From Methanocella sp. (lineage in GTDB: Archaea > Thermoproteota > Bathyarchaeia > Bathyarchaeales > Bathycorpusculaceae), in contig JBLNCY010000010.1 in assembly GCA_050261115.1 (NCBI GenBank), positions 64,001-128,000 on the forward strand: a stretch of 64,000 nucleotides of DNA, given 5' to 3'. The notes under the pieces are model-generated. The model had not been told where the DNA came from, did no database searches, and saw nothing but the letters and a program-made list of their open reading frames with translations. A program made the position numbers and the translations under genes. Of the stretch, positions 1 through 64,000 are shown in pieces. Numbering within the stretch: the first letter of the stretch is position 1; every line of letters begins with the position of its first letter.

Positions 1-2
1 CA

Positions 3-323
3 CCCCCACCGGCGCCGCCAAAGGGCTTCTGGAACGAATTCAAGGACTTCCTAAGTAAATACAAGGTTCTGGGTCTAGCTATCGGTTTCGTGTTAGGTTT
101 GTACTTGGGTACTTTGGTTCAGTCGGTTGTCACTGGCTTAATCATGCCAGTAATCGGCTTGGCTCTTGGTCCCGGTTTAGGTAACTTGGCGGATGCTACA
201 TTCGAATTAGGCGGGCAGTCTTTCCTGTGGGGCAGCGTAATAGCCGCATTGATTACGTTTGTGATAGTGGCGTTAATTGCGTTCGTGGTCGTTAAAGTAG
301 CAAATCGCTGGAAAATTGAGTAG
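3..323 (+). CDS. mscL: Large-conductance mechanosensitive channel MscL family (5' end outside window)
   Basis: Frame open from base 3: ...FWNEFKDFLSKYKVLGLAIGFVLG...LVQSVVTGLIMP...WGSVIAALITFVIVALIAF, the MscL N-terminal and TM1/TM2 pattern. Confidence 0.85.
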   Translation, partial: PPPAPPKGFWNEFKDFLSKYKVLGLAIGFVLGLYLGTLVQSVVTGLIMPVIGLALGPGLGNLADATFELGGQSFLWGSVIAALITFVIVALIAFVVVKVANRWKIE

Positions 324-543
324 TTAAAACCCGATTTCTTCACGGATTGGGGCTACGGGTGCCGGTAGCATGATTGCTGCTGCATCTGTAGTCTTTACTG
401 CCTTTTTTTGATTCTGGGCGGCATATTCTTTTAAGCCAAGTGCGATTAGGTGTTCGATGAAGGTGCTTCTTTTTTCTCTTCCGCGCATGTTTCGAGTTCT
501 CGGAAAAGTTTTTGGTAACGGTTATGCTTATGTTATGCTTCAA
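324..543 (-). pseudogene. Frameshifted ribbon-helix-helix (CopG-like) protein
   Basis: TTG at 543 gives MKHNISITVTK; the frame from ATG 488 gives MRGREKRSTFIEHLIALGLKEY...stop 324. Adding one A in each of two A-runs (509-513, 490-492) restores MKHNISITVTKKLFRELENMRGREKRSTFIEHLIALGL, an RHH pattern. Confidence 0.5.
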
Positions 544-620
544 CCTGAACCAAAAATTATACATAATATACTTGGTATACAAAAAAAGCGTTACTACACA
601 AAATATCCTGCGGGAAACCT

Positions 621-1058
621 ATGAAACCCCTCCGCGTATCCGACGATGCCCACCAAAAACTCACCGCTATGCTAGGTGAAATAACCGCCCAAACCATGAG
701 AATCCAAACCTACACCGACGCCATCGAAAACCTCCTCTCCACAAGTGTTAACCTCCCCCCCGAACTCCTCAACGAAACCCAAACCTTTATCGAAAACAAC
801 CGCAATCTCGGCTACACCAGTCGCGAAGAATTCATCCGAGACGCCATCCGCACGCAACTCAAATACAAAAAATACCAATACACCTGCCTCGAAATCCCCA
901 CCGAAGACTACGAACGAATGCAGCAAGCACTCCAAGACTTAGGCTCCGACTACTTGAGCGTAGAGGACTTTATCAACCACCAAATACGCACCCTACTCAC
1001 AAGATACCAAGAAATGCTCAAAGAGAACGAAACATACGAACGTAAAAAATCCCGATAA
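621..1058 (+). CDS. Protein with three tandem ribbon-helix-helix-like units
   Basis: KPLRVSDDAHQKL..TYTDAIENLL; TSVNLPPELLNE..YTSREEFIRDAIR; TCLEIPTEDYERM..YLSVEDFINHQIR. Confidence 0.7.
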   Translation: MKPLRVSDDAHQKLTAMLGEITAQTMRIQTYTDAIENLLSTSVNLPPELLNETQTFIENNRNLGYTSREEFIRDAIRTQLKYKKYQYTCLEIPTEDYERMQQALQDLGSDYLSVEDFINHQIRTLLTRYQEMLKENETYERKKSR

Positions 1059-1080
1059 CCGTCCTGCTGATTAGTGGGCG

Positions 1081-1136
1081 CTGTTGTTTTGCCGGGAGAC
1101 CCGTCGTTTATATATAGAGTCAACCATGGGTTCAAA
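1081..1136 (-). repeat. Dispersed intergenic repeat, copy 1
   Basis: Reverse strand TTGAACCCATGGTTGACTCTATATATAAACGACGGGTCTCCCGGCAAAACAACAG; shares AACCCRTGGTTGACTCTATATAT with copy 4. Confidence 0.7.
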
Positions 1137-1411
1137 CCATCCTTGAAATCAGCCATGCTGGCTATATCGCTTGGGTGTGCTTCTATCTTGTATGTCTAAA
1201 TGCAGGTTGTGCTGTTCGTTTTTTGGTGGTGTGGTTTTTGCTGTTTTGGTAACTGGGGGTTTGTTCTGTTCTTAGTCAAGGTTGATTTACTGGTTATAAT
1301 TAAATGCAATATTGCTATTCAATACATGGAACGTGCGGTTTCTTTAGCTAAGATTTTATATACAGACTAGCGCTTACTCCCAAATGCCACATTATCCATG
1401 GGCTGATTCGA

Positions 1412-4087
1412 ATGAATAACAAAAAACCCATTGTATTTACCCTCATCTGCCTGTTAACCTTCACAGGTACCCTAAGTCTGCTCAACCCCACTCAAGCAGA
1501 AACCTGGACAGATATACCACTTCCATACACCATTACCCAGAGCGGCAACTACCGCATCTCTGGCGCCTTCAACGTAACCGGAACAGCATTATCCATAAAC
1601 GCAAGTAACGTAGTCGTCGACGGCCAGAACCACTTAATTTCTCTCAATCAAAGTGAAGGCGACACCGCAATCGCCATAGCGAAAAACAGCAAAAACGTGC
1701 TGCTGAAAAACATTAACGCAACAGGCGCAGACTACGGCGTCTACTCCAGAGAAGGCAACTTTACCCTTACCGATTCACTTTTCACCAATAACACCTCAAC
1801 CGGCGTCTTCGCCTTTAACGCGACAGGTTTCACAGTTCAAAACTCAAGAACAAGCGAGAGCGCCTACGGCATAGTCGCCATCGACTGCAGCAATTTCCTC
1901 ATAAACGACTGTCACATAAAAAATAACCTAAAAGGCATAGTCGCTGTTCTAAGTAGCGGTTTAAGTATTCAAGGAACCCACTTTAACGGCAACGGTGAAG
2001 CTGTATCGGTTCAGAATTGCACAAACGTAAAAATCGACAGCTCTATGCTAGTTGAAAATGAAGCTGCAATAAACGCCACCTATACCACACTTAGCGCTTT
2101 TAACGTAAACGCTTCAAATAACATTGTCTTCGCATTTTACCTCTCAAACAGTACCTTCAACGCAGCTAATTGTACATGTACTAACAATGCAGCAGGCTTG
2201 TATGCTATGTTCAGCAACTACACCATAACTAACTCGTCATTTTCAAATAACCTTTTAGCAGGAGCATACTCTGGCTACAGCAACGGAACACTACTTCATT
2301 GCGCAGTAGAGAACAATACGTACGGCGAATTTTCGGTCATGAATAATGCCACAATTATAGATGACTGCAGTGTTAAAAACAACGAATATGGTCTAGTAAT
2401 TCTCGCCAGCCAAACTATGATAGTTAAAGACTCTTTGTTCTTCAACAACACCCTCGCTGGATTATGGGATCAACAGAGCAGCAGCTCCATACTATCCCGC
2501 AATAACTTTACTCAAAACGGCTTCTCCAACGAAAGCCAGGAATACGGCGGAGGTGCATTATTTCAGGTAGAAAGCAACAGTACAGTCACAGATAATACAT
2601 TCAAGAACAACTATGAGGCCCTACTCATAGGCGGATTCGAAGATGAAACAATAAACACAATAGTTTACAATTACAACAAGTTTGAGAACAACAGCTACAC
2701 CTTCGACTTCAACTATAATCTCCCAAGCAACAGTTCAAACCTCGAGATCCACTTCTACAACAACTACGTCAACGACACAGCCTACATTAGCCCACTAAGC
2801 TTCATAAACGAAGGAATGACTGTACCATCTGCGAACGTTCTTTTCCTCAACACTACACTCCAAGCTGGCAAAAGAGTCACGCTTGACGGCGCACGCATGA
2901 TCGGCGGCAACTACTGGGCACACCCAAACGGCACAGGCTTTAGCCAAACCGCAGCTGACACCAATACCGACGGCTTTGCTGATGATGCCTTTGACCTCTT
3001 TGGCGACGGCACAGTCTATGATTACCTACCCTACACCTCAAGCTACGTCGAAAAAGTAGCAGCTTTAGAAATTACACCCCAGACCCCCATAGTAAAGGCG
3101 GGTGAACCAGTGACCTTTGGTGCCACTGCATATGACGAGTACGGTAACGCATGGAACGCCACCGCCTCATACACCATCGAAGGCAATGAATTCAACGGCA
3201 CCATAACCGCCTACAGCGTAGGCGCATACTATGTGGAAGCAACCTACGGCGGTAAAAGCGCAAACACCACCCTGACCATAGTTCCCAACGAGGTAGACCG
3301 CTATGTCATCTTAACGCCAAATAGCGCCAAAGCCAACATGTCCTTCACCATCAGAATCCTAGCAGTAGACGCCTACAACAACATAGTGACCGACTATTCT
3401 GGTAAGGTAACCTTGAGCCTAAACGCCACCAACATCAGCCCCCGAGAAACTGGCGACTTCACCTACGGCTCTTGGATGGGAACCGTAACCATAACCGACA
3501 CAGGAACCTTCACAATAACCGCCAAAGACAGCAACGGAAAAACAGGCACTAGCAACGCTCTCACCATTGAGCAAGAAACCGCCATACCCACTACTCCACC
3601 GCCCCCTCCCTCAACTGATAGCGTTCAGGCAACCAAAGAAGACGGCACAAAAGTAACCTTATCCCTCGATGGTAACATAACAAGCTCACAGATAACCAAC
3701 ATGACAATCACAACCAACCAAACTGATCGCACAACAATGATATCTTTCACCATTACGGGTCCTGCGGGTGGCAATGGTTTCTGTAATATCACAATCGCTA
3801 AAAGCTCAATAGCCTTTGGCTCAATTCCCATAGTGCTAATTGATGGGCAGACAGTAGCAAACCAAGGCTTCACTGAAGACAATCAAAATTTCTATGTATG
3901 GTTCACTACAAGCTTTAGTACTCATCGAGTAGAAATCCAATTTAACGAGAGGACACAACCGACTAGTCCTCCAACTGAAAATGACTCAAATTGGTGGGTT
4001 ACTCCTGTTGCCCTCATAGTGGGTTTAGCAATTGTTTCGGTTGCGCTGGTGTTCGTCTTTAGCAGAAGAACAAGGCTGCACCGTTAA
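1412..4087 (+). CDS. Secreted, membrane-anchored parallel beta-helix (NosD-like) cell-surface protein with Ig-like domains
   Basis: Signal peptide, Asn-rich beta-helix repeats, GGNYW..PNGTGFSQ..DTNTDGF motif, Pro/Thr linker, C-terminal TM helix plus RRTR. Confidence 0.8.
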   Translation: MNNKKPIVFTLICLLTFTGTLSLLNPTQAETWTDIPLPYTITQSGNYRISGAFNVTGTALSINASNVVVDGQNHLISLNQSEGDTAIAIAKNSKNVLLKNINATGADYGVYSREGNFTLTDSLFTNNTSTGVFAFNATGFTVQNSRTSESAYGIVAIDCSNFLINDCHIKNNLKGIVAVLSSGLSIQGTHFNGNGEAVSVQNCTNVKIDSSMLVENEAAINATYTTLSAFNVNASNNIVFAFYLSNSTFNAANCTCTNNAAGLYAMFSNYTITNSSFSNNLLAGAYSGYSNGTLLHCAVENNTYGEFSVMNNATIIDDCSVKNNEYGLVILASQTMIVKDSLFFNNTLAGLWDQQSSSSILSRNNFTQNGFSNESQEYGGGALFQVESNSTVTDNTFKNNYEALLIGGFEDETINTIVYNYNKFENNSYTFDFNYNLPSNSSNLEIHFYNNYVNDTAYISPLSFINEGMTVPSANVLFLNTTLQAGKRVTLDGARMIGGNYWAHPNGTGFSQTAADTNTDGFADDAFDLFGDGTVYDYLPYTSSYVEKVAALEITPQTPIVKAGEPVTFGATAYDEYGNAWNATASYTIEGNEFNGTITAYSVGAYYVEATYGGKSANTTLTIVPNEVDRYVILTPNSAKANMSFTIRILAVDAYNNIVTDYSGKVTLSLNATNISPRETGDFTYGSWMGTVTITDTGTFTITAKDSNGKTGTSNALTIEQETAIPTTPPPPPSTDSVQATKEDGTKVTLSLDGNITSSQITNMTITTNQTDRTTMISFTITGPAGGNGFCNITIAKSSIAFGSIPIVLIDGQTVANQGFTEDNQNFYVWFTTSFSTHRVEIQFNERTQPTSPPTENDSNWWVTPVALIVGLAIVSVALVFVFSRRTRLHR

Positions 4088-4234
4088 CCCCTTTTTCTTC
4101 TCCTCTTTTTTTAGAAATTTTTATGCTTGATTGGTTGAGGTTTTGGCGCTTAAGTATTTTAGAGGTGCCGCGAACGGTACGGTTTATATCAAACATACAA
4201 CTAAAAATAAACTGGATTTATAGAGGAATTATCT

Positions 4235-4558
4235 ATGAGCACTGAACCATTCCACTTAACCGACTCCAATTTTGAAGAAACCCTAAAAACAAACAAGATC
4301 GTGCTGGTGGATTTCTGGGCAAATTGGTGTGGCCCCTGCCGAGCACTGGCGCCAACTATCGCGGATTTAGCAAAAGAATACAGCGGAAAAGTACTAATCA
4401 GCAAACTCGACGTGGATGAAAACCCCCAGACCGCCGAGAAATTCCAGGTATTCAGTATCCCCACAATGATTCTCTTCAAAGATGGCCAAGAAGTCGAGCG
4501 CCTAGTTGGCTTATGCCCAAGAAACAGAATCACTGACACAATAGCAAAGCACCAGTAA
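4235..4558 (+). CDS. trxA: Thioredoxin
   Basis: DFWANWCGPC motif, 107 aa. Confidence 0.97.
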   Translation: MSTEPFHLTDSNFEETLKTNKIVLVDFWANWCGPCRALAPTIADLAKEYSGKVLISKLDVDENPQTAEKFQVFSIPTMILFKDGQEVERLVGLCPRNRITDTIAKHQ

Positions 4559-4575
4559 GAACGCCCTAAGCGTTT

Positions 4576-5196
4576 CTACTTCATCTTTTCATACATTTTC
4601 TCAAGAGTCCAGCGTACGCTCGACTTAAGTTCCTTTAAGCGTTCCTCATCCACGTTTTTGATAATTATTTCACGGATTAAGTCGCCCTCGCGGACAATGT
4701 TGTAGCTAAACATCTTATCAGGCGAAAGCTGCCCCAACCGAACGAGTTCCTTGTCCTTTTCCTGCATCTTGGCAAAAACTTTCTCAACTAAAAAGTTGCC
4801 AAAGGGCGGAGTATTGACGCTGAACTTCTTGCTCTCATCAGGCATAATATGAATTTGCTGCTTCTCAAAATACATCAACGCGAGGGGTTCTTCAGCCATC
4901 GTTTTGAGTGGTATAACGGTTTCTTGCTCAACAGGCAAGGCCGCGGCAGTGGGCACTTCGGGTTTCGCTGGTTCTGCTGCTGGTTGGGGTAAGATAACCT
5001 CCTTCATAGCGGGAGGCGCCTGAGTTGAGGCGTCTTTTACATCTCCGCGCTTGAAGCCCACCTGCAGTAGTACATTGTTAATGATGTCTAGGGTTGCTTG
5101 GGTTTCTTTAACTTCAGCGTTTAATTTTTCTAGCTGGTCCTCTAGCCGCTTCTTGAAAGCGAGTACTGCCTTCATTTTCTCTGGGTCTTGGGCCAA
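4576..5196 (-). CDS. Hypothetical protein with N-terminal coiled coil
   Basis: 206-aa ORF with protein-like composition filling the gap between trxA and metG. Confidence 0.75.
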   Translation of the reverse strand: MAQDPEKMKAVLAFKKRLEDQLEKLNAEVKETQATLDIINNVLLQVGFKRGDVKDASTQAPPAMKEVILPQPAAEPAKPEVPTAAALPVEQETVIPLKTMAEEPLALMYFEKQQIHIMPDESKKFSVNTPPFGNFLVEKVFAKMQEKDKELVRLGQLSPDKMFSYNIVREGDLIREIIIKNVDEERLKELKSSVRWTLEKMYEKMK

Positions 5197-5347
5197 ACCT
5201 GCTGCACCTTTACGCTATTTACGCAATTACTTGTTTATCAGTTTAACCCTTATCGGCATCTAAGAAATAAAATAGCGTCCCCTTTTGCCAAGCGCGTAAA
5301 AACAATTTAAATAAGGACGCTGCTAAACGATTGTTGGAGACTAAACT

Positions 5348-7042
5348 TTGCCAGAGAAAGTTCTCGTAACATCCGCTTGGCCATACATTAACGCCACACC
5401 ACACTTAGGCAATCTCGTCGGCTCAGTCCTCTCAGCAGACGTAACCGCCCGCTACTATAGACTCAAAGGCGCCCAAACCCTAATGGTCAGCGGTTCAGAC
5501 ACACATGGCACCCCCATGGAAGTCGCCGCCCTAAAAGAAGGGATAACACCGAAGGCGCTTACGGAGCGCAACCACAAAAAAGTCGCCGATCTCTTCCAAA
5601 GATGGGATGCCTCATTTGATAATTACACAAGCACCGAGAGCCCAGTTCACAAGGAATTTGTCCAAAAAACCCTACTTGAAATCCAGCAGAATGGCTACAT
5701 ATTTGAGCAGGACACCCAGATGCTCTACTGCGCGCACGATCAACGCTTCTTACCTGACCGGTTTGTGGAGGGTACCTGCCCATGCTGTGGCGCCGAGAAT
5801 GCACGCGGCGACCAATGCGATGTGTGCGGCAAACTTCTTGAGCCCGCATTGCTTGTTGAGCCCTACTGTATCCTTTGCAAAAACAAACCGATCGTGAAAA
5901 CCACAAGGCACTGGTACATCGATTTAACGAAACTTGAAAAACCCCTCATAGAATACATCGAGGGTAACAAGCAGCTACCCGCGAATAGCAAGGGCTTTAG
6001 TCTCAACTGGATTAAGGAGGGCCTCAAACCCCGTGCAGTTACCCGCGATGTCGAATGGGGTATACCTGCCCCGTTTAAGGGAGCGGAGGGCAAAACCATC
6101 TATGTCTGGGTGGAAGCTGTGCTGGGCTATGTCTCCGCAACCATCGAGTACAGCCAGAGGGCTGGTAAACCTGACCTTTGGAAAGAATACTGGCTTAACA
6201 AAGACGCCAAGACTCTCTACTTCGTGGGGAAAGACAACATCCCCTTCCACACCATCATCCTCCCAGCGCTCCTTTTAGCTTCAGGGCAAGGGTATAATCT
6301 GCCCTACAACGTATCCGCAACTGAGTTCCTACAGTTCAAGGGGCAAAAAGCGTCCAAAAGCAAAAAAGTGGGCATCTGGATCGATGAAGCACTCGAAATG
6401 TTCCCCGTCGACTACTGGCGTTTCTTCCTCATCGCTACCCGTCCCGAGAGCAAAGACACCAACTTTACCTGGAGCGGGTTTGCAGACAAAATCAACGCTG
6501 ATCTAAACGACACGTTTGGGAACTTTATCCACCGCACCCTCTCCTTTATCAACAGCAAATTCGAAGCAATCATCCCCCCACCAACAAAACTTGACCAAGA
6601 CGACCAAGCCGTGCTGGATGCAGTTAAGGAAAAAGTGGCGCAGGCCGCCAGGGAAATTGAGGATGGCTGGCTACAATCCGCCGCCAACAGCCTAATCGCC
6701 CTAAGCCGGATCGGCAACCAATACCTAAACACTAAGGAACCCTGGAACCTCATTAAAACCGACAGGGAAAAAGCCGGCACCGTCTTTTATGTCTCAACCC
6801 AAGTCGTCAAAGCCATAACCGTAGCCTCAGAGCCATTTATGCCCCAGACCGCACAGCAACTCTGGCAAATCCTCAACCTACCCGGAACCGTACATCAATG
6901 CAACTGGGCAGAAGCGACTGTCCCCCTGGAGGCGGGACATAAAATCCAAAAGCCACAACCGCTCTTTCACAAAGTCGACACCAACGAAGACACCTTCGAC
7001 GAGCAACTTGCAGCCATACGCGCCAAAGCAGGAGCAAAATAG
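5348..7042 (+). CDS. metG: Methionine--tRNA ligase (no C-terminal tRNA-binding appendage)
   Basis: TSAWPYIN..PHLGN, zinc knuckles, KASKS (KMSKS-like) motif. Confidence 0.97.
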   Translation: MPEKVLVTSAWPYINATPHLGNLVGSVLSADVTARYYRLKGAQTLMVSGSDTHGTPMEVAALKEGITPKALTERNHKKVADLFQRWDASFDNYTSTESPVHKEFVQKTLLEIQQNGYIFEQDTQMLYCAHDQRFLPDRFVEGTCPCCGAENARGDQCDVCGKLLEPALLVEPYCILCKNKPIVKTTRHWYIDLTKLEKPLIEYIEGNKQLPANSKGFSLNWIKEGLKPRAVTRDVEWGIPAPFKGAEGKTIYVWVEAVLGYVSATIEYSQRAGKPDLWKEYWLNKDAKTLYFVGKDNIPFHTIILPALLLASGQGYNLPYNVSATEFLQFKGQKASKSKKVGIWIDEALEMFPVDYWRFFLIATRPESKDTNFTWSGFADKINADLNDTFGNFIHRTLSFINSKFEAIIPPPTKLDQDDQAVLDAVKEKVAQAAREIEDGWLQSAANSLIALSRIGNQYLNTKEPWNLIKTDREKAGTVFYVSTQVVKAITVASEPFMPQTAQQLWQILNLPGTVHQCNWAEATVPLEAGHKIQKPQPLFHKVDTNEDTFDEQLAAIRAKAGAK

Positions 7043-7045
7043 CCG

Positions 7046-7750
7046 TTGCTAATCCGCGCCGACCTCCATGTACACACAATCTACTCAAGCGACTCACTAA
7101 TAACCCCCCAAGACCTCGTCTACTACTCCAAAAAGCGCGGATTAAATGCCTGTGCAGTCACCGACCACAACTACCTAGACAGCGCCTACAAAATCGCCCG
7201 GGAAACCGATTTCCTAATCATCCCCGGTATGGAGGTGTCTAGCGCCGACGGGCACATAGTGGCCCTAAACGTTCATGAGCTTATCCCTCAAGGCTTAAGC
7301 GCAGTCGAGACAGTCAAGCGGATTCACGCCGTGGGGGGAGTGGCAATCGCATGTCACCCCTATGTTTTCTTCAAGGGCTGCTTACGCGATAATGTGTGTG
7401 AAGCGTTTGATGCTATTGAGGTTATTAATGCGCGGGCGTTTCCCTTCAAGAGCAGCGTTAAGAAAGCAGAGGCCGCCGCGGAGTGCTATAAGCTGTCTCG
7501 TGTTGCTGGAACTGACTCGCATTATGGGCCCCAGATCGGTTATGCCTACACAGAGATTGAAGTTTCTGAGCCAACTGTGGAGGCTATAGCTAAAGCCATT
7601 GTTGACGGACATTGCACTCCTCATGGGCAGCCTGTTCCGATAGCAACAAACCTCAATTTAACGGTGCAGCGGCTCAAGCGTTTAGTGAAAAAGTTTGCGT
7701 TTGCAAACCGGGATTCGCGCTTTCCGAACTGCATTCGACAAAATTGTTAG
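7046..7750 (+). CDS. PHP-domain metal-dependent phosphoesterase
   Basis: DLHVHT, TDHN, GMEVS, HP, GTDSH motifs. Confidence 0.9.
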   Translation: MLIRADLHVHTIYSSDSLITPQDLVYYSKKRGLNACAVTDHNYLDSAYKIARETDFLIIPGMEVSSADGHIVALNVHELIPQGLSAVETVKRIHAVGGVAIACHPYVFFKGCLRDNVCEAFDAIEVINARAFPFKSSVKKAEAAAECYKLSRVAGTDSHYGPQIGYAYTEIEVSEPTVEAIAKAIVDGHCTPHGQPVPIATNLNLTVQRLKRLVKKFAFANRDSRFPNCIRQNC

Positions 7751-8188
7751 GTGCACTCTGCAGGTTTGTGAAGGCTCAAGGGCTAAACAAGCGAATTCTA
7801 CTTTCTAAAAAGCATTACTACCAAAAGTGGGCAAGTGAGTTTTACAGTGATGAAATAGATTGAGTCAAGAAAAAAAAAGATCACAACAAAGCCCAATTCA
7901 AAAAAAGATGCCGATCTTTACCTGCTCATGCGGAAAACAAATCCTAATCGTTCCAGACCTTAAAATAATGAACAAAGCTACGAGACGCATGTGACGAGCA
8001 TAGGCGGCTAACAGCGCAGCGCATCACCGAAGACAAGATAGTCGATAGAATTATGGCTGTTTTGAGCCAAAATTTTTTCTAGCCTATGGGGAACCTTTCC
8101 CGATTGCACCTCAAGTAACCGGCACAACCGCTAATGCCACAAGAACCGTCAAGGCAATAACGAGAACAGCCCGACTCTCAATAAATTC

Positions 8189-8276
8189 TGGTGCAGAGGG
8201 TGGGATTCGAACCCACGAACCCCTACGGGATAGGCTCCTGAAGCCTACGCCTTTGACCTGGCTCGGCGACCTCTGC
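8189..8276 (-). tRNA. tRNA-Leu(CAG), intronless, CCA encoded
   Basis: GCAGAGG acceptor stem, anticodon arm TAGGC-TTCAGGA-GCCTA, long variable arm, GTTCGAATC T-loop, ends ACCA. Confidence 0.97.
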
Positions 8277-8497
8277 ACAATTTGCTCTAATCAAAATAAT
8301 CCTGACTGATAAATATATTCACTGAGCCAAACGTAAAGCATACCAAACCAACCGCAAAAAATAATCGCTAAGGTAGCAACGCCTTAATCCAAAAAAAGCA
8401 TCTGGTTGTCCATGCTGTTTCTTGCTTGCAGCTTTACCTACCGCTCAAAAATGGCGTCGCTGTACAATAAATTTATATCCAAAAGCAAACGCAAAGG

Positions 8498-9809
8498 TTG
8501 ACACCTAAGAAGAAACAGACAATGGCCGAAATAGACACAGTAATACAAGCAACCGTAACAATATGCATACTGGTCTTCTCGGCAAAAATTCTAGGCGAAA
8601 TATTTTCCTGGCGAAAAATCCCCGCCGTACTAGGCGAACTTGTCGCTGGCATGATTCTTGGACCGTTTGCGTTAGGCGCTTTCCTAGTCATAAACGGCGT
8701 GCAACTCATTCAGATAAACGAAATTGTAAATGCCTTTGGCGAAATCGGCGGTATTCTTATCCTCTTTGCAGCGGGGTTAGAGATGACTTTTCAGGATTTT
8801 CGAAAAGTTGGAACAGCGGGCTTTCTCATCGGCACCCTTGGCGTTATCATTCCATTCGTAATGGGCTACGGCTTAGCACTCATCATGGGATACAGCACAG
8901 TTGTAGGCTTAGTTATTGGCGCCGCTCTTGTCGCAACCAGCATATCCATCACTTCGTTGGTGCTATGTGAGATTAATAAAACACGAAGCCCCGAAGCACG
9001 CTTGATGGTAAGCGCCGCCGTAGTTGATGACGTGTTAGGATTAGCTATCCTAGGTGTCATTGTTTCCTTTATATCATCTACTTCATCCATCACCGCGTTA
9101 GGCGTAGCCGAAGTAATCTTGTGGTCACTTGCGCTATGGCTTTGCTTAACAGTATTCTTAGCCATCATTCTGCCCCGCATAATTAATTTCCTCTCTAAAG
9201 GCAGATCTGATGGACCTATCGAAGCTGCAGCGACGGCCGCGTGTTTTGGAGCCTCCGCACTAGCCGCCTCATTGGGTTTATCTGCAATCGTGGGGGCTTT
9301 TGCAGCAGGCATGGCTATCGCCAGCTCCCGTATGATTGAAAAAATCCGAGACTATATTAAAAAAATCAGTACCATATTTTCGCGTCTTCTTCGCATTAGC
9401 CGGCGCTCAGTTTAATATCCAAAGCTTCCTCACTACAGACGGGATGTTTTACTTCTTCTTCATAGCGCTTGTTATAGTTGCGGTTCTAAGCAAGATTATT
9501 GGATGCGGTTTACCAGCGACATTTTTCCTTAAAGACCGCAAGAAGGGTCTCCAAGTAGGTTACGGCATGATTTCCCGCGGAGAAGTGGGGCTCATCGTGG
9601 CAGGAGTAGCCATCTCTGCGGGCGCTATCCAACAAGACGTTTACTCAGCAATCTTAGGCATGATTATCATAACAACGATAATTGCACCATTGCTACTGCG
9701 AAAATCTTACGATAAAGAGGCTGTAGAAGCGGGAGAAACCGTATGCACATGGGATAGAAGTGACCCGCCAGATTTCATTCCGACTTACCCGTTACCAGAC
9801 GAAAAATAG
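8498..9809 (+). pseudogene. Cation:proton antiporter (CPA2/NapA family), frameshifted near 9383
   Basis: ORFs 8498-9415 and 9336-9809 are consecutive parts (ATSISIT, AAVVDDV, then VFFALAG, MISRGEVG). The expected IFSPVFF reads TTT TCG C GTC TTC. Confidence 0.8.
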
Positions 9810-9950
9810 GCCCTTATTCGGGGGAACATTAGGTTTGGGCGGTAGCGGCGATTCCATTAAACTGCTCAATAAAAAAAACCACACACGCAACCATACACAC
9901 GTAAACCTTATAACACCACGAACCGTCTTTGCCCTCAATAGGCGAATACC

Positions 9951-10865
9951 ATGAAATTAGGCACCTTAACCTTCCAACCTCAAAAACCCCGAGGCTTCGA
10001 CTTTCATGTTTACCGAGTAAAACCCGAAACCGGGCTCCGTTTAACACCCCAAGCGGACATGGCCCACAACATCGCCGTCTTTGCCGACACACAGACCGGG
10101 CAACTCCACCCCGACTGGATCTCGCAGTCGCCGCTTGGACCAGCAAAATTTGGAAACAACAACTTTAACATCTACTGGAGCGTACTCTGCCCCACCCAAC
10201 CCGAATACCGCGAAGAACAACTCAAGTACATAGCCGAAGTAGACCGACAATCAAAACACGGCATATGGCTAAACAGCCACTACTTCGCCGACCACAGCCA
10301 CTGCACCTGCCCACGCTGCCAAGAACTCCAGCAAAAAAGCGGCTTAGGCATTATCCAGTGGCGCAGAAAAGTAGTAACAGACTACCTTGAACAAATAAGA
10401 AGCGCCGTCAAAAACGAGTTGGTTCTGTCAGTTCAACCCGACCCTGTAAGCTCACTTGAGCGCTACGGCGTCGACTTTGATGATGCCGCCAAATATGCCG
10501 ACCGCTTCAACGTAGTCATGTTCAGCAAAAACTATGCGACGCCCTGGTACTGGGAAATGCTTGCCCGCGCTTTCAAAAAGCTACTAACAAAACCCATGTA
10601 CATCAACTTTTATGTTTACGGCCCAGGCGACATGCCCCAAGATGTACCGCCACCCGCAGAAATCCTAACCGTCACCGTAAGATGCGCACGCGTCGGGGGA
10701 ATCGACGGGTTCGTATACTTAACCGACGGAGAAAAAGAAATGATTGACTTCCAAAAAGCAGCCGTTGAAAACACAGCGTTGCGTCAGAAGCTGCGTAGCT
10801 TTGGAGGCGAACCAGTCCAGCAGTATCTCGATGCCGTGGCAAACTGGGAAAAAATCATCCAATAA
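9951..10865 (+). CDS. Putative glycoside-hydrolase-like TIM-barrel protein with CxCxxC motif
   Basis: HPDW, LCPTQPEYRE, GIWLN, HCTCPRC, QWRR resemble GHL10/GH42-like patterns. Confidence 0.5.
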   Translation: MKLGTLTFQPQKPRGFDFHVYRVKPETGLRLTPQADMAHNIAVFADTQTGQLHPDWISQSPLGPAKFGNNNFNIYWSVLCPTQPEYREEQLKYIAEVDRQSKHGIWLNSHYFADHSHCTCPRCQELQQKSGLGIIQWRRKVVTDYLEQIRSAVKNELVLSVQPDPVSSLERYGVDFDDAAKYADRFNVVMFSKNYATPWYWEMLARAFKKLLTKPMYINFYVYGPGDMPQDVPPPAEILTVTVRCARVGGIDGFVYLTDGEKEMIDFQKAAVENTALRQKLRSFGGEPVQQYLDAVANWEKIIQ

Positions 10866-10911
10866 CTTTTCTTTTCCACTACATTTTTATCGTAAAGCAC
10901 GCTAGGGTTTA

Positions 10912-11526
10912 TTGTGGTTTTTTACGGTTGACGCATTAGCAGACCTTTTTCGAGCATCCATTGCGCTTTTCATCATCGTTGACCCCTTCGGTAATATACC
11001 GATCTTCATAGGTTTAACAGAAAAGGTTGAGCCGGCTCAACGACGGAAAGTCTACAACATCGCCATACTCGTGGGGTTTGTGTTGCTTCTCTCTTTTGCA
11101 TTTTTGGGGCAGGAGATCCTGCAGATTTTTGGCTTATCGATTTATGCTTTTCAAATCGCAGGCGGCCTAATGTTACTAATCGTTGCGATTCGGATTTTAG
11201 TGACTGGAAATATGCATGAAAACGCGGAGTCACCTGAAAGTTTGGGCGCTGTTCCGATTGCGATGCCCCTGCTGGTAGGCCCAGGCGCCATCACCACAAC
11301 CATTTTCAACCTCCAAGCGTATGGCACAATAATTTCCATCCTATCCGTGTTGATTGTGCTGTCGATTACTTGGGTTATTTTGCGGTTTATTAATGTGGTT
11401 TATCGGTTTTTGGGTAAGACAGGGTCGCTTGTTATTGCCAGGGTTATGGCGCTGTTGATTGCTGCCATTGCCGTTCAATATATTTTATCGGGCGCCACCT
11501 ACTTTATCGACACAGGGCAAATATAA
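10912..11526 (+). CDS. MarC family membrane protein
   Basis: LFIIVDPFGNIPIF, VPIAMPLLVGPGAIT. Confidence 0.93.
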   Translation: MWFFTVDALADLFRASIALFIIVDPFGNIPIFIGLTEKVEPAQRRKVYNIAILVGFVLLLSFAFLGQEILQIFGLSIYAFQIAGGLMLLIVAIRILVTGNMHENAESPESLGAVPIAMPLLVGPGAITTTIFNLQAYGTIISILSVLIVLSITWVILRFINVVYRFLGKTGSLVIARVMALLIAAIAVQYILSGATYFIDTGQI

Positions 11527-11568
11527 CGCCAAACAAGCGGCAAAAGAGCGCCACCCATAAACAAGCAC

Positions 11569-11730
11569 ATTTCTATCTGGACGCATTTGCGCAGCCCGAC
11601 ATCTAACCCACCCCTGCAGCCGTACAGCCTCCATCAACAAAGAAACTGCAACCACCCAGACCTGTCCTGTTATTATTTGCAGGGGTTGAGTCTATATATA
11701 AGGGAGGGGGTAGGTCGGCAGAGCAACAGA
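11569..11730 (+). repeat. Dispersed intergenic repeat, copy 2 (long form)
   Basis: Core GGTTGAGTCTATATATAAGGGAGGGGGTAGGTCGGCAGAGCAACAGA at 11684-11730; the upstream ~110 bp is colinear with copy 3. Confidence 0.85.
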
Positions 11731-11748
11731 GACCCATTTTGATTTACG

Positions 11749-12303
11749 CTAGACGGGGAAGTGCATTTCACCCACAGAATAATGCACAATTTCGCCCCGC
11801 CGATTAGTAACAGCCAAAATAAGCTCCTTCTTCTGAGTCTGACACTTCGAAAGCGCATCAGCCAAATCATCAATCGGCAACGGCTTACCTTCCTGCGTAA
11901 CCAAAATCAAGTAAGGCGCAGTGTCTTTGCCGTAAGAGCCACGCTCATAAATACGGAAATCAATACCTGCACCGAAGCCCTCACGAACCACATAGCCCCG
12001 GCTGCGCAGGTCACGGTAGACAAGGTAATTAACCCACGCGTTCTCATTCTTTGCCTCATAGCAATGCAGTAGTTGCTGGAAGTCTACTGTTGCGTTGTCA
12101 GCTGTTTTTGTTTCCAGCATGCCTTTGTCTTGGAGGTAGAGTGCTTCAAAGAAGGCTAAGGTGAAGGTTTTGCCTTCGAGGGTGCCGTATCCGCGGCTGC
12201 TGAGTTGGTCGATGCTGCTCTGCTCTGAGATGATGACGCCTTTGTCGGTTAAGGTGCCGCTTGTTTTGAATTCGACGGGTGCCTTCTTTTGGGTTTCACT
12301 CAT
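11749..12303 (-). CDS. endA: tRNA-intron endonuclease, structural (beta) subunit
   Basis: YLVYRDLRSRGYVV..GIDFRIYERG; lacks the GPG..H catalytic His. Confidence 0.85.
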   Translation of the reverse strand: MSETQKKAPVEFKTSGTLTDKGVIISEQSSIDQLSSRGYGTLEGKTFTLAFFEALYLQDKGMLETKTADNATVDFQQLLHCYEAKNENAWVNYLVYRDLRSRGYVVREGFGAGIDFRIYERGSYGKDTAPYLILVTQEGKPLPIDDLADALSKCQTQKKELILAVTNRRGEIVHYSVGEMHFPV

Positions 12304-12583
12304 TAGGATCAGCTTTACTAGCTTTGATTTGAGGTTTTTGGGTTCTTTAACGTTGCGATGGGTTTAGGGGTTTAATCTATAATGTGACTGAATGTTAGGA
12401 TTGTTTCTAATTCGATACCCACATAGCCTCTATCAGCGCCTGAAAAAACATGAACCAGACAGAGCACTCTGTTTTTACGAAACAACTCTTGCAATCTTGA
12501 GTCATTAATATGCATCCGGCTAAACCTGCACACAACATTTTAATGCATAAGTCAGCCTACAAGGATAAGACAGGTAATCACAA

Positions 12584-14356
12584 TTGAGCAATGAAGCTAA
12601 ATGCAGCAAACCGCAATGCGACAAATTCGTCGCAATCAACGAACTTGCTAAACGCCGAGGCTTCTTCTGGCCTTCCTTTGAAATATACGGCGGAAGCGGC
12701 GGTTTTGTAACTTACGGCCCACTGGGCGCACGTCTAAAACAAAACATCGAATCACGCCTCAGAGACTTGATAGTTAAGAAACTCGGTATTTATGAGATGG
12801 AATCCTCAGTTATCACGCCCGGCAAAGTGTTTGAGGCATCAGGACACGTGGCACATTTCAAGGAGCCTATGGTGGAATGCCAGAATTGCCACACACGCTT
12901 CCGAGCAGACCACCTACTCGAAGACAAGGGCATTAGCCCTGCTGAAGCAGAAAAAATGAGCTTAGAAGAAATCAAAGCCGAAATAGAACGTCACAACATC
13001 ATCTGCCCAGACTGCAAAGGCAAATTCGGAGAACCCACACGATACCTAACCATGTTCGAAACTACCATAGGCCCCTACAGCGGCGCAGTGGGCTACGGCA
13101 GACCCGAAGCGGCACAGAACATCTTTGTCGAATTCAACCGACTCTACAACGTAGCCAGAGAACGCCTACCCTTTGGCTGCATAAACATCGGCAAGGCACT
13201 CAGAAACGAAATCAGCCCACGCCAAGGTCTAATCCGCCTACGAGAATTCACCATCGCCGACTTAGAGTTCTTCTTTGACCCTGAAGAGCCATCATGCGAC
13301 CGCATAGCTGAAGTCGAAAACGAAACCCTCCCCATTCTGCTCTGTGAAACCCGAGAAAAAGACTGCGAAACCGTAACCACCTTTACCGTCCGAGAAGCCC
13401 TCGAAAAAGGCATCATCAAAAATCAGTGGCAAGCATTCTTTATGGCTCAAGCCAAACGTCTACTAACTGACCTTGGCGTACCCGAAACCAAACAGCGATT
13501 CTTAGAAAAGTTCACTTGGGAAAAAGCCCACTATAGCACCCAGAGCTTCGACCAAGAAGTCCTTGTCGACCGCTGGGGCTGGATGGAAGTATCAGGTCAC
13601 GCTTACCGTAGCGACTACGACTTATCCTGCCACATGAAAGCCAGCGGCGTAGACATGACCGTTTACAAAGAATTTCCCAACCCAGTAGAAACCGAGGAAC
13701 TCACAGTTAAGCCGCTTATGGCAAAACTCGGCCCAGTCTACAAGGGCGATGCAGCCAAAGTAGCTGAGGCCTTAGCAAAAATCCCCGCAGAGCAAGTGGC
13801 GGATGCCATGGCTAAAGACGGCAGCATCGTAGTAGATGGTTACCAAGTCTTCAAAGAGCAAGTCGAAATAAGTAAGCAGAAAACCGCCATACGAGGCAAA
13901 CGATTCGTTCCCCATGTGGTGGAGCCAAGTTTTGGCTGCGACCGCCTATTCTACATAGCCTTAGAATACGCATACAGCGTTAAAGACGACCGCGTAGTGC
14001 TTAGCTTCCCAAGAAACATTGCCCCCATTCAAGTCGGAATCTACCCACTGATGAGCAAAGACAGCATGGACACTAAAGCTAAAGAAATCCAAAAACAGCT
14101 CGCCTGCGAGGGCTTCATGACTGACTATGACGAAACCGGCAGCATCGGCAGACGCTATGCCAGAGCAGACGAAGCAGGCATACAACTCGGTATAACCGTC
14201 GACTATGACACTCTAGAGAAGGGCACCGTTACTATACGTGACCGCGACAGTTGGAAGCAAGTCCTCGTCACCATCGCTGACCTACCCAAACTGCTACACC
14301 AATACTTCGAGGGTAAAATAAACTTCACAGACTTAGGGAGCCAAATCGAAACTTAA
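12584..14356 (+). CDS. glyS: Glycine--tRNA ligase (alpha2 type)
   Basis: RPEAAQ, RNEISPRQGLIRLREF, PHVVEPSFG, SIGRRYARADE. Confidence 0.97.
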   Translation: MSNEAKCSKPQCDKFVAINELAKRRGFFWPSFEIYGGSGGFVTYGPLGARLKQNIESRLRDLIVKKLGIYEMESSVITPGKVFEASGHVAHFKEPMVECQNCHTRFRADHLLEDKGISPAEAEKMSLEEIKAEIERHNIICPDCKGKFGEPTRYLTMFETTIGPYSGAVGYGRPEAAQNIFVEFNRLYNVARERLPFGCINIGKALRNEISPRQGLIRLREFTIADLEFFFDPEEPSCDRIAEVENETLPILLCETREKDCETVTTFTVREALEKGIIKNQWQAFFMAQAKRLLTDLGVPETKQRFLEKFTWEKAHYSTQSFDQEVLVDRWGWMEVSGHAYRSDYDLSCHMKASGVDMTVYKEFPNPVETEELTVKPLMAKLGPVYKGDAAKVAEALAKIPAEQVADAMAKDGSIVVDGYQVFKEQVEISKQKTAIRGKRFVPHVVEPSFGCDRLFYIALEYAYSVKDDRVVLSFPRNIAPIQVGIYPLMSKDSMDTKAKEIQKQLACEGFMTDYDETGSIGRRYARADEAGIQLGITVDYDTLEKGTVTIRDRDSWKQVLVTIADLPKLLHQYFEGKINFTDLGSQIET

Positions 14357-14429
14357 GTAGCTACCTTTTTTAATACTCAGGTGTTAACTTAATGATCAAT
14401 CCACGGATGATTATAGCGGGGGAAAAAGA

Positions 14430-15089
14430 ATAGTCCTTCCATCAGAAACAGAAGAGCGCGTGAAGAGGCGCGCACTCAACGCATGCCAAGAAAACCTACG
14501 GAAAGTAGTCGACGTAACCAGAAAAATCCCTCAACTCGTCGAGTACTTCGCAAGCGGAGACAAAGAGAACGTTCGCCGACTGTTCAGCGAAATTAAAACA
14601 GGCGAAGAAGAAGTCACCAAGGCAAGACGCATGGTCAGCCAAGAACTCGCAGAAATCGGCGCCATACTCTACGCAAGAGAAGACTTTCTACGATTCACTA
14701 ACCTCTCAAGCGAAATCGCAGATTTCAGCGAGGGCATCGCATATTATCTGGTTGAAATCATGGAACACAACTGGGTAGTCCCACCTGAAATCAAAAAAGA
14801 CCTTTTAAAACTCAGCTTAGCCGTACTTGACTCAACCCTCAAACTGCGAGAAACAATGATGGTCCTAAACTATGGGTCACAAAAAACCCTTGAACGAGCA
14901 AAGGACGTCGAGATTGCTGAGCGTATAGTAGACGAGCAGTATCGCGCTTTGACTATCAAGGTTTTGAGTTCTAAACTTGACACCCCTGTTATGCTGCTAC
15001 TAAGAGACGTGTTGCAGTTGCTTGAGAACTCAGCGGATAAAGCTGAAGATGCAGCAGACGCGGCACGTATGGTTTCAATGATAATGTAG
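14430..15089 (+). CDS. DUF47/PhoU-like phosphate transport regulator (start ATA 14430 or GTG 14460)
   Basis: REDFLRF..SEIADFSE and LENSADKAEDAAD motifs; GGGGGA SD upstream of in-frame ATA. Confidence 0.85.
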   Translation: MVLPSETEERVKRRALNACQENLRKVVDVTRKIPQLVEYFASGDKENVRRLFSEIKTGEEEVTKARRMVSQELAEIGAILYAREDFLRFTNLSSEIADFSEGIAYYLVEIMEHNWVVPPEIKKDLLKLSLAVLDSTLKLRETMMVLNYGSQKTLERAKDVEIAERIVDEQYRALTIKVLSSKLDTPVMLLLRDVLQLLENSADKAEDAADAARMVSMIM

Positions 15090-15101
15090 CAGGCGAGCCA
15101 G

Positions 15102-15656
15102 ATGCCACAGATAAGAGTGGAACTCATCGAAAACTTTCTAGTCGTATGGAACCCCACTGAGGGCTCCCAACTCTACAAAACCGCCTATTATGGCAAACCC
15201 ATCGGGATCCCCAAACCAAAAATTCCCGAATTCGACGTACCGCTCATTTTAGACTTAATGGAAGGCCTCTACTTAGCGGAAACAGGAAAAATCGACATAT
15301 ACGAGGACCCTGACGAAGAAAAGGTCAGCTTAGAAAAACTTCGAGACAAGGCTAAAGAGCTCTATGATGAATTCGAGGAAAAATATGCAGTTTATCAAGA
15401 CATGCGGAACAGCGGCTTAATTGTAACCCCCGGTATAAAGTTTGGCTGTGACTTCGCAGTTTACAAGTATGGCCCCGGCGTGGAACATGCACCCTACATG
15501 GTTACCGTAAAAAGGGCTGGTTCAACGATTTCTGCTACGGAGATTGTAAAAAACGGGCGGCTTGCAACCACTGTGCGAAAACGTTTCATTATTGCTGTTC
15601 CCGATTTAGAGACACAGCAAATAAAATATTTGATGTTTAAGTGGTTTAAGGCTTAG
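15102..15656 (+). CDS. endA: tRNA-intron endonuclease, catalytic (alpha) subunit
   Basis: GIKFGCDFAVYKYGPGVEHAPY..RLATTVRK (Tyr/His/Lys triad); YGKPIGIPKPK loop. Confidence 0.95.
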   Translation: MPQIRVELIENFLVVWNPTEGSQLYKTAYYGKPIGIPKPKIPEFDVPLILDLMEGLYLAETGKIDIYEDPDEEKVSLEKLRDKAKELYDEFEEKYAVYQDMRNSGLIVTPGIKFGCDFAVYKYGPGVEHAPYMVTVKRAGSTISATEIVKNGRLATTVRKRFIIAVPDLETQQIKYLMFKWFKA

Positions 15657-15658
15657 GC

Positions 15659-16954
15659 TTAATTGGCGATTATGGTTTGGTTTTGGAATTCGCCTCTGAC
15701 CTGTTGATGGGGGTAAACTTTTGTTGCAACCAAATTACAGCCAGCATCTAAAGCTACATCGTCTGCTACTACGCTTACCGAAGTGATTTTTGTGGGCTTG
15801 CTGCAGCTAGAGTTAACCGCTACGTGCCTGCCGATTATGCTGTCATAGATTTCTGCGTTATCACCTATTATTACTCGGTCTAGGATCGCCGAGTTAACAA
15901 TGGTCACGTTTTTACCAATGCGAGTAAAGTTGTCTATGCATGAGTTTACTATGCGTGCGCCATCTTCGATTTCACAGTGGCGACCGATCAGTACTGCACC
16001 TTCGAATGTGATTTTCTTTTGCTTGATTTTCTGGATGATGTCTTGGCGTCGTTTCTCGGAGTCGTCGCTTTCGCCTTGTAAGAATATCAATGCATCGTCG
16101 GATAATTTGCCGCCAAAGTCTTTGAGTGTTGAGAAGCCGCCGTGCAGCAGGTTTTTCATGGCTTCTAGATAATTCTTCGGGGTGCCGACATCAAACCAGT
16201 TGCCTTTAAGCGTGTAGCCATAGACTGGACGACCCGTCGAAATCACATAGGGTATGAAGTCATAGCCGAAGTCTAGGCGGTTTTTCTCTTTGATGATTTG
16301 CTGTACGCCTTTCTCTTTGAAGATCTTACGGATCTCAGGAGACATAAGGTACAGCCCGGTATTGGCTAGGTTGCTTGGGGCGTCCTTGGGCTCGGGTTTT
16401 TCGACGAATTTTCTGATTCTACCACAGCTATCGATGTCAGCTATACCTAAACCTTCAACGCAATCGACTTCACGAAGAACTATCGTTAGACAAGCGTCAT
16501 TCTTTCTATGGAAATCGAATAGGTTCTTGACGTTTATGTCAAAGATGTTATCGCCCTGAACCGCGAAAATTGGGTTGTTTAGGTCATAATACTCCATGTT
16601 TATGCGTGCAGAATCCGCGCTGCCCAAGTCGGGAACGTTCGGTTGATACTTTATGTGGATCTGCGGGCGGATATCATAGTTCGCCGAGAATCCGGCACCT
16701 GACTCAAAATAATCGTATAGATCACGGTAATTTGTGTAGCCTTTTACTCCGAAGATGAAATTTCTTATTCCTTGGCTTGCGAGCGATAAGAGTGAGAACT
16801 CTACTAGAGGTCTGTTAAGTAGGCGTATGCAGGCTTTGCTGGTTTCAGCCGTGAGAGGCAGGAGCCTTGTTGCTTTTCCGCCTACTGGAATGATTACTCT
16901 GATTTTGTCTGGTGAATAGTTATCGCCTACTAGAGGTGCGTATCTATCGCTCAA
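15659..16954 (-). CDS. NDP-sugar pyrophosphorylase with C-terminal left-handed beta-helix
   Basis: GGKATRLLPLT, QGD, FVEKP, WFDVGT, hexapeptide repeats. Confidence 0.9.
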   Translation of the reverse strand: MSDRYAPLVGDNYSPDKIRVIIPVGGKATRLLPLTAETSKACIRLLNRPLVEFSLLSLASQGIRNFIFGVKGYTNYRDLYDYFESGAGFSANYDIRPQIHIKYQPNVPDLGSADSARINMEYYDLNNPIFAVQGDNIFDINVKNLFDFHRKNDACLTIVLREVDCVEGLGIADIDSCGRIRKFVEKPEPKDAPSNLANTGLYLMSPEIRKIFKEKGVQQIIKEKNRLDFGYDFIPYVISTGRPVYGYTLKGNWFDVGTPKNYLEAMKNLLHGGFSTLKDFGGKLSDDALIFLQGESDDSEKRRQDIIQKIKQKKITFEGAVLIGRHCEIEDGARIVNSCIDNFTRIGKNVTIVNSAILDRVIIGDNAEIYDSIIGRHVAVNSSCSKPTKITSVSVVADDVALDAGCNLVATKVYPHQQVRGEFQNQTIIAN

Positions 16955-17027
16955 AACCCATCAACCTTGACTTTAAAGAGAGCAATTAATCCTTTTAATG
17001 TTTGTCATATGATCGGTAACTGGGCTG

Positions 17028-17450
17028 CTACATTGCCTTCTTAAAAGTGGGTAACCTAACCAAATGCACAGTAACACCCGCAGCCACACACAACAAAATG
17101 ACCTGGACCAATAGTAATTCGTTAAAAATGAAAAGTGCCGAAAACGCAATCGAGCCCCAAAGAACAGTGAGGGCTAATATCTTGGTTTTCATTGGTATAC
17201 CTTTGCCGGCCTGATAGTTTTTGATGTATTCTCCAAACCAGCGGTTGTTGATGAGCCACTTATGCATCCGCTCCGAACTACGCATATAGCACGCCGCTGC
17301 CAATAGGAGAAAAGGCGTTGTGGGCAGAACAGGTAAAAAGATGCCAATGGCGCCTAAACATAAGCATATGGTGCCGGCCGCTATGAGTAAGGCTCTGACA
17401 ACTCTTTGCTTTTTTACCTTTGAAACTGGAACGTCAGGTTGTGCTGTCAT
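17028..17450 (-). CDS. YbaN/DUF454 family membrane protein
   Basis: GAIGIFLPVLPTTPFLLLAAACYMRSS; start placed at ATG 17450. Confidence 0.9.
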   Translation of the reverse strand: MTAQPDVPVSKVKKQRVVRALLIAAGTICLCLGAIGIFLPVLPTTPFLLLAAACYMRSSERMHKWLINNRWFGEYIKNYQAGKGIPMKTKILALTVLWGSIAFSALFIFNELLLVQVILLCVAAGVTVHLVRLPTFKKAM

Positions 17451-17615
17451 CCATTTTCCCTTTCTCCATCGTTTTTCAATAATAAAAAGGCTATGCAAAT
17501 AGGCATGGTTCTGTGTGTGGGTGTTAGTTGACCTGTTTTGGATTGGTAAGCTTGTTGGTTGTTCATGCAAATAATTTATCGGGAATTCTAAGAAGACGTC
17601 GCTTTGTTTTGAGGG

Positions 17616-17763
17616 TCTGCTGCTTTGCTAACCTATCCTCTCCCTATATATAGATTCAACAACCGCCGACAATAACCAAATACACCTGGGCGTTTGCAGG
17701 TTCATGGGGTTGAGGGCTGTATGAATGTGGGATGGGTTGATTGTTGGCTGCACAACCGCATCC
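17616..17763 (-). repeat. Dispersed intergenic repeat, copy 3 (long form)
   Basis: Reverse-strand core GTTGAATCTATATATAGGGAGAGGATAGGTTAGCAAAGCAGCAGA; colinear with copy 2 across ~150 bp. Confidence 0.85.
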
Positions 17764-17868
17764 GCCTGTGCCACGATGACCTCTCTTTTATAATCTCTTT
17801 CGCCTTGATGTGTTTTTGGAAAGCCATATAGCTTAGAAACCCAACCCATTCACACTTAAAGGATAAAA

Positions 17869-18534
17869 ATGTTAGTTGCCGGCGTTGACGAAGCGGGAAG
17901 AGGCTGCGTGATAGGTCCCCTAGTCGTCGCTGGCATCGCGGTAAAGACAGAAAACCTGCCTCTAATCGTCGGATTAGGCGTCAAAGACTCCAAACTCCTA
18001 ACCCCTAAAAAACGTGAAGCGCTCTACCCTGAAATTCTGAAACTTGTCCAAAGCTATCATATCATAAAAGTCCTGCCCTACGTTATCGATAAAGCGGTGC
18101 GGTCTACGCAGACAAACTTTAAGCTTAATCGGCTTGAGGCTCGGACGATGGCAAAGGTGATTGAGACCTTAAAACCCGACGAAGCCTATGTGGATGCGGC
18201 TGACGTTTTGCAGGATCGATTCGGCGAATACATCAAAGAATACCTCACCATAAAACCCAACATTATCTCAAGACACAAAGCTGATGTAACCTATCCAGTA
18301 GTTTCCGCCGCATCAATCATTGCTAAGGTCGAACGTGACCACGAACTTGAGACAATAAAAGAGAAGTATGGCGACTGCGGCACCGGTTACTTGGGTGATG
18401 ACAAAACCACAGTATTTCTTAGGCGTATGCTAGAGGAAAATGGCGGTAGCTATCCGAGTTGTGTTAGGAAATCTTGGGCGCCCGCTAAACGTGTAAAGGC
18501 GGAGCATGGAAGCGTCCAAAAAACCCTTCGTTAA
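17869..18534 (+). CDS. rnhB: Ribonuclease HII
   Basis: GVDEAGRG, DSKLL, VSAASIIAKVERD. Confidence 0.97.
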   Translation: MLVAGVDEAGRGCVIGPLVVAGIAVKTENLPLIVGLGVKDSKLLTPKKREALYPEILKLVQSYHIIKVLPYVIDKAVRSTQTNFKLNRLEARTMAKVIETLKPDEAYVDAADVLQDRFGEYIKEYLTIKPNIISRHKADVTYPVVSAASIIAKVERDHELETIKEKYGDCGTGYLGDDKTTVFLRRMLEENGGSYPSCVRKSWAPAKRVKAEHGSVQKTLR

Positions 18535-18635
18535 GTTTCTAAATTATTGCATTTTGTAACATACAAACGATACAATTTATTAAGCCCCTTATAATAATCT
18601 GAATACATAGACAAACGAATTTTGGGCGGCAAGGC

Positions 18636-21084
<2,449 letters not shown>

Positions 21085-21091
21085 ATCTGCC

Positions 21092-21973
21092 TTGAAGGTT
21101 GAACCCGAATGCGCATCCTGCCTACTTAGCCGGGCACAAATCCAGACTTATCAAGCCACCACTAACCCCGCACTACGCTTCCGCTGCCTAGCCGAAATTA
21201 TCAAGCTTCTTAACAGAGAGTTTAAGCCCACTTCTTGCGCCGCAGTAATCGGCACTAAACGCGACCGAATCATCCGCAAACTCACAGACTGCGACGACCC
21301 CTACAAGTACAATAAGAAACTAGCCAACCAAAAAGCCCTCAAAATGCGCTCACATGCTAAGAAGATGGTGGAGTCCGGCTACAATCAGCAGGAACGCTTC
21401 AAAAAAGCGGTGCTCTGCGCCATTGTAGGCAACATCATGGAGTTTGACATTCCCGGTCACAGATTTACCTTAAACAGTCTTGCGACCGTAATGCGGGAAG
21501 CAGCAAAAGACCTCGTCATCGACGACATCGACAAGGCATACGAGTTGGCTAAGAAGGCGCAGAGTGTCCTGTTTTTGGCTGATAACGCGGGGGAAATCGT
21601 GTTTGACACTTTGCTAGTTGAGCAACTCAAAAACATGGGGCTCAAGGTAATCTATGCAGTTAAGGGCGGCCCAGTAATTAATGACGCCACCATGGAGGAC
21701 GCCGAAATCTCCGACATGGATAAGCTTGCCGATGACGTCATAACTACAGGCGCCGATGCGGTGGGTCTGCAGAAAGAGGAGTGCTCAGCAGAGTTCCTCA
21801 AAGTCTATGAGGACGCGGAACTTGTCTTTGCCAAGGGGATGGGCTACGCAGAAACCCTGACCGAATACAAATTAACCAAGCCACACTTCTTGATGTTTAG
21901 AACAAAATGCACGCCTGTGGCGAACTATTTTTGCGTTCCAAGGGACAAAAACGTAGCAAAACTGTTGACTTAG
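21092..21973 (+). CDS. DUF89/ARMT1-like damage-control phosphatase
   Basis: ECASC, DPY, LADNAGEIVFD, INDAT, KGMGYAE; start TTG 21092. Confidence 0.92.
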   Translation: MKVEPECASCLLSRAQIQTYQATTNPALRFRCLAEIIKLLNREFKPTSCAAVIGTKRDRIIRKLTDCDDPYKYNKKLANQKALKMRSHAKKMVESGYNQQERFKKAVLCAIVGNIMEFDIPGHRFTLNSLATVMREAAKDLVIDDIDKAYELAKKAQSVLFLADNAGEIVFDTLLVEQLKNMGLKVIYAVKGGPVINDATMEDAEISDMDKLADDVITTGADAVGLQKEECSAEFLKVYEDAELVFAKGMGYAETLTEYKLTKPHFLMFRTKCTPVANYFCVPRDKNVAKLLT

Positions 21974-21974
21974 C

Positions 21975-24038
21975 ATGAAAAACTTTCCTGCGCTTACCAT
22001 AAAAAAGGAGCAGCTTTCGCGGTTTAGCGAGGTTATTGCGCAGGAGTGGCTAATCACCAATGGATTAGGTGGTTATGCCTCCTCCTCGGTTCTGGGCATC
22101 AACACACGAAAGTATCATGGGTTGCTGGTTGCTGCGCTCGATCCGCCGGGGGGGCGCACCGTTTGTCTCGCTAAAGTCGACGAGGATCTCTTAGTTGGCG
22201 ACGGCATCTTTCGGTTGGGCTCTAACGAGTTCGCTGACATCACTTTTCCCCAAGGGTACACGTTTATCGAGGAGTTCAAGCTAAACCCCCACCCCACATA
22301 CCGATACCAAACCGGCAACATAGCCATAGAAAAAACGGTCTTTATGCCCAGGCACAAAAACGCCGTTGCAGTCCTCTATCAAGTCACCAATCACAACAAC
22401 ACCGACGCCGCAATTCGTCTCTATCCACTGCTGAACTGCCGCTACTACCATAACGTCACCGATAACCAGCGCGCACTCCTGCAGTTCACCCAACAAGCCC
22501 GCCAGCAATCAACGAAGATAACCTTCCAGAATCCATCGGCAACCATCCTCTGCAAGGTCACGGAGGGCCGCTTTGTGCAGGGGATTAATTGGGTTAGGCG
22601 GCTGCATTACCGTGATGAGTCGTCGCGGGGGGAGGCAGCGTTTGATGACTGCTTCCAGCCAGGGTACTTCGAGTCGGTGTTGCCCGCGCAGTCTACAAAG
22701 AGTTTTGCCATAACCTGTTCGGTGGATAGATTAGAATCTGGAGCGGAGGCGGATTTGCAATCTCTGGGAGCCACAACCCAAGAAACCCAAAGCGCATTTG
22801 CAAATGAAGTGAAGCGGGTAGAGGCGCTGTTAACTGGCTTTTACAAGTCTCATCCGGGTGTTTCTCGTAGTGACTGGCTAGATTGGGTGTTGTATGCGTC
22901 GGATTCGTTTGTGGTTAAAAATCGTCATGGAGGGCCTGATGTTATTGCGGGTTATCACTGGTTTGAGCCGTGGGGCCGTGACACTTTCATTTCGCTGCCG
23001 GGGCTGTTGCTGGTAACGGGCCGGTTTGGTGAGGCTAAGGAGATTTTCCGCAGCTTCATCAGCGCCCTGAAAGGTGGCTTGATTCCCAACTTTATAGCTG
23101 ACAAAACCGGCGACTATGCCTACAACACCGTCGACGGAACGCTGTGGTACATCAACGCCGTTTTGCAGTACATAAAATACACTGGCGACTTAACGTTTGT
23201 CCGCTCGGAGCTGTGGAGCGACTTGCAGGCGATTATTGAACATCATCGGCGTGGCACCATGTTTGGTATTCGGGTCGACGAGGACGGGTTGCTTCTGCAT
23301 GGTCCCCAATTGACGTGGATGGATGCGTCTGTGGACGGCGTAGAAGTCACGCCCCGAGCGGGCAAGGCGGTGGAGATACAGGCGCTCTGGTACAACGCTT
23401 TATGCGTCATGGAGCGGCTTGCCGGAGAGTTTGGCGAGGAAACCATGCGGTCGGAGTACGCCGAATTAGCGCAGCAAGCCCGCCGCAGCTTCAACAACAG
23501 ACTCTGGAACCCCATCCGCGGCTGCCTCTTTGACGTGCTTGAACCCAAAGCCATCGACGCCTCACTCCGCCCCAATCAAATCCTAGCCGTGTCCCTGGAT
23601 TATTCCATGCTTAATTCGGAGTCAAGCCGTAAAGTCGTCGAAGTCGTAAAGCAGGATCTCGTAACGTCATATGGTCTGCGGACGCTGTCGCTTGATGACC
23701 CCAAATTCGTCGGCAAATGCCACGGCGACCGCCGCAGCCGAGACGCCGCCTACCACAACGGCACAATCTGGCCTTGGCTACTGGGCCCCTACATATCAGC
23801 ATACCTAAAAGTCAACGACTACACAAAAGAAGCCCGCCAAGAAGTCCAAGAAAAACTCGTCCTCCCCTTCTTCACGGAAGGCATCAGACGAGGCGGGTTG
23901 GGCACCATCAACGAAATCTACGACTGCGACCCGCCCAACGAGCCACGCGGCTGCATCTCCCAAGCCTGGAGCATAGCCGAACCCCTGCGAGCCTACATCG
24001 AGGATGTTTTGCTATTTAAGCCGAAATTTACTGTTTGA
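21975..24038 (+). CDS. Glycogen debranching enzyme (amylo-alpha-1,6-glucosidase), archaeal type
   Basis: EWLITNGLGGYA, AGYHWFEPWGRDTFI, LTWMDA, YHNGTIWPW, QAWS. Confidence 0.95.
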   Translation: MKNFPALTIKKEQLSRFSEVIAQEWLITNGLGGYASSSVLGINTRKYHGLLVAALDPPGGRTVCLAKVDEDLLVGDGIFRLGSNEFADITFPQGYTFIEEFKLNPHPTYRYQTGNIAIEKTVFMPRHKNAVAVLYQVTNHNNTDAAIRLYPLLNCRYYHNVTDNQRALLQFTQQARQQSTKITFQNPSATILCKVTEGRFVQGINWVRRLHYRDESSRGEAAFDDCFQPGYFESVLPAQSTKSFAITCSVDRLESGAEADLQSLGATTQETQSAFANEVKRVEALLTGFYKSHPGVSRSDWLDWVLYASDSFVVKNRHGGPDVIAGYHWFEPWGRDTFISLPGLLLVTGRFGEAKEIFRSFISALKGGLIPNFIADKTGDYAYNTVDGTLWYINAVLQYIKYTGDLTFVRSELWSDLQAIIEHHRRGTMFGIRVDEDGLLLHGPQLTWMDASVDGVEVTPRAGKAVEIQALWYNALCVMERLAGEFGEETMRSEYAELAQQARRSFNNRLWNPIRGCLFDVLEPKAIDASLRPNQILAVSLDYSMLNSESSRKVVEVVKQDLVTSYGLRTLSLDDPKFVGKCHGDRRSRDAAYHNGTIWPWLLGPYISAYLKVNDYTKEARQEVQEKLVLPFFTEGIRRGGLGTINEIYDCDPPNEPRGCISQAWSIAEPLRAYIEDVLLFKPKFTV

Positions 24039-25059
24039 TTGCCCTCTTGAGCGCTTCTGCGGCTGATTCAGGCAGAACAGTATTGATGTAGACGCCTGTG
24101 CTCTTTTCGAACCCAGCCCAGGTTGCCAGCTTGGGGTAAACCTCTAAATGCCAATGATACCCATCCTCGGCTATGGATTGGTGAATGCCAAAGTTGTATG
24201 GTGGATCGTTCACTACCTCTTTTAGCGCTCCTAACCCTGCCTTAAGCGCCATGGCAAAAGATGTCACCTCGGCCGGGGTGAGGTCGGCTATGTTTGCGGC
24301 GTGCCGCTTGGGAACAATCCAGAACTCCATCGGATTCACACTCGCATAGGGCGCAAATGCGACAAAGTCGCTGTTTTGGTAGATGCCCCGCTGGGTTATG
24401 ATTTCCCGTTGGGCTATGTCGCAAAAGACGCATCTGCCATGCGCCTGCTGGTAGGCTTGGGCGGCTTGCTGCTCCTCAGCCACTATGGCGGGTACCATCG
24501 GGGTGGCGATGATTTGGCTATGGGCATGCACCAATGAAGCGCCTGCTTCTAAGCCGTAGTTGCGGAAAATCGACACATACTTCACGTAGGATTTGCCGCT
24601 AAGCACCCTAAACCGCTCAATGTAGGCGTTAATTACCCGCTCCATCTGGGACAATTCAACGTCGGCCAAGTTTTCGTTGTGGTTTGGGGTTTCGACTAGT
24701 ACTTCGTGGTAGCCGATGGCGTAGCCGAATTCTGGGCTGACAAAAATCTGGCCGGTGTCTTTTGATCGCTGTGGCGGGGAGAAGGCTGGGTAGAGGTTTG
24801 GGAAGGCGCGTATGAGCCAGTTTTGGGGGCGTTTGCCCTCTGGGGGATCTTTGCCCTTGGTAATTGTGTCGCCGTTCTTCTGGTAGAGTAGAACAGCCGG
24901 GGGCGTCATGTATTCATGTCCAACGCAGAGAGGGCAATTTGGGTTTTTGGCTGCTTCTGGTCGAGTTTTTGCAAGGTCGGTGGGTCGTTTGCTGCGTTCT
25001 TTTGCGATTACGACCCAGCGGTTAAGCAGGTAATCTTTTCTAAGTTCATTGTAAGGCAT
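24028..25059 (-). CDS. galT: Galactose-1-phosphate uridylyltransferase family (GalT-like)
   Basis: CPLC, NLYP, GASLVHAHSQ, YHWHLE, AGFE. Confidence 0.88.
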   Translation of the reverse strand: MPYNELRKDYLLNRWVVIAKERSKRPTDLAKTRPEAAKNPNCPLCVGHEYMTPPAVLLYQKNGDTITKGKDPPEGKRPQNWLIRAFPNLYPAFSPPQRSKDTGQIFVSPEFGYAIGYHEVLVETPNHNENLADVELSQMERVINAYIERFRVLSGKSYVKYVSIFRNYGLEAGASLVHAHSQIIATPMVPAIVAEEQQAAQAYQQAHGRCVFCDIAQREIITQRGIYQNSDFVAFAPYASVNPMEFWIVPKRHAANIADLTPAEVTSFAMALKAGLGALKEVVNDPPYNFGIHQSIAEDGYHWHLEVYPKLATWAGFEKSTGVYINTVLPESAAEALKRAIKQ

Positions 25060-25188
25060 TGTGGGCGCCAGTATACTTTGGTCGGTTGATTATATTTTAG
25101 GTTTACCAAGGGTTCCGAAGTCCTTATGGCTTGATGATTGCTTGGGGCTTAGGACCAAAGGATTGGTTAGCTTTTTATACTTACCCCT

Positions 25189-26823
25189 ATGGTAATATTT
25201 TTGGGGGCTGTCACCTCTCTGGGAACCATCCAAAAAACATGGTTCACTCTAAGGAAGGCGGCGCTTAACAAGTGGCGGTTGGCATTCGCCGCCTTTGCTT
25301 TAGCCTACACACTAATTCTCTTCAGCAACTTTTTACGGTGGCCACTTGTCTGGGATGAAGTTGTCCACCTCAATGCAGGCAGTTTCCTCTCTTGGGGGCT
25401 CATTGACAAATTCGTATTAAATGCCTTCTACCCGCCCCTCTTTGACTGTCTAATCTTTCTATCCTTTGAAACATTCGGGGTATGCCTCTTTGCAGCTAGA
25501 CTAATTCCTGTACTTTTTTCTGTTCTTGCTCTATGGTTAACCTTTGAGTTAGCACAAAGCATGTATGGTGGAAAAGTCGGTTTGCTCTCCGCAGTAGTAT
25601 TGGGGGTGATGCCTGGGTATTTCTGGGTCTCGCAGTCGGCGCTGCTTGAATCGTCGCTGGTGTTTTTTGTGGTGGCTTCCCTGTTGTTCTTCTATCGCTG
25701 GCTGGTCACTCGGCAAGACCGCATGCTAGTATTTACGGGATTAGCGGTTGGTTTAGGCTTTCTGACTAAGTACCAAATTATTGTTGCAGGCATAATCCTT
25801 GCCATTAGCATCCTTTTCCTGGCAAAGGACCAACTAAAGCTGGCATACAAGAAATTCATGATAACCTTTGTAACCGCTGTTTTAGTGGTGACGCCCTGGA
25901 TTCTTATAGTCTACGATATTTATGCGGATAATTTTTTGCAGCAATGGCTCTATGCCGTTCAAGTGGGCAATCCTGAACGCTCTGTCTATAGTGAGCGCTT
26001 CTTTGCGCCAGTCTTCTATCTAGTAGACGTTGTCTGGCCCTATGATACGGTTCATCCCATCTCAGTATTCATCTATATCGCGGGATTAGTGGGGCTGACG
26101 TTTTTTGCTTTGCGACGCAAGACACAGGATAAGTATGTTCTGATATGGTTTGTTTGCATCTATGTGTTCTTTACGTTGATTTCCAATAAGTCTTGGCGGT
26201 ATGTACTGCCCCTGTTTCCTGCTTTGGCGATTTCTGCCTCAGTTATCTTTGTGGAAGCATATGGGAAGCTGCATAGTTGCTGGCGGCAGGGCATCGGTAC
26301 CCCACAGCAAAGACGCCTCTACAAGGTTGCAGGAGGTTTACTTGTTGTCTTTGTTGCAGGCTCAATTGCTTACAGCGTTTATGACTGCTACGGGATAGCT
26401 GCTCCTCACGATATAGACATCCCGATTGAGCAGGCAACAAACTATGCCTATCGCAACATTGACTACAATAAATCAATCATGGTGCTCTGCCCCTTTGACT
26501 TGTTTAACCGCGAAATGGTTCGCTTCTACCTCTGGCAAGACGGCGACAACGACATCCCTGTATTCCAGTACCCCCGCCACGCAGTCGACAGCTATGCACC
26601 TGACTTTAACATAACCGAACTCGTCAGACTGTGCAAGGTGCTAAACGTGCATTACCTTTTCACCTATGAGTACGGTGGAACAGTTCCCTACTTCAATTCT
26701 ACGCTTAACTTGCAGCAGATATATCAGCAGCTCTACGCGTCAGGCAACTTTACGCAGATAAATGATGAAGCTACGTTTGGCGAGAGTCCCCGAAGGATAT
26801 TCGTGCTAGAATTCATTGGGTAG
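25189..26823 (+). CDS. GT-C fold glycosyltransferase (GT39/ArnT-like)
   Basis: WDE, YPPLF, LTKY, RYVLP in a multi-TM protein. Confidence 0.85.
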   Translation: MVIFLGAVTSLGTIQKTWFTLRKAALNKWRLAFAAFALAYTLILFSNFLRWPLVWDEVVHLNAGSFLSWGLIDKFVLNAFYPPLFDCLIFLSFETFGVCLFAARLIPVLFSVLALWLTFELAQSMYGGKVGLLSAVVLGVMPGYFWVSQSALLESSLVFFVVASLLFFYRWLVTRQDRMLVFTGLAVGLGFLTKYQIIVAGIILAISILFLAKDQLKLAYKKFMITFVTAVLVVTPWILIVYDIYADNFLQQWLYAVQVGNPERSVYSERFFAPVFYLVDVVWPYDTVHPISVFIYIAGLVGLTFFALRRKTQDKYVLIWFVCIYVFFTLISNKSWRYVLPLFPALAISASVIFVEAYGKLHSCWRQGIGTPQQRRLYKVAGGLLVVFVAGSIAYSVYDCYGIAAPHDIDIPIEQATNYAYRNIDYNKSIMVLCPFDLFNREMVRFYLWQDGDNDIPVFQYPRHAVDSYAPDFNITELVRLCKVLNVHYLFTYEYGGTVPYFNSTLNLQQIYQQLYASGNFTQINDEATFGESPRRIFVLEFIG

Positions 26824-26948
26824 CTATTGAATGGCTAATATGAATGAATCTATTTTTAGCCTTTATTCTACAGAACTCACAAAGCATAATATCGGTTTAT
26901 AGCAAGCTTTTAATTTTTAACCACAGCTATAACGGAGAAGGGATTGTT

Positions 26949-27050
26949 ATGGAAAAGAAGTGTGCAATCTGCAAAAAAACCTACACTACCTTTGATGCTA
27001 AATCGAAATACTGTAGTAGTGCCTGCGCGAAAAAAGGCGGCAAAAAATAG
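26949..27050 (+). CDS. 33-aa zinc-finger microprotein
   Basis: MEKKCAICKK..KYCSSACAKK; GGAGAAGGGA SD-like upstream. Confidence 0.65.
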   Translation: MEKKCAICKKTYTTFDAKSKYCSSACAKKGGKK

Positions 27051-27130
27051 AGACACGCACGCGATTATCCACTAACCCCACCTCTATTTTATAGAAACCC
27101 CTAGTCCGTGGAGCTTCTACAGAACTGGGG

Positions 27131-28156
27131 TTAGAGGGGAAATTTAGGGCCGAACTTGGCAAAGTCCCTCTTCTTATAAACGCCGCTCTCTGTTATGATG
27201 CCACTGACGTACTTTAGCGGTGTCGCGTCAAAAGCGGGGTTATAGACTGCTATGCCGTCGGGGGCTGTCTGCTGGCAACCCACATGCGTAACCTCCTCGA
27301 TTTTGCGTTCCTCGATTTCCACGTCGGCGGCTTTGCGGGTTAAGTCAAAGGTGGATTTCGGCGCCGCTACATAAAACGGAATATCATGCTCATGCGCCAA
27401 GACAGCAACACCGTAAGTGCCGATTTTGTTAAACACCGCATCCTGCACGATGCGGTCAGCCCCTACAATAACCTTGTTAACAAGTCCCTTGCTCATGACA
27501 TGTGCTGCCATGTTGTCGGTGATTAATGTAACGGGGATGCCATCACGCTTCAACTCATAAGCCGTGAGGCGTGCGCCTTGCAGTAGCGGGCGGGTTTCGT
27601 CTGCTATAACCTTGATTTTTTTGCCCTCTTCCCAAGCAGCACGGATTACTCCAAGAGCGGTGCCATATTCTACGGTTGCTAATTCTCCAGCATTGCAGTG
27701 GGTTAAGATGGTGTCGCCGTCTTCAATGAGTTTAGCTCCGTGTTTACCTATGGCATGGTTCTGCTGAGCATCTTCATCCGCGATGGCCTGGGCTTCCTCG
27801 ACGACGACCGCTTTAAGCTGCCCTACGCTCCCTTGGGCGGCTTTGGCTTTGTTCAAAACTCGATCAACGCCCCAGAACAAATTAACCGCAGTGGGCCGTT
27901 GGCGTTTTATTAGGTTACCCGCCGCTTCTATTTCTCTGTAGAACTGGGCGGCAGTTTTAGCTTTGCTGTTATACGCCGCTATGGCTACACCGAATGCCGC
28001 TGCTGCGCCAAGTAGGGGTGCGCCTCTTACTCGTAGCGTCTTGATTGCTTCTGCCATTTGCTCTACAGTTTTGATTTCTAGGGTGACTTCTTGGAGGGGG
28101 AGTTTGGTTTGGTCGGGGGTGATTACTGTGCCGTTTTGCCACTTTATCATCCGCAT
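27131..28156 (-). CDS. mtnA: S-methyl-5-thioribose-1-phosphate isomerase
   Basis: DQTKLP, VRGAP, RPTAVNL, THCNAG, ETRPLLQGARLT, NKIGT, NPAFD. Confidence 0.92.
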   Translation of the reverse strand: MRMIKWQNGTVITPDQTKLPLQEVTLEIKTVEQMAEAIKTLRVRGAPLLGAAAAFGVAIAAYNSKAKTAAQFYREIEAAGNLIKRQRPTAVNLFWGVDRVLNKAKAAQGSVGQLKAVVVEEAQAIADEDAQQNHAIGKHGAKLIEDGDTILTHCNAGELATVEYGTALGVIRAAWEEGKKIKVIADETRPLLQGARLTAYELKRDGIPVTLITDNMAAHVMSKGLVNKVIVGADRIVQDAVFNKIGTYGVAVLAHEHDIPFYVAAPKSTFDLTRKAADVEIEERKIEEVTHVGCQQTAPDGIAVYNPAFDATPLKYVSGIITESGVYKKRDFAKFGPKFPL

Positions 28157-28273
28157 GTATGGTGCCTTCTAATTGGCTTAGTATTTGTGTGCTTAGTTAA
28201 AGTTTTTCTGCCCGCATGGGCGCTTTGTTGCGCTAAGCGCCTGTCCAATAGTTCCAAAGACAAAAAGATAAGA

Positions 28274-29026
28274 TTAAGAGGAGTTGTCAAGCGGGGACTT
28301 GAGGTTTGTCACAACCTCAACAGGATTATCAGCGGTGCTTTTTAGACGCTTCTTCCATTCTTCGCCCACCGCAATCAGCGAAAAGATACCTGAGACCTCT
28401 GCTTTAGACTTCTTGACAAGGTTCACAAGGGCTTCTTGGGTATCTCCACTTTTTATCATGTCATCAACGATTAGGACGCTGTCGCGTTTCTTGATGGATT
28501 CTTTGGGGATATAGATTGTGACTGTTACGCCGCTGTCACGTCCTAGGATGTAGGTTTCTTCAAGGAAGGCTTTGACGCCGACTTCTTTGTTGCGTTTCGC
28601 GACGATTAGGTTAACGCCCAACGCGTTTGCAACCATGGTGGCAAGTGGGATGCCATCAGTTGCTGCGGTTAGAACTTTGGTGACGCGTTTGCCGGCGAAG
28701 TTGGCGAGTGCGTGGTTGGCGGCTTGCTGGAGGATGTTGTAGTCGCCGACGATTTCGGTGTTGTCAAAGTAGCCGATGTCGTCGAACTTGATTCGGCTGC
28801 GCAGTTCGGCTTCTAGCCCTACAAGTTTGGTGAGTACGCGCCAGAGCTGTTTTGCGCGTGTGGTGTTTGGGAGTACGTGGCCTTTTGCGTATCGGCTTAG
28901 TACGGTTACGGGTAAGCCTGTTTTGGTGGCTAACTCGCGGTAGGTGATGTTTCTTTTGTACTTTGCAGTACGTAGTAGTTCGATGGTCATTAATCTTAGT
29001 TTAAGGTCTTCTGCGTGGGTGCTCAA
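28274..29026 (-). CDS. HTH-phosphoribosyltransferase fusion (PurR-like regulator / purine PRTase)
   Basis: TYRELATKTGLPVTVLSRY HTH; VLIVDDMIKSGDT PRPP-binding loop. Confidence 0.85.
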   Translation of the reverse strand: MSTHAEDLKLRLMTIELLRTAKYKRNITYRELATKTGLPVTVLSRYAKGHVLPNTTRAKQLWRVLTKLVGLEAELRSRIKFDDIGYFDNTEIVGDYNILQQAANHALANFAGKRVTKVLTAATDGIPLATMVANALGVNLIVAKRNKEVGVKAFLEETYILGRDSGVTVTIYIPKESIKKRDSVLIVDDMIKSGDTQEALVNLVKKSKAEVSGIFSLIAVGEEWKKRLKSTADNPVEVVTNLKSPLDNSS

Positions 29027-29255
29027 TTCCCTGTTACTCCCGGATTTACATTTCTAAGTCAAATCTTAAATGTATTGCTATTATCCGGAGTTGGAGATTT
29101 ATAACTTTCCGTTACAACATTTAGAAGAACAAATCAGTAAAGGACAGAAGGTTTCCCTTCATATCGAGGTCTCTTGACTAGGTCTTTGAAGATGCCGCGA
29201 ATGATATGTTTTTTAGCCTGAAAGTCGACTCCTATACAAAAGGGGGACCGACAGA

Positions 29256-29810
29256 ACGCAGAAGCTCCAGCGACTATTCATAATCGCCTTATTCGGTGCC
29301 ATAATATTTGTCGGTAACCTGTTCCTTCCTCCACCGCTCAACTACCTCATGATGGTCGTTCAATCCGTCTTGCTTGCATTAGCATCCCTATTCATCCACA
29401 AAGTCGGCGCATCATATGTAGGTGCAATTGGCGGACTCTTAACAGCGCTTGCCAGCCCCTCACTTGGACCCTTTACCTTTCTCTTTGCCCTACTCTACGG
29501 CGTATACGTTGACATATTTATGGCTGTTTTCAAGGTTAGAGGATCCCGGGAAGGTGTAGACCGGAACCGCTTAATGGCAGCCATGACCTTTAGCACCCTA
29601 TTAATCGCCCTATCTAGCTATTCAGCGTTTGCCGTTTTCCCTGATTTCTTCTCAGCACAGGGCCTATCCTACTTTAGCCTATTTTTGCAGAGAAGCGCTA
29701 TGCTAGACGCGATGGTACTCTTTATGGGCCCCGCCACAGGCGTCACCGCGGGCTACGCCTCTGCTTACCTCTGGAACAGGTACCTCCGCCACATCAGCCT
29801 AACTAAATAA
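29256..29810 (+). CDS. Integral membrane protein, ECF S-component-like (true start upstream of ATG 29349, uncertain)
   Basis: Hydrophobic frame open from 29217 with an extra TM helix (RLFIIALFGAIIFVG) before the first ATG; GASYVGAIGGLL. Confidence 0.6.
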   Translation, partial: TQKLQRLFIIALFGAIIFVGNLFLPPPLNYLMMVVQSVLLALASLFIHKVGASYVGAIGGLLTALASPSLGPFTFLFALLYGVYVDIFMAVFKVRGSREGVDRNRLMAAMTFSTLLIALSSYSAFAVFPDFFSAQGLSYFSLFLQRSAMLDAMVLFMGPATGVTAGYASAYLWNRYLRHISLTK

Positions 29811-30072
29811 AAGTGGCTTTGATTTTCTGGTCAACAACCTTAGCTATCAAAAGGTTAGAAATAAAAACACACTTTACACCCAACAACTCGGCCAACTCAG
29901 CGGGCTTCTGATCCTGCGTAACCAAAAGCAGCCCATATTTGCAGGCATACTCCACTAGCTCACGGTCTTTGACGCTTTTAAGCCCAGCCTCCTGAGCCGT
30001 TACAACCTCATAACCCATGGTCTCAAAGTACTCTTTTAAGCCCGCAAGCATCTCGTCAAGTAAAAGCTTCAT
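29803..30072 (-). CDS. DUF5615/Mut7-C-type PIN-like protein
   Basis: MKLLLDEML..KDRELV..LLVTQD. Confidence 0.85.
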   Translation of the reverse strand: MKLLLDEMLAGLKEYFETMGYEVVTAQEAGLKSVKDRELVEYACKYGLLLVTQDQKPAELAELLGVKCVFISNLLIAKVVDQKIKATFI

Positions 30073-30126
30073 AGCATCCCTCCACTTAAACCATGATAAA
30101 ATATTTAGGGATTCCCAAAAGGGGGG

Positions 30127-30768
30127 CTACTCGATCAGTAGCAGAGCAAATGAGTCTGCGCTTTTGCTGAAAGGGAACTGGTAGTGGATGCCCGCGTTAG
30201 CCGCAGTTTTCTTAACGTTCACTCCAATGGCGTCCTCTGAAATGCGCATGAGTTCGGGGTGGCGACAGATTTTGGTTTCGGTGTTGCATTTCTCGCATAG
30301 CTGACAATGGCCCGAAACAAAAGCCATAGCCAAAGTGTAACCCTGATTCATAGCGGCTTTTTCAAGAGCAACGACGGATTGGAGCATCTTGAGTTTGCTG
30401 TCTTTCCAGCCCTGCCAGAATTTGGCGGCTTTCTCCTTGATGTCTTTTGGAACTTTGGGGTCTGTCTGATAAGTCATGAGGTATGGATAAACTTCGGGGT
30501 CGCAACTGGCCTGGGTGGTGAATTTCATAAACATTGCATAGCTGTATTCGCCAACGATTTTGCGAAACTGCTCCGCTGTGGGTGTGTAGGGTGGGCATGC
30601 GAGGGTTTCGCCGTAGTGGTTGCAGCCGACTTTGCATTTAAGCACCACTCGGTCTTCAATGATGACCTGGCTTGCTGGGATAATTTTGGCGTCTGCTGCA
30701 CCCGACTCGAGGGCAAGTTTAGCAAGGAACTGAAACTTTTCCGTTTCGGAACTGTTCATCTTACTCAC
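30127..30768 (-). CDS. DUF2284 metal-binding protein
   Basis: KCKVGCNHYG..CPP, GHCQLCEKC, CRHP..SEDAIGVNV. Confidence 0.88.
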   Translation of the reverse strand: MSKMNSSETEKFQFLAKLALESGAADAKIIPASQVIIEDRVVLKCKVGCNHYGETLACPPYTPTAEQFRKIVGEYSYAMFMKFTTQASCDPEVYPYLMTYQTDPKVPKDIKEKAAKFWQGWKDSKLKMLQSVVALEKAAMNQGYTLAMAFVSGHCQLCEKCNTETKICRHPELMRISEDAIGVNVKKTAANAGIHYQFPFSKSADSFALLLIE

Positions 30769-30968
30769 GATTCCGGCTGTGTGAGACTCCGAAACTTGAT
30801 ATAATATTTACGGCACGCCTCCTGCGATATCTATGGAGTGAGCCGAACGCTGGAAAGAAAAAACCGTTAGTTCAATAAATAAGCCGACCTTATTTGACCG
30901 AGACTGCTGGTTTATAAAAAAATGCTGAGTGGTTTTCCGCTATTACGCTAGCGGCCACTACCTGTTAG

Positions 30969-31190
30969 TTATTGCCAGTCTTTTCGGCGTCTAGACCATG
31001 CTTGTTGTTCGGTATCAGGTTTTCTTGGGCTTGTCTGGAATGACCTGTTAAATGTTTCTCTTCTAGGGGTTCTATGTTTGGGTAGGCATTCTCTACAGTA
31101 GACTGGTTTATCTGCTTGGGGTTTGAAGGGGACTGTGGCGGTTTTGCCGCAGTCGGAACATTTTATTTGGGTTGATTCGTTTGTTGACAC
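30969..31190 (-). CDS. CxxC-x17-CxxC zinc-ribbon protein
   Basis: CSDCGKTATVPFKPQADKPVYCREC. Confidence 0.9.
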   Translation of the reverse strand: MSTNESTQIKCSDCGKTATVPFKPQADKPVYCRECLPKHRTPRRETFNRSFQTSPRKPDTEQQAWSRRRKDWQ

Positions 31191-31518
31191 TTATTTTTCC
31201 TGTTAATATGATGCTTGAGATAATCGCAACTTAAATTAACAATGATAGTGTCGTTGGCTTAGACTTAAGTGTTTGGCATAAAACTTGGTTTTTCTCTTGA
31301 GGTTAATTGTTACTGTCGGTTAGCATTACTCTAATATAGTCGCCTTTATACTTGATTGATATTAGAATTCCTTAGAGGAAAGCAACAGTTCAAAAACTGG
31401 TTTTTCTCCAATCATTCTGATCATAGATTGAGGTGGGCTAAAGTTAGAGTTCAAGCAGAAAACCCCTGTGAAAACTTAGCCTTAACTGAAAATTTATAGA
31501 TAAACTGGAACGATAAAC

Positions 31519-32307
31519 ATGTCTGAACTAAATGATAATTGGCCAGAACCCGGCGACCTTGTAATGGCAACTATAAACACCGTGATGGATTATGGTGCAT
31601 ACGCAAACCTTGATGAGTATAACCGTCGCGGGTTCCTTCATATCTCCGAAATTTCAAGCGCCCGCATACGAAACATTCGGGATTTCGTTCGGTCAAATCA
31701 GAAACTGGTTCTGAAAGTCTTACGTGTGGATATCGAAAAAGGTCACATTGACTTATCGTTGAGGCGTGTTAATAGACGTGAGCGAATTGAGAAGATAAAG
31801 TCTTGGAAAGAGGACCGAAAAGCAGATGCCCTTCTTCATGCGGTGGCTGATAAGGCTGGTCTAACATTTGAAGAGGTTAACCAGCAGGTCGGCCTCATAC
31901 TTAGGGAAAAATTCGGTTTATACGCTGGGTTTGAAAAGGCCTCAAAAGAAGGCGCAAGTGTCCTTTCCTCGCTTGGTATACCTGAGAATCTCGCTAACAT
32001 AGTTGCCTTGGTCGCTGCAGAGCGTATTAAAGTAAAAATGGTGACCCTTCGGGGTATAGTGGAAGTGCGCTGTATGCAACCAAATGGGATAAAATGTATC
32101 AAAGAATCATTCAGTAAAGCAAAAAAAGCGCATAAGTATAAGGATGCAAAAATCGAGTTTTCTGTCATCGCTGCCCCAAAATATCGCGTTGAGGTTTCAG
32201 CAGAGAACTGGAAACGAGCGCAGGATGTAATAGAGCGGGTCGGTGAGAGCATAGTTGCTAACGTTACTAGCGCAGGCGGCAGCGGCAATTTTAAACTCGA
32301 CAAATAA
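31519..32307 (+). CDS. eif2a: Translation initiation factor 2 subunit alpha
   Basis: WPEPGDLV S1 domain, LHISEISS, GHIDLSLRRV, AAPKYRV. Confidence 0.92.
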   Translation: MSELNDNWPEPGDLVMATINTVMDYGAYANLDEYNRRGFLHISEISSARIRNIRDFVRSNQKLVLKVLRVDIEKGHIDLSLRRVNRRERIEKIKSWKEDRKADALLHAVADKAGLTFEEVNQQVGLILREKFGLYAGFEKASKEGASVLSSLGIPENLANIVALVAAERIKVKMVTLRGIVEVRCMQPNGIKCIKESFSKAKKAHKYKDAKIEFSVIAAPKYRVEVSAENWKRAQDVIERVGESIVANVTSAGGSGNFKLDK

Positions 32308-32682
32308 ACTGAGGTCACCCATAGGCACCTGACTACAGTTTGAGACACAATGGAACATTAGGCTGCAAAGGACCTCTGCAGGGTTCTAAAAACACTTTAA
32401 AATCAGCAATAGCCATTAGACATTATAGGTCAAAATGTCTCCTTCAAGCACTAAACGATGCTTAGACTGCTCTACCTCACAGCAGATAAAATGCTTCGGA
32501 ATAGACGAAGTCAGCCGCGGCATAAGCAAAAACAGAAAATGCAACAAAAACCAACCCGCTAACTCCTAAACCCAGCCGTAAATCCCCAAACATACATGCC
32601 ACGAACTCTACAGGGGCGGGGGTTAGGGCACACCTATAATAGGGTGAAAAACCATTGATTGCATACATTAAGCGGATTAAAA

Positions 32683-33012
32683 ATGACTGAACAACCAAAC
32701 CAGAATAGTCCATCCCACGTTGAAAAACTTTTAATCGACAACCCCGAGAATTTCCCGTTCCATGCCGCGTACCTTGTTTATGCAGAAGCATTTGACAAGG
32801 CGCGTGATAATCAATCTAAAATTGAGTTGAACCAAAACATCAAGGACCTAAGCGAGGGCAAAATCAGTTCTGAAGTCTTCTACAGCAATGTATCTCGCTT
32901 CCGCAAGATTGATGTGCCCCGTCAAGAACGCTTCTCAATGCAGACTCAACGTAAAAAGGATTGGCGTAAGAAAGAGCAACGGCAAGATCGCATAAAGCGC
33001 CATAAAAAATAA
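32683..33012 (+). CDS. Hypothetical protein with basic C-terminus
   Basis: 109-aa ORF from ATG 32683 followed by a T-rich tract. Confidence 0.65.
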   Translation: MTEQPNQNSPSHVEKLLIDNPENFPFHAAYLVYAEAFDKARDNQSKIELNQNIKDLSEGKISSEVFYSNVSRFRKIDVPRQERFSMQTQRKKDWRKKEQRQDRIKRHKK

Positions 33013-33064
33013 TCTTTTTCTTAACTTTCTTATCATAGTTTATGCATAGTCTTTCTAGGTTTGT

Positions 33065-33391
33065 ATGGTTCGTATATGGGCGGTTCCCGTTGGCGAACTT
33101 GACCGTCAGCATCTTTTAGGCGAACATGCAGAGCTCCACTGTATAGTAGGCGCACTGCAGGGTAAATACAAAGCCTACAGACGCCATCCTGAAACGTTGC
33201 GCTTTGAGAACCGCATTGAGCAACTCTACGATCGCCACAATCATCAAGTTCAAGAGATGACCCGCCGAGGCTATAAGCACAACTCACCGATAAACGGAGC
33301 CCCCCAACCCTACATTTATCTACCCGAAGAGTACTGGCGAGACCACCAAGAACTCCTCAAACGCCAATGCCAAACCCAAACAACATTTTAA
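33065..33391 (+). CDS. Pyrimidine-dimer DNA glycosylase / T4 endonuclease V family
   Basis: MVRIW..ELDRQHLLGEHAELH aligns with T4 DenV MTRIN..ELADQHLMAEYREL; HPET, EMTRRGY. Confidence 0.85.
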   Translation: MVRIWAVPVGELDRQHLLGEHAELHCIVGALQGKYKAYRRHPETLRFENRIEQLYDRHNHQVQEMTRRGYKHNSPINGAPQPYIYLPEEYWRDHQELLKRQCQTQTTF

Positions 33392-33490
33392 TGGTCTGTC
33401 GCCTGTTTAAACGTGTTTAAACCTTATATACGGAATACTTAAACACTCGAGCTTGTCACAAAATGTAACTCAAAAATAAAGAGGCTACCG

Positions 33491-34228
33491 TTGAAGTTGC
33501 AACTAAAAACCATAGATGTCGTCGTTATCGGTATTAGTGCAGCGTTATATGCTGTATTTGGGATTTTAACTGCGGGCTTTAGTTTTTTGGGCGTAGGATT
33601 TTTACCTGCTGTGGTAATTCCTGCCGTGTTCGCGGCGTTGTATGGGCCCTGGGTGGGCGGTTTTGGTGCGGCAATTGGTATTTTCATCCGGGATATGGTG
33701 GTTCATGGGAACGCGGGGTTGAGTCTCGTTGCGGGTGTTCCGCCTAACTTTATTGTTTTCTTCATTATTGGTTACTTTGCGTTTAGAAGCATTAGCCTCA
33801 AGCAGACCATGGCAGGTATAGTTGTTGCTGCAGTTGGTCTTTTGGTTCCAACTTTGATTTTTCTTCCCGACTTTTTGGCTTATACTGGCTTATCTCTTGA
33901 AGTTTTTATGTCTACTTTCGTGTTAACAGTTATCCTTAGTTTAGCAGTTATTGGTATAGTGTCTGTTAGGTATAAGGAGTGGCGAAGCTACGCTGTTGGA
34001 GCTGTATTTGGGCAAATTTTGGGTGCGGCACTGCTCTCAGTTATCGTAGTAGCGGTCAGCCCACTCTTTCTCACATACTTCACGGAGGCCCTGCCTGCAT
34101 GGGTCATAATTCCCTTGTTTGTCTGGACATTTGCAACTGAGGTGCCATTTGTGTTGCTTTTGGGACCGCCAATTATAAAAGCAGCAAACCGAGCATTTCC
34201 GTCGTTGAGGCGAAATCGACGCCAGTGA
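33491..34228 (+). CDS. ECF transporter S component
   Basis: ISAALYAV, LPAVVIPAVFAALYGPWVGGFGAAIGIFIRD. Confidence 0.85.
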   Translation: MKLQLKTIDVVVIGISAALYAVFGILTAGFSFLGVGFLPAVVIPAVFAALYGPWVGGFGAAIGIFIRDMVVHGNAGLSLVAGVPPNFIVFFIIGYFAFRSISLKQTMAGIVVAAVGLLVPTLIFLPDFLAYTGLSLEVFMSTFVLTVILSLAVIGIVSVRYKEWRSYAVGAVFGQILGAALLSVIVVAVSPLFLTYFTEALPAWVIIPLFVWTFATEVPFVLLLGPPIIKAANRAFPSLRRNRRQ

Positions 34229-35166
34229 ACCACGTGACTAAGACTGCTAAAGCATTTGCGCCAGGAGCAATATCTAGCTTCTTCCAAATTCATGACACCC
34301 AAAACGGTCAACCCATAAGCGACCTAACACAGATAGGTGCAATCGGCGGCGGCTTCGGCCTAGAAAAAGGCACCTACACGACCCTAACCGCAGAAGAAGC
34401 CAAAGAAAATAGCCTCACCGTAACCATAAATGGGCAACCAACAGAAGCCAAAACCACCAAACAAGTAATAGACACTCTTCTTGTAAAAACTGACCGAAAA
34501 TACGCAATCTTTGTTGAGCATCAGATTGAGGTTCCGATAGGTATGGGGTTTGGTACTAGCGCAGGCGGAGCCTTAACCACAGGGTTAGCCCTAAGAGAAG
34601 CAATTTCTTTGCCCCTAACCTATAACCAGATCGGGCAAGTGGCGCACGCGGCAGAAATCCAGTGCCTAACCGGGCTTGGCACCGTTAGCTCACTAAACTT
34701 TGGCGGTGGCCTCATATTGGTGACAAAGCCTGGTGCGCCGGGTGTTTGCCAGATTGACCGTATACCGATATCTCCAGAATACGTCGTTGTCGTGGGTTAC
34801 TACAAGTTGCTTATTCCCAAGAAGCCGGTGCTGACTTCTCCCCAGAAAAAGCAGGAAATTAACCAGTATGGCGGAGAAGCCCTCAAAGCCATACTAGAAA
34901 AGCCGAGCCTCAAGAATTTCTTGGAGCAATGCTGGGCATTCTCTGAAAACGCTGGGTTCTCAAACCAAAACATCCGCGCACTATACCGGGCGGCTAAGAA
35001 GGCAGGCGCTGTTGGCGCAGCCCAAAACATGATAGGTGAAGCCGTCCACGCCGTCTGCCACGAGGAAAACGCTGCCTCGGTAGCGGAAGCTTTTAAGCAG
35101 ATACTGCCTACAAATCAAGTATTGGTCAGCAGAATAGATTTTCAGGGCGCTAGGCTGATAAAATGA
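34225..35166 (+). CDS. Pantoate kinase (GHMP family)
   Basis: AFAPGAISSFF, PIGMGFGTSAG, AHAAEI..TGLG, QNMIG. Confidence 0.9.
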   Translation: MNHVTKTAKAFAPGAISSFFQIHDTQNGQPISDLTQIGAIGGGFGLEKGTYTTLTAEEAKENSLTVTINGQPTEAKTTKQVIDTLLVKTDRKYAIFVEHQIEVPIGMGFGTSAGGALTTGLALREAISLPLTYNQIGQVAHAAEIQCLTGLGTVSSLNFGGGLILVTKPGAPGVCQIDRIPISPEYVVVVGYYKLLIPKKPVLTSPQKKQEINQYGGEALKAILEKPSLKNFLEQCWAFSENAGFSNQNIRALYRAAKKAGAVGAAQNMIGEAVHAVCHEENAASVAEAFKQILPTNQVLVSRIDFQGARLIK

Positions 35167-35642
35167 GGCAATTTCGAAAAGTCGCTGTCGGCGGAACCTT
35201 CGATCAACTTCATAAAGGTCACAAAGCTTTATTGAGTAAGGCTTTCGAAGTAGGCGATAGGGTTGCTATCGGTGTGACTTCGGATAGTTTTGTCTCAAAG
35301 CTGGATAAAAAGCATCGAACCGCATCTTTTGAAGACCGTAAACGGGAACTCAGAGCTTACCTTACTGAACAAGGCTTGATGGATAGAGCCGAGATTGTGC
35401 CACTAGATAACTCCTTTGGCTTAACCATTACCAGCCCGGATCTGGACGCCATTGTGGTAAGCCAAGAAACCGAACGCATTGCTAAGATCATTAACTGTAA
35501 ACGTGAAAACTCAGGTAAACCGCCTTTGCAGGTGATTGTGGTGACTATGGTTCCAGCAGAGAACCATTGCCCTATTTCTACAACACGAATCCGCCGCGGC
35601 GAAATTGACCGCAACGGACATTTGCTGCAGCGAACTGCTTAG
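35163..35642 (+). CDS. coaD: Phosphopantetheine adenylyltransferase (archaeal type)
   Basis: VGGTFDQLHKGH, IVVSQET, ISTTRIR. Confidence 0.92.
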   Translation: MRQFRKVAVGGTFDQLHKGHKALLSKAFEVGDRVAIGVTSDSFVSKLDKKHRTASFEDRKRELRAYLTEQGLMDRAEIVPLDNSFGLTITSPDLDAIVVSQETERIAKIINCKRENSGKPPLQVIVVTMVPAENHCPISTTRIRRGEIDRNGHLLQRTA

Positions 35643-36577
35643 AGTATTTCTCCTATAACGTTTATTGGTTTGGGGATAAGGGCTTTTAAGTCGTCGAGGC
35701 GTTCTGGGTCGATTGTGGCTAATACAACCGTTGCTGGCCCCGCAGACTTGTTTAGGTCTAATCCTTTTGGCTCGATGAGTTTTAGTTGTCTGCCAACGCC
35801 GTAAGCCATCATTTTTGCTTCACTGGCGATTCCAAAGCTGCCTACCGCAGCAATGTCATGCACGTACTTTCGCTGGTTAAGTTGTGCGACGTTTTTGAGG
35901 TCTGCGATTTCTCCATGTGCCTCCGCCGCGATGACCTCCATGCCTACTTTTGGTCTACCGATAGCCACGACCAAATCGTTTGGCATAGTTTTACCCAATC
36001 GGAGTTCATCCTCGTTGGCTAGACCCACTACCGTTAAACCTGCGCCTGTCTGCACTGTGGGAAAGTTGTCTTCGGTGTTTTCCATAAGCACTTGATTAGG
36101 GTCTAAACCGATGGTTCTTGCCTCCCGTTTAATACCTTCGCTGATTTCTTTCCCTGTGGGGTCGTTCTCTACGCCCAGTGTTAGCGATAGTAGCAGGGGG
36201 AAGGCGCCGGTTGCTATCACATCCATCAGGGCGACTCTTGCGAGAAATTTTCCTAAGAATTTTCCGTCCACCTTCACTTTGTCAAATTCTTTGGGTCCTA
36301 CTGCGCCGCTGGAGGTGGAACCTGTGACTATGGCGTGTCCTGTGGGCATTTTTAGGATTGATACGTCGCCGTGTCGGGTGTAGCTGATTTGGGCGGGTTT
36401 TACTTGGAAAGCGATGGGGCGTAGCATGGTGCCGACGTTTTCTATTAGGTGCAGGTATATGGTTAGGGCTTGGCGCATGACTTCTGAGCGGGTTAGGCTG
36501 TGCTTTTTTGCAAGTCTGTCTACGTCTTCTAGGACTTTGTCGGGTAAACGGACGTTTATAATATCCAAGAGATTCAC
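35639..36577 (-). CDS. RHH domain fused to an AIR-synthase-fold alpha-ribazole kinase (CblS)-like domain
   Basis: IINVRLPDKVLEDVDRLA..TRSEVMRQAL; GAVGPK..D.V, ARVALMD, GVENDPTG, TEDNFPTVQTGAG. Confidence 0.8.
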   Translation of the reverse strand: MNLLDIINVRLPDKVLEDVDRLAKKHSLTRSEVMRQALTIYLHLIENVGTMLRPIAFQVKPAQISYTRHGDVSILKMPTGHAIVTGSTSSGAVGPKEFDKVKVDGKFLGKFLARVALMDVIATGAFPLLLSLTLGVENDPTGKEISEGIKREARTIGLDPNQVLMENTEDNFPTVQTGAGLTVVGLANEDELRLGKTMPNDLVVAIGRPKVGMEVIAAEAHGEIADLKNVAQLNQRKYVHDIAAVGSFGIASEAKMMAYGVGRQLKLIEPKGLDLNKSAGPATVVLATIDPERLDDLKALIPKPINVIGEIL

Positions 36578-36578
36578 T

Positions 36579-36596
36579 GTGCTACATTTGTAGCAC
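36579..36596. promoter_or_regulatory. Perfect palindrome GTGCTACA-TT-TGTAGCAC, candidate operator
   Basis: 8-bp arms, 2-nt spacer, directly upstream of the RHH fusion gene. Confidence 0.65.
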
Positions 36597-36648
36597 TAGG
36601 CGATTTATTGTTTACCAAAAACCCTCAAAAACAGCAGGCGACAAAGAA

Positions 36649-36703
36649 GGGTTCAACCCGTGGTTGACTCTATATATGGAGGGGGTAGGTCGGCAAAGCA
36701 ACA
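36649..36703 (+). repeat. Dispersed intergenic repeat, copy 4
   Basis: GGGTTCAACCCGTGGTTGACTCTATATATGGAGGGGGTAGGTCGGCAAAGCAACA. Confidence 0.85.
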
Positions 36704-36807
36704 AGCAACCGCATAATCTCTAGATACGCAGCATAAAAAACAAACATACAGCCAAACGGGAAATCAAAACAAAGAACAGAAAAAACAAAGGGGAAAGAGG
36801 GGGGGTC

Positions 36808-38484
36808 TTAGCGGTAAAATGCTAAGAATCCGCCGAAGCGTGTCCAACTAAACCAGGACCAGAAGTGGTGGATGAAGCGGTAGACTATTTGTGGGACTGG
36901 CGATGGTGGCTCAGCGGGTATAGGCGTGGGTGTAGGTTGTTTTGTTGGTTCTGGTGTGGGTGACTTGGTTGGTGTTGGTTTGGTTGTGGGGGTTGGTGTA
37001 GCTGTTGGAGTTGGGGTTGGGGTGGCGGTTGGTGCTGGAGTGGGAGTAGCTGTTGGTGTTGGGGTTGGTGTTGCTGTAGGTTTAGGTGTGGGGGTTGCAG
37101 TCGGGGTTGGGGTTGGAGTTGCGGTCGGTGTGGGGGTCGGAGTTGCAGTTGGGGCTGGGGTTGGAGTCACGTTTGGGGTTGATGGCGCTTGGTATGCGTT
37201 AATGAAGTGTTGCCCCATGGTGTTTGGTGTGTATCCACTGGTTAGCATGGATTGCCCAACGTATACTCCGCCTAAGCCTGCTTCGCTTAGCCAGTAGTAG
37301 GCGCCGGCGCCGATGTTTAGGTCACGTTGTGCCAATAGTAGGTTCTTCCACCAAGTGTAATCGTTTTGCTTGTTTGGGGAAGATAACAAGCATGAGCCTT
37401 CTTCGTTGGCTACTAGTGGAGCGGTAACGCCCATGCTGTTTATTGCGGTTTGTAGCTGCGCTTTGATTCCTGCATAGTCTTTTGCCCAGTAGCTGCTAAG
37501 ATCGCTTGGTGCATAGTAGTAGAAGTGGGTTGTGTAGACTAGGTTGGTTGCTCCTGGGATTGCGTCGGCGATTTGTTTGCACCAGTTTAGTGTGTTGCCG
37601 TATCCGTTGGGGAACCAGCCCATGCGCCATTGCATCATGATCAAGTGGTTTGAGCCTGTGCCGCGGATGGCGTTGTACATTGTTTTTAGATAGGTCATGT
37701 AGCTTGATGGGATGGGGTCAACGTCGCTGCCGAGGTTTGGTTCGTTCCATGCTTCAAAGATTACGTTGGGGTAGTCTTTTAGAGTTGTTGCCATGTCTGC
37801 CCAGAACCACTGCCAAAAGCCTACTTCGTTGTTGCCATAGCCAGCGTCTTGGAGGAATCGGGTTGCTGATGCATCCCAGCCGGAAAGGGGCATGCCTTGC
37901 CAGCCAAAGTTGCTGGTTACGTATGGGTCGCGGTCGAAGCTGGCTGAGGAGGGGGTTAGCATATAGGGGACTATGTCGACGTAGATTCCGTATTTACCGG
38001 CTTCTTCGCAGAGCGTCTTCATGTAAGCTTTGATGCTTATGGGGGTGGTTTGACTGCTGTAGGATGAGCTTTCCTGTGATGGTGCAATGTTGTCTCTGTA
38101 CCACCAGCTTGGGAACATGAATACGCGTATGGCGTTTATTTTCCAGTCGTTTTTCATGACTTCAAAGGTGTCGCGCATTACTCCAGTGGGGTTGTAGTTC
38201 CATTGGACGCCCCAGTTGTCGCCGCCACCTTTGCCCCAGAGGATTAGGTCTGGCGCAAAGCCTGCAATGCCCATGCTCCGAAGGTAAACAGTGTTTCCAT
38301 CTGCATCGAGTATGTATGATCCTTGGGTATGAAGGGGTGATATCGTCGCTGCCTGCGCTGGCTGCACGGTGAGCACTGATAGCATGCTGATGACAAACAA
38401 TGCACTCATCGCAATCGCAAGGGGTTTTGCGGCCCTTTTGAAGTGTAAGGGGTGCAGTAGTCTTTCGATTTTTTTTGCGTTCAA
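36808..38484 (-). CDS. Secreted glycoside hydrolase family 5 with Pro/Thr linker
   Basis: Signal peptide, [20 protein letters not shown] acid/base, HFY, ANEEG nucleophile. Confidence 0.88.
36920..37175 (-). repeat. Coding tandem repeat for PTATPTPT linker
   Basis: Degenerate 24-nt unit encoding TPTPTPTA repeats. Confidence 0.9.
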
Positions 38485-38781
38485 GTTAGTTCTCTCTCTT
38501 CCTGATTTTTAGGCATCCTATCGATAGGATCTATTTTATTGTTTTTTGAAAACGCCAATCCGCTAACTTGTAAAGTTGGCTGTTGGTTTTGCGAAGTGCA
38601 GTTAACAAAGCCATAAGGGGGCGGAAACGCAGCTGCTTAAGAAATAATTTGGTGCTTGCTCGGTTGTTTGATATGCAACCGATTTAGTGCTTGCATGATT
38701 AAAATCCATCAAAAGCGGCTAAATTATCCAAGATATGCAACAGTATGTATTGCCCCTAAAAAGAAGGGGTAACCCTGAGGG

Positions 38782-40050
38782 TTATTTTTTCTTTAGTTCT
38801 TCAAGGATTTCTTTAGCTCGGGCAACGTTAACTTTGCGTTCCTTTACCATCTGCGCCGCGACAGCCTCAATCAGTTCACCAGTTGCGCCAGCAGTCACCG
38901 CAATGTTTCTAGAGTGCAGAGACATATGCCCACGTTGGATACCTTCGCTTGCCAATGCCCTGAGTGCAGCTAGGTTCTGTGCTAAACCAACTGCCGCTAG
39001 GACTTCTCCGAATTCGTTCGCTGACTTAACCGATAGAATTTTCATGCATATGCGTGCGATGGGGTGGGTTTTTACGGCGCCGCCGATTAAGCCGATCGCC
39101 ATGGGTAACTCAATTGAGCCTTCTAAGTCGCCGTTAGCGTTCATGACCCATTTTGAGAAGGTTGTGTAGGGACCGTTTAGTGCGGCATAGGCGTGTCCGC
39201 CTGCTTCGATGGCGCGGTGGTCGTTACCGGTGGCAAGCACGACTGCTATGATGCCGTTCATGGCGCCCTTGTTGTGGGTTGCAGCGCGGTAGGGATCAGC
39301 CGCCGCGAAAGCCGAAGCATATGCGATGCCCTCGACGATTTCTTCGCCGCCTATTGCCTCTTTTGGCACGACGCAGGTTGCTTTGACGAGGCGCTTAACA
39401 GCCAAGTTAGAAATGATTCTCAGATATACGCGGCCGCCGGTGAGTTCTTCAATCATGGGTGCGACGGCTTCAGCCATAGTGTTGACCGCATTGGCGCCCA
39501 TTGCGTCGCGGCAGTCCACATAGAGATGAACGATAAGCATTTGCCCCATAGTGGTGTCGATAATTCGGGCATCTAGGTCTTTTGCGCCTCCGCCGAACTG
39601 GTTGAGGATGGGATCCTGCTCGTTGGCCTTTTTGAGAATACGCTCTTTTGCTTCCATTACGGCTTTCTGGGCTGATGCTGCATTTGGGAGTTTAGCGACT
39701 TGGATTTGGCCAATCATAATAGGCGCGGTGCTGCTTGTTTGGAAGCCTCCTCCTTCACGCACCATCTTTGCTGCGTTTGAAGCGGCGGCGATGACGCTGG
39801 GCTCCTCGGTGGCCATCGGGATAAGGTAGTCTTTACCGTTTATCTTGAAATTGACGGCTACGCCGAGGGGTTCGGGGAAGACGCCGATAACGTTTTCCAC
39901 CATGCGGTCGGCTACATCGAGGGGTAGACTGCAGGATTGTTGAAGAAGAGCTGCTTCTTCGGGGGTTAATTCTGCGAGGTCGGTGATTATTTTGAGGCGT
40001 TCTTGGGGTGATAGTTTGTAGAAGCCTGAGATAACTGATGACTTAGCCAT
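38782..40050 (-). CDS. mvaA: HMG-CoA reductase, class II
   Basis: ENVIG, ATEEPSVIAA, DAMGAN, THNKG, GHMSLH. Confidence 0.95.
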   Translation of the reverse strand: MAKSSVISGFYKLSPQERLKIITDLAELTPEEAALLQQSCSLPLDVADRMVENVIGVFPEPLGVAVNFKINGKDYLIPMATEEPSVIAAASNAAKMVREGGGFQTSSTAPIMIGQIQVAKLPNAASAQKAVMEAKERILKKANEQDPILNQFGGGAKDLDARIIDTTMGQMLIVHLYVDCRDAMGANAVNTMAEAVAPMIEELTGGRVYLRIISNLAVKRLVKATCVVPKEAIGGEEIVEGIAYASAFAAADPYRAATHNKGAMNGIIAVVLATGNDHRAIEAGGHAYAALNGPYTTFSKWVMNANGDLEGSIELPMAIGLIGGAVKTHPIARICMKILSVKSANEFGEVLAAVGLAQNLAALRALASEGIQRGHMSLHSRNIAVTAGATGELIEAVAAQMVKERKVNVARAKEILEELKKK

Positions 40051-40141
40051 ATCGATCACGCTGCAATCAAGTTCGGTTTTGCGCTATTAAACTTAGCTAA
40101 AAAATGAAAGAAATATGTCAGCCTGTTTAGGTTGCTGTGCC

Positions 40142-41599
40142 TTATCGTGTTAGCCAGCCGTTCTTTTTAAATCCCCATATCGCGGGGAACAATACCCATG
40201 GGAGCACTAACGCTGACATTAGATTCATGATGGGCTTGTATGTCCAGTGTTTTGCTGTTGGATCCCTGAATTTGTAGTCTAATCCCATGACTAGTCCGAT
40301 CAGCATTTGCCCTGCCAAATAAGTGACCGGGTACAAGTATGAATGGAGAACGATTGGTCCCCAGATGAATATGGAGAAGATTATGGCTGGAGCTATAAAG
40401 ACCGACATGAATTCCAAATAGAACAGCAAAGCCATGATCGGGTTCTTGCGCCAGAAAAATGCGCTCATAAAAAAGGTTGAGCGTAGGTACCCTTTCTTCC
40501 AGCGGGTTTGCTGCCGAATGTAGGTCCGCAAGTTTTCTGGTACGTCGGTGTAAACGACTGCTGTGGGCGCATAGACTGTTTCCCATTCTACTGCTATGGC
40601 TTGTGTGGTTAATGCGCGGTCTTCTGCATCGTCATAGCTTGCCATGGAAGCTAACATATGGGTCTTTAGGGGTGCTAATTGCCCCTTGGCCCAGGGCGTC
40701 GCAATAGCGTATGTTGTGAGGTTTCGGTCGTCGCCATATTGGATTTTATCGTTAGCCCATATGCTTACAAATTTGCTTATGGCTTCCCGTCGGTAAGCGG
40801 CTAAACAGCCCGACAAGCATAGTACCGTGCCAAAGAAGCTTTCGGAGGATTTACAGACGTTGAAGGAGTAGTCGTACCAAACGTCTTGGCATCGGGTTAG
40901 AAAGTTCTTGTCTGCATTTAGGACTTTGCCGTTTCCAACTATACCGCCAACCTTGGGGTTTGCGGCAAAGACCTTCATAAACTCCTCGATCGCATACTTA
41001 TCCACGATGCTGTCAGAGTCGATTAGCACTACAAAGTCGCCTCTTGCTGCGTAGAAACCAGTGGCGACGGCGGTCCGTTTTCCACCATTTGGTTTATGGA
41101 TTACTCTAAGGCGGGGATTTTTCTGTGCTAATGTGTCGAGGACTTTTGCGGTGTTGTCTTTGCTGCCATCGTTGACGGCTACGATTTCGAGGTTTCGATA
41201 TGACGAGCTGGAGACTGCTTTCACGACTTTTTCGATTAGGTTCTCTTGGTTATAAACGGGGATAATTACTGATACTAAGTCGTCTGGGGTTTTTCCTGTT
41301 GCTCTATTTTTAAAAAAGACCCAGCCCGTGACTAGAACTATCAAGGCGTGGATAGGCATCAACGTGGAATATACGATTAAGGGGTCTCCGACCGACAACG
41401 CGATTGCCGTGTTGAAGGCCAAAAAAGCGGTTAAACCTACAAGCATAAGCGCCCTAAGCACCCAAGCCTTTTTGCTAACAAAAATACGGCCGCTATTAGC
41501 AATCCGCTGCTTACAATGTCCACTTGCCTTTTCCTGTTCTTGGGGTGCCTCTATGCCATCTAATCGCAGTTCAGCGGCTGGTATCTGAATTTGCTCCAT
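40142..41599 (-). CDS. Processive GT2 polysaccharide synthase, hyaluronan synthase/NodC-like
   Basis: NDGSKD, NGGKR, DSD, CLSGCLAAYR, GDDR, QQTRWKKG, N- and C-terminal TM helices. Confidence 0.9.
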   Translation of the reverse strand: MEQIQIPAAELRLDGIEAPQEQEKASGHCKQRIANSGRIFVSKKAWVLRALMLVGLTAFLAFNTAIALSVGDPLIVYSTLMPIHALIVLVTGWVFFKNRATGKTPDDLVSVIIPVYNQENLIEKVVKAVSSSSYRNLEIVAVNDGSKDNTAKVLDTLAQKNPRLRVIHKPNGGKRTAVATGFYAARGDFVVLIDSDSIVDKYAIEEFMKVFAANPKVGGIVGNGKVLNADKNFLTRCQDVWYDYSFNVCKSSESFFGTVLCLSGCLAAYRREAISKFVSIWANDKIQYGDDRNLTTYAIATPWAKGQLAPLKTHMLASMASYDDAEDRALTTQAIAVEWETVYAPTAVVYTDVPENLRTYIRQQTRWKKGYLRSTFFMSAFFWRKNPIMALLFYLEFMSVFIAPAIIFSIFIWGPIVLHSYLYPVTYLAGQMLIGLVMGLDYKFRDPTAKHWTYKPIMNLMSALVLPWVLFPAIWGFKKNGWLTR

Positions 41600-41601
41600 T
41601 C

Positions 41602-42324
41602 TTATGCCTCCTGCACTGTCAAGTCAAGTCCTGTTAGCTGAGAAGCGTTAACGAACTCGAAGTCCCCGTGGGTAAGTGTGGACAAGTAGGTTTGGATGGC
41701 ATCGGTTGGGATGTTGTTGTTGAATTGTAGGATAATGGGCTGTAGTGTTCTTGTGCCTTCTATGTATTCGGGAGTATGGTTGGATGCGTCAAAAACAAGG
41801 GCGGGGTATTTGATGAATTGCCCGTTTTGGTAGACGTTGTAGTGGTCGGTGTAGGAGAAGTCTGCATATATCCCTGAGCGGCCCAGAAGAGAAAATATGT
41901 CTTCGTCGGTGGCGCCGTTTGTTGCTTGAAAGGCCTTGCTGTTGAAGTTGCCGGCTTTGTCTACTGCGGCTTTGCCGTTCTGTACCTCTTGGAGTTTAAG
42001 GGTGTAATCTGTATAGTCGGTTAGGTTTTTGTTGCTGTAGGGTTGGTTTCCGATGTCAACTTTTTCGCCGAAGCAGGTTACGATTTGGGGGTATTGTTCT
42101 GCTATTTTGCCGGCTACAAAAACGGTTGCGGGCAAATCGTAGCTGTTTAGTATGGATGTGAGGTTTTGGCACCACTCAGTTGCGCCGTGAGGGTTTGTGA
42201 CTGAGAAGGTTAGCATTATGCGTTTGTCGACGTTTTCGGGTTTAAAGAAAAGGGGGCTTATCATCGCTGCCCCTACTACTATGACTATAACGGTAGCGAT
42301 TGTGGCCGCTGTCTTCAGTTTCAC
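41602..42324 (-). CDS. Membrane-anchored NodB-type polysaccharide deacetylase homologue, catalytic motifs degenerate
   Basis: IMLTFSV, PATVFVAG, IGNQPYSN in place of TFDDG and HxxxH. Confidence 0.7.
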   Translation of the reverse strand: MKLKTAATIATVIVIVVGAAMISPLFFKPENVDKRIMLTFSVTNPHGATEWCQNLTSILNSYDLPATVFVAGKIAEQYPQIVTCFGEKVDIGNQPYSNKNLTDYTDYTLKLQEVQNGKAAVDKAGNFNSKAFQATNGATDEDIFSLLGRSGIYADFSYTDHYNVYQNGQFIKYPALVFDASNHTPEYIEGTRTLQPIILQFNNNIPTDAIQTYLSTLTHGDFEFVNASQLTGLDLTVQEA

Positions 42325-42340
42325 TAAGAGTAGCGCCCCG

Positions 42341-43252
42341 TTAGATACCGAGTTTCTTTTTGCACGTTGGAACTGTCATTGCTTGATTGAGTGGTACAGC
42401 GCTAATTTCTAAACCGCTAATGAATCTGGTATACGCTATGTCTGACTGGATGGCGGCGGCTATGGTTGAGTTTGGCAAAAGGTGTTTTGAGAGTTCATAA
42501 AACATTTGGGTATCCTTAGGTAAACAGTGTCCGCCGATGCCTTCTCTGGCTTCTAGGAGGTTCTCGTTCCACTTGGTATTTACTGCCTCTCTGAGTTGAT
42601 CGAAATTTAGGGCTTGATCGTGGCAGAACATTTTTAGCTCTTCAGCAAATGCTATCTCAAGGAATCTGTGGGTATTTTCCACTACTTTTGTTAGCTCTGC
42701 GATCTCGATTGATTCTACTGGGTGAAGCGGGATGTTTAGGATGTCACTGTAGAAATATGTGGCCTCTGATAGACAGCAGGCGTGGCAGCCGCCTATGACG
42801 CGTAATTGTTTAACGCCATGCTCTTCTTTTTCTTCGCTAAAGTACCGGTGTGGGGCATGTGCAACGTGGAGTTTATGGTCGAATATTGTGCAAATCTCTT
42901 GGCTTATTCCTTTAGTTATGGTGCTCTCAATTATGACCAGGGCGCCGGGTTTGGCTTCGATGTTGATTTTTTCAGCAACGTTTAGTAGTCCCTCAAGGAA
43001 TGGTAGATACATATTCTTGGGGTTATGGGTTGAGACGCAGATCATGTAATAGTCGTAGCCTCGGAAGTTGGTTGCTTGTGCCTTTATTACCCCGTCCTGC
43101 AGCGCGCGTTGAACTGCTTGTGGGTTAATATCGTAGCCCTCTACGTCTAGGCCTAGTTGAGTCATGTACTCTGCGTTGTGGTATCCTATTTCTCCCAGTC
43201 CAATGATGATGGTCTTGGGTTGTTTTCGATTTAATACGCTTTTTTTAGCCAT
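42341..43252 (-). CDS. UDP-glucose/UDP-ManNAc dehydrogenase family protein, lacking C-terminal domain
   Basis: GLGEIG, IEST, AELTKVVENTHR, GIGGHCLPKD; 303 aa. Confidence 0.85.
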   Translation of the reverse strand: MAKKSVLNRKQPKTIIIGLGEIGYHNAEYMTQLGLDVEGYDINPQAVQRALQDGVIKAQATNFRGYDYYMICVSTHNPKNMYLPFLEGLLNVAEKINIEAKPGALVIIESTITKGISQEICTIFDHKLHVAHAPHRYFSEEKEEHGVKQLRVIGGCHACCLSEATYFYSDILNIPLHPVESIEIAELTKVVENTHRFLEIAFAEELKMFCHDQALNFDQLREAVNTKWNENLLEAREGIGGHCLPKDTQMFYELSKHLLPNSTIAAAIQSDIAYTRFISGLEISAVPLNQAMTVPTCKKKLGI

Positions 43253-43518
43253 TTCCTTTCTCTTCCTATCGTTTGGTTGCTTTCACCCCTGTTTTTTGCA
43301 TGGCTCTTATGCGTTTTAGCGAATGGGGTTTTGCTGTTTTTAGAAACGGTGGTTCTCTTTTTGAAAAAGGGGCTTTGCAAAATTGCTAACTCGGCTTGGC
43401 AAGTTGCGAGCGTTAACTCGCATAAGCAAGCGCTAACACGTTTATTAACAAGTAACCCAAAGTCGGTTATGATCCCAAAAACGGCAGTTAAAACCGTGAA
43501 TAAGGGCTTCAAACGCTG

Positions 43519-44532
43519 TTAGAGTGTTGTTTGGGGCGTATCTCGGGGCATAGCCACGGCGGAAACCCCGAGTCGTTTGGCGATTTCTTTGGCTAGGGCA
43601 ACGCCCTCGCGTAGGTAGTTGTCCGTAATAACCAGTTTTGCTCGTGTGCGTTTTACGTACTCGATTAAACCATCAAAATCCGAGTGGTCACTGAGAGCGA
43701 TTATGTGCTCGCGGTCGCCGATTTGTCGGCAGGGTTTTTGGAATTCCCAGCCGCTTATGCAGAACCGGGCATTACGTAGTCCCACATGCGAGCGCTGATT
43801 CATGTGATAAAACGCCACACACGGCAAGTTGCCATCTAAGAGCTCATGGCCATCTTTGTCGCTTGACAGCGAGATGGGGCCAAGTTTCATGCCGTGCTTT
43901 CCGCAGACTTTGGTAACTTCATAGACCCGTTCAGGCATAACAAAGGGCACCTGTACATCGGCGTTACGCAAAAGCTGCATAACTTCCTGTAACTTCCCAT
44001 GGTAACCGAAAATGTAAACTGCGCCGCCACGTAAACTCCGCTCAACCATATCCACAAGTAACTGGCGCACGTCCACCCCAAAGTTTCGGCGGCAAGAAGG
44101 CTTCCCGTAAGTGGCTTCCACAACCAGCACGTCACATTCAACGGCGTCTGTGCCCTCGACACGGAAGTCGCCTGACCATGCGATGCGGATGCCGCCGGCG
44201 TCCTCGACGAGGGTTTGGCATGCCCCCAAGATGTGGTCAGCTTTTAGGAGGGTGATTTTTTCGTCGCCGTATTTGAGTACTTTGCCGTATTCGAGTGTGT
44301 GGACGGTTTCTTGGTGGAGGTTGAGGTTTTCGTTTAGAGTCTCGGCTAAGTCGCGGGTGGCTTTTGTCATGATTACTTTTTCGCAGCATTTCACGCTTTT
44401 ACGTAGCCCATAAAGGTGGTCTGCATGGGCATGCGTCACCACACGGATGGGGCGCTTGTCAAAGGCGTCGCAGGCTACACTGTCCCCTAGCAGAATCGCT
44501 CCGTTCTTTGTTACAAGTGCCCGCTCCGCCAA
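43519..44532 (-). CDS. MBL-fold beta-CASP-like nuclease
   Basis: THAHADH, HILG, SGDF, EATYG, LSDHSDF. Confidence 0.88.
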   Translation of the reverse strand: MAERALVTKNGAILLGDSVACDAFDKRPIRVVTHAHADHLYGLRKSVKCCEKVIMTKATRDLAETLNENLNLHQETVHTLEYGKVLKYGDEKITLLKADHILGACQTLVEDAGGIRIAWSGDFRVEGTDAVECDVLVVEATYGKPSCRRNFGVDVRQLLVDMVERSLRGGAVYIFGYHGKLQEVMQLLRNADVQVPFVMPERVYEVTKVCGKHGMKLGPISLSSDKDGHELLDGNLPCVAFYHMNQRSHVGLRNARFCISGWEFQKPCRQIGDREHIIALSDHSDFDGLIEYVKRTRAKLVITDNYLREGVALAKEIAKRLGVSAVAMPRDTPQTTL

Positions 44533-44547
44533 AAGTGGAACCTCAAG

Positions 44548-44952
44548 TTACCGTTCAGTTTTTTCAGCTAGCCACTCGATTAGTTTCTGGGCGTCGTCTG
44601 TTTGGATTGTGAATTTTATGGGTCCAAGAGGGGACTCTGAAGTTTCCTCACTGAAGGATACATGGCCTGCAAAGGCAACTTGCTTGTTTAAGTAGAAGCT
44701 GATGGTGTTGCCCCGGGTGGATTTGAAAAGGAGGCGTCTTGCAGCGTCTCGGATGCGGTCATTGCGCAAAAGATTGCGGAGTTTAATCAGCGCGTCTTGG
44801 CCTTCGGCTTCCGCGGTTAGGCTGCTGCCGGGGTATGCCTCTTTGATGGTGATGGCTGCGTTGCCAAGGACATTGTTAATTGCCTGTCGAACTTTCTCCT
44901 CGTCTTCAGTGGGGTTAATTTCTGTTTCAACAAAAATCGTTACTTCAACCAT
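44548..44952 (-). CDS. UPF0201/DUF54 RNA-binding protein
   Basis: PTEDEEKV, RIRDAAR, LNKQVAFAG, PLGPI. Confidence 0.9.
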   Translation of the reverse strand: MVEVTIFVETEINPTEDEEKVRQAINNVLGNAAITIKEAYPGSSLTAEAEGQDALIKLRNLLRNDRIRDAARRLLFKSTRGNTISFYLNKQVAFAGHVSFSEETSESPLGPIKFTIQTDDAQKLIEWLAEKTER

Positions 44953-45506
44953 TGTGACTCAATCCTTCCAAAATTCTCTCTAACCGAGGCTTTGAAGCCC
45001 TCTATGCTATTATCGTTAACAAGCATCTTCTCGGCCATAGCTATAACATTTCCCAAGCCCACACCCAACTCGCGGGTGTCCCGTTCATGGAAAACTTGAT
45101 AATCTGGCGGGTCATCGCTTCTGCCCCTGATTTTTAGGCGCTCAAACCGAACCTGCGGCGGGGCATGGACAGCGACGAGAACAAAGTTGTCAAAGTGCTC
45201 CCGGAAAATGTCGGCTTCATGGAGGCTGCGTAGGCCGTCGATGAGGACGCGGTTGCTTGGTTGCGTCTCAATTTTGGGGATGCATTTTTTTGCGATGACG
45301 TATTGGCCTTCTTCGGCGCGGAGTTCAAGCATGACTTTGCCGATGTTTTGGGGAGTTGGTTCGAGGCCTCTTAGCCGGGTTTGCTCTCTGACCACGTCGC
45401 CCATGGTAACTATGTCATAGCCCATCTCTTTGGCTGTTTCCACAACAAGGGATTTGCCGGCGCCGGGCATGCCTCCTAAGCCAATAACTAGTTTTTGAGC
45501 GTCCAC
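44940..45506 (-). CDS. UPF0200 P-loop nucleotide kinase (dephospho-CoA-kinase-like)
   Basis: GMPGAGKS, MGDVVRE, IDGLRS, RGRSDD. Confidence 0.85.
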   Translation of the reverse strand: MDAQKLVIGLGGMPGAGKSLVVETAKEMGYDIVTMGDVVREQTRLRGLEPTPQNIGKVMLELRAEEGQYVIAKKCIPKIETQPSNRVLIDGLRSLHEADIFREHFDNFVLVAVHAPPQVRFERLKIRGRSDDPPDYQVFHERDTRELGVGLGNVIAMAEKMLVNDNSIEGFKASVRENFGRIESQWLK

Positions 45507-45674
45507 TGTCTCGAACCTTTTTTGGTTGTATAGCAGACGCCTACATTAAAAAGCGTTTACATCATCGCCAGAAATAATAGCGGTTGCATAAGCGCTTCTA
45601 CTGTCTAAGTGGGACAGCGGTCTAGCAGCAATCAACACTATGGTATCGCGATGCAACCCGTAAAACCCCAACAT

Positions 45675-45686
45675 AAGGTATATAAG
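45675..45686 (+). promoter_or_regulatory. TATA box of 5S rRNA promoter
   Basis: AAGGTATATAAG about 25 nt before the 5S 5' end. Confidence 0.7.
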
Positions 45687-45705
45687 ACAAAACCCTACAG
45701 TAAGG

Positions 45706-45833
45706 GTAGGTTTGCCGGTCAAAGGGCACGGGTTCCACCTGATCCCATCCCGAACTCAGAAGTTAAACCGTGTTCCGTTCCCAGCTGTAGTGTGGTCTTA
45801 GGCCACGTGAACCTGGGAAAGCTGGCAGCCTAC
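45706..45833 (+). rRNA. rrf: 5S rRNA (stand-alone)
   Basis: Helix I GTAGG..TGCCGG / CTGGCA..CCTAC; CACCTGATCCCATCCCGAACTCAGAAGTTAA loop C motif; pyrimidine tract downstream. Confidence 0.93.
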
Positions 45834-45915
45834 TTTTCCCAGTCACTTCATCCCCCGATTTAGCATACCTTTATAGCTTACCTCTAATAGTTTTTGGAGA
45901 AGTGGTGTACACAAT

Positions 45916-47025
45916 TTGAGTTTCGTTCCCGGTTCAGACTCCCTCACACAAGTAATCAGTTTACTAATGTATGGCTTCTTCATCGTCTTCATCTTTTACG
46001 GTCAACGCATTCAAATGTACATAATGGTTCGAGAAGTAGAGAATTCACTGCATAAGCTACGAGTAATAAAAGACGAAGGACGCAAACTAGCCATCGACGT
46101 CTTAAAAGAAATCGGTAAACCAACCGCTGATCCCTCCCAACGCGTCGATCGCTATCTTGACTACTTTACAATCGCGCCCCAAAGCATGGATCCCTCAGGC
46201 ATAGTTAACAAACTCGACCACATCCTTGACGTACGAGACGAGCGCCTCAAAGAAGAAGTCAAGTTAATGGCTCCCGCCATAGCAGACAACGATGTCCAAA
46301 TCAACAACCTAGAAAACACCTTGGAAGCCGCTATGGCGCTTAACTACATATACAAAGTTGTTCGCCACTACTACATCCAGGGCAAGAAAACTTTGAGCCT
46401 CTATGTAATCATGCAGCTTCAAATGATCCTGCCCATGGTTATGAAAGAAGCAGAAGCATACGGCAGCGCACTCAAAGCGTTCGCGTATGGTCAACCCATC
46501 GGCGACAGCGTCGGCCCGCTTGTTGCATCCAAAATCGCTTACGGCTATCCAGCTCGCAAGGTACCCAAGGACTGTGTGGTTACAACTGTACCCTTTGAGG
46601 GACGCACCGCCCTTGTGCTTAAAGCAGAGGGCCCAGGCGGCAACGTTGGCAAGCCTGGCCAAGCAATCGAAACCGTCATCGAAGAGCAACAGGGCAAACT
46701 CAGCATGGTTATCATGATTGATGCTGGCCTCAAGCTTGAAGGTGAAATGGTTGGTGAAGTCTCAGAAGGCATCGGTGCAGCCATCGGTGGACCCGGGGTG
46801 GACGCATTTAAGATTGAGGAGAAAGTCACCAAATACAACTTGCCCCTCTATGCCGTCATAGTTAAAGAAGACATCGGCGACGCAGTGTCACCTATGCGTA
46901 AAGAAATTAACGATGCAGTCGATAAAGTCATCGAACGCGTACGCGACGTCGTCAAAGAACGCACTAACGAAGGCGACACGGTGCTTATCGTTGGTGTTGG
47001 CAACAGCATTGGAGTTGGACAATAA
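45916..47025 (+). CDS. DUF1512 family protein
   Basis: PIGDSVGPL, KAEGPGG, IDAGLKLEGE, GVGNSIG. Confidence 0.9.
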   Translation: MSFVPGSDSLTQVISLLMYGFFIVFIFYGQRIQMYIMVREVENSLHKLRVIKDEGRKLAIDVLKEIGKPTADPSQRVDRYLDYFTIAPQSMDPSGIVNKLDHILDVRDERLKEEVKLMAPAIADNDVQINNLENTLEAAMALNYIYKVVRHYYIQGKKTLSLYVIMQLQMILPMVMKEAEAYGSALKAFAYGQPIGDSVGPLVASKIAYGYPARKVPKDCVVTTVPFEGRTALVLKAEGPGGNVGKPGQAIETVIEEQQGKLSMVIMIDAGLKLEGEMVGEVSEGIGAAIGGPGVDAFKIEEKVTKYNLPLYAVIVKEDIGDAVSPMRKEINDAVDKVIERVRDVVKERTNEGDTVLIVGVGNSIGVGQ

Positions 47026-47468
47026 TGAGGCTAAACAGAATGAGCAACCAACAGACAAACGCCACTTCCACAACCGCAAAAATCAGCACCTACCTAATCC
47101 TCATCATAGTAGTCGTGCTTGGGCTATCAGTAGTCTCGCTGTTTGTCGCGGCACAAACTCTCATCGAAGGCGACACCTTGACCGCCGGATTATTCGCGGG
47201 CATAGGTTTAATCGCTATGGTGATGAGCCTGTTCCTGCTGTTCCAGTCAAGAAGAGCCGCGGCAGAAGTTAAGCTGGAAATCCCCAAAGTCATGACAACC
47301 ATCGAATGCCAAAACAAAGGCTGCGCAAACAAAACCATCCGCGAATTCCAACGAGGCGACTACGTATTCAAAGAGACCGACGTCGCATGTGGCAAATGCG
47401 GCGGCAAACAGATGATAACTGCCATCTACAAAGAAGTAAAAGAGAAAGAGAAAACCTACGCCGTCTAA
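47025..47468 (+). CDS. Membrane protein with C-terminal zinc ribbon
   Basis: Two TM helices; C..C..REFQRGDYVF..CGKC..ITAIY. Confidence 0.8.
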   Translation: MRLNRMSNQQTNATSTTAKISTYLILIIVVVLGLSVVSLFVAAQTLIEGDTLTAGLFAGIGLIAMVMSLFLLFQSRRAAAEVKLEIPKVMTTIECQNKGCANKTIREFQRGDYVFKETDVACGKCGGKQMITAIYKEVKEKEKTYAV

Positions 47469-47499
47469 ACGGCTAGGCACCCATAATTATTTTTTGTTT

Positions 47500-48402
47500 T
47501 TAGGTTAATACTTCGCAGCCGTTTTCTGTTATTAGCAGGGTATGTTCAGCTTGTGCAACTGGTTTTCCGCTGACCTCAACTAGAACAGGGTAAGCCATAA
47601 TCGACTTCGACGACAGCAACTCCTTGAAGGCCGCTTTATGCTGCTCTTTAGGCAACACTCCGATTGTCCAGCGTTCAGCAAAGGGTAAGGTGTGGAAGTT
47701 TGCTTCAATGTACTTGGCGAGTTTTTTTGCAGCGTCAGTCTTTAGCGACTTCGCCTTTAGGTAACGGTAGATTGTGCGTTGGGGGCTGTCGTCTACTCTT
47801 CCAGCGGCGTCGGGTACGGTTACGAAGGGTTCCACGGCGTAAACTCCGCCGACTTCAAGTTTATGCGGATTGAAGCCTGAGACGCTTGGGATGGATGTGC
47901 CCGCGTGGATGAGATACCTGCCGACGCTGTGACCTGTAAGGTTACTTATGGGGCGAAACCCCCGGTTTCTTATTGTTTTCTCAACTAGTGCCCCTATCTC
48001 GCTTAGTTGCATGTGGCCATATACCTTTTCTATTAGGGTGTTGAGTGCGAGTTCAGCTGTTTGGGTCATGGCTCGCCCTTCGGGGTTAAATGGCATGGTG
48101 AACGCTGTGTCGGTTACGTATCCGTCAACTTGGACGCCGATGTCGATTTTGGCTGTGCAGCCCGATGGAATAGTCGCGGTATCCCCTGGTACTGCGGTGT
48201 AGTGTGCTGTAATGGAGTCGATGGATACGTTAACTGGAAACGCTGGTTTGCCACCTTTTGCTCTGATGAGGTTTTCTGCTTTCTCGCAGACTTCTAAAAT
48301 AGACATGTTCTCTTTGACGTAGCTGCGCATTTCCTCGCGTGTTTCACGCAGGATTTTGCCTGATAGGCGAAACTTGGCTAATTCGTCGGTGTCATATGGC
48401 AT
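47500..48402 (-). CDS. map: Methionine aminopeptidase type II
   Basis: AFPVN, AHYT, DGYVTDTA, NLTGH, EPF, QAEHT. Confidence 0.96.
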   Translation of the reverse strand: MPYDTDELAKFRLSGKILRETREEMRSYVKENMSILEVCEKAENLIRAKGGKPAFPVNVSIDSITAHYTAVPGDTATIPSGCTAKIDIGVQVDGYVTDTAFTMPFNPEGRAMTQTAELALNTLIEKVYGHMQLSEIGALVEKTIRNRGFRPISNLTGHSVGRYLIHAGTSIPSVSGFNPHKLEVGGVYAVEPFVTVPDAAGRVDDSPQRTIYRYLKAKSLKTDAAKKLAKYIEANFHTLPFAERWTIGVLPKEQHKAAFKELLSSKSIMAYPVLVEVSGKPVAQAEHTLLITENGCEVLT

Positions 48403-48603
48403 TTTGCTTCACTGTATAAGGTTGGTTTATGTGGCTTCTTGCTTAAATGCATTAAAAGTAATGGGCATGGTTTTCAGGCATAGGGTTTAGGTGCTGATGA
48501 TCGGCTGTTGTTAGCCAAGTCTCGCCAAATTCTTCAGGGCATCACTATCTTTATATCAACGCATGCCTCATGCGTATTTAGGCTTTTCAAATAAAAAATC
48601 AGC

Positions 48604-49386
48604 TTGATGTTTATTATGATTTTATCTAGAGTGAGCGCTAATCTCAAGGGGAAAATGGAGAGCATCGCATACAAATCTAAGGTGCTAACAAGAGATGTAT
48701 CGGTCTCATCCCAGAATCATTATAAAATCTACTCTGCTAACCCCAAAAAGCTATACTTCCATAGGGAAATCCTCCTATCGTTGCTCCTATCCAACATCAA
48801 AAAAGGCGAGGTAGTTTATGACATCGGAGCAAACATAGGTCTCTATGCTCTTGCAGTAGCCAAAGCAGGGCTGCAAAACAGGATATACGCGTTTGAACCG
48901 AATCCCGAGACTTTTTCTAAACTCAGCGCAAACCTTGCCTTAAACAAATTATCTGGTCGAGTAGAATTCATGCAGGTTGCAGTAGGCAACACTAATGGCG
49001 AAAGCCTCTTTATGCTGTCCTCGGAGCATGAACGTAGCTCCTTTTTTCAGTCCAATGCAGCGTTTGGTAATGCCAAAGTAAAAAGGGCCGTCAAGGTAGA
49101 TGTAAGAACATTAGACTCGTTGATAGAGCAGTTGCTTCCGCCTCAGCATATCAAGATTGATGCGGAAGGCAGCGAAGTTATGGTTCTTGAAGGCGCAGAA
49201 CAAACCATCCGAAGGTACAAGCCGCTTCTCTATATTGAACCGCACAGCTTCGAGCTTGAGGATAAAATTAGCATTATGCTGCAGTTGTTAGATTACGAGT
49301 TTGAGAACTATCGCGGCCACTACATTTGCAACCCTATCGGATCACCTAAACCCATAGTTACTCAGGAGATACTAGCGTTAGCGTAA
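48604..49386 (+). CDS. FkbM family methyltransferase (start uncertain)
   Basis: YDIGANIG, AFEPNP, IKIDAEGSE. Confidence 0.9.
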   Translation: MMFIMILSRVSANLKGKMESIAYKSKVLTRDVSVSSQNHYKIYSANPKKLYFHREILLSLLLSNIKKGEVVYDIGANIGLYALAVAKAGLQNRIYAFEPNPETFSKLSANLALNKLSGRVEFMQVAVGNTNGESLFMLSSEHERSSFFQSNAAFGNAKVKRAVKVDVRTLDSLIEQLLPPQHIKIDAEGSEVMVLEGAEQTIRRYKPLLYIEPHSFELEDKISIMLQLLDYEFENYRGHYICNPIGSPKPIVTQEILALA

Positions 49387-49484
49387 AGATTCCTGCCCTA
49401 CTACATTAGAGAGTCTGGCCAGATATTAGCTGAGCGCAAAAGTGGGGTCTAAACTTTGGAGGGAGAAAAAACGTTTGTCCTTCT

Positions 49485-49655
49485 CTACAGGAAGGACTTT
49501 CGGTAGCATTCCTCGTGTCGTAGGGCGGTGCTTTTTCTGGTTGCTACACGTTGGCCTTCTAGGATGGGTTGGTGGCATATCAGGCAGAAGTTTCGACCTT
49601 TCTTTTGGGTTCTTAGAATCAATCTATGATTCATGACATAGTGATTTATTGCCAT
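49485..49655 (-). CDS. Small CxxC..HxxC zinc-finger protein (start 49655 or 49634)
   Basis: FCLICHQPILEGQ..RHEECY. Confidence 0.6.
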   Translation of the reverse strand: MAINHYVMNHRLILRTQKKGRNFCLICHQPILEGQRVATRKSTALRHEECYRKSFL

Positions 49656-49700
49656 CTTACTCACTGAAAAACACCTTCCTCTAGACGAAATAAGAGGGTT

Positions 49701-49747
49701 TTTGTCAAGGTTTCTGGACAAAGAGTTAGTCAAGGTTTCTGGACTAA
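49701..49747. promoter_or_regulatory. Two tandem palindromic boxes TTWGTCAAGGTTTCTGGACWAA, 25-bp period
   Basis: Identical 16-mer at 49704-49719 and 49729-49744, each with self-complementary arms. Confidence 0.7.
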
Positions 49748-49874
49748 CAAAATACACTTCTAAACTATGCTTTTCCACCACGAAGGTAATGCCGAAACCT
49801 CATCTAACCGCATTTTTCCGGCAGTAGCGAATACTTTTTGTCTCATACCCTCCCATATTATACAGAGAATCACG

Positions 49875-50759
49875 ATGCCGTTGATTAGTCCATTTGATCC
49901 CTGGCATTCAGGCCTCTGCACATGCCCACCCAAACTAACCTTTAACCCCTATACCGGCTGCGACCACCAATGCCTCTATTGCTACGCAACCAGTTACATC
50001 CCTAACCACCGAACCCTACGGACAAAGAAGGACATGATAACGGTGTTGCGGCGGCAGATCAGACGGCTTGATGGCGAAATTCTTGCTATGTCCAGCTCGT
50101 CGGATCCCTACCCAACCGTTGAAGCTGATCTTGGATTAACCAGGCAATGCATCAAAGTCATCGCGGAGAGTCGCTGCAGGCTTCAGGTCTTTACCAAATC
50201 CGATTTCGTGGCAAGAGACGTAGACTTACTTGAGCAGATGCCATGCACAGTAGCCCTAACCATAACCACAATAGACGACCAACTCGCCAGCATACTTGAA
50301 CCCAAAGCGCCACCCCCCAGCAAACGCCTAAAAGCGATAGAAGTCCTAACGGTGCACGGTATCCCCGTTATCGTTAGAATTGACCCAATTATCCCCTTCC
50401 TAAACGACGACCCCACCGAGCTACTCAGAGCGTTGGGCGAGCGAGGTGTTAGGCATATTACCAGCTCAACCTACAAAGCAAAAACGGATAATTGGCAGCG
50501 GCTCAAAGAGGCCCTCCCCCAAACCACCGAAAAACTCTACCCACTATACTTTAAGCAAGCTGAAACAGCTGGGGGCAACAGGCTACTCCCACGAGAGCTA
50601 AGGTTTAGTCTCATGAAAAAAGTCAGAGACTTAGCTCAGGCGCAAGGGATGCAGTTCGGCGTATGTCGAGAAGGCCTAACCGAACTAAACACCGCGCCAT
50701 GCGACGGATCGAGGCTAATGCCTAAAGCAAAGGAGGCAGCACAATGCAAACTCGCGTAA
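49875..50759 (+). CDS. Radical SAM protein, spore photoproduct lyase-like family
   Basis: NPYTGCDHQCLYCYA, SSDPYP, FTKS, LEP.APPP..RL, RIDPIIP. Confidence 0.88.
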   Translation: MPLISPFDPWHSGLCTCPPKLTFNPYTGCDHQCLYCYATSYIPNHRTLRTKKDMITVLRRQIRRLDGEILAMSSSSDPYPTVEADLGLTRQCIKVIAESRCRLQVFTKSDFVARDVDLLEQMPCTVALTITTIDDQLASILEPKAPPPSKRLKAIEVLTVHGIPVIVRIDPIIPFLNDDPTELLRALGERGVRHITSSTYKAKTDNWQRLKEALPQTTEKLYPLYFKQAETAGGNRLLPRELRFSLMKKVRDLAQAQGMQFGVCREGLTELNTAPCDGSRLMPKAKEAAQCKLA

Positions 50760-51847
50760 TCATGCTAGCCGACTTCGACTACTTCTTTGCCCAATGCGAG
50801 GAACTCCGCAACCCCGGCATAAAAGACAAACCCGTCGTCGTCGGCGTCTACTCCGGCCGTACCGAGGAAAGCGGTGCTGTCTCCACAAGCAACTATGTAG
50901 CAAGAAAGTATGGTGTCAAATCGGGTTTGCCGCTGTTTTTGGCCAAGCGGAAGCTTGAGGGCACTGACGCCGTCTTCTTCCCAGTCGACCATCAATACTA
51001 CAGCCAAATAAGCGACCGCATCATGACGATATTCCGCACCTACGCCACTGCGCTTGAACAGGTCAGCATAGACGAAGCCTACCTTGACGTAACTGAGCAG
51101 GTTGAAGGCAGCTTCGAGATAGCCCAAAGCTACGCCCAAAAAATCAAGGCAGACGTGAAAGCCCAAGTTGGAATCTCGATTACCATTGGCGTTGGACCCA
51201 ATAAGCTGATTGCGAAGATCGCCTGCGACAGCCAAAAACCCGACGGCTTAACCATCGTGCGACCTGAAGATGCCCAGGCGTTTCTTGCTCCGATGCCGGT
51301 AGATCGGTTGCTGGGGGTGGGTAAGAAGACGACCGCACGGATGGAGCAGATGGGCATCAAAACCATAGCGGACCTCTCCAAATACGACTGTCAACGCTTA
51401 ATCGAGGTCTTCGGCAAGGCCTTGGGAATCTATTTCCATAACGCCGCCAACGCAATCGACAACGAACAAGTGCGAGAGCAAGGCGAGGCGGAATCCATAA
51501 GCAAAATCGCCACCCTCAAACAGGACACCCACGACTTGGGATTCATTACCCAAAAAACCAACGAACTAATAGACATAGTCTACAAGGAAGTCATCGAAAA
51601 AGGCTACAGCTTCAAAACTATCTCAATCTACACAGTTAACGTGGACCTAAGCAGCAAAACCCGCAGCATAACCCTAGACCAACCCGCTAAAGACAAAGAA
51701 ACAATCTGCCGTAACGTGCGTATGTTGTTTGAGAAGTATCTTTCAGAGTCGCCGCTGGATATTCGGCGGGTTGGCGTTAAGGTTTCGGGGTTCAGTAAAG
51801 AGCCGCCTAAGCAGAAGAGTCTGATGAGCTTTTTTGGGTCAACTTAG
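50744..51847 (+). CDS. dinB: DNA polymerase IV (Y family)
   Basis: DFDYFFAQ, NYVARKYGV, SIDEAYLD, KPDG, GVGKKT. Confidence 0.96.
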   Translation: MQTRVIMLADFDYFFAQCEELRNPGIKDKPVVVGVYSGRTEESGAVSTSNYVARKYGVKSGLPLFLAKRKLEGTDAVFFPVDHQYYSQISDRIMTIFRTYATALEQVSIDEAYLDVTEQVEGSFEIAQSYAQKIKADVKAQVGISITIGVGPNKLIAKIACDSQKPDGLTIVRPEDAQAFLAPMPVDRLLGVGKKTTARMEQMGIKTIADLSKYDCQRLIEVFGKALGIYFHNAANAIDNEQVREQGEAESISKIATLKQDTHDLGFITQKTNELIDIVYKEVIEKGYSFKTISIYTVNVDLSSKTRSITLDQPAKDKETICRNVRMLFEKYLSESPLDIRRVGVKVSGFSKEPPKQKSLMSFFGST

Positions 51848-51864
51848 CTCTGGTAAATAGGCGT

Positions 51865-51987
51865 ATTTTCTATCCCGGTGCAGTTGCACAGCCCCAGTGC
51901 CAAGAACCAACAAACACCAGACATACACTGCTACCGTCCAGTTGCTGAGTCTATATAAGGGCAGAGGGTCTCTGTGAGAGCCACAGA
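51865..51987 (+). repeat. Dispersed intergenic repeat, copy 5
   Basis: Core GCTGAGTCTATATAAGGGCAGAGGGTCTCTGTGAGAGCCACAGA at 51944-51987; upstream TTTCTATCCCGGTGCAGTTGCACAGCCC matches copy 2 TTTCTATCTGGACGCATTTGCGCAGCCC. Confidence 0.75.
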
Positions 51988-52079
51988 AGCAAAATACCTA
52001 CCCTACTGGTAAGATGCAACATTAGATGTCTACAAGAATAATTATCTCGCCAAACACCTATACATAATGGAGAAAAACC

Positions 52080-52670
52080 ATGCAGTCAAACAGCAAAAAT
52101 AGGCTCCCGCCCGACCAAAAGGCCACTGACCACATACTCCGCTGGGGAACCGAACATCCCGGCATAACCAGCACCAACCCACAAATCAACACCCAAACCT
52201 ACACTCTAACAATCGAAGGCGAAGTTAAACACCCCACAACGCTTAGCTGGAACGAATTCTTAGCACTGCCCCAAACCGTTTCAGTAAGCGACTTCCACTG
52301 CGTCGAAGGCTGGAGCGTACTGGACTGCAAATGGGAGGGCGTACGCATTCGCGACATAGAAGCATTGGTAAAGCCCCATGAGGTAGCGCGGGCAGTAACG
52401 TTTGAATGCGCTGACGGCTATACCACATCACTGTATCGAACCGAACTATCCGGCGACGACGTGCTACTCGCGCATAAACTAAACGACGCCCCCTTGGAGG
52501 AGGGTTTGGGGTATCCAGTTAGGCTTGTTGTGCCAAGCAAGTATGCTTACAAAAGTGCGCTCTGGGTGGTAAAGGTGCGGTTTACACGGGGGAAGGAGCT
52601 TGGGTTCTGGGAGCGGCGGGGTTATAGTGACCGTGCGGACGTATGGAAAAACGATCGCTTCAGCCGCTAA
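52080..52670 (+). CDS. Sulfite-oxidase-family molybdopterin oxidoreductase (YuiH-like)
   Basis: RLPPDQ, DFHCVEGWS, GYPVRLVVP..YAYKSA, GFWE. Confidence 0.9.
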   Translation: MQSNSKNRLPPDQKATDHILRWGTEHPGITSTNPQINTQTYTLTIEGEVKHPTTLSWNEFLALPQTVSVSDFHCVEGWSVLDCKWEGVRIRDIEALVKPHEVARAVTFECADGYTTSLYRTELSGDDVLLAHKLNDAPLEEGLGYPVRLVVPSKYAYKSALWVVKVRFTRGKELGFWERRGYSDRADVWKNDRFSR

Positions 52671-52812
52671 TGATGGGCGTTTCGATTAAATCACAAAGAC
52701 ATGCTCGCAAGGTGTTTTTGAAAGTCAGAAAATGTAATGTTATTGCATATTGGTGAGTAGATAAGGTTTATTAGTTGTCTATGATACTGATGTGAATTCC
52801 AAGGGGTGTAAT

Positions 52813-52929
52813 ATGGTGACCAAGCAGAACTCAAAGGCAAAGAAAGCCGCAGCCAAAGAAAACAGCAAAACGGTGGCCAAGAAACGCAAAGAGGACGCCC
52901 AAAAAGCTCTCTACATAACACGAATCTAA
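52813..52929 (+). CDS. 38-aa Lys/Ala-rich basic peptide
   Basis: AGGGGTG SD then MVTKQNSKAKKAAAKENSKTVAKKRKEDAQKALYITRI. Confidence 0.55.
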   Translation: MVTKQNSKAKKAAAKENSKTVAKKRKEDAQKALYITRI

Positions 52930-53116
52930 ACACAACAAACCACTTTATACATTCAAGTCGGCATTGTTAGGCAATTAGCAAGCACACAACCAATTCTCCT
53001 ATACTTTAACACGGCATTTCTCTTCTTTTAGCGTAGGAACCCCCAAAACCCCGCCTTTCAAGCACAAGGATAATATAGCAAACCTTGATGTTGATAGGCT
53101 GGAAGCGTGCCTCAAA

Positions 53117-54271
53117 GTGAAAAGCAAAGTAAGCAGCCTAGGATACGTCAACCGCATACAAGAAAACATCCTTTCCATAAAAAAGAAAGAGTTAGCCCCC
53201 CTCTATGAGGAGCTCCGAGCCGCAGACTGCGTCATATGCGGAGGCAGCGGACGATCACTTTACTCATTAAACGCCGCCATGAGCCAAATCGCTCTGGCTA
53301 CAGCAGGCTGGCGCAACAAAGTCGTTTTAACACCCGACGACCCAGGCTTCCCTGGAAAAAGCATGTATGAAGCCGCGGCCGATTTAGAGCGCCGGTACAA
53401 AAAAACCGTGCTGCTTATGAACAGCGGTAGCGGTTACAGCGACGATCCCCTTGTCATGGCACAGGATCTAGCGAAGTATATCGAAGACAAAAAATCCACC
53501 CGATTCAGCATGGGTCTATTAACCTCCGCTCCAGACTCTCCTTTAGCGGAAATCACCCAAAAATATGGTCAAGTTGTTCAACTCAAGGGCCGAGGCAAAC
53601 TCAAACCCAGCTTTGAATACTCCGAAACAGGCATGATGGGCGACATATTCGAACTCGGCACACTTGAATTACTAAACAGCATGATAGAAGCTATCTTCCG
53701 CAATCTCGACGTAGACGAAGTCTACCCGCTATGTGTGGAAGAATTCGAAAAGATGGGTGAAATGATCGACAACAACGTAAACAGCGAAACATACGTTAAA
53801 GTCGTTGACTTACTGGAAAAGCGCACCAACATTTTCCTCGGCGGCAAGGGTACCGCAAGCGAAATCGCCAAAATGACCGCCATTCGGCTCTTTCACATCA
53901 AAAGCTTCCTAGGCGACAACGTCTACATCACAAGAGGCGTCAACACACCCCACCCACGCGCAGGCGACCTCGAAATACTTCTCAGCTGCTCAGGAGAAAC
54001 CCGCCCAGTCATCCTCTGGGCAGACGTGCTCAAAAAATTCAACGGCACCGTATTTGCCATCACCAGCAACGAAGACTCTGCCTTAGCCAAAAAAGCCGAC
54101 CTCAAAATCATCCTACCCGAAGAAGCCAAACCAAGTTTCCCAAGACGCTTCTACACCAGAGCCGCATATGTGCTTAGCCCCTTACCAGTAAAGCTGGCAG
54201 AACGCCTAGGCGAGCGAGGATTAAACCTACCCGAATATATCATCAGCTGGTACCACAGCGTCACCCAATAG
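53117..54271 (+). CDS. Tandem SIS-domain protein (3-hexulose-6-phosphate isomerase-like)
   Basis: GGSGRS..NSGSG..MGDIFE and GGKGTA..SCSGET..ITSNEDSALAKKAD. Confidence 0.75.
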   Translation: MKSKVSSLGYVNRIQENILSIKKKELAPLYEELRAADCVICGGSGRSLYSLNAAMSQIALATAGWRNKVVLTPDDPGFPGKSMYEAAADLERRYKKTVLLMNSGSGYSDDPLVMAQDLAKYIEDKKSTRFSMGLLTSAPDSPLAEITQKYGQVVQLKGRGKLKPSFEYSETGMMGDIFELGTLELLNSMIEAIFRNLDVDEVYPLCVEEFEKMGEMIDNNVNSETYVKVVDLLEKRTNIFLGGKGTASEIAKMTAIRLFHIKSFLGDNVYITRGVNTPHPRAGDLEILLSCSGETRPVILWADVLKKFNGTVFAITSNEDSALAKKADLKIILPEEAKPSFPRRFYTRAAYVLSPLPVKLAERLGERGLNLPEYIISWYHSVTQ

Positions 54272-54324
54272 GTGAAAGGGAAAAGTCCTAAATAGCCAGC
54301 GCCTAACCTCATAAGCGATGCGGC

Positions 54325-55116
54325 ATGGATCTACTGCAATCCCTAACTTTAGGCTTCATCCAGGGAACCACCGAGTGGCTACCGATTAGCAGCACTGGGC
54401 ACCTCCGAATCGCAGAGCACTTTTTTGGTTTGTCTGTGCCGCTCCTTTTTGATGTTCTGCTACATTTCGGTACCCTGCTTGTAACGTTGATTTTCTTTCG
54501 CAGAGAAGTCATAAACCTCCTAAGAGCGCTCTGGCACCACGATTTTGGTTCCCCCGAGGGTAAACTCGTCTTGCCAATCATCGCTGGTTCAATCCCAACT
54601 GCGCTGATAGCTTTCCTGGCTGGACATAGCCTTGACGCTTACTTTAACACGTTGCCCTTGTTGGCGGCGGGGTTTGTTGCCAGCGGAGTTCTCTTGGTTG
54701 CCTCAAAATGGTCCAAAGACACCAAAGACCACATCAGCCTCCCAGTCGCCTTAGTCATCGGTGTCATGCAGGGACTCTCAATAATACCGTCAATTTCGCG
54801 GAGCGGCATAACTATAGCCGTCATGCTCATCTTAGGCATCAAACGGGAACTGGCGTTCAAGTACTCATTCCTGCTCTCCATACCCGCAGTAGTCGGCGCA
54901 TTAGGTCTCCAACTCTACCAAGAACACGGTGCATTAGCGGTTTCAGGCATCGGCTCCACAGAAATCCTTGCTTCCATGGTGGTTACTGTTGCTGTGAGCT
55001 TCTTTGCCCTAAAAATCCTGCAGAAATCTATAGCTGCAAACAAGTTCTGGCTGTTTAGCATCTACTGCTTTGCAATGGCCACGGCGCTGTTTGTGTTAGC
55101 TTTGTTGGGTTTTTAG
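54325..55116 (+). CDS. uppP: Undecaprenyl-diphosphate phosphatase
   Basis: QGTTEWLPISSTGH, PSISRSG, SFLLSIP. Confidence 0.93.
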   Translation: MDLLQSLTLGFIQGTTEWLPISSTGHLRIAEHFFGLSVPLLFDVLLHFGTLLVTLIFFRREVINLLRALWHHDFGSPEGKLVLPIIAGSIPTALIAFLAGHSLDAYFNTLPLLAAGFVASGVLLVASKWSKDTKDHISLPVALVIGVMQGLSIIPSISRSGITIAVMLILGIKRELAFKYSFLLSIPAVVGALGLQLYQEHGALAVSGIGSTEILASMVVTVAVSFFALKILQKSIAANKFWLFSIYCFAMATALFVLALLGF

Positions 55117-56517
55117 CCAAAACGGCTTCCCATCTATGAACGCGGTGAGGGCAACTGCAAAGTCTGCCTGCTCCACATATACCTTCAAGATGTCGGCGTT
55201 AGTTAGGATTTTAGAGTCTGCTAAGACTGCTTTGGCTATGAGGTCTGCTACGCCAGTATCCTTTCCGCCATTCTCGAGCTTTTCTCGGAATAGCTCGGCA
55301 GCGTCTGTGTATTTGCGGGGTAACTCAACAATCCAACGGCCGTCTTCAACGTAGGGGCCGGCTAATACGTTGTTTTGTGTGTATTTGGCAAGGAACTGGT
55401 CGCACTCGGTTTGGCGTTCGAGTGGTGGCCCAAGATGCTTTTTTACGTTGGGTAACTTTGCTTGTTCGAGTTCAAAGGTGAACACGCTAAGGGACTGTTC
55501 ATTGCTCCAGACGGCGTCACGTAGAACCTTAAAATCATATGTTTCTAGCAGGGTGCGCAGGGAGCGTTTGGTGCGGTATAATTGCCCCCAGAACACATCG
55601 GGAACAGCGACTACTTCGCCGACTACCAGAAACAGGAACGATGAGCAACAATGTTCCAATCGGTCCGCAAGCAAGTCCGGCGAGACGGCATGGGCGAGTG
55701 GGGGGTAGAAGAATTCCTGGGTTGGTGTTTTGAGGAATGCGCGTGAGGCCGCGATGAATTCGTAGAGTTTTTGTGTTTGAACCGCGGAGGCTACGTTTCG
55801 GCCTTTATCGACTGGATCAACAATAACTAGCGGCTCAGAAAAGAGAAGCTCAAGTTCTCGTGGGCGTTGGTTATAGAAGTTCTCGGGGTCGATTACTACT
55901 CGTTTGTTGTAGACGGCAAATGCTTCAATTACCTTTTGGAAGGAGCCATAGTGCATGGTGAGTAATTCGCAGAGGTACCCGCTAAATCCGCCGATCTTTA
56001 TTTCTGCGCCATACACACCGATGCCCTGCATGAATTTTTTAAGCAACCTAACTTCGTCACGTAACTCATCTGGAAGGTGGCTTTGGATGTAGTCGGTGTG
56101 ATAGGGTGTGCGATCTGTGGCGCTTTGCCATTCGCCAGGGGCGGTGTCATAGCAGGGTACGATGTCTACACGGAAGCCCTCAACAAAACTTTCCAGATAT
56201 GGGTGCTCAGCAAATCGTTCGGTCTGCTCTGCGTCTCCCGCCGCTTTTTTAGCGATTCTTAATCCGATGGTGCCAAGCTCTTTGCGGGGGATCGAGGTGG
56301 GTAGGCGCATGAATACATCGATGTCTGGGTTTTCGTCTAGGTAAGTGTCTTTTGCAACGGAGCCTTCGACTCGGACGATGGCGTTTATGCCCTCGGCTTG
56401 GACTGCCTCTGCGATTTGCCGCTCTATTCTTTGGCTTATGACGCGGATTTTTTCTCGTGTTTCTGGTTTAGGCTTGATTTTCTGTAGAATCTGTTGGGTT
56501 AATGCGTCAAGAGCCAT
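55096..56517 (-). CDS. cca: CCA-adding enzyme (archaeal class I)
   Basis: GSVAKDTYL..DIDVF, AEHPY, DRTPYH, GFSGYLCEL, DPVDKGRNVA. Confidence 0.96.
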   Translation of the reverse strand: MALDALTQQILQKIKPKPETREKIRVISQRIERQIAEAVQAEGINAIVRVEGSVAKDTYLDENPDIDVFMRLPTSIPRKELGTIGLRIAKKAAGDAEQTERFAEHPYLESFVEGFRVDIVPCYDTAPGEWQSATDRTPYHTDYIQSHLPDELRDEVRLLKKFMQGIGVYGAEIKIGGFSGYLCELLTMHYGSFQKVIEAFAVYNKRVVIDPENFYNQRPRELELLFSEPLVIVDPVDKGRNVASAVQTQKLYEFIAASRAFLKTPTQEFFYPPLAHAVSPDLLADRLEHCCSSFLFLVVGEVVAVPDVFWGQLYRTKRSLRTLLETYDFKVLRDAVWSNEQSLSVFTFELEQAKLPNVKKHLGPPLERQTECDQFLAKYTQNNVLAGPYVEDGRWIVELPRKYTDAAELFREKLENGGKDTGVADLIAKAVLADSKILTNADILKVYVEQADFAVALTAFIDGKPFWLKTQQS

Positions 56518-56529
56518 CTTTTTGGCCAG

Positions 56530-57105
56530 CTATGGACAGTACTCTTTGAGGGTTGTGTATGCTGGGCCTTTAGGTGAGAGCTGGCTTCTTTTTAGTTTTA
56601 GGCAGTCGCCGCGGATGTTGCCGAAGTCATAGTTTTCATGGCGCTGCACTAGGTCGACGAGGCGTTGTTTGTTTGCGCCGCTTCGAACTCGGGCAATGGT
56701 TAGGTGGGGTGTGAATCCTTCGGGTTCTGGTTTGAATCCGAGGTCGTGGAGTTGGGGCTCGAGTTGTTCCCAGATGCTTTGAAGTTGGGCTGCGCCGTCG
56801 GTTATGCCTGCCCAAACGACTCGGGGATAGTTTATGGTGGGGAACACTCCGAGTCCTGTTACCTGTATATTGAAGGGTGTAAATTTTACGTTTTTCATGG
56901 CTTCATAGACTTTCTCTACCATCTCAGGGGTGATTTCGCCAAGAAAACGTACAGTAATATGGATGTTTTTTGGTTCGACGAGTTTAACGTCGGCGTTTGT
57001 TTGCATAATCATTTTCTGTGCCGTTGCAATTCGGTTAACGACACTGTCGTTTGATAAGTCGAAAGCTATGAAGCTTCTTATTTTTTCGGACATACTCATC
57101 TTCAA
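56530..57105 (-). CDS. thpR: RNA 2',3'-cyclic phosphodiesterase (2H family)
   Basis: HITVRFLG and FTPHLTIAR. Confidence 0.95.
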   Translation of the reverse strand: MKMSMSEKIRSFIAFDLSNDSVVNRIATAQKMIMQTNADVKLVEPKNIHITVRFLGEITPEMVEKVYEAMKNVKFTPFNIQVTGLGVFPTINYPRVVWAGITDGAAQLQSIWEQLEPQLHDLGFKPEPEGFTPHLTIARVRSGANKQRLVDLVQRHENYDFGNIRGDCLKLKRSQLSPKGPAYTTLKEYCP

Positions 57106-57217
57106 CTGTTTTTAGAACTGAATCGATACATAAATTCTTTTATTAACAGCGATAGAGCGATAATTGATGCTCTGTTGCTTTTCCGTTTTGAACGGTGTAT
57201 ATGGCGGCTGGTTAATG

Positions 57218-57262
57218 GCTGTTGCTCTCACAGAGACTCCCCCTCTTATATATAGACAAAAC
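57218..57262 (-). repeat. Dispersed intergenic repeat, copy 6
   Basis: Reverse strand GTTTTGTCTATATATAAGAGGGGGAGTCTCTGTGAGAGCAACAGC; shares GTCTCTGTGAGAGC with copy 5. Confidence 0.8.
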
Positions 57263-57329
57263 GGGTTTGCTCCTGGTTTTGTGGCTCTTCCCCGACATGA
57301 TTCCGGGTTGGGGGCGGTATTTAGCGTGG

Positions 57330-57710
57330 CTATTTCTTTTTCTTTTTTTTCTCTTCTGCTTTTTCCTGCTGAACGGCTCTGTCAATCTGTAGCGCTAAAC
57401 CTTCAATGAAAAGCTCGATGCGGTCACGTGTGCGTCCAAAATCAGCCATAGACGTGATGGTTGTAACTGGCGTTTCCCCGCTGATTGCTACCCGTGTGGT
57501 CTGTTCATCCACCGGTGAAGCCTCAACGTTTAAGTTTGAGGGATATGCGATGAAGCCCTTCTTTGTTTTAATCTTAATTTTATGCGTGATATCGTCCTTT
57601 TCTAGGATGCTCCACTGCAGGTTTTTGACCACCTCGGGGATCGCCATCCAAACCTTCTGGAGGGGATAGTCTATCTCGATTTTTTCGTTATCTTCACGCA
57701 GGTATGCCAT
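57330..57710 (-). CDS. Hypothetical protein
   Basis: 126-aa ORF with GGTGA SD upstream. Confidence 0.7.
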   Translation of the reverse strand: MAYLREDNEKIEIDYPLQKVWMAIPEVVKNLQWSILEKDDITHKIKIKTKKGFIAYPSNLNVEASPVDEQTTRVAISGETPVTTITSMADFGRTRDRIELFIEGLALQIDRAVQQEKAEEKKKKKK

Positions 57711-57783
57711 GATAAGTCACCAGCCGATGCTTATGTGGTGTTCCTTTTTATTAAATGCCTAGCCAGCTCCCACAGGCTCGAGA

Positions 57784-58290
57784 TCAGGGGTCCTGAAAGA
57801 TTTGAAACTGCGGTGGCATAAAAGTAAAAACTACAAACGCGGCGGCTAAACTGATTAGCAACACCACCGCGGCCCAGCCTAGCTTTGGGGATAGTTGCCG
57901 GTAGGTTAACAGCTTGTAGCTCAAGAGCTGACCAAGAATCACCGTAATAACAAAGGCGGCTGCATCGACAAAAAGTATGCTGGCGCCGGTTAATGCTGTA
58001 TAGCTATAAGATATTAGTGGAATTAGCAGAACCATGAAGTAGATGCTGGTGGTTTTGGCGAGCCAGAAATTGTTGGCTAACCCTCTAAGCGGCCATATCT
58101 CGATGAGGGCAAAAAAGATCGCGGGCCAGACTACAAGTTTAATGTGTTCTCAGACACTCTCGTTCACCGCTGAGAAGACAGCGACGAATTCGCTGTTGCC
58201 AGAGAGTTCATAGGTGAAATGTAATGTGGAGCCCAAGATTGTGATGAAGAGTATGCCGACTAACTCGTAGAGAAGAATTTTGGTTTTCAA
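57784..58290 (-). pseudogene. DUF6512-family membrane protein interrupted by in-frame TGA
   Basis: TTG 58290 ..GSTLHFTYELSG..AVNESV*EHIKL.. (TGA at 58150-58152 where Trp is expected), in frame with ORF 57784-58035. Confidence 0.75.
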
Positions 58291-58383
58291 GTAAAAATGT
58301 CCTTTCTTGGATTGCTCTTAAGAATACACAAAAGTAAGGGAATGCAAAAAATAAAAGGATAATGTAGACTTAGCGCAGCAAGG

Positions 58384-58764
58384 TTACATTAGGGATTCTT
58401 TGAGTGCCGCAAAATAGTTGAGAACCTGCTTCATCTGCTCATGCGACATGGCAAGAGTCGACCGCACCGCGTCACGCTGCTTAATCGATGCTGACACCGA
58501 AAGTGTAGCAATCGCGTAATCAAGACTAGTGAAGAGTGACTCCCAGGGTATGTTGACTCGGCGACCCTTGAGGTTGTAGAGGGCAAGTACGTAGGCGCTG
58601 GCGCGGCTAAGGCTATCCTTGAAGGTTTGCATGCTATTGCCTATGGTTGCGGGGTCATAGTCTTGTCCCGAGATAAATCCTGCAATAATCCTATAGTTTT
58701 CGTTCATAACTTGGATTTCTGCAAGTATGTCCTGTTTAATCTTGGCTTCTGTGTCCATTGCCAT
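58384..58764 (-). CDS. Hypothetical alpha-helical protein
   Basis: 126-aa ORF. Confidence 0.7.
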   Translation of the reverse strand: MAMDTEAKIKQDILAEIQVMNENYRIIAGFISGQDYDPATIGNSMQTFKDSLSRASAYVLALYNLKGRRVNIPWESLFTSLDYAIATLSVSASIKQRDAVRSTLAMSHEQMKQVLNYFAALKESLM

Positions 58765-58815
58765 CCTGTATCGCTTCCTATTAGGAGTAGACAGGCCGAA
58801 GTAGATAAGACTTCT

Positions 58816-59490
58816 TTAGGCAAACAAGGTCTTACTGCCCGATCCTTGAGTGTCCTTTTCAGTTATCGCTTGACAAATAACGTCTGCCATTATCTTTGCG
58901 CCCTCCCCGTTTGGATGCACGCCGTCAAAGAAGTAACTGCGATCGGTTAAAGCAGAAAACAAGTCAATCACACAAAAATGCAGTTCTTCTGCTGTCTGCT
59001 CAATGGCAGGAATAACTTCTTTGATAAGCACTTCCCCACTTAAGCCGCCCCACTCACTAAATATCGGTGGTGGCTTAACCAGATATACCAAAGCTTCACT
59101 TGCCGACGCCTTTAGGTCCTCAATAAGCGTCAAGAGATCTGTCTTCAAGGTTACCTGCGAAGGGTCGCTGGCTGAGTTAGCGTCGTTTGTTCCCAACATA
59201 ATTACAGCAATATTGGGCTGAAAACGTTTTGCTTGGTCGAATGCTTCACTATACTTGTATGGGTACTCTGAGTTCAGTGAGACGGTTGTGCCGCATGCAC
59301 CAAAGTTCCCTACCTCATAACGCGAGCCAAGCGCCTTCTCGGCGAGTTCGGGGTATCCGCTGAGTTCGGTTATGCTGTCGCCTATGCAGGCTACTTTTAT
59401 TTTCTCTGTGGGGGATTTGTTTAGCTGTGTTTTGGTTGTTGCTTTGGCTGTCGGCATATCGGTGTCAATTAGTATTTGTGTGGTCTGCAT
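58816..59490 (-). CDS. SGNH/GDSL esterase
   Basis: CIGDSIT, NFGACG, MLGTND, DGVHP. Confidence 0.92.
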   Translation of the reverse strand: MQTTQILIDTDMPTAKATTKTQLNKSPTEKIKVACIGDSITELSGYPELAEKALGSRYEVGNFGACGTTVSLNSEYPYKYSEAFDQAKRFQPNIAVIMLGTNDANSASDPSQVTLKTDLLTLIEDLKASASEALVYLVKPPPIFSEWGGLSGEVLIKEVIPAIEQTAEELHFCVIDLFSALTDRSYFFDGVHPNGEGAKIMADVICQAITEKDTQGSGSKTLFA

Positions 59491-59777
59491 TTAAGTCCTA
59501 TTCGGTAGCAGCAAAGCTACTGTTGTAGCTGGGTGCGTCTTGGCGTTTTATGGTCTATGCTAAACGCTTGGCAACGTAAGCAGAGCGCGTTGGTTATCGG
59601 CATGTTGTTAGGCATATTTAATTATATGTCAAAGATCAACCTTTTGTCTGCCAACCACAGGAGCCGTTATAAAGCAGGCTGATATCAAGCTAAAGCAATC
59701 AAATGCGGATTTAAGCACAAACCAAAACTAAAGGTTTAAAGGCAACGCATATGCTTATTGTGCAAAAGGTGTAAAAT

Positions 59778-59939
59778 ATGCCAACTCACGGTTCACTCTC
59801 AAAAGCAGGGAAAGTCCGTTCTCAGACGCCCAAAGTAGAGGCAAAACAGAGAACATCTCCAAGCCCCAAAAACCGAAGCAGACGCAACTACGAAAAACGC
59901 GTAGTTCTGCAACGGAAAGCGGGCCAAAACTGGATGTAA
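59778..59939 (+). CDS. rps30e: 30S ribosomal protein S30e (below ORF-track cutoff)
   Basis: MPTHGSLSKAGKVRSQTPKV..RRNYEKR. Confidence 0.96.
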   Translation: MPTHGSLSKAGKVRSQTPKVEAKQRTSPSPKNRSRRNYEKRVVLQRKAGQNWM

Positions 59940-60025
59940 ACCCCACACTTTTTCCCCACATAACCCAACATTTCACAGCTTACTTTATTTATTCGTTAAC
60001 TCAAACCTACGATAGGTACCGCCAT

Positions 60026-61618
60026 TTGACATACAACACTGCCCTGCGAGAAATCATCACGACCCTACTTGCAATGGATAACCCCACCCGTAACGACGTA
60101 AACAAACTAAAAATCAAAACCGCAGGCAAATACCACCTCGACAAGGTCCCCTCAAGCGCAGACATAATCAGCCAACTCACCCCCCAAGAAGCAAAACAAC
60201 TCATACCCATTCTAAAACGCAAAGTTACACGCACCATAAGCGGTGTAACCGTCGTCGCAACTATGACAAAACCCTACCCTTGCCCACAACCCGAACCCTG
60301 CGCCTACTGCCCCGGCGGCCCAACCCTGGGCTCCCCACAGAGCTACACAGGCCATGAACCAGCCGCCATGCGAGGCTCACAGAACAATTTCGATCCCTAT
60401 GAGCAGGTCATGAGCCGCATAAACCAGCTAACACAGATTGGGCACAAAGTCGATAAAATCGAGTTAATCGTAATGGGCGGTACCTTTCCGGCGACGCCAA
60501 TTGAGTATCAGACGTGGTTTATTCAACGCTGCCTTGACGCAATCACCCAAAAAACCTCCACTAGCATGGAAGAGGCTATGGCAAACGCGGAGGTCAGTCA
60601 AATTCGCAATGTCGGTATAACGGTTGAAACTCGGCCTGATTGGTGCAAGCAATCTCATGTCGACGCTATGTTGGGTATGGGTGTTACCCGTATAGAGTTG
60701 GGTGTGCAGAATCCGAGTGACGAAGTCTATCGGCTTGTTGGTAGAACCCATACTGTTTCAGATGTGATAGAGGCTACTCGGATCGCTAAGGATGCGGGGT
60801 TGAAGATTGTTTATCATATGATGCCTGGCATGCCTGGCTCCAACCCACAACGGGACCTTGAGGCCTTCAACCGCATCTTCACTGACCCCGCTTTCAAGCC
60901 GGATATGATAAAGATTTACCCTTGCCTCGCCATCGACGGCACCAAAGCCTACCAATGGTACAAAGAAGGCACATACCAGCCCTACAGCACTGAGCAGGCT
61001 GCCGAAATCATAGCGGAAATCAAAAAAACCATCCCCCAATGGGTACGCGTCATGCGTGTCCAACGCGACATCCCAGCACGGCTAATCCTCTCAGGTGTAA
61101 AGAAAAGCAACCTTCGCGAATTAGCCCAGCAGAAACTCGCCGAGCACGGCTTGCGATGTCGGTGTATTAGGTGCCGTGAGGTGGGCCATCGCCTACAGGT
61201 TGACCGCGTAAAGCCCGACTTAGGTAAGGTTGAGATTCGAACCCAAAGATACGACGCCTCTGAGGGCCAAGAATTCTTCATCTCAGCCGAAGACCCCGAA
61301 AACGACGTGCTCTTGGGATACTTGCGCATGCGCATACCCTCCGCAAAAGCACACCGCCCCGAAATCACCCAAGTTCGCTCTGCAGTAGTGCGGGAGTTGC
61401 ACGTTTATGGTCAGTTGGTGCCGGTGGGTAAGCGTGAAGACAGCGCAGTGCAGCACCGCGGCTACGGCAAAGACCTTCTCTTGGAGGCGGAGCGTATAGC
61501 GGGTGAGGAGTTTGGGCTGGAAAAGCTTTTAGTCATTAGTGCATTAGGAACAAGGCGGTACTACATGCGCCACGGTTATGGGCGTGATGGAGTTTACGTT
61601 TCAAAAAGGCTGAAATAG
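60026..61618 (+). CDS. elp3: tRNA uridine(34) acetyltransferase Elp3
   Basis: RTISGV, CP..CAYCPGG, MGGTF, ETRPD, RELHVYG, QHRGYG. Confidence 0.96.
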   Translation: MTYNTALREIITTLLAMDNPTRNDVNKLKIKTAGKYHLDKVPSSADIISQLTPQEAKQLIPILKRKVTRTISGVTVVATMTKPYPCPQPEPCAYCPGGPTLGSPQSYTGHEPAAMRGSQNNFDPYEQVMSRINQLTQIGHKVDKIELIVMGGTFPATPIEYQTWFIQRCLDAITQKTSTSMEEAMANAEVSQIRNVGITVETRPDWCKQSHVDAMLGMGVTRIELGVQNPSDEVYRLVGRTHTVSDVIEATRIAKDAGLKIVYHMMPGMPGSNPQRDLEAFNRIFTDPAFKPDMIKIYPCLAIDGTKAYQWYKEGTYQPYSTEQAAEIIAEIKKTIPQWVRVMRVQRDIPARLILSGVKKSNLRELAQQKLAEHGLRCRCIRCREVGHRLQVDRVKPDLGKVEIRTQRYDASEGQEFFISAEDPENDVLLGYLRMRIPSAKAHRPEITQVRSAVVRELHVYGQLVPVGKREDSAVQHRGYGKDLLLEAERIAGEEFGLEKLLVISALGTRRYYMRHGYGRDGVYVSKRLK

Positions 61619-61620
61619 GC

Positions 61621-62964
61621 ATGAGTGAACTTGAAGCATACGGCTACAAAGGCCACGCACTCCAGTTACTAAAAGCGGCAGACTGCAGCGTCGGCGATAT
61701 TCTTAGAGTTACAAGTAAAGGCAAAACCTACGAGGGCATCCTGATTCCCCGCTTTGGCGAAAGCCAAGCCATCATTATCAAGATGAAAAGCGGCTACAAC
61801 ATCGGCATTCAAGCCACCCCAGACGTAAATGTGGAAAAAATCGGCAAGGGAACCGCGCCAAAGTTTGAATCGCCCCCCCTGCCCAAACAAAACCCCGCCC
61901 TGCCACATGTGGTTATTATGAGTACAGGCGGAACCATCGCTAGCCGCGTAGACTACCGCACCGGCGCCGTCCGCAGCGCGATGTCTGCAAGTGACCTCTA
62001 TGGTGTTGTGCCCGAATTAGCCGACCTCGCCAGAGTCGACACGGAATTCGTGTTTAGCATCTACAGCGAGAACCTTCGCCAGCAAGACTGGACGGAGCTA
62101 GCTAAAAAAGTTGCAGAGCGAATCGAAGCAGGCGTAGACGGAGTCGTCATCGCGCACGGCACCGACACCATGGGCTACACCTCCGCCGCGCTAAGCTTTG
62201 CCCTCCAGAACCTCTCAGTCCCTGTCATACTTGTTGGCGCACAGCGATCCTCCGACCGACCCAGCAGCGACGCCGCCACCAACCTCATCGGCGCAGTCAA
62301 AGCCGCCGGAGAAGCCCCCTTTGCCGAAGTCGGCTTAGCCATGCATGAAAACCCTTCTGACACCACCATCGCGATCCATCGGGGTACCAAAGTGCGCAAG
62401 TGCCACACCAGTCGCCGAGATACCTTCAAATCCATAAACGGCTTTCCCATCGCTCGCGTAGAGAACCTTAAGGTCTCCATGGCCACCGACAGCTACCAAA
62501 AACGGGATCCCAACCGCAAGCTAGTGCTCAAACCAGACTTTTGCGACAAAGTCGCACTCGTCAAATTCTACCCAGGACTTGACCCCGCAGTCATCGACTT
62601 CTATGTCGAGCGCGGTTTTAGAGGTATTTTGCTGGAGGGCACAGGTTTGGGGCATGTGAGTAAGTTCTGTTTCGAAGCAATCCAACGCGCCATAGCAAAG
62701 GGCGTGGTGGTTGCGTTGGTCTCGCAGTGCATATGGGGGCGCGTAGACATGAACGTTTACGATACAGGTCGTGACCTGCTAAGTTTCGGTGTTATTCCCT
62801 TGGAGGATATGTTCCCAGAAACTGGTTTAGTGAAGCTCATGTGGGTGCTTGGGCAAACCACCGACCCCAAAGAAGCCGCACAGCTAATGCAGACAAATAT
62901 TGCAGGCGAAATCTCACCACGCACACTTCCACAGGATAAAGTAACGGTAGGAGGAAAACAGTAA
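61621..62964 (+). CDS. gatD: Glu-tRNA(Gln) amidotransferase subunit D
   Basis: KMKSGYNIG, STGGTIASRVDY, HGTDT, QRSSDRPSSD. Confidence 0.97.
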   Translation: MSELEAYGYKGHALQLLKAADCSVGDILRVTSKGKTYEGILIPRFGESQAIIIKMKSGYNIGIQATPDVNVEKIGKGTAPKFESPPLPKQNPALPHVVIMSTGGTIASRVDYRTGAVRSAMSASDLYGVVPELADLARVDTEFVFSIYSENLRQQDWTELAKKVAERIEAGVDGVVIAHGTDTMGYTSAALSFALQNLSVPVILVGAQRSSDRPSSDAATNLIGAVKAAGEAPFAEVGLAMHENPSDTTIAIHRGTKVRKCHTSRRDTFKSINGFPIARVENLKVSMATDSYQKRDPNRKLVLKPDFCDKVALVKFYPGLDPAVIDFYVERGFRGILLEGTGLGHVSKFCFEAIQRAIAKGVVVALVSQCIWGRVDMNVYDTGRDLLSFGVIPLEDMFPETGLVKLMWVLGQTTDPKEAAQLMQTNIAGEISPRTLPQDKVTVGGKQ

Positions 62965-64000
62965 TGGCGATTGACTATGCGAAAGTCGGTTTAAAATGCG
63001 GACTTGAAATCCACCAACAACTAAACGTCGGTAGCAAACTCTTCTGCAGCTGCCCACCCGAGCTCTTTAAAGAAGACCCCGAAATCACCTTCCTACGCCG
63101 CCTACGCCCAACCCAAAGCGAACTCGGTCAGGTGGATCCAGCGGCGTACTTTGAGTTCCAGAAGGGCGTAAAAATACTATACGAAGCAAACCACAAAAGC
63201 AGCTGTCTAGTGGAGATGGACGAGGAACCCCCTCACCCCATCAACATAGATGCAGTAAAAGTTGTTTTGACTGCGGCTTTGATGATGAATATGCAGCCAG
63301 TCGACGAAGTGCACGTAATGCGCAAAACCGTCATCGACGGAAGCAACACCACGGGTTTCCAGCGCACCACCATCATAGCCTTGGACGGCTGGATCAAAGT
63401 CGGCGAAAAAGTTATCCCTATTCAAGCCGCCAGCCTCGAGGAGGACGCAGCACGCAAGACCGGCACACAGGATGAGGGCAAAACCATCCGCTACCGAATC
63501 GACCGCCTTGGCATCCCACTTATCGAAGTTGCCACCGCACCGGTGATTTATTCTCCGCAGGAGGCGCAGGAAGTCGCGTTTGCTATCGGAAGAATTCTGC
63601 GAGACACCCAAAAGGTGATGCGTGGACTGGGCACTATCCGCCAAGACCTCAACGTTTCCTTGCCAAACGGCGCCCTAATCGAAATCAAAGGCGTCCAAGA
63701 ACTCGAGTTAATCTCAATAGTAGTCGACTATGAGGTCCAGCGACAACTTAACTTACTTGCAATCAAAGACGAACTCGCCAAGCGTGGCATAACACCCGAC
63801 CAGCTAAAACCACAGTTCGTCGATGTCACAGAGTTATTCAAGGCCACCAAGAGTAAAGTCATTCGTAAAGCAGTCGATAAAAACCAAAAAGTCCTCGCCG
63901 TTAAATTACCTGGCTTCAACGGCTTAACTGGGCGTGAATTGATGCCTAACTTCCGCTTAGGCAGTGAATTATCCGATTATGCAAAGTTCTGGGGACGAGT
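62964..64000 (+). CDS. gatE: Glu-tRNA(Gln) amidotransferase subunit E (runs off window end)
   Basis: MAIDYAKVGLKCGLEIHQQL, RKTVIDGSNTTGFQRT, DRLGIPLIE, RQDLNVS. Confidence 0.96.
   Translation, partial: MAIDYAKVGLKCGLEIHQQLNVGSKLFCSCPPELFKEDPEITFLRRLRPTQSELGQVDPAAYFEFQKGVKILYEANHKSSCLVEMDEEPPHPINIDAVKVVLTAALMMNMQPVDEVHVMRKTVIDGSNTTGFQRTTIIALDGWIKVGEKVIPIQAASLEEDAARKTGTQDEGKTIRYRIDRLGIPLIEVATAPVIYSPQEAQEVAFAIGRILRDTQKVMRGLGTIRQDLNVSLPNGALIEIKGVQELELISIVVDYEVQRQLNLLAIKDELAKRGITPDQLKPQFVDVTELFKATKSKVIRKAVDKNQKVLAVKLPGFNGLTGRELMPNFRLGSELSDYAKFWGR

Follow-up and report, generated by a model that had tools for sequence, protein, structure and literature searches.

We wanted to know whether a roughly 55-base motif common to six intergenic gaps in a 64 kb window of archaeal DNA (the window being the whole stretch that was analysed) is a genuine repeat family and, if so, what kind of element it represents. 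An earlier note had described these gaps as members of a diverged family dispersed through intergenic DNA, and all six copies it claimed were found, each with the position and strand given for it. The octamer TCTATATA occurs exactly six times on the two strands of the window, starting at 1118 (-), 11691 (+), 17654 (-), 36669 (+), 51950 (+), and 57256 (-), and every occurrence lies within a claimed copy. When an nhmmer profile of the six copies was run on the window, it recovered those six alone (E-values of 3.7e-29 to 2.2e-15; next-best match, 5.1), and the combined pattern TTGANTCTATATAN{16,25}RARCMRCA matched the window four times compared with no match in 100 dinucleotide shuffles. The octamer count, the profile, and the shuffles thus uphold the family, and all six copies lie between ORFs. 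The sequence details given for it stood in part: the supposedly shared GTTGANTCTATATAT is exact in four of the six copies (c1–c4) but reads GCTGAGTCTATATAAG in c5 and GTTTTGTCTATATATA in c6; GTAGGTYRGCARAGCARCA, assigned to copies 2, 3, and 4, fits c2 and c4, whereas c3 begins with A and not G; GTCTCTGTGAGAGCMACAG fits c5 and c6, as claimed; and conservation reaches further upstream than described. Our literature searches found no published description of such a repeat family, in keeping with the remark in the note that none was known from Bathyarchaeia.

The conserved unit spans ~55 bp and consists of GGTTNAACC, 4–5 nt, GTTGAAYC, TATATATA, a G-run, and then TAGGTCGGCAGAGCAACAG. The AT-only octamer is invariant in all six window copies, which were not chosen by the search pattern, and TATATATA is part of the palindrome CTATATATAG. 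When copies from related genomes (described below) are included, the distance from the start of the TATA octamer to the end of RARCMRCA, an octamer containing three CA steps, is 35–39 nt in 16 of 17 copies, the search pattern having permitted 32–41 nt. In 10 of the 17, TTGAAYC is repeated directly at a period of 13 bp. A coding function is ruled out by indels in the G-run. Visual inspection shows CAACAG followed by a C/T-rich patch in about 11 of the 17 copies, 4 of which have TTTT.

The six window copies differ in how much of this anatomy they retain. Copy c1 (1079–1136, minus strand; matched from 1136 to 1079 by the 17-copy profile, with an E-value of 1e-12) has an GGTTTGAACC box, GTTGACTC, the TATA octamer at 1111–1118, a weak purine run, and GTCTCCCGGCAAAACAACAG; its RARCMRCA, at 1082–1089, would hold the predicted start. 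It lies between a weak RHH-like ORF (621–1058, plus strand), the end of which faces the element, and a beta-helix/NosD gene (1412–4087, plus strand). Copy c2 is a long form (11579–11735, plus strand) with an upstream module, U1, at 11579–11685 and a core at 11678–11730 (TATA octamer, 11691–11698; RARCMRCA, 11721–11728), and its neighbours, MarC (10912–11526, plus strand) and a tRNA-splicing endonuclease (11749–12303, minus strand), are convergent. Copy c3, the other long form (17610–17763, minus strand), has U1 at 17660–17763 and a core at 17615–17665 (TATA octamer, 17647–17654; RARCMRCA, 17618–17625); it is divergent from RNase HII (17869, plus strand), and its core ends 47 nt upstream of the start of a DUF454 ORF (17570, minus strand). 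Copy c4 (36651–36704, plus strand), detected by the nhmmer profiles, the octamer, and the combined pattern, comprises the 11-bp palindrome GGGTTCAACCC, GTTGACTC, the TATA octamer at 36669–36676, a G-run, and GTAGGTCGGCAAAGCAACAA, with RARCMRCA at 36696–36703; an RHH-AIRS gene starts on one side of it (36577, minus strand) and a GH5 cellulase gene ends on the other (36808, minus strand), so that it points into a gene's 3' end. In c5 (51837–51988, plus strand), a diverged U1 (51837–51944) precedes the core (51936–51988; TATA octamer, 51950–51957; RARCMRCA, 51978–51985), the right half of which is the variant GTCTCTGTGAGAGCCACAG; a DinB-type polymerase gene (ending at 51847, plus strand) lies on one side, and a molybdopterin oxidoreductase gene (52080, plus strand) lies 94 nt past the core end. 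The c6 core (57217–57265, minus strand) has a degenerate upstream box (GCAAACCCGTTTTG), the TATA octamer at 57249–57256 followed by a G-run and GTCTCTGTGAGAGCAACAG, and RARCMRCA at 57220–57227, and is flanked by a 126-aa ORF (ending at 57330, minus strand) and, 114 nt past the core end, by LigT/CCA-adding enzyme genes (57105, minus strand).

In c1 and c4, the conservation also takes in the GGTTNAACC box, 13–21 nt upstream. Copies c2 and c3 have ~120 nt further upstream in common, including U1 (z = 8.5; none of 300 shuffles as good), giving a common stretch of ~160 nt in total, of which c5 has part; upstream sharing is weaker in c5 and c6. Downstream, no pair of window copies shares sequence beyond about +42: the best pair reached z = 2.3, and for every pair at least 11 of 300 shuffles were as good. 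Homology between the copies hence ends where a TATA-directed transcript would be predicted to start. No conserved sequence, ORF, or product was found after the element.

The same ~55 bp unit was present, among the matches listed, at 11 loci in five archaeal metagenome-assembled genomes (MAGs), three of them labelled Bathyarchaeota/Bathyarchaeia. These copies were ascertained by a pattern, which forced TGA in them; the G-run and TAGGTCGGCAG, however, sat in its unconstrained part, and they recur in 11 of the 104 pattern-matched loci, all from archaeal MAGs (profile E-values of 1e-15 to 2e-6), and in none of the other 93, mostly bacterial, loci among the matches listed. In large contigs of the relatives, the strict pattern was found at least three times per 453 kb, at least once per 327 kb, and at least once per 372 kb, so that, at four per 64 kb, the window is denser than the relatives among the matches listed. 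At two loci from two species (L078 and L006), the element lies just 3' of orthologous Asn-synthase-like genes (67% amino acid identity over 512 aa), and its core is nearly identical, whereas the downstream flanks and the downstream genes differ. Tandem modules on the same strand occur at +56/57 nt in L027, L031, and L017 and at +190 nt in L002 and L086 (E-values of 1e-4 and 6e-5), and in the weaker second modules the octamer drifts to other TATA-box forms alone (CTATAAATAG, TTTAAATAAG, and TGTAAATAG). Because these related loci have clearer second modules, we also list a possible degenerate one ~53 nt downstream of c6 (57172–57203, minus strand; CATATACA, 15 nt, AAGCAACAG; by eye), a place at which nhmmer was not significant (E-values of 31–44 at 57170–57184). 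Identity in unforced columns was 0.53 within genomes (n = 31) and 0.51 between genomes (n = 105); this lack of clustering by genome fits copies drawn towards a consensus by selection and not ones produced in recent bursts.

No particular gene goes with the repeat. Of the 14 contexts, 8 have a convergent next gene and 5 (c3, c5, c6, L031, and L021), or 6 if a doubtful 109-aa ORF in L027 is spurious, a co-oriented one; the 96-nt gap between two gene ends in L078 consists entirely of the element. From TATA to the start codon of the co-oriented genes the distance is 89, 130, 151, 120, and 261 nt (425 nt for L027 if the ORF is spurious). These genes appear to have TATA-like boxes of their own 30–50 nt from their starts, as do other genes in the window (by eye). 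These contexts and distances bear out the claim that the copies do not simply serve the following gene as its promoter. We consider it improbable that the copies, though unusually similar, are ordinary promoters of co-oriented genes forming a regulon with a shared operator and long 5' leaders, the orphan copies being decayed or mis-annotated. Long leaders do occur in some archaea, M. jannaschii being mentioned in PMC6640164, and the stretch from element to gene is rich in A and C, as are other leaders in the window, but in addition to the convergent contexts and the distances, the downstream genes (DUF454, molybdopterin oxidoreductase, LigT, CobD, radical SAM, and amino-acid kinase) have no common function, and no small conserved ORF was found downstream of the element.

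The reading that we tentatively prefer, with somewhat less than even confidence, is that the repeat is a promoter-type cassette, autonomous and with additional boxes for factor binding, that fires non-coding, antisense, or long-leader transcripts and spreads by duplication. It would be a stand-alone archaeal core-promoter-type unit of ~55 bp that works independently of neighbouring genes: TBP would bind the invariant TATATATA, the upstream GTTGAAYC, with TGAAT at the BRE position, would orient TFB, and transcription would start ~27–30 nt downstream, inside the conserved RARCMRCA, exactly where the similarity between copies ends. The GGTTNAACC palindrome, the G-run, and TAGGTCGGCAG may be contacted by TFB or by a family-specific factor controlling activity. 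What it produced would depend on the site: where the gene ahead is convergent, an antisense transcript running into that gene's 3' end, and where it is co-oriented, a long A/C-rich leader ahead of it. New copies would be born by duplication of short intergenic segments, after which selection would hold them near one consensus.

The comparison with known archaeal promoters cuts both ways. The P. furiosus consensus given in PMC6640164 comprises a BRE, -36(RRAAA)-32, a TATA box, -30(WTTTAAAW)-23, a YR initiator, and an AT-rich stretch from -11 to -2. The intergenic repeat has an AT-only octamer (TTTAAATA) that fits WTTTAAAW, a partial purine/A motif at the BRE position (TGAAT matches RRAAA at 3 of 5 positions), and a tightly kept spacing between TATA and initiator, and its 35–39 nt put CA (pyrimidine/purine) steps at the expected start position; the 5' end of the 5S rRNA in the window is likewise 27 nt from its own TATA. 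Further, symmetric TATA boxes in P. furiosus give orphan antisense transcripts (PMC6640164), and the symmetric TATA of the repeat could fire both ways. In the opposite orientation, a BRE is altogether absent (CTCCC). The canonical AT-rich melting region, however, is lacking: the stretch from -11 to -2, relative to a start site that is itself putative, is 59% G+C on the proposed strand compared with 48% for the window. Most copies have no downstream gene or RNA gene, and the absence of a co-oriented downstream gene in 8 of 14 contexts counts against the promoter reading. In 4 of 17 copies, a TTTT run comes no more than about 15 nt after the predicted start and, if it terminates transcription, would imply absurdly short RNAs.

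The conserved length of ~45–55 bp, compared with about 15 for a canonical core promoter, far exceeds what a core promoter needs, and another DNA-binding protein could explain the conservation equally well. A chromosome-organisation binding site, one of the options in the earlier note, is a live rival. We regard it as possible, if rather unlikely, that the element is a composite site for a sequence-specific protein not involved in initiation (a regulator, a chromatin or boundary factor, or an Orc1/Cdc6-like factor), in which the AT tract would separate the GGTTNAACC/GTTGAAYC boxes from the G-run/TAGGTCGG box as a bendable spacer and the bound complex would mark or insulate the ends of transcription units. 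The GGTTNAACC palindrome and the TTGAAYC direct repeat would suit such a site, as would the failure of each promoter orientation in one canonical feature, the lack of a conserved transcript product, and the persistence of the element at the 3' end of the Asn-synthase-like gene with different genes downstream. In 12 of 14 contexts (read from the context table), one or more gene ends face the element, but placement at random in intergenic DNA would give 75%, and the excess over that figure is not clear. No cognate protein was identified, and DNA-binding neighbours are inconsistent (RHH-type by c1 and c4, a weak wHTH by L031, and none by the others); TBP better accounts for the fact that second modules drift to other bona fide TATA forms. 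Origin recognition boxes (ORBs), which are bound by Orc1/Cdc6, have a G-string and cluster around an AT-rich unwinding element beside orc1/cdc6. The repeat has a similar grammar, a short symmetric element and then a G-string (the halophile 'G-string' is mentioned in PMC4010727), but its six sites are spread over 57 kb, the window has no orc1/cdc6 gene, and the S. solfataricus mini-ORB sequence in PMC3089459 is unlike it.

That the repeat acts at the RNA level, as a structured small RNA, a 3'-UTR/terminator hairpin of the G-run with the patch after CAACAG, or a mimic of Shine-Dalgarno or anti-Shine-Dalgarno sequences, seems very improbable to us. GGGGAGGGG resembles a Shine-Dalgarno sequence and its complement an anti-Shine-Dalgarno, the C/T-rich patch could pair with the G-run, and the convergent gene's stop codon is 2–8 nt from the element in L078 and in the second modules of L002 and L017. 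Against this, RNAalifold predicted no pairs across the 17 copies, folds of single long-form sequences on two strands were unremarkable (z = 0.09, -0.07, 0.70, and 0.26), and duplexes between the G-run and the downstream patch were no better than shuffled (mean z = -0.29, 17 copies). Thus the RNA-level reading is largely refuted, and the multicopy ncRNA option in the earlier note is not supported, because neither downstream conservation nor a fold was found and no copy matched Rfam.

It appears unlikely that the repeat is a non-autonomous mobile element, whether MITE/REP-like or a 'mobile promoter', or the decaying relics of one, moved by an unlinked transposase or by recombination and with incidental promoter content. 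REPs are imperfect palindromes, and MITEs have terminal inverted repeats and target duplications. The repeat resembles both in being extragenic, in its density of about one per 10 kb, in its occurrence on both strands in unrelated gaps, and in lying often between convergent genes. Copy-bearing gaps are 222–353 nt and would be of ordinary size if ~100–160 nt were removed; c2, c3, and c5 share upstream sequence, so segments have been duplicated; and the greater density in the window also fits mobility. Yet no inverted-repeat pair was found in the six regions, a gapped test gave z below 2 in 13 of 14 copies (the exception being a 13-nt match 166–179 nt away), no hairpin was found, the c2/c3 borders show no target duplication, and none of the 60 window ORFs encodes a transposase, integrase, or reverse transcriptase; the note had likewise seen no terminal inverted repeats, target duplications, or transposase, and its REP/MITE option is not supported because the defining palindromes or inverted ends are missing. 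Further, phage and plasmid collections gave no match, copies do not cluster by genome, and at the site occupied in two species the core is far better kept than its flanks. Known mobile repeats with promoters include Correia, ERIC, and REPIN elements and putative mobile promoters (PMC3575422), and the last of these, as described there, likewise place homologous non-coding sequence beside non-homologous genes and duplicate apart from any gene; they are, however, defined upstream of genes and mostly bacterial, whereas half of our copies face gene ends, and Correia, ERIC, and REPIN have inverted repeats or palindromes that the element lacks.

For the promoter-type cassette that we prefer, the intergenic repeats of halovirus HF2 (class I, 58 bp; class II, 29 bp) offer a precedent (PMC8707807). 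They differ in being viral and haloarchaeal and in preceding blocks of genes, and blastn of c2 against the phage collection, which gave no match, indicated no sequence relation. Like the element, they are intergenic repeats of comparable size that contain an AT-rich motif and are conserved in sequence and position among related genomes. Promoter activity has been measured for the 58-bp repeats, and counter-transcripts are reported for the HF2 repeats (PMC8707807).

All six copies of the dispersed intergenic repeat of about 55 bp that the earlier note had reported were found at their claimed positions. Counting both strands, the window holds TCTATATA six times, in every case within one of these copies (c1 at 1118 on the minus strand, c2 at 11691 on the plus strand, c3 at 17654 on the minus strand, c4 at 36669 and c5 at 51950 on the plus strand, and c6 at 57256 on the minus strand), and a profile built from the six copies recovered each of them with E values of 3.7e-29 to 2.2e-15 and gave no other match in the window below E 5. 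When the left and right halves were joined into one pattern, four copies were found compared with none in 100 shuffles. By longest-ORF heuristics and Pfam, all six copies lie between ORFs, 5-19 kb apart, and their neighbors are unrelated housekeeping or accessory genes, namely those for MarC, two tRNA-splicing endonuclease paralogues, RNase HII, a DUF454 protein, an RHH-AIRS protein, a GH5 cellulase, a DinB-type polymerase, a molybdopterin oxidoreductase, and LigT with the CCA-adding enzyme.

A genome search with the pattern of left and right halves matched at least 104 loci (L-numbers below), and the copies from relatives were thus ascertained by pattern. The window profile, which also scores the parts left free by the pattern, accepted 11 among the 104 matches listed (E 1.2e-15 to 1.6e-6). 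Among the matches listed, all 11 accepted loci are from archaeal metagenome assemblies: six from CAWALK01, two from CAWDBI01, and one each from PLYI01 and JAOZHM01 (both titled Candidatus Bathyarchaeota) and CAYPGY01 (titled Candidatus Bathyarchaeia). The 93 rejected loci among the matches listed, mostly bacterial with five archaeal (L015, L020, L056, L062, and L094), are chance matches and served as an internal control for the profile. None of the matches listed overlaps the window by blastn at 1e-10, and the probable lineage of the window is taken from the relatives that carry the accepted loci. The strict pattern, which overlooks diverged copies, occurs four times in the 64-kb window and is much sparser in the large contigs of relatives, with three occurrences in 453 kb and one each in 327, 372, 215, and 140 kb among the matches listed.

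Alignment of the six window copies with the eleven from other genomes (n = 17) revealed five parts in the unit. The upstream box, GGTTNAACC, is clear in 10 of the 17 copies and forms a perfect 11-bp palindrome in c4 and L071. It is followed, after a spacer of 4-5 nt, by GTTGAAYC, by the TATA octamer TATATATA inside the palindrome CTATATATAG (also given as TCTATATATA), by a G-run of 9-12 nt (GGGGAGGGG), and by the right end, TAGGTCGGCAGAGCAACAG; a variant right half, GTCTCTGTGAGAGCMACAG, is present in c5 and c6, with c1 in between, as had been noted earlier. The distance from the start of the TATA octamer to the end of RARCMRCA, the right-end octamer at the putative start region, is 35-39 nt in 16 of 17 copies, the search pattern having permitted 32-41 nt. 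Past about +42, the window copies have no sequence in common (the best downstream pair reached z 2.3, and for every pair at least 11 of 300 shuffles were as good). Upstream, c2 and c3 share about 120 nt more (z 8.5, 0 of 300 shuffles as good); such sharing with c3 is weak for c5 (z 3.0) and c6 (z 3.6), and the remaining 11 pairs are not significant. The upstream module of these long copies, U1, has no other occurrence in the window or the related loci and, being present only in c2, c3, and c5, was rejected as a separate repeat.

A second, weaker module on the same strand follows at +57 nt in L027 and at +56 nt in L031 and L017, and possibly at +53 nt in c6 (seen by eye only). Identification of these four rests partly on reading by eye, and those of L027 and L031 gave nhmmer E values of 0.08 to 1.8. 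In L002 and L086, nhmmer placed second modules at +190 nt (E 1.3e-4 and 6.3e-5, respectively). The AT tract of the second modules reads CTATAAATAG, TTTAAATAAG, or TGTAAATAG. We note that the second module of L027 lies in a 425-nt A/C-rich, ORF-poor stretch (L027 1620-2000, minus strand) between the repeat and an amino-acid kinase gene, which may by eye hold a third, very degenerate module, GTGTATAGGGCATTTTCGGCAACAACACA, at about 1795-1825; the motif CTGCAACCCAC recurs in this stretch, in L002, and in U1 of c2 and c3. We gave no weight to A/C-richness of the flanks, which is due to the T-rich 3' regions of convergent genes and is seen in A/C-rich leaders elsewhere in the window.

The anatomy of the element is that of an archaeal core promoter with an extra recognition sequence. 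The consensus described for P. furiosus (PMC6640164) consists of a BRE at -36(RRAAA)-32, a TATA box at -30(WTTTAAAW)-23, a pyrimidine/purine initiator, and an AT-rich segment from -11 to -2. All six window copies carry the 8-bp, A/T-only box TATATATA; this octamer is invariant, and where it has drifted, as in the second modules (TATAAATA, TTTAAATA, or GTAAATA), it still reads as a TATA box, which fits a promoter. On the forward, G-rich strand, the BRE position holds TGAAT in 10 of 17 copies, TGA[CGT]T in 6 of 17, and TTTGT in c6, with at most three of five matches to RRAAA and with the TGA forced by the search pattern in the 11 loci from other genomes; on the reverse strand, it holds a CTCCC-type sequence, that is, no BRE. 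A pyrimidine/purine step at about 23-30 nt past the TATA box is provided by CA steps inside RARCMRCA, 27-35 nt past the first T of the box, a weakly discriminating feature given how common CA dinucleotides are; the 5S rRNA gene of the window starts 27 nt past its own TATA box. Similarity from copy to copy ends exactly at this expected start. Three features fit less well: the BRE match is partial and in part imposed by the search pattern, the segment from -11 to -2 has a mean G+C of 0.59 on the forward and 0.46 on the reverse strand compared with 0.48 for the window and is thus not AT-rich, and a TTTT run within about 15 nt of the predicted start, which counts against a promoter, is present in 4 of 17 copies. 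Because the octamer is invariant, TGAAT occupies the BRE position, and CA steps lie at start distance where similarity ends, we tentatively favor, on sequence grounds, the reading of the element as an autonomous promoter-type cassette that would fire into whatever lies downstream. A cassette facing a gene end would then yield antisense RNA and one facing a gene start a long leader, and the G-run, TAGGTCGG, and the GGTTNAACC palindrome would provide contacts for TFB or a dedicated factor; the G-run may be similar in position to the eukaryotic TFIIB downstream recognition element.

The view that the copies are not simply promoters of the next gene was upheld, because the next gene in the 3' direction is convergent in 8 of 14 contexts (c1, c2, c4, L002, L078, L006, L017, and L071) and co-oriented in 5 of 14 (c3, c5, c6, L031, and L021); L027 becomes a ninth convergent case only via a doubtful 109-aa ORF without Pfam support. 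In the co-oriented cases, the TATA box lies 89-261 nt from the start codon (425 nt in L027 if the doubtful ORF is spurious), compared with about 30-50 nt, by eye, for the TATA-like boxes of other window genes, and we consider it very unlikely that the family consists of ordinary gene promoters making up a regulon. In L078, the two flanking gene ends are 96 nt apart and the element takes up all of this distance, and in L078, in module 2 of L002, and in module 2 of L017, the stop codon of the convergent gene follows the element by 2-8 nt. Retention at the 3' end of a gene, as well as conservation over 45-55 bp, would also be accounted for by a site that binds a factor or marks a boundary without initiating transcription, but no candidate protein presented itself, and we regard such a site as a possible, somewhat doubtful explanation; it would be a rare sequence-defined chromosome-organization signal in archaea. 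It seems rather unlikely to us that a lineage within Bathyarchaeia keeps "orphan" super-promoters, i.e. 55-bp cassettes at transcription-unit ends that would be recognized by the basal machinery and a specialized factor (for example a paralogue of TFB or TBP, or a regulator binding GGTTNAACC) and would either send regulatory antisense RNAs into convergent genes or serve as TBP-nucleated boundaries. If true, antisense or boundary control would have a further layer, defined by sequence and extending over the genome, that has not been described in archaea.

A relic or active non-autonomous mobile element would explain why copies are dense locally and why c2, c3, and c5 are duplicated, but the structural features looked for did not appear, and we judge this origin unlikely; the REP/MITE-like option of the earlier note was accordingly not borne out, whereas its remarks on missing inverted repeats and transposase were. 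We found 0 inverted pairs in six regions of 220-230 nt, a gapped inverted-repeat test of left versus right ends gave z below 2 in 13 of 14 copies, no flanking direct repeat was visible by eye at the borders of the c2/c3 homology, the folding and duplex tests given below yielded no REP-type stem-loop, and Pfam detected no transposase, integrase, or reverse transcriptase among 60 window ORFs. (A hand alignment of the left ends of c2 and c3 with the reverse complement of their right ends looked promising but reached only z 1.2 and 1.5 against shuffles.) A mobile element also fits poorly with conservation at orthologous sites and with the absence of clustering by genome. In the one orthologous pair compared for filled versus empty sites (L078 and L006), both were filled: the element lies 42-49 nt past the stop codon of orthologous Asn-synthase-like genes (67.2% identity, 512 aa), its core is nearly identical, and the sequence past CAGCAG differs, as does the next gene (class II aaRS in one, UDP-glucose dehydrogenase-like in the other). 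Further, identity in columns not forced by the pattern was 0.53 within genomes (n = 31) versus 0.51 between genomes (n = 105), and among the 17 copies, the nearest to c1, c2, and c4 was in each case L027, from another genome. An element acting as RNA is scarcely credible, and the multicopy noncoding RNA proposed earlier found no backing in downstream similarity, consensus structure, or Rfam matches: RNAalifold gave 0 pairs for 17 copies, fold z scores of the long forms against shuffles on both strands were 0.09, -0.07, 0.70, and 0.26, and Rfam had no match at any copy, with E limits of 5 for the window and 1 for the loci. A duplication history is compatible with the promoter reading, and the term "mobile promoter", as used in PMC3575422, may apply to the element.

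The nearest systems described are the promoter-bearing 58-bp intergenic repeats of halovirus HF2 (PMC8707807), putative mobile promoters (PMC3575422), and bidirectional or orphan TATA-driven antisense transcription (PMC6640164), the last including the account that, in P. furiosus, direction is set by TFB rather than TBP and orphan antisense transcripts arise from symmetric TATA boxes. The repeat would belong with the already known promoter-like dispersed intergenic repeats; as the earlier note had supposed, the limited set of full-text literature searched held no description of the family or of Bathyarchaeia promoter repeats and nothing related on Bathyarchaeia promoters or TATA boxes. Bathyarchaeia are abundant and mostly uncultured, and to our knowledge their transcription signals are unstudied. 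A 55-bp, gene-independent element with promoter anatomy that is nearly unchanged across species offers a testable handle on how transcription is started and bounded in these archaea, is a candidate strong promoter for genetic tools, and may illustrate either the spread of promoters as units or antisense transcription programmed at the ends of genes. We consider its interest moderate, and greater if orphan copies are active or bound by a dedicated factor.

Several other identities were tried and rejected. Pairing of the G-run with the C/T patch after CAACAG, as a hairpin or terminator, gave a mean duplex z of -0.29; a long-range reverse-strand helix with three compensatory pairs, which RNAalifold proposed for c2 and c3, was not accepted because it came from two sequences only and fold z was near 0. 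C/D-box or other known downstream RNAs had no Rfam match, and the tRNAs of L071 and L100 are on the opposite strand. Coding sequence was excluded by indels in the G-run and the lack of a common downstream ORF, and tblastx for a hidden small ORF or conserved downstream peptide matched only the L002/L086 duplicate. No blastn match to phage or plasmid collections pointed to a viral or plasmid origin. Orc1/Cdc6 origin boxes are clusters flanking an AT-rich unwinding element beside orc1/cdc6, and likeness to them was not supported, the copies being 5-19 kb apart with no Cdc6/Orc1 domain in the 60 ORFs. Derivation from the promoter and 5' end of 5S rRNA (common GGGTAGGT and CAACCCGT) was not significant (best z 2.3 among 14 copies). 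A linked DNA-binding gene was rejected, as neighborhoods are inconsistent among copies.

Some neighboring genes are recorded here. Divergent from c4 is a gene (35639-36577, minus strand) fusing an N-terminal CopG-type ribbon-helix-helix to an AIR-synthase-related domain, with the c4 palindrome GGGTTCAACCC about 85 nt upstream of its start; a weak ribbon-helix-helix-like ORF (621-1058) adjoins c1, the other palindrome-bearing window copy. L002 (CAWALK010000015.1) and L086 (CAWALK010000017.1), on two contigs of one metagenome assembly, share an NTPase gene (94% amino acid identity), both repeat modules, and a 59-aa ORF with a single C2H2 zinc-finger signature (L002 2242-2418, minus strand; Pfam E 0.002, below cutoff), whose stop codon abuts the second module and is followed on its own strand by the hairpin CTCAGCGTTTGCTGAG and a T-run. 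This sharing reflects either segmental duplication or assembly/strain redundancy, and the L086 copy has lost 6 nt from the stretch separating the G-run from CAACA. tRNA genes lie near L071 (2127-2201, plus strand; 92 nt away, divergent, with its own candidate TATA-like box AAATACATAAAA about 35 nt upstream by eye) and L100 (58-132, plus strand; about 166 nt away, convergent).

In the window, the sole tRNA gene is tRNA-Leu(CAG) (8189-8276, minus strand), with a TATA-like box, GAATATATTTATC, about 45 nt upstream that is unlike the repeat. The tRNA-splicing endonuclease paralogues (11749-12303, minus strand, and 15102-15656, plus strand), 3 kb apart, each have the N-terminal and catalytic Pfam domains, and we take the pair to suggest a heteromeric (two-subunit) enzyme. 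The 5S rRNA gene (45679-45840, plus strand; Rfam 45711-45830) stands alone, with its own TATA box at 45679 and no 16S or 23S rRNA gene nearby; by eye, GTAGG at 45706 pairs with CCTAC at about 45831-45835 as helix I, followed by TTTT, and its GGGTAGGT start resembles the right half of the repeat, without significance. At 33395-33430 (plus strand), a tandem direct repeat, TGTTTAAAC / GTGTTTAAAC, immediately precedes the TTATATAC box belonging to a gene at 33491 that has a weak match to an ECF-transporter S-component, below the Pfam cut-off; the repeat resembles a site for a regulator and would overlap the BRE. Finally, an 83-aa ORF (57784-58035, minus strand) in an unusually long 673-nt gap (57711-58383) matches the C-terminal half of DUF6512 only (profile 95-173 of 181) and may be a truncated gene or one with a mis-set start.
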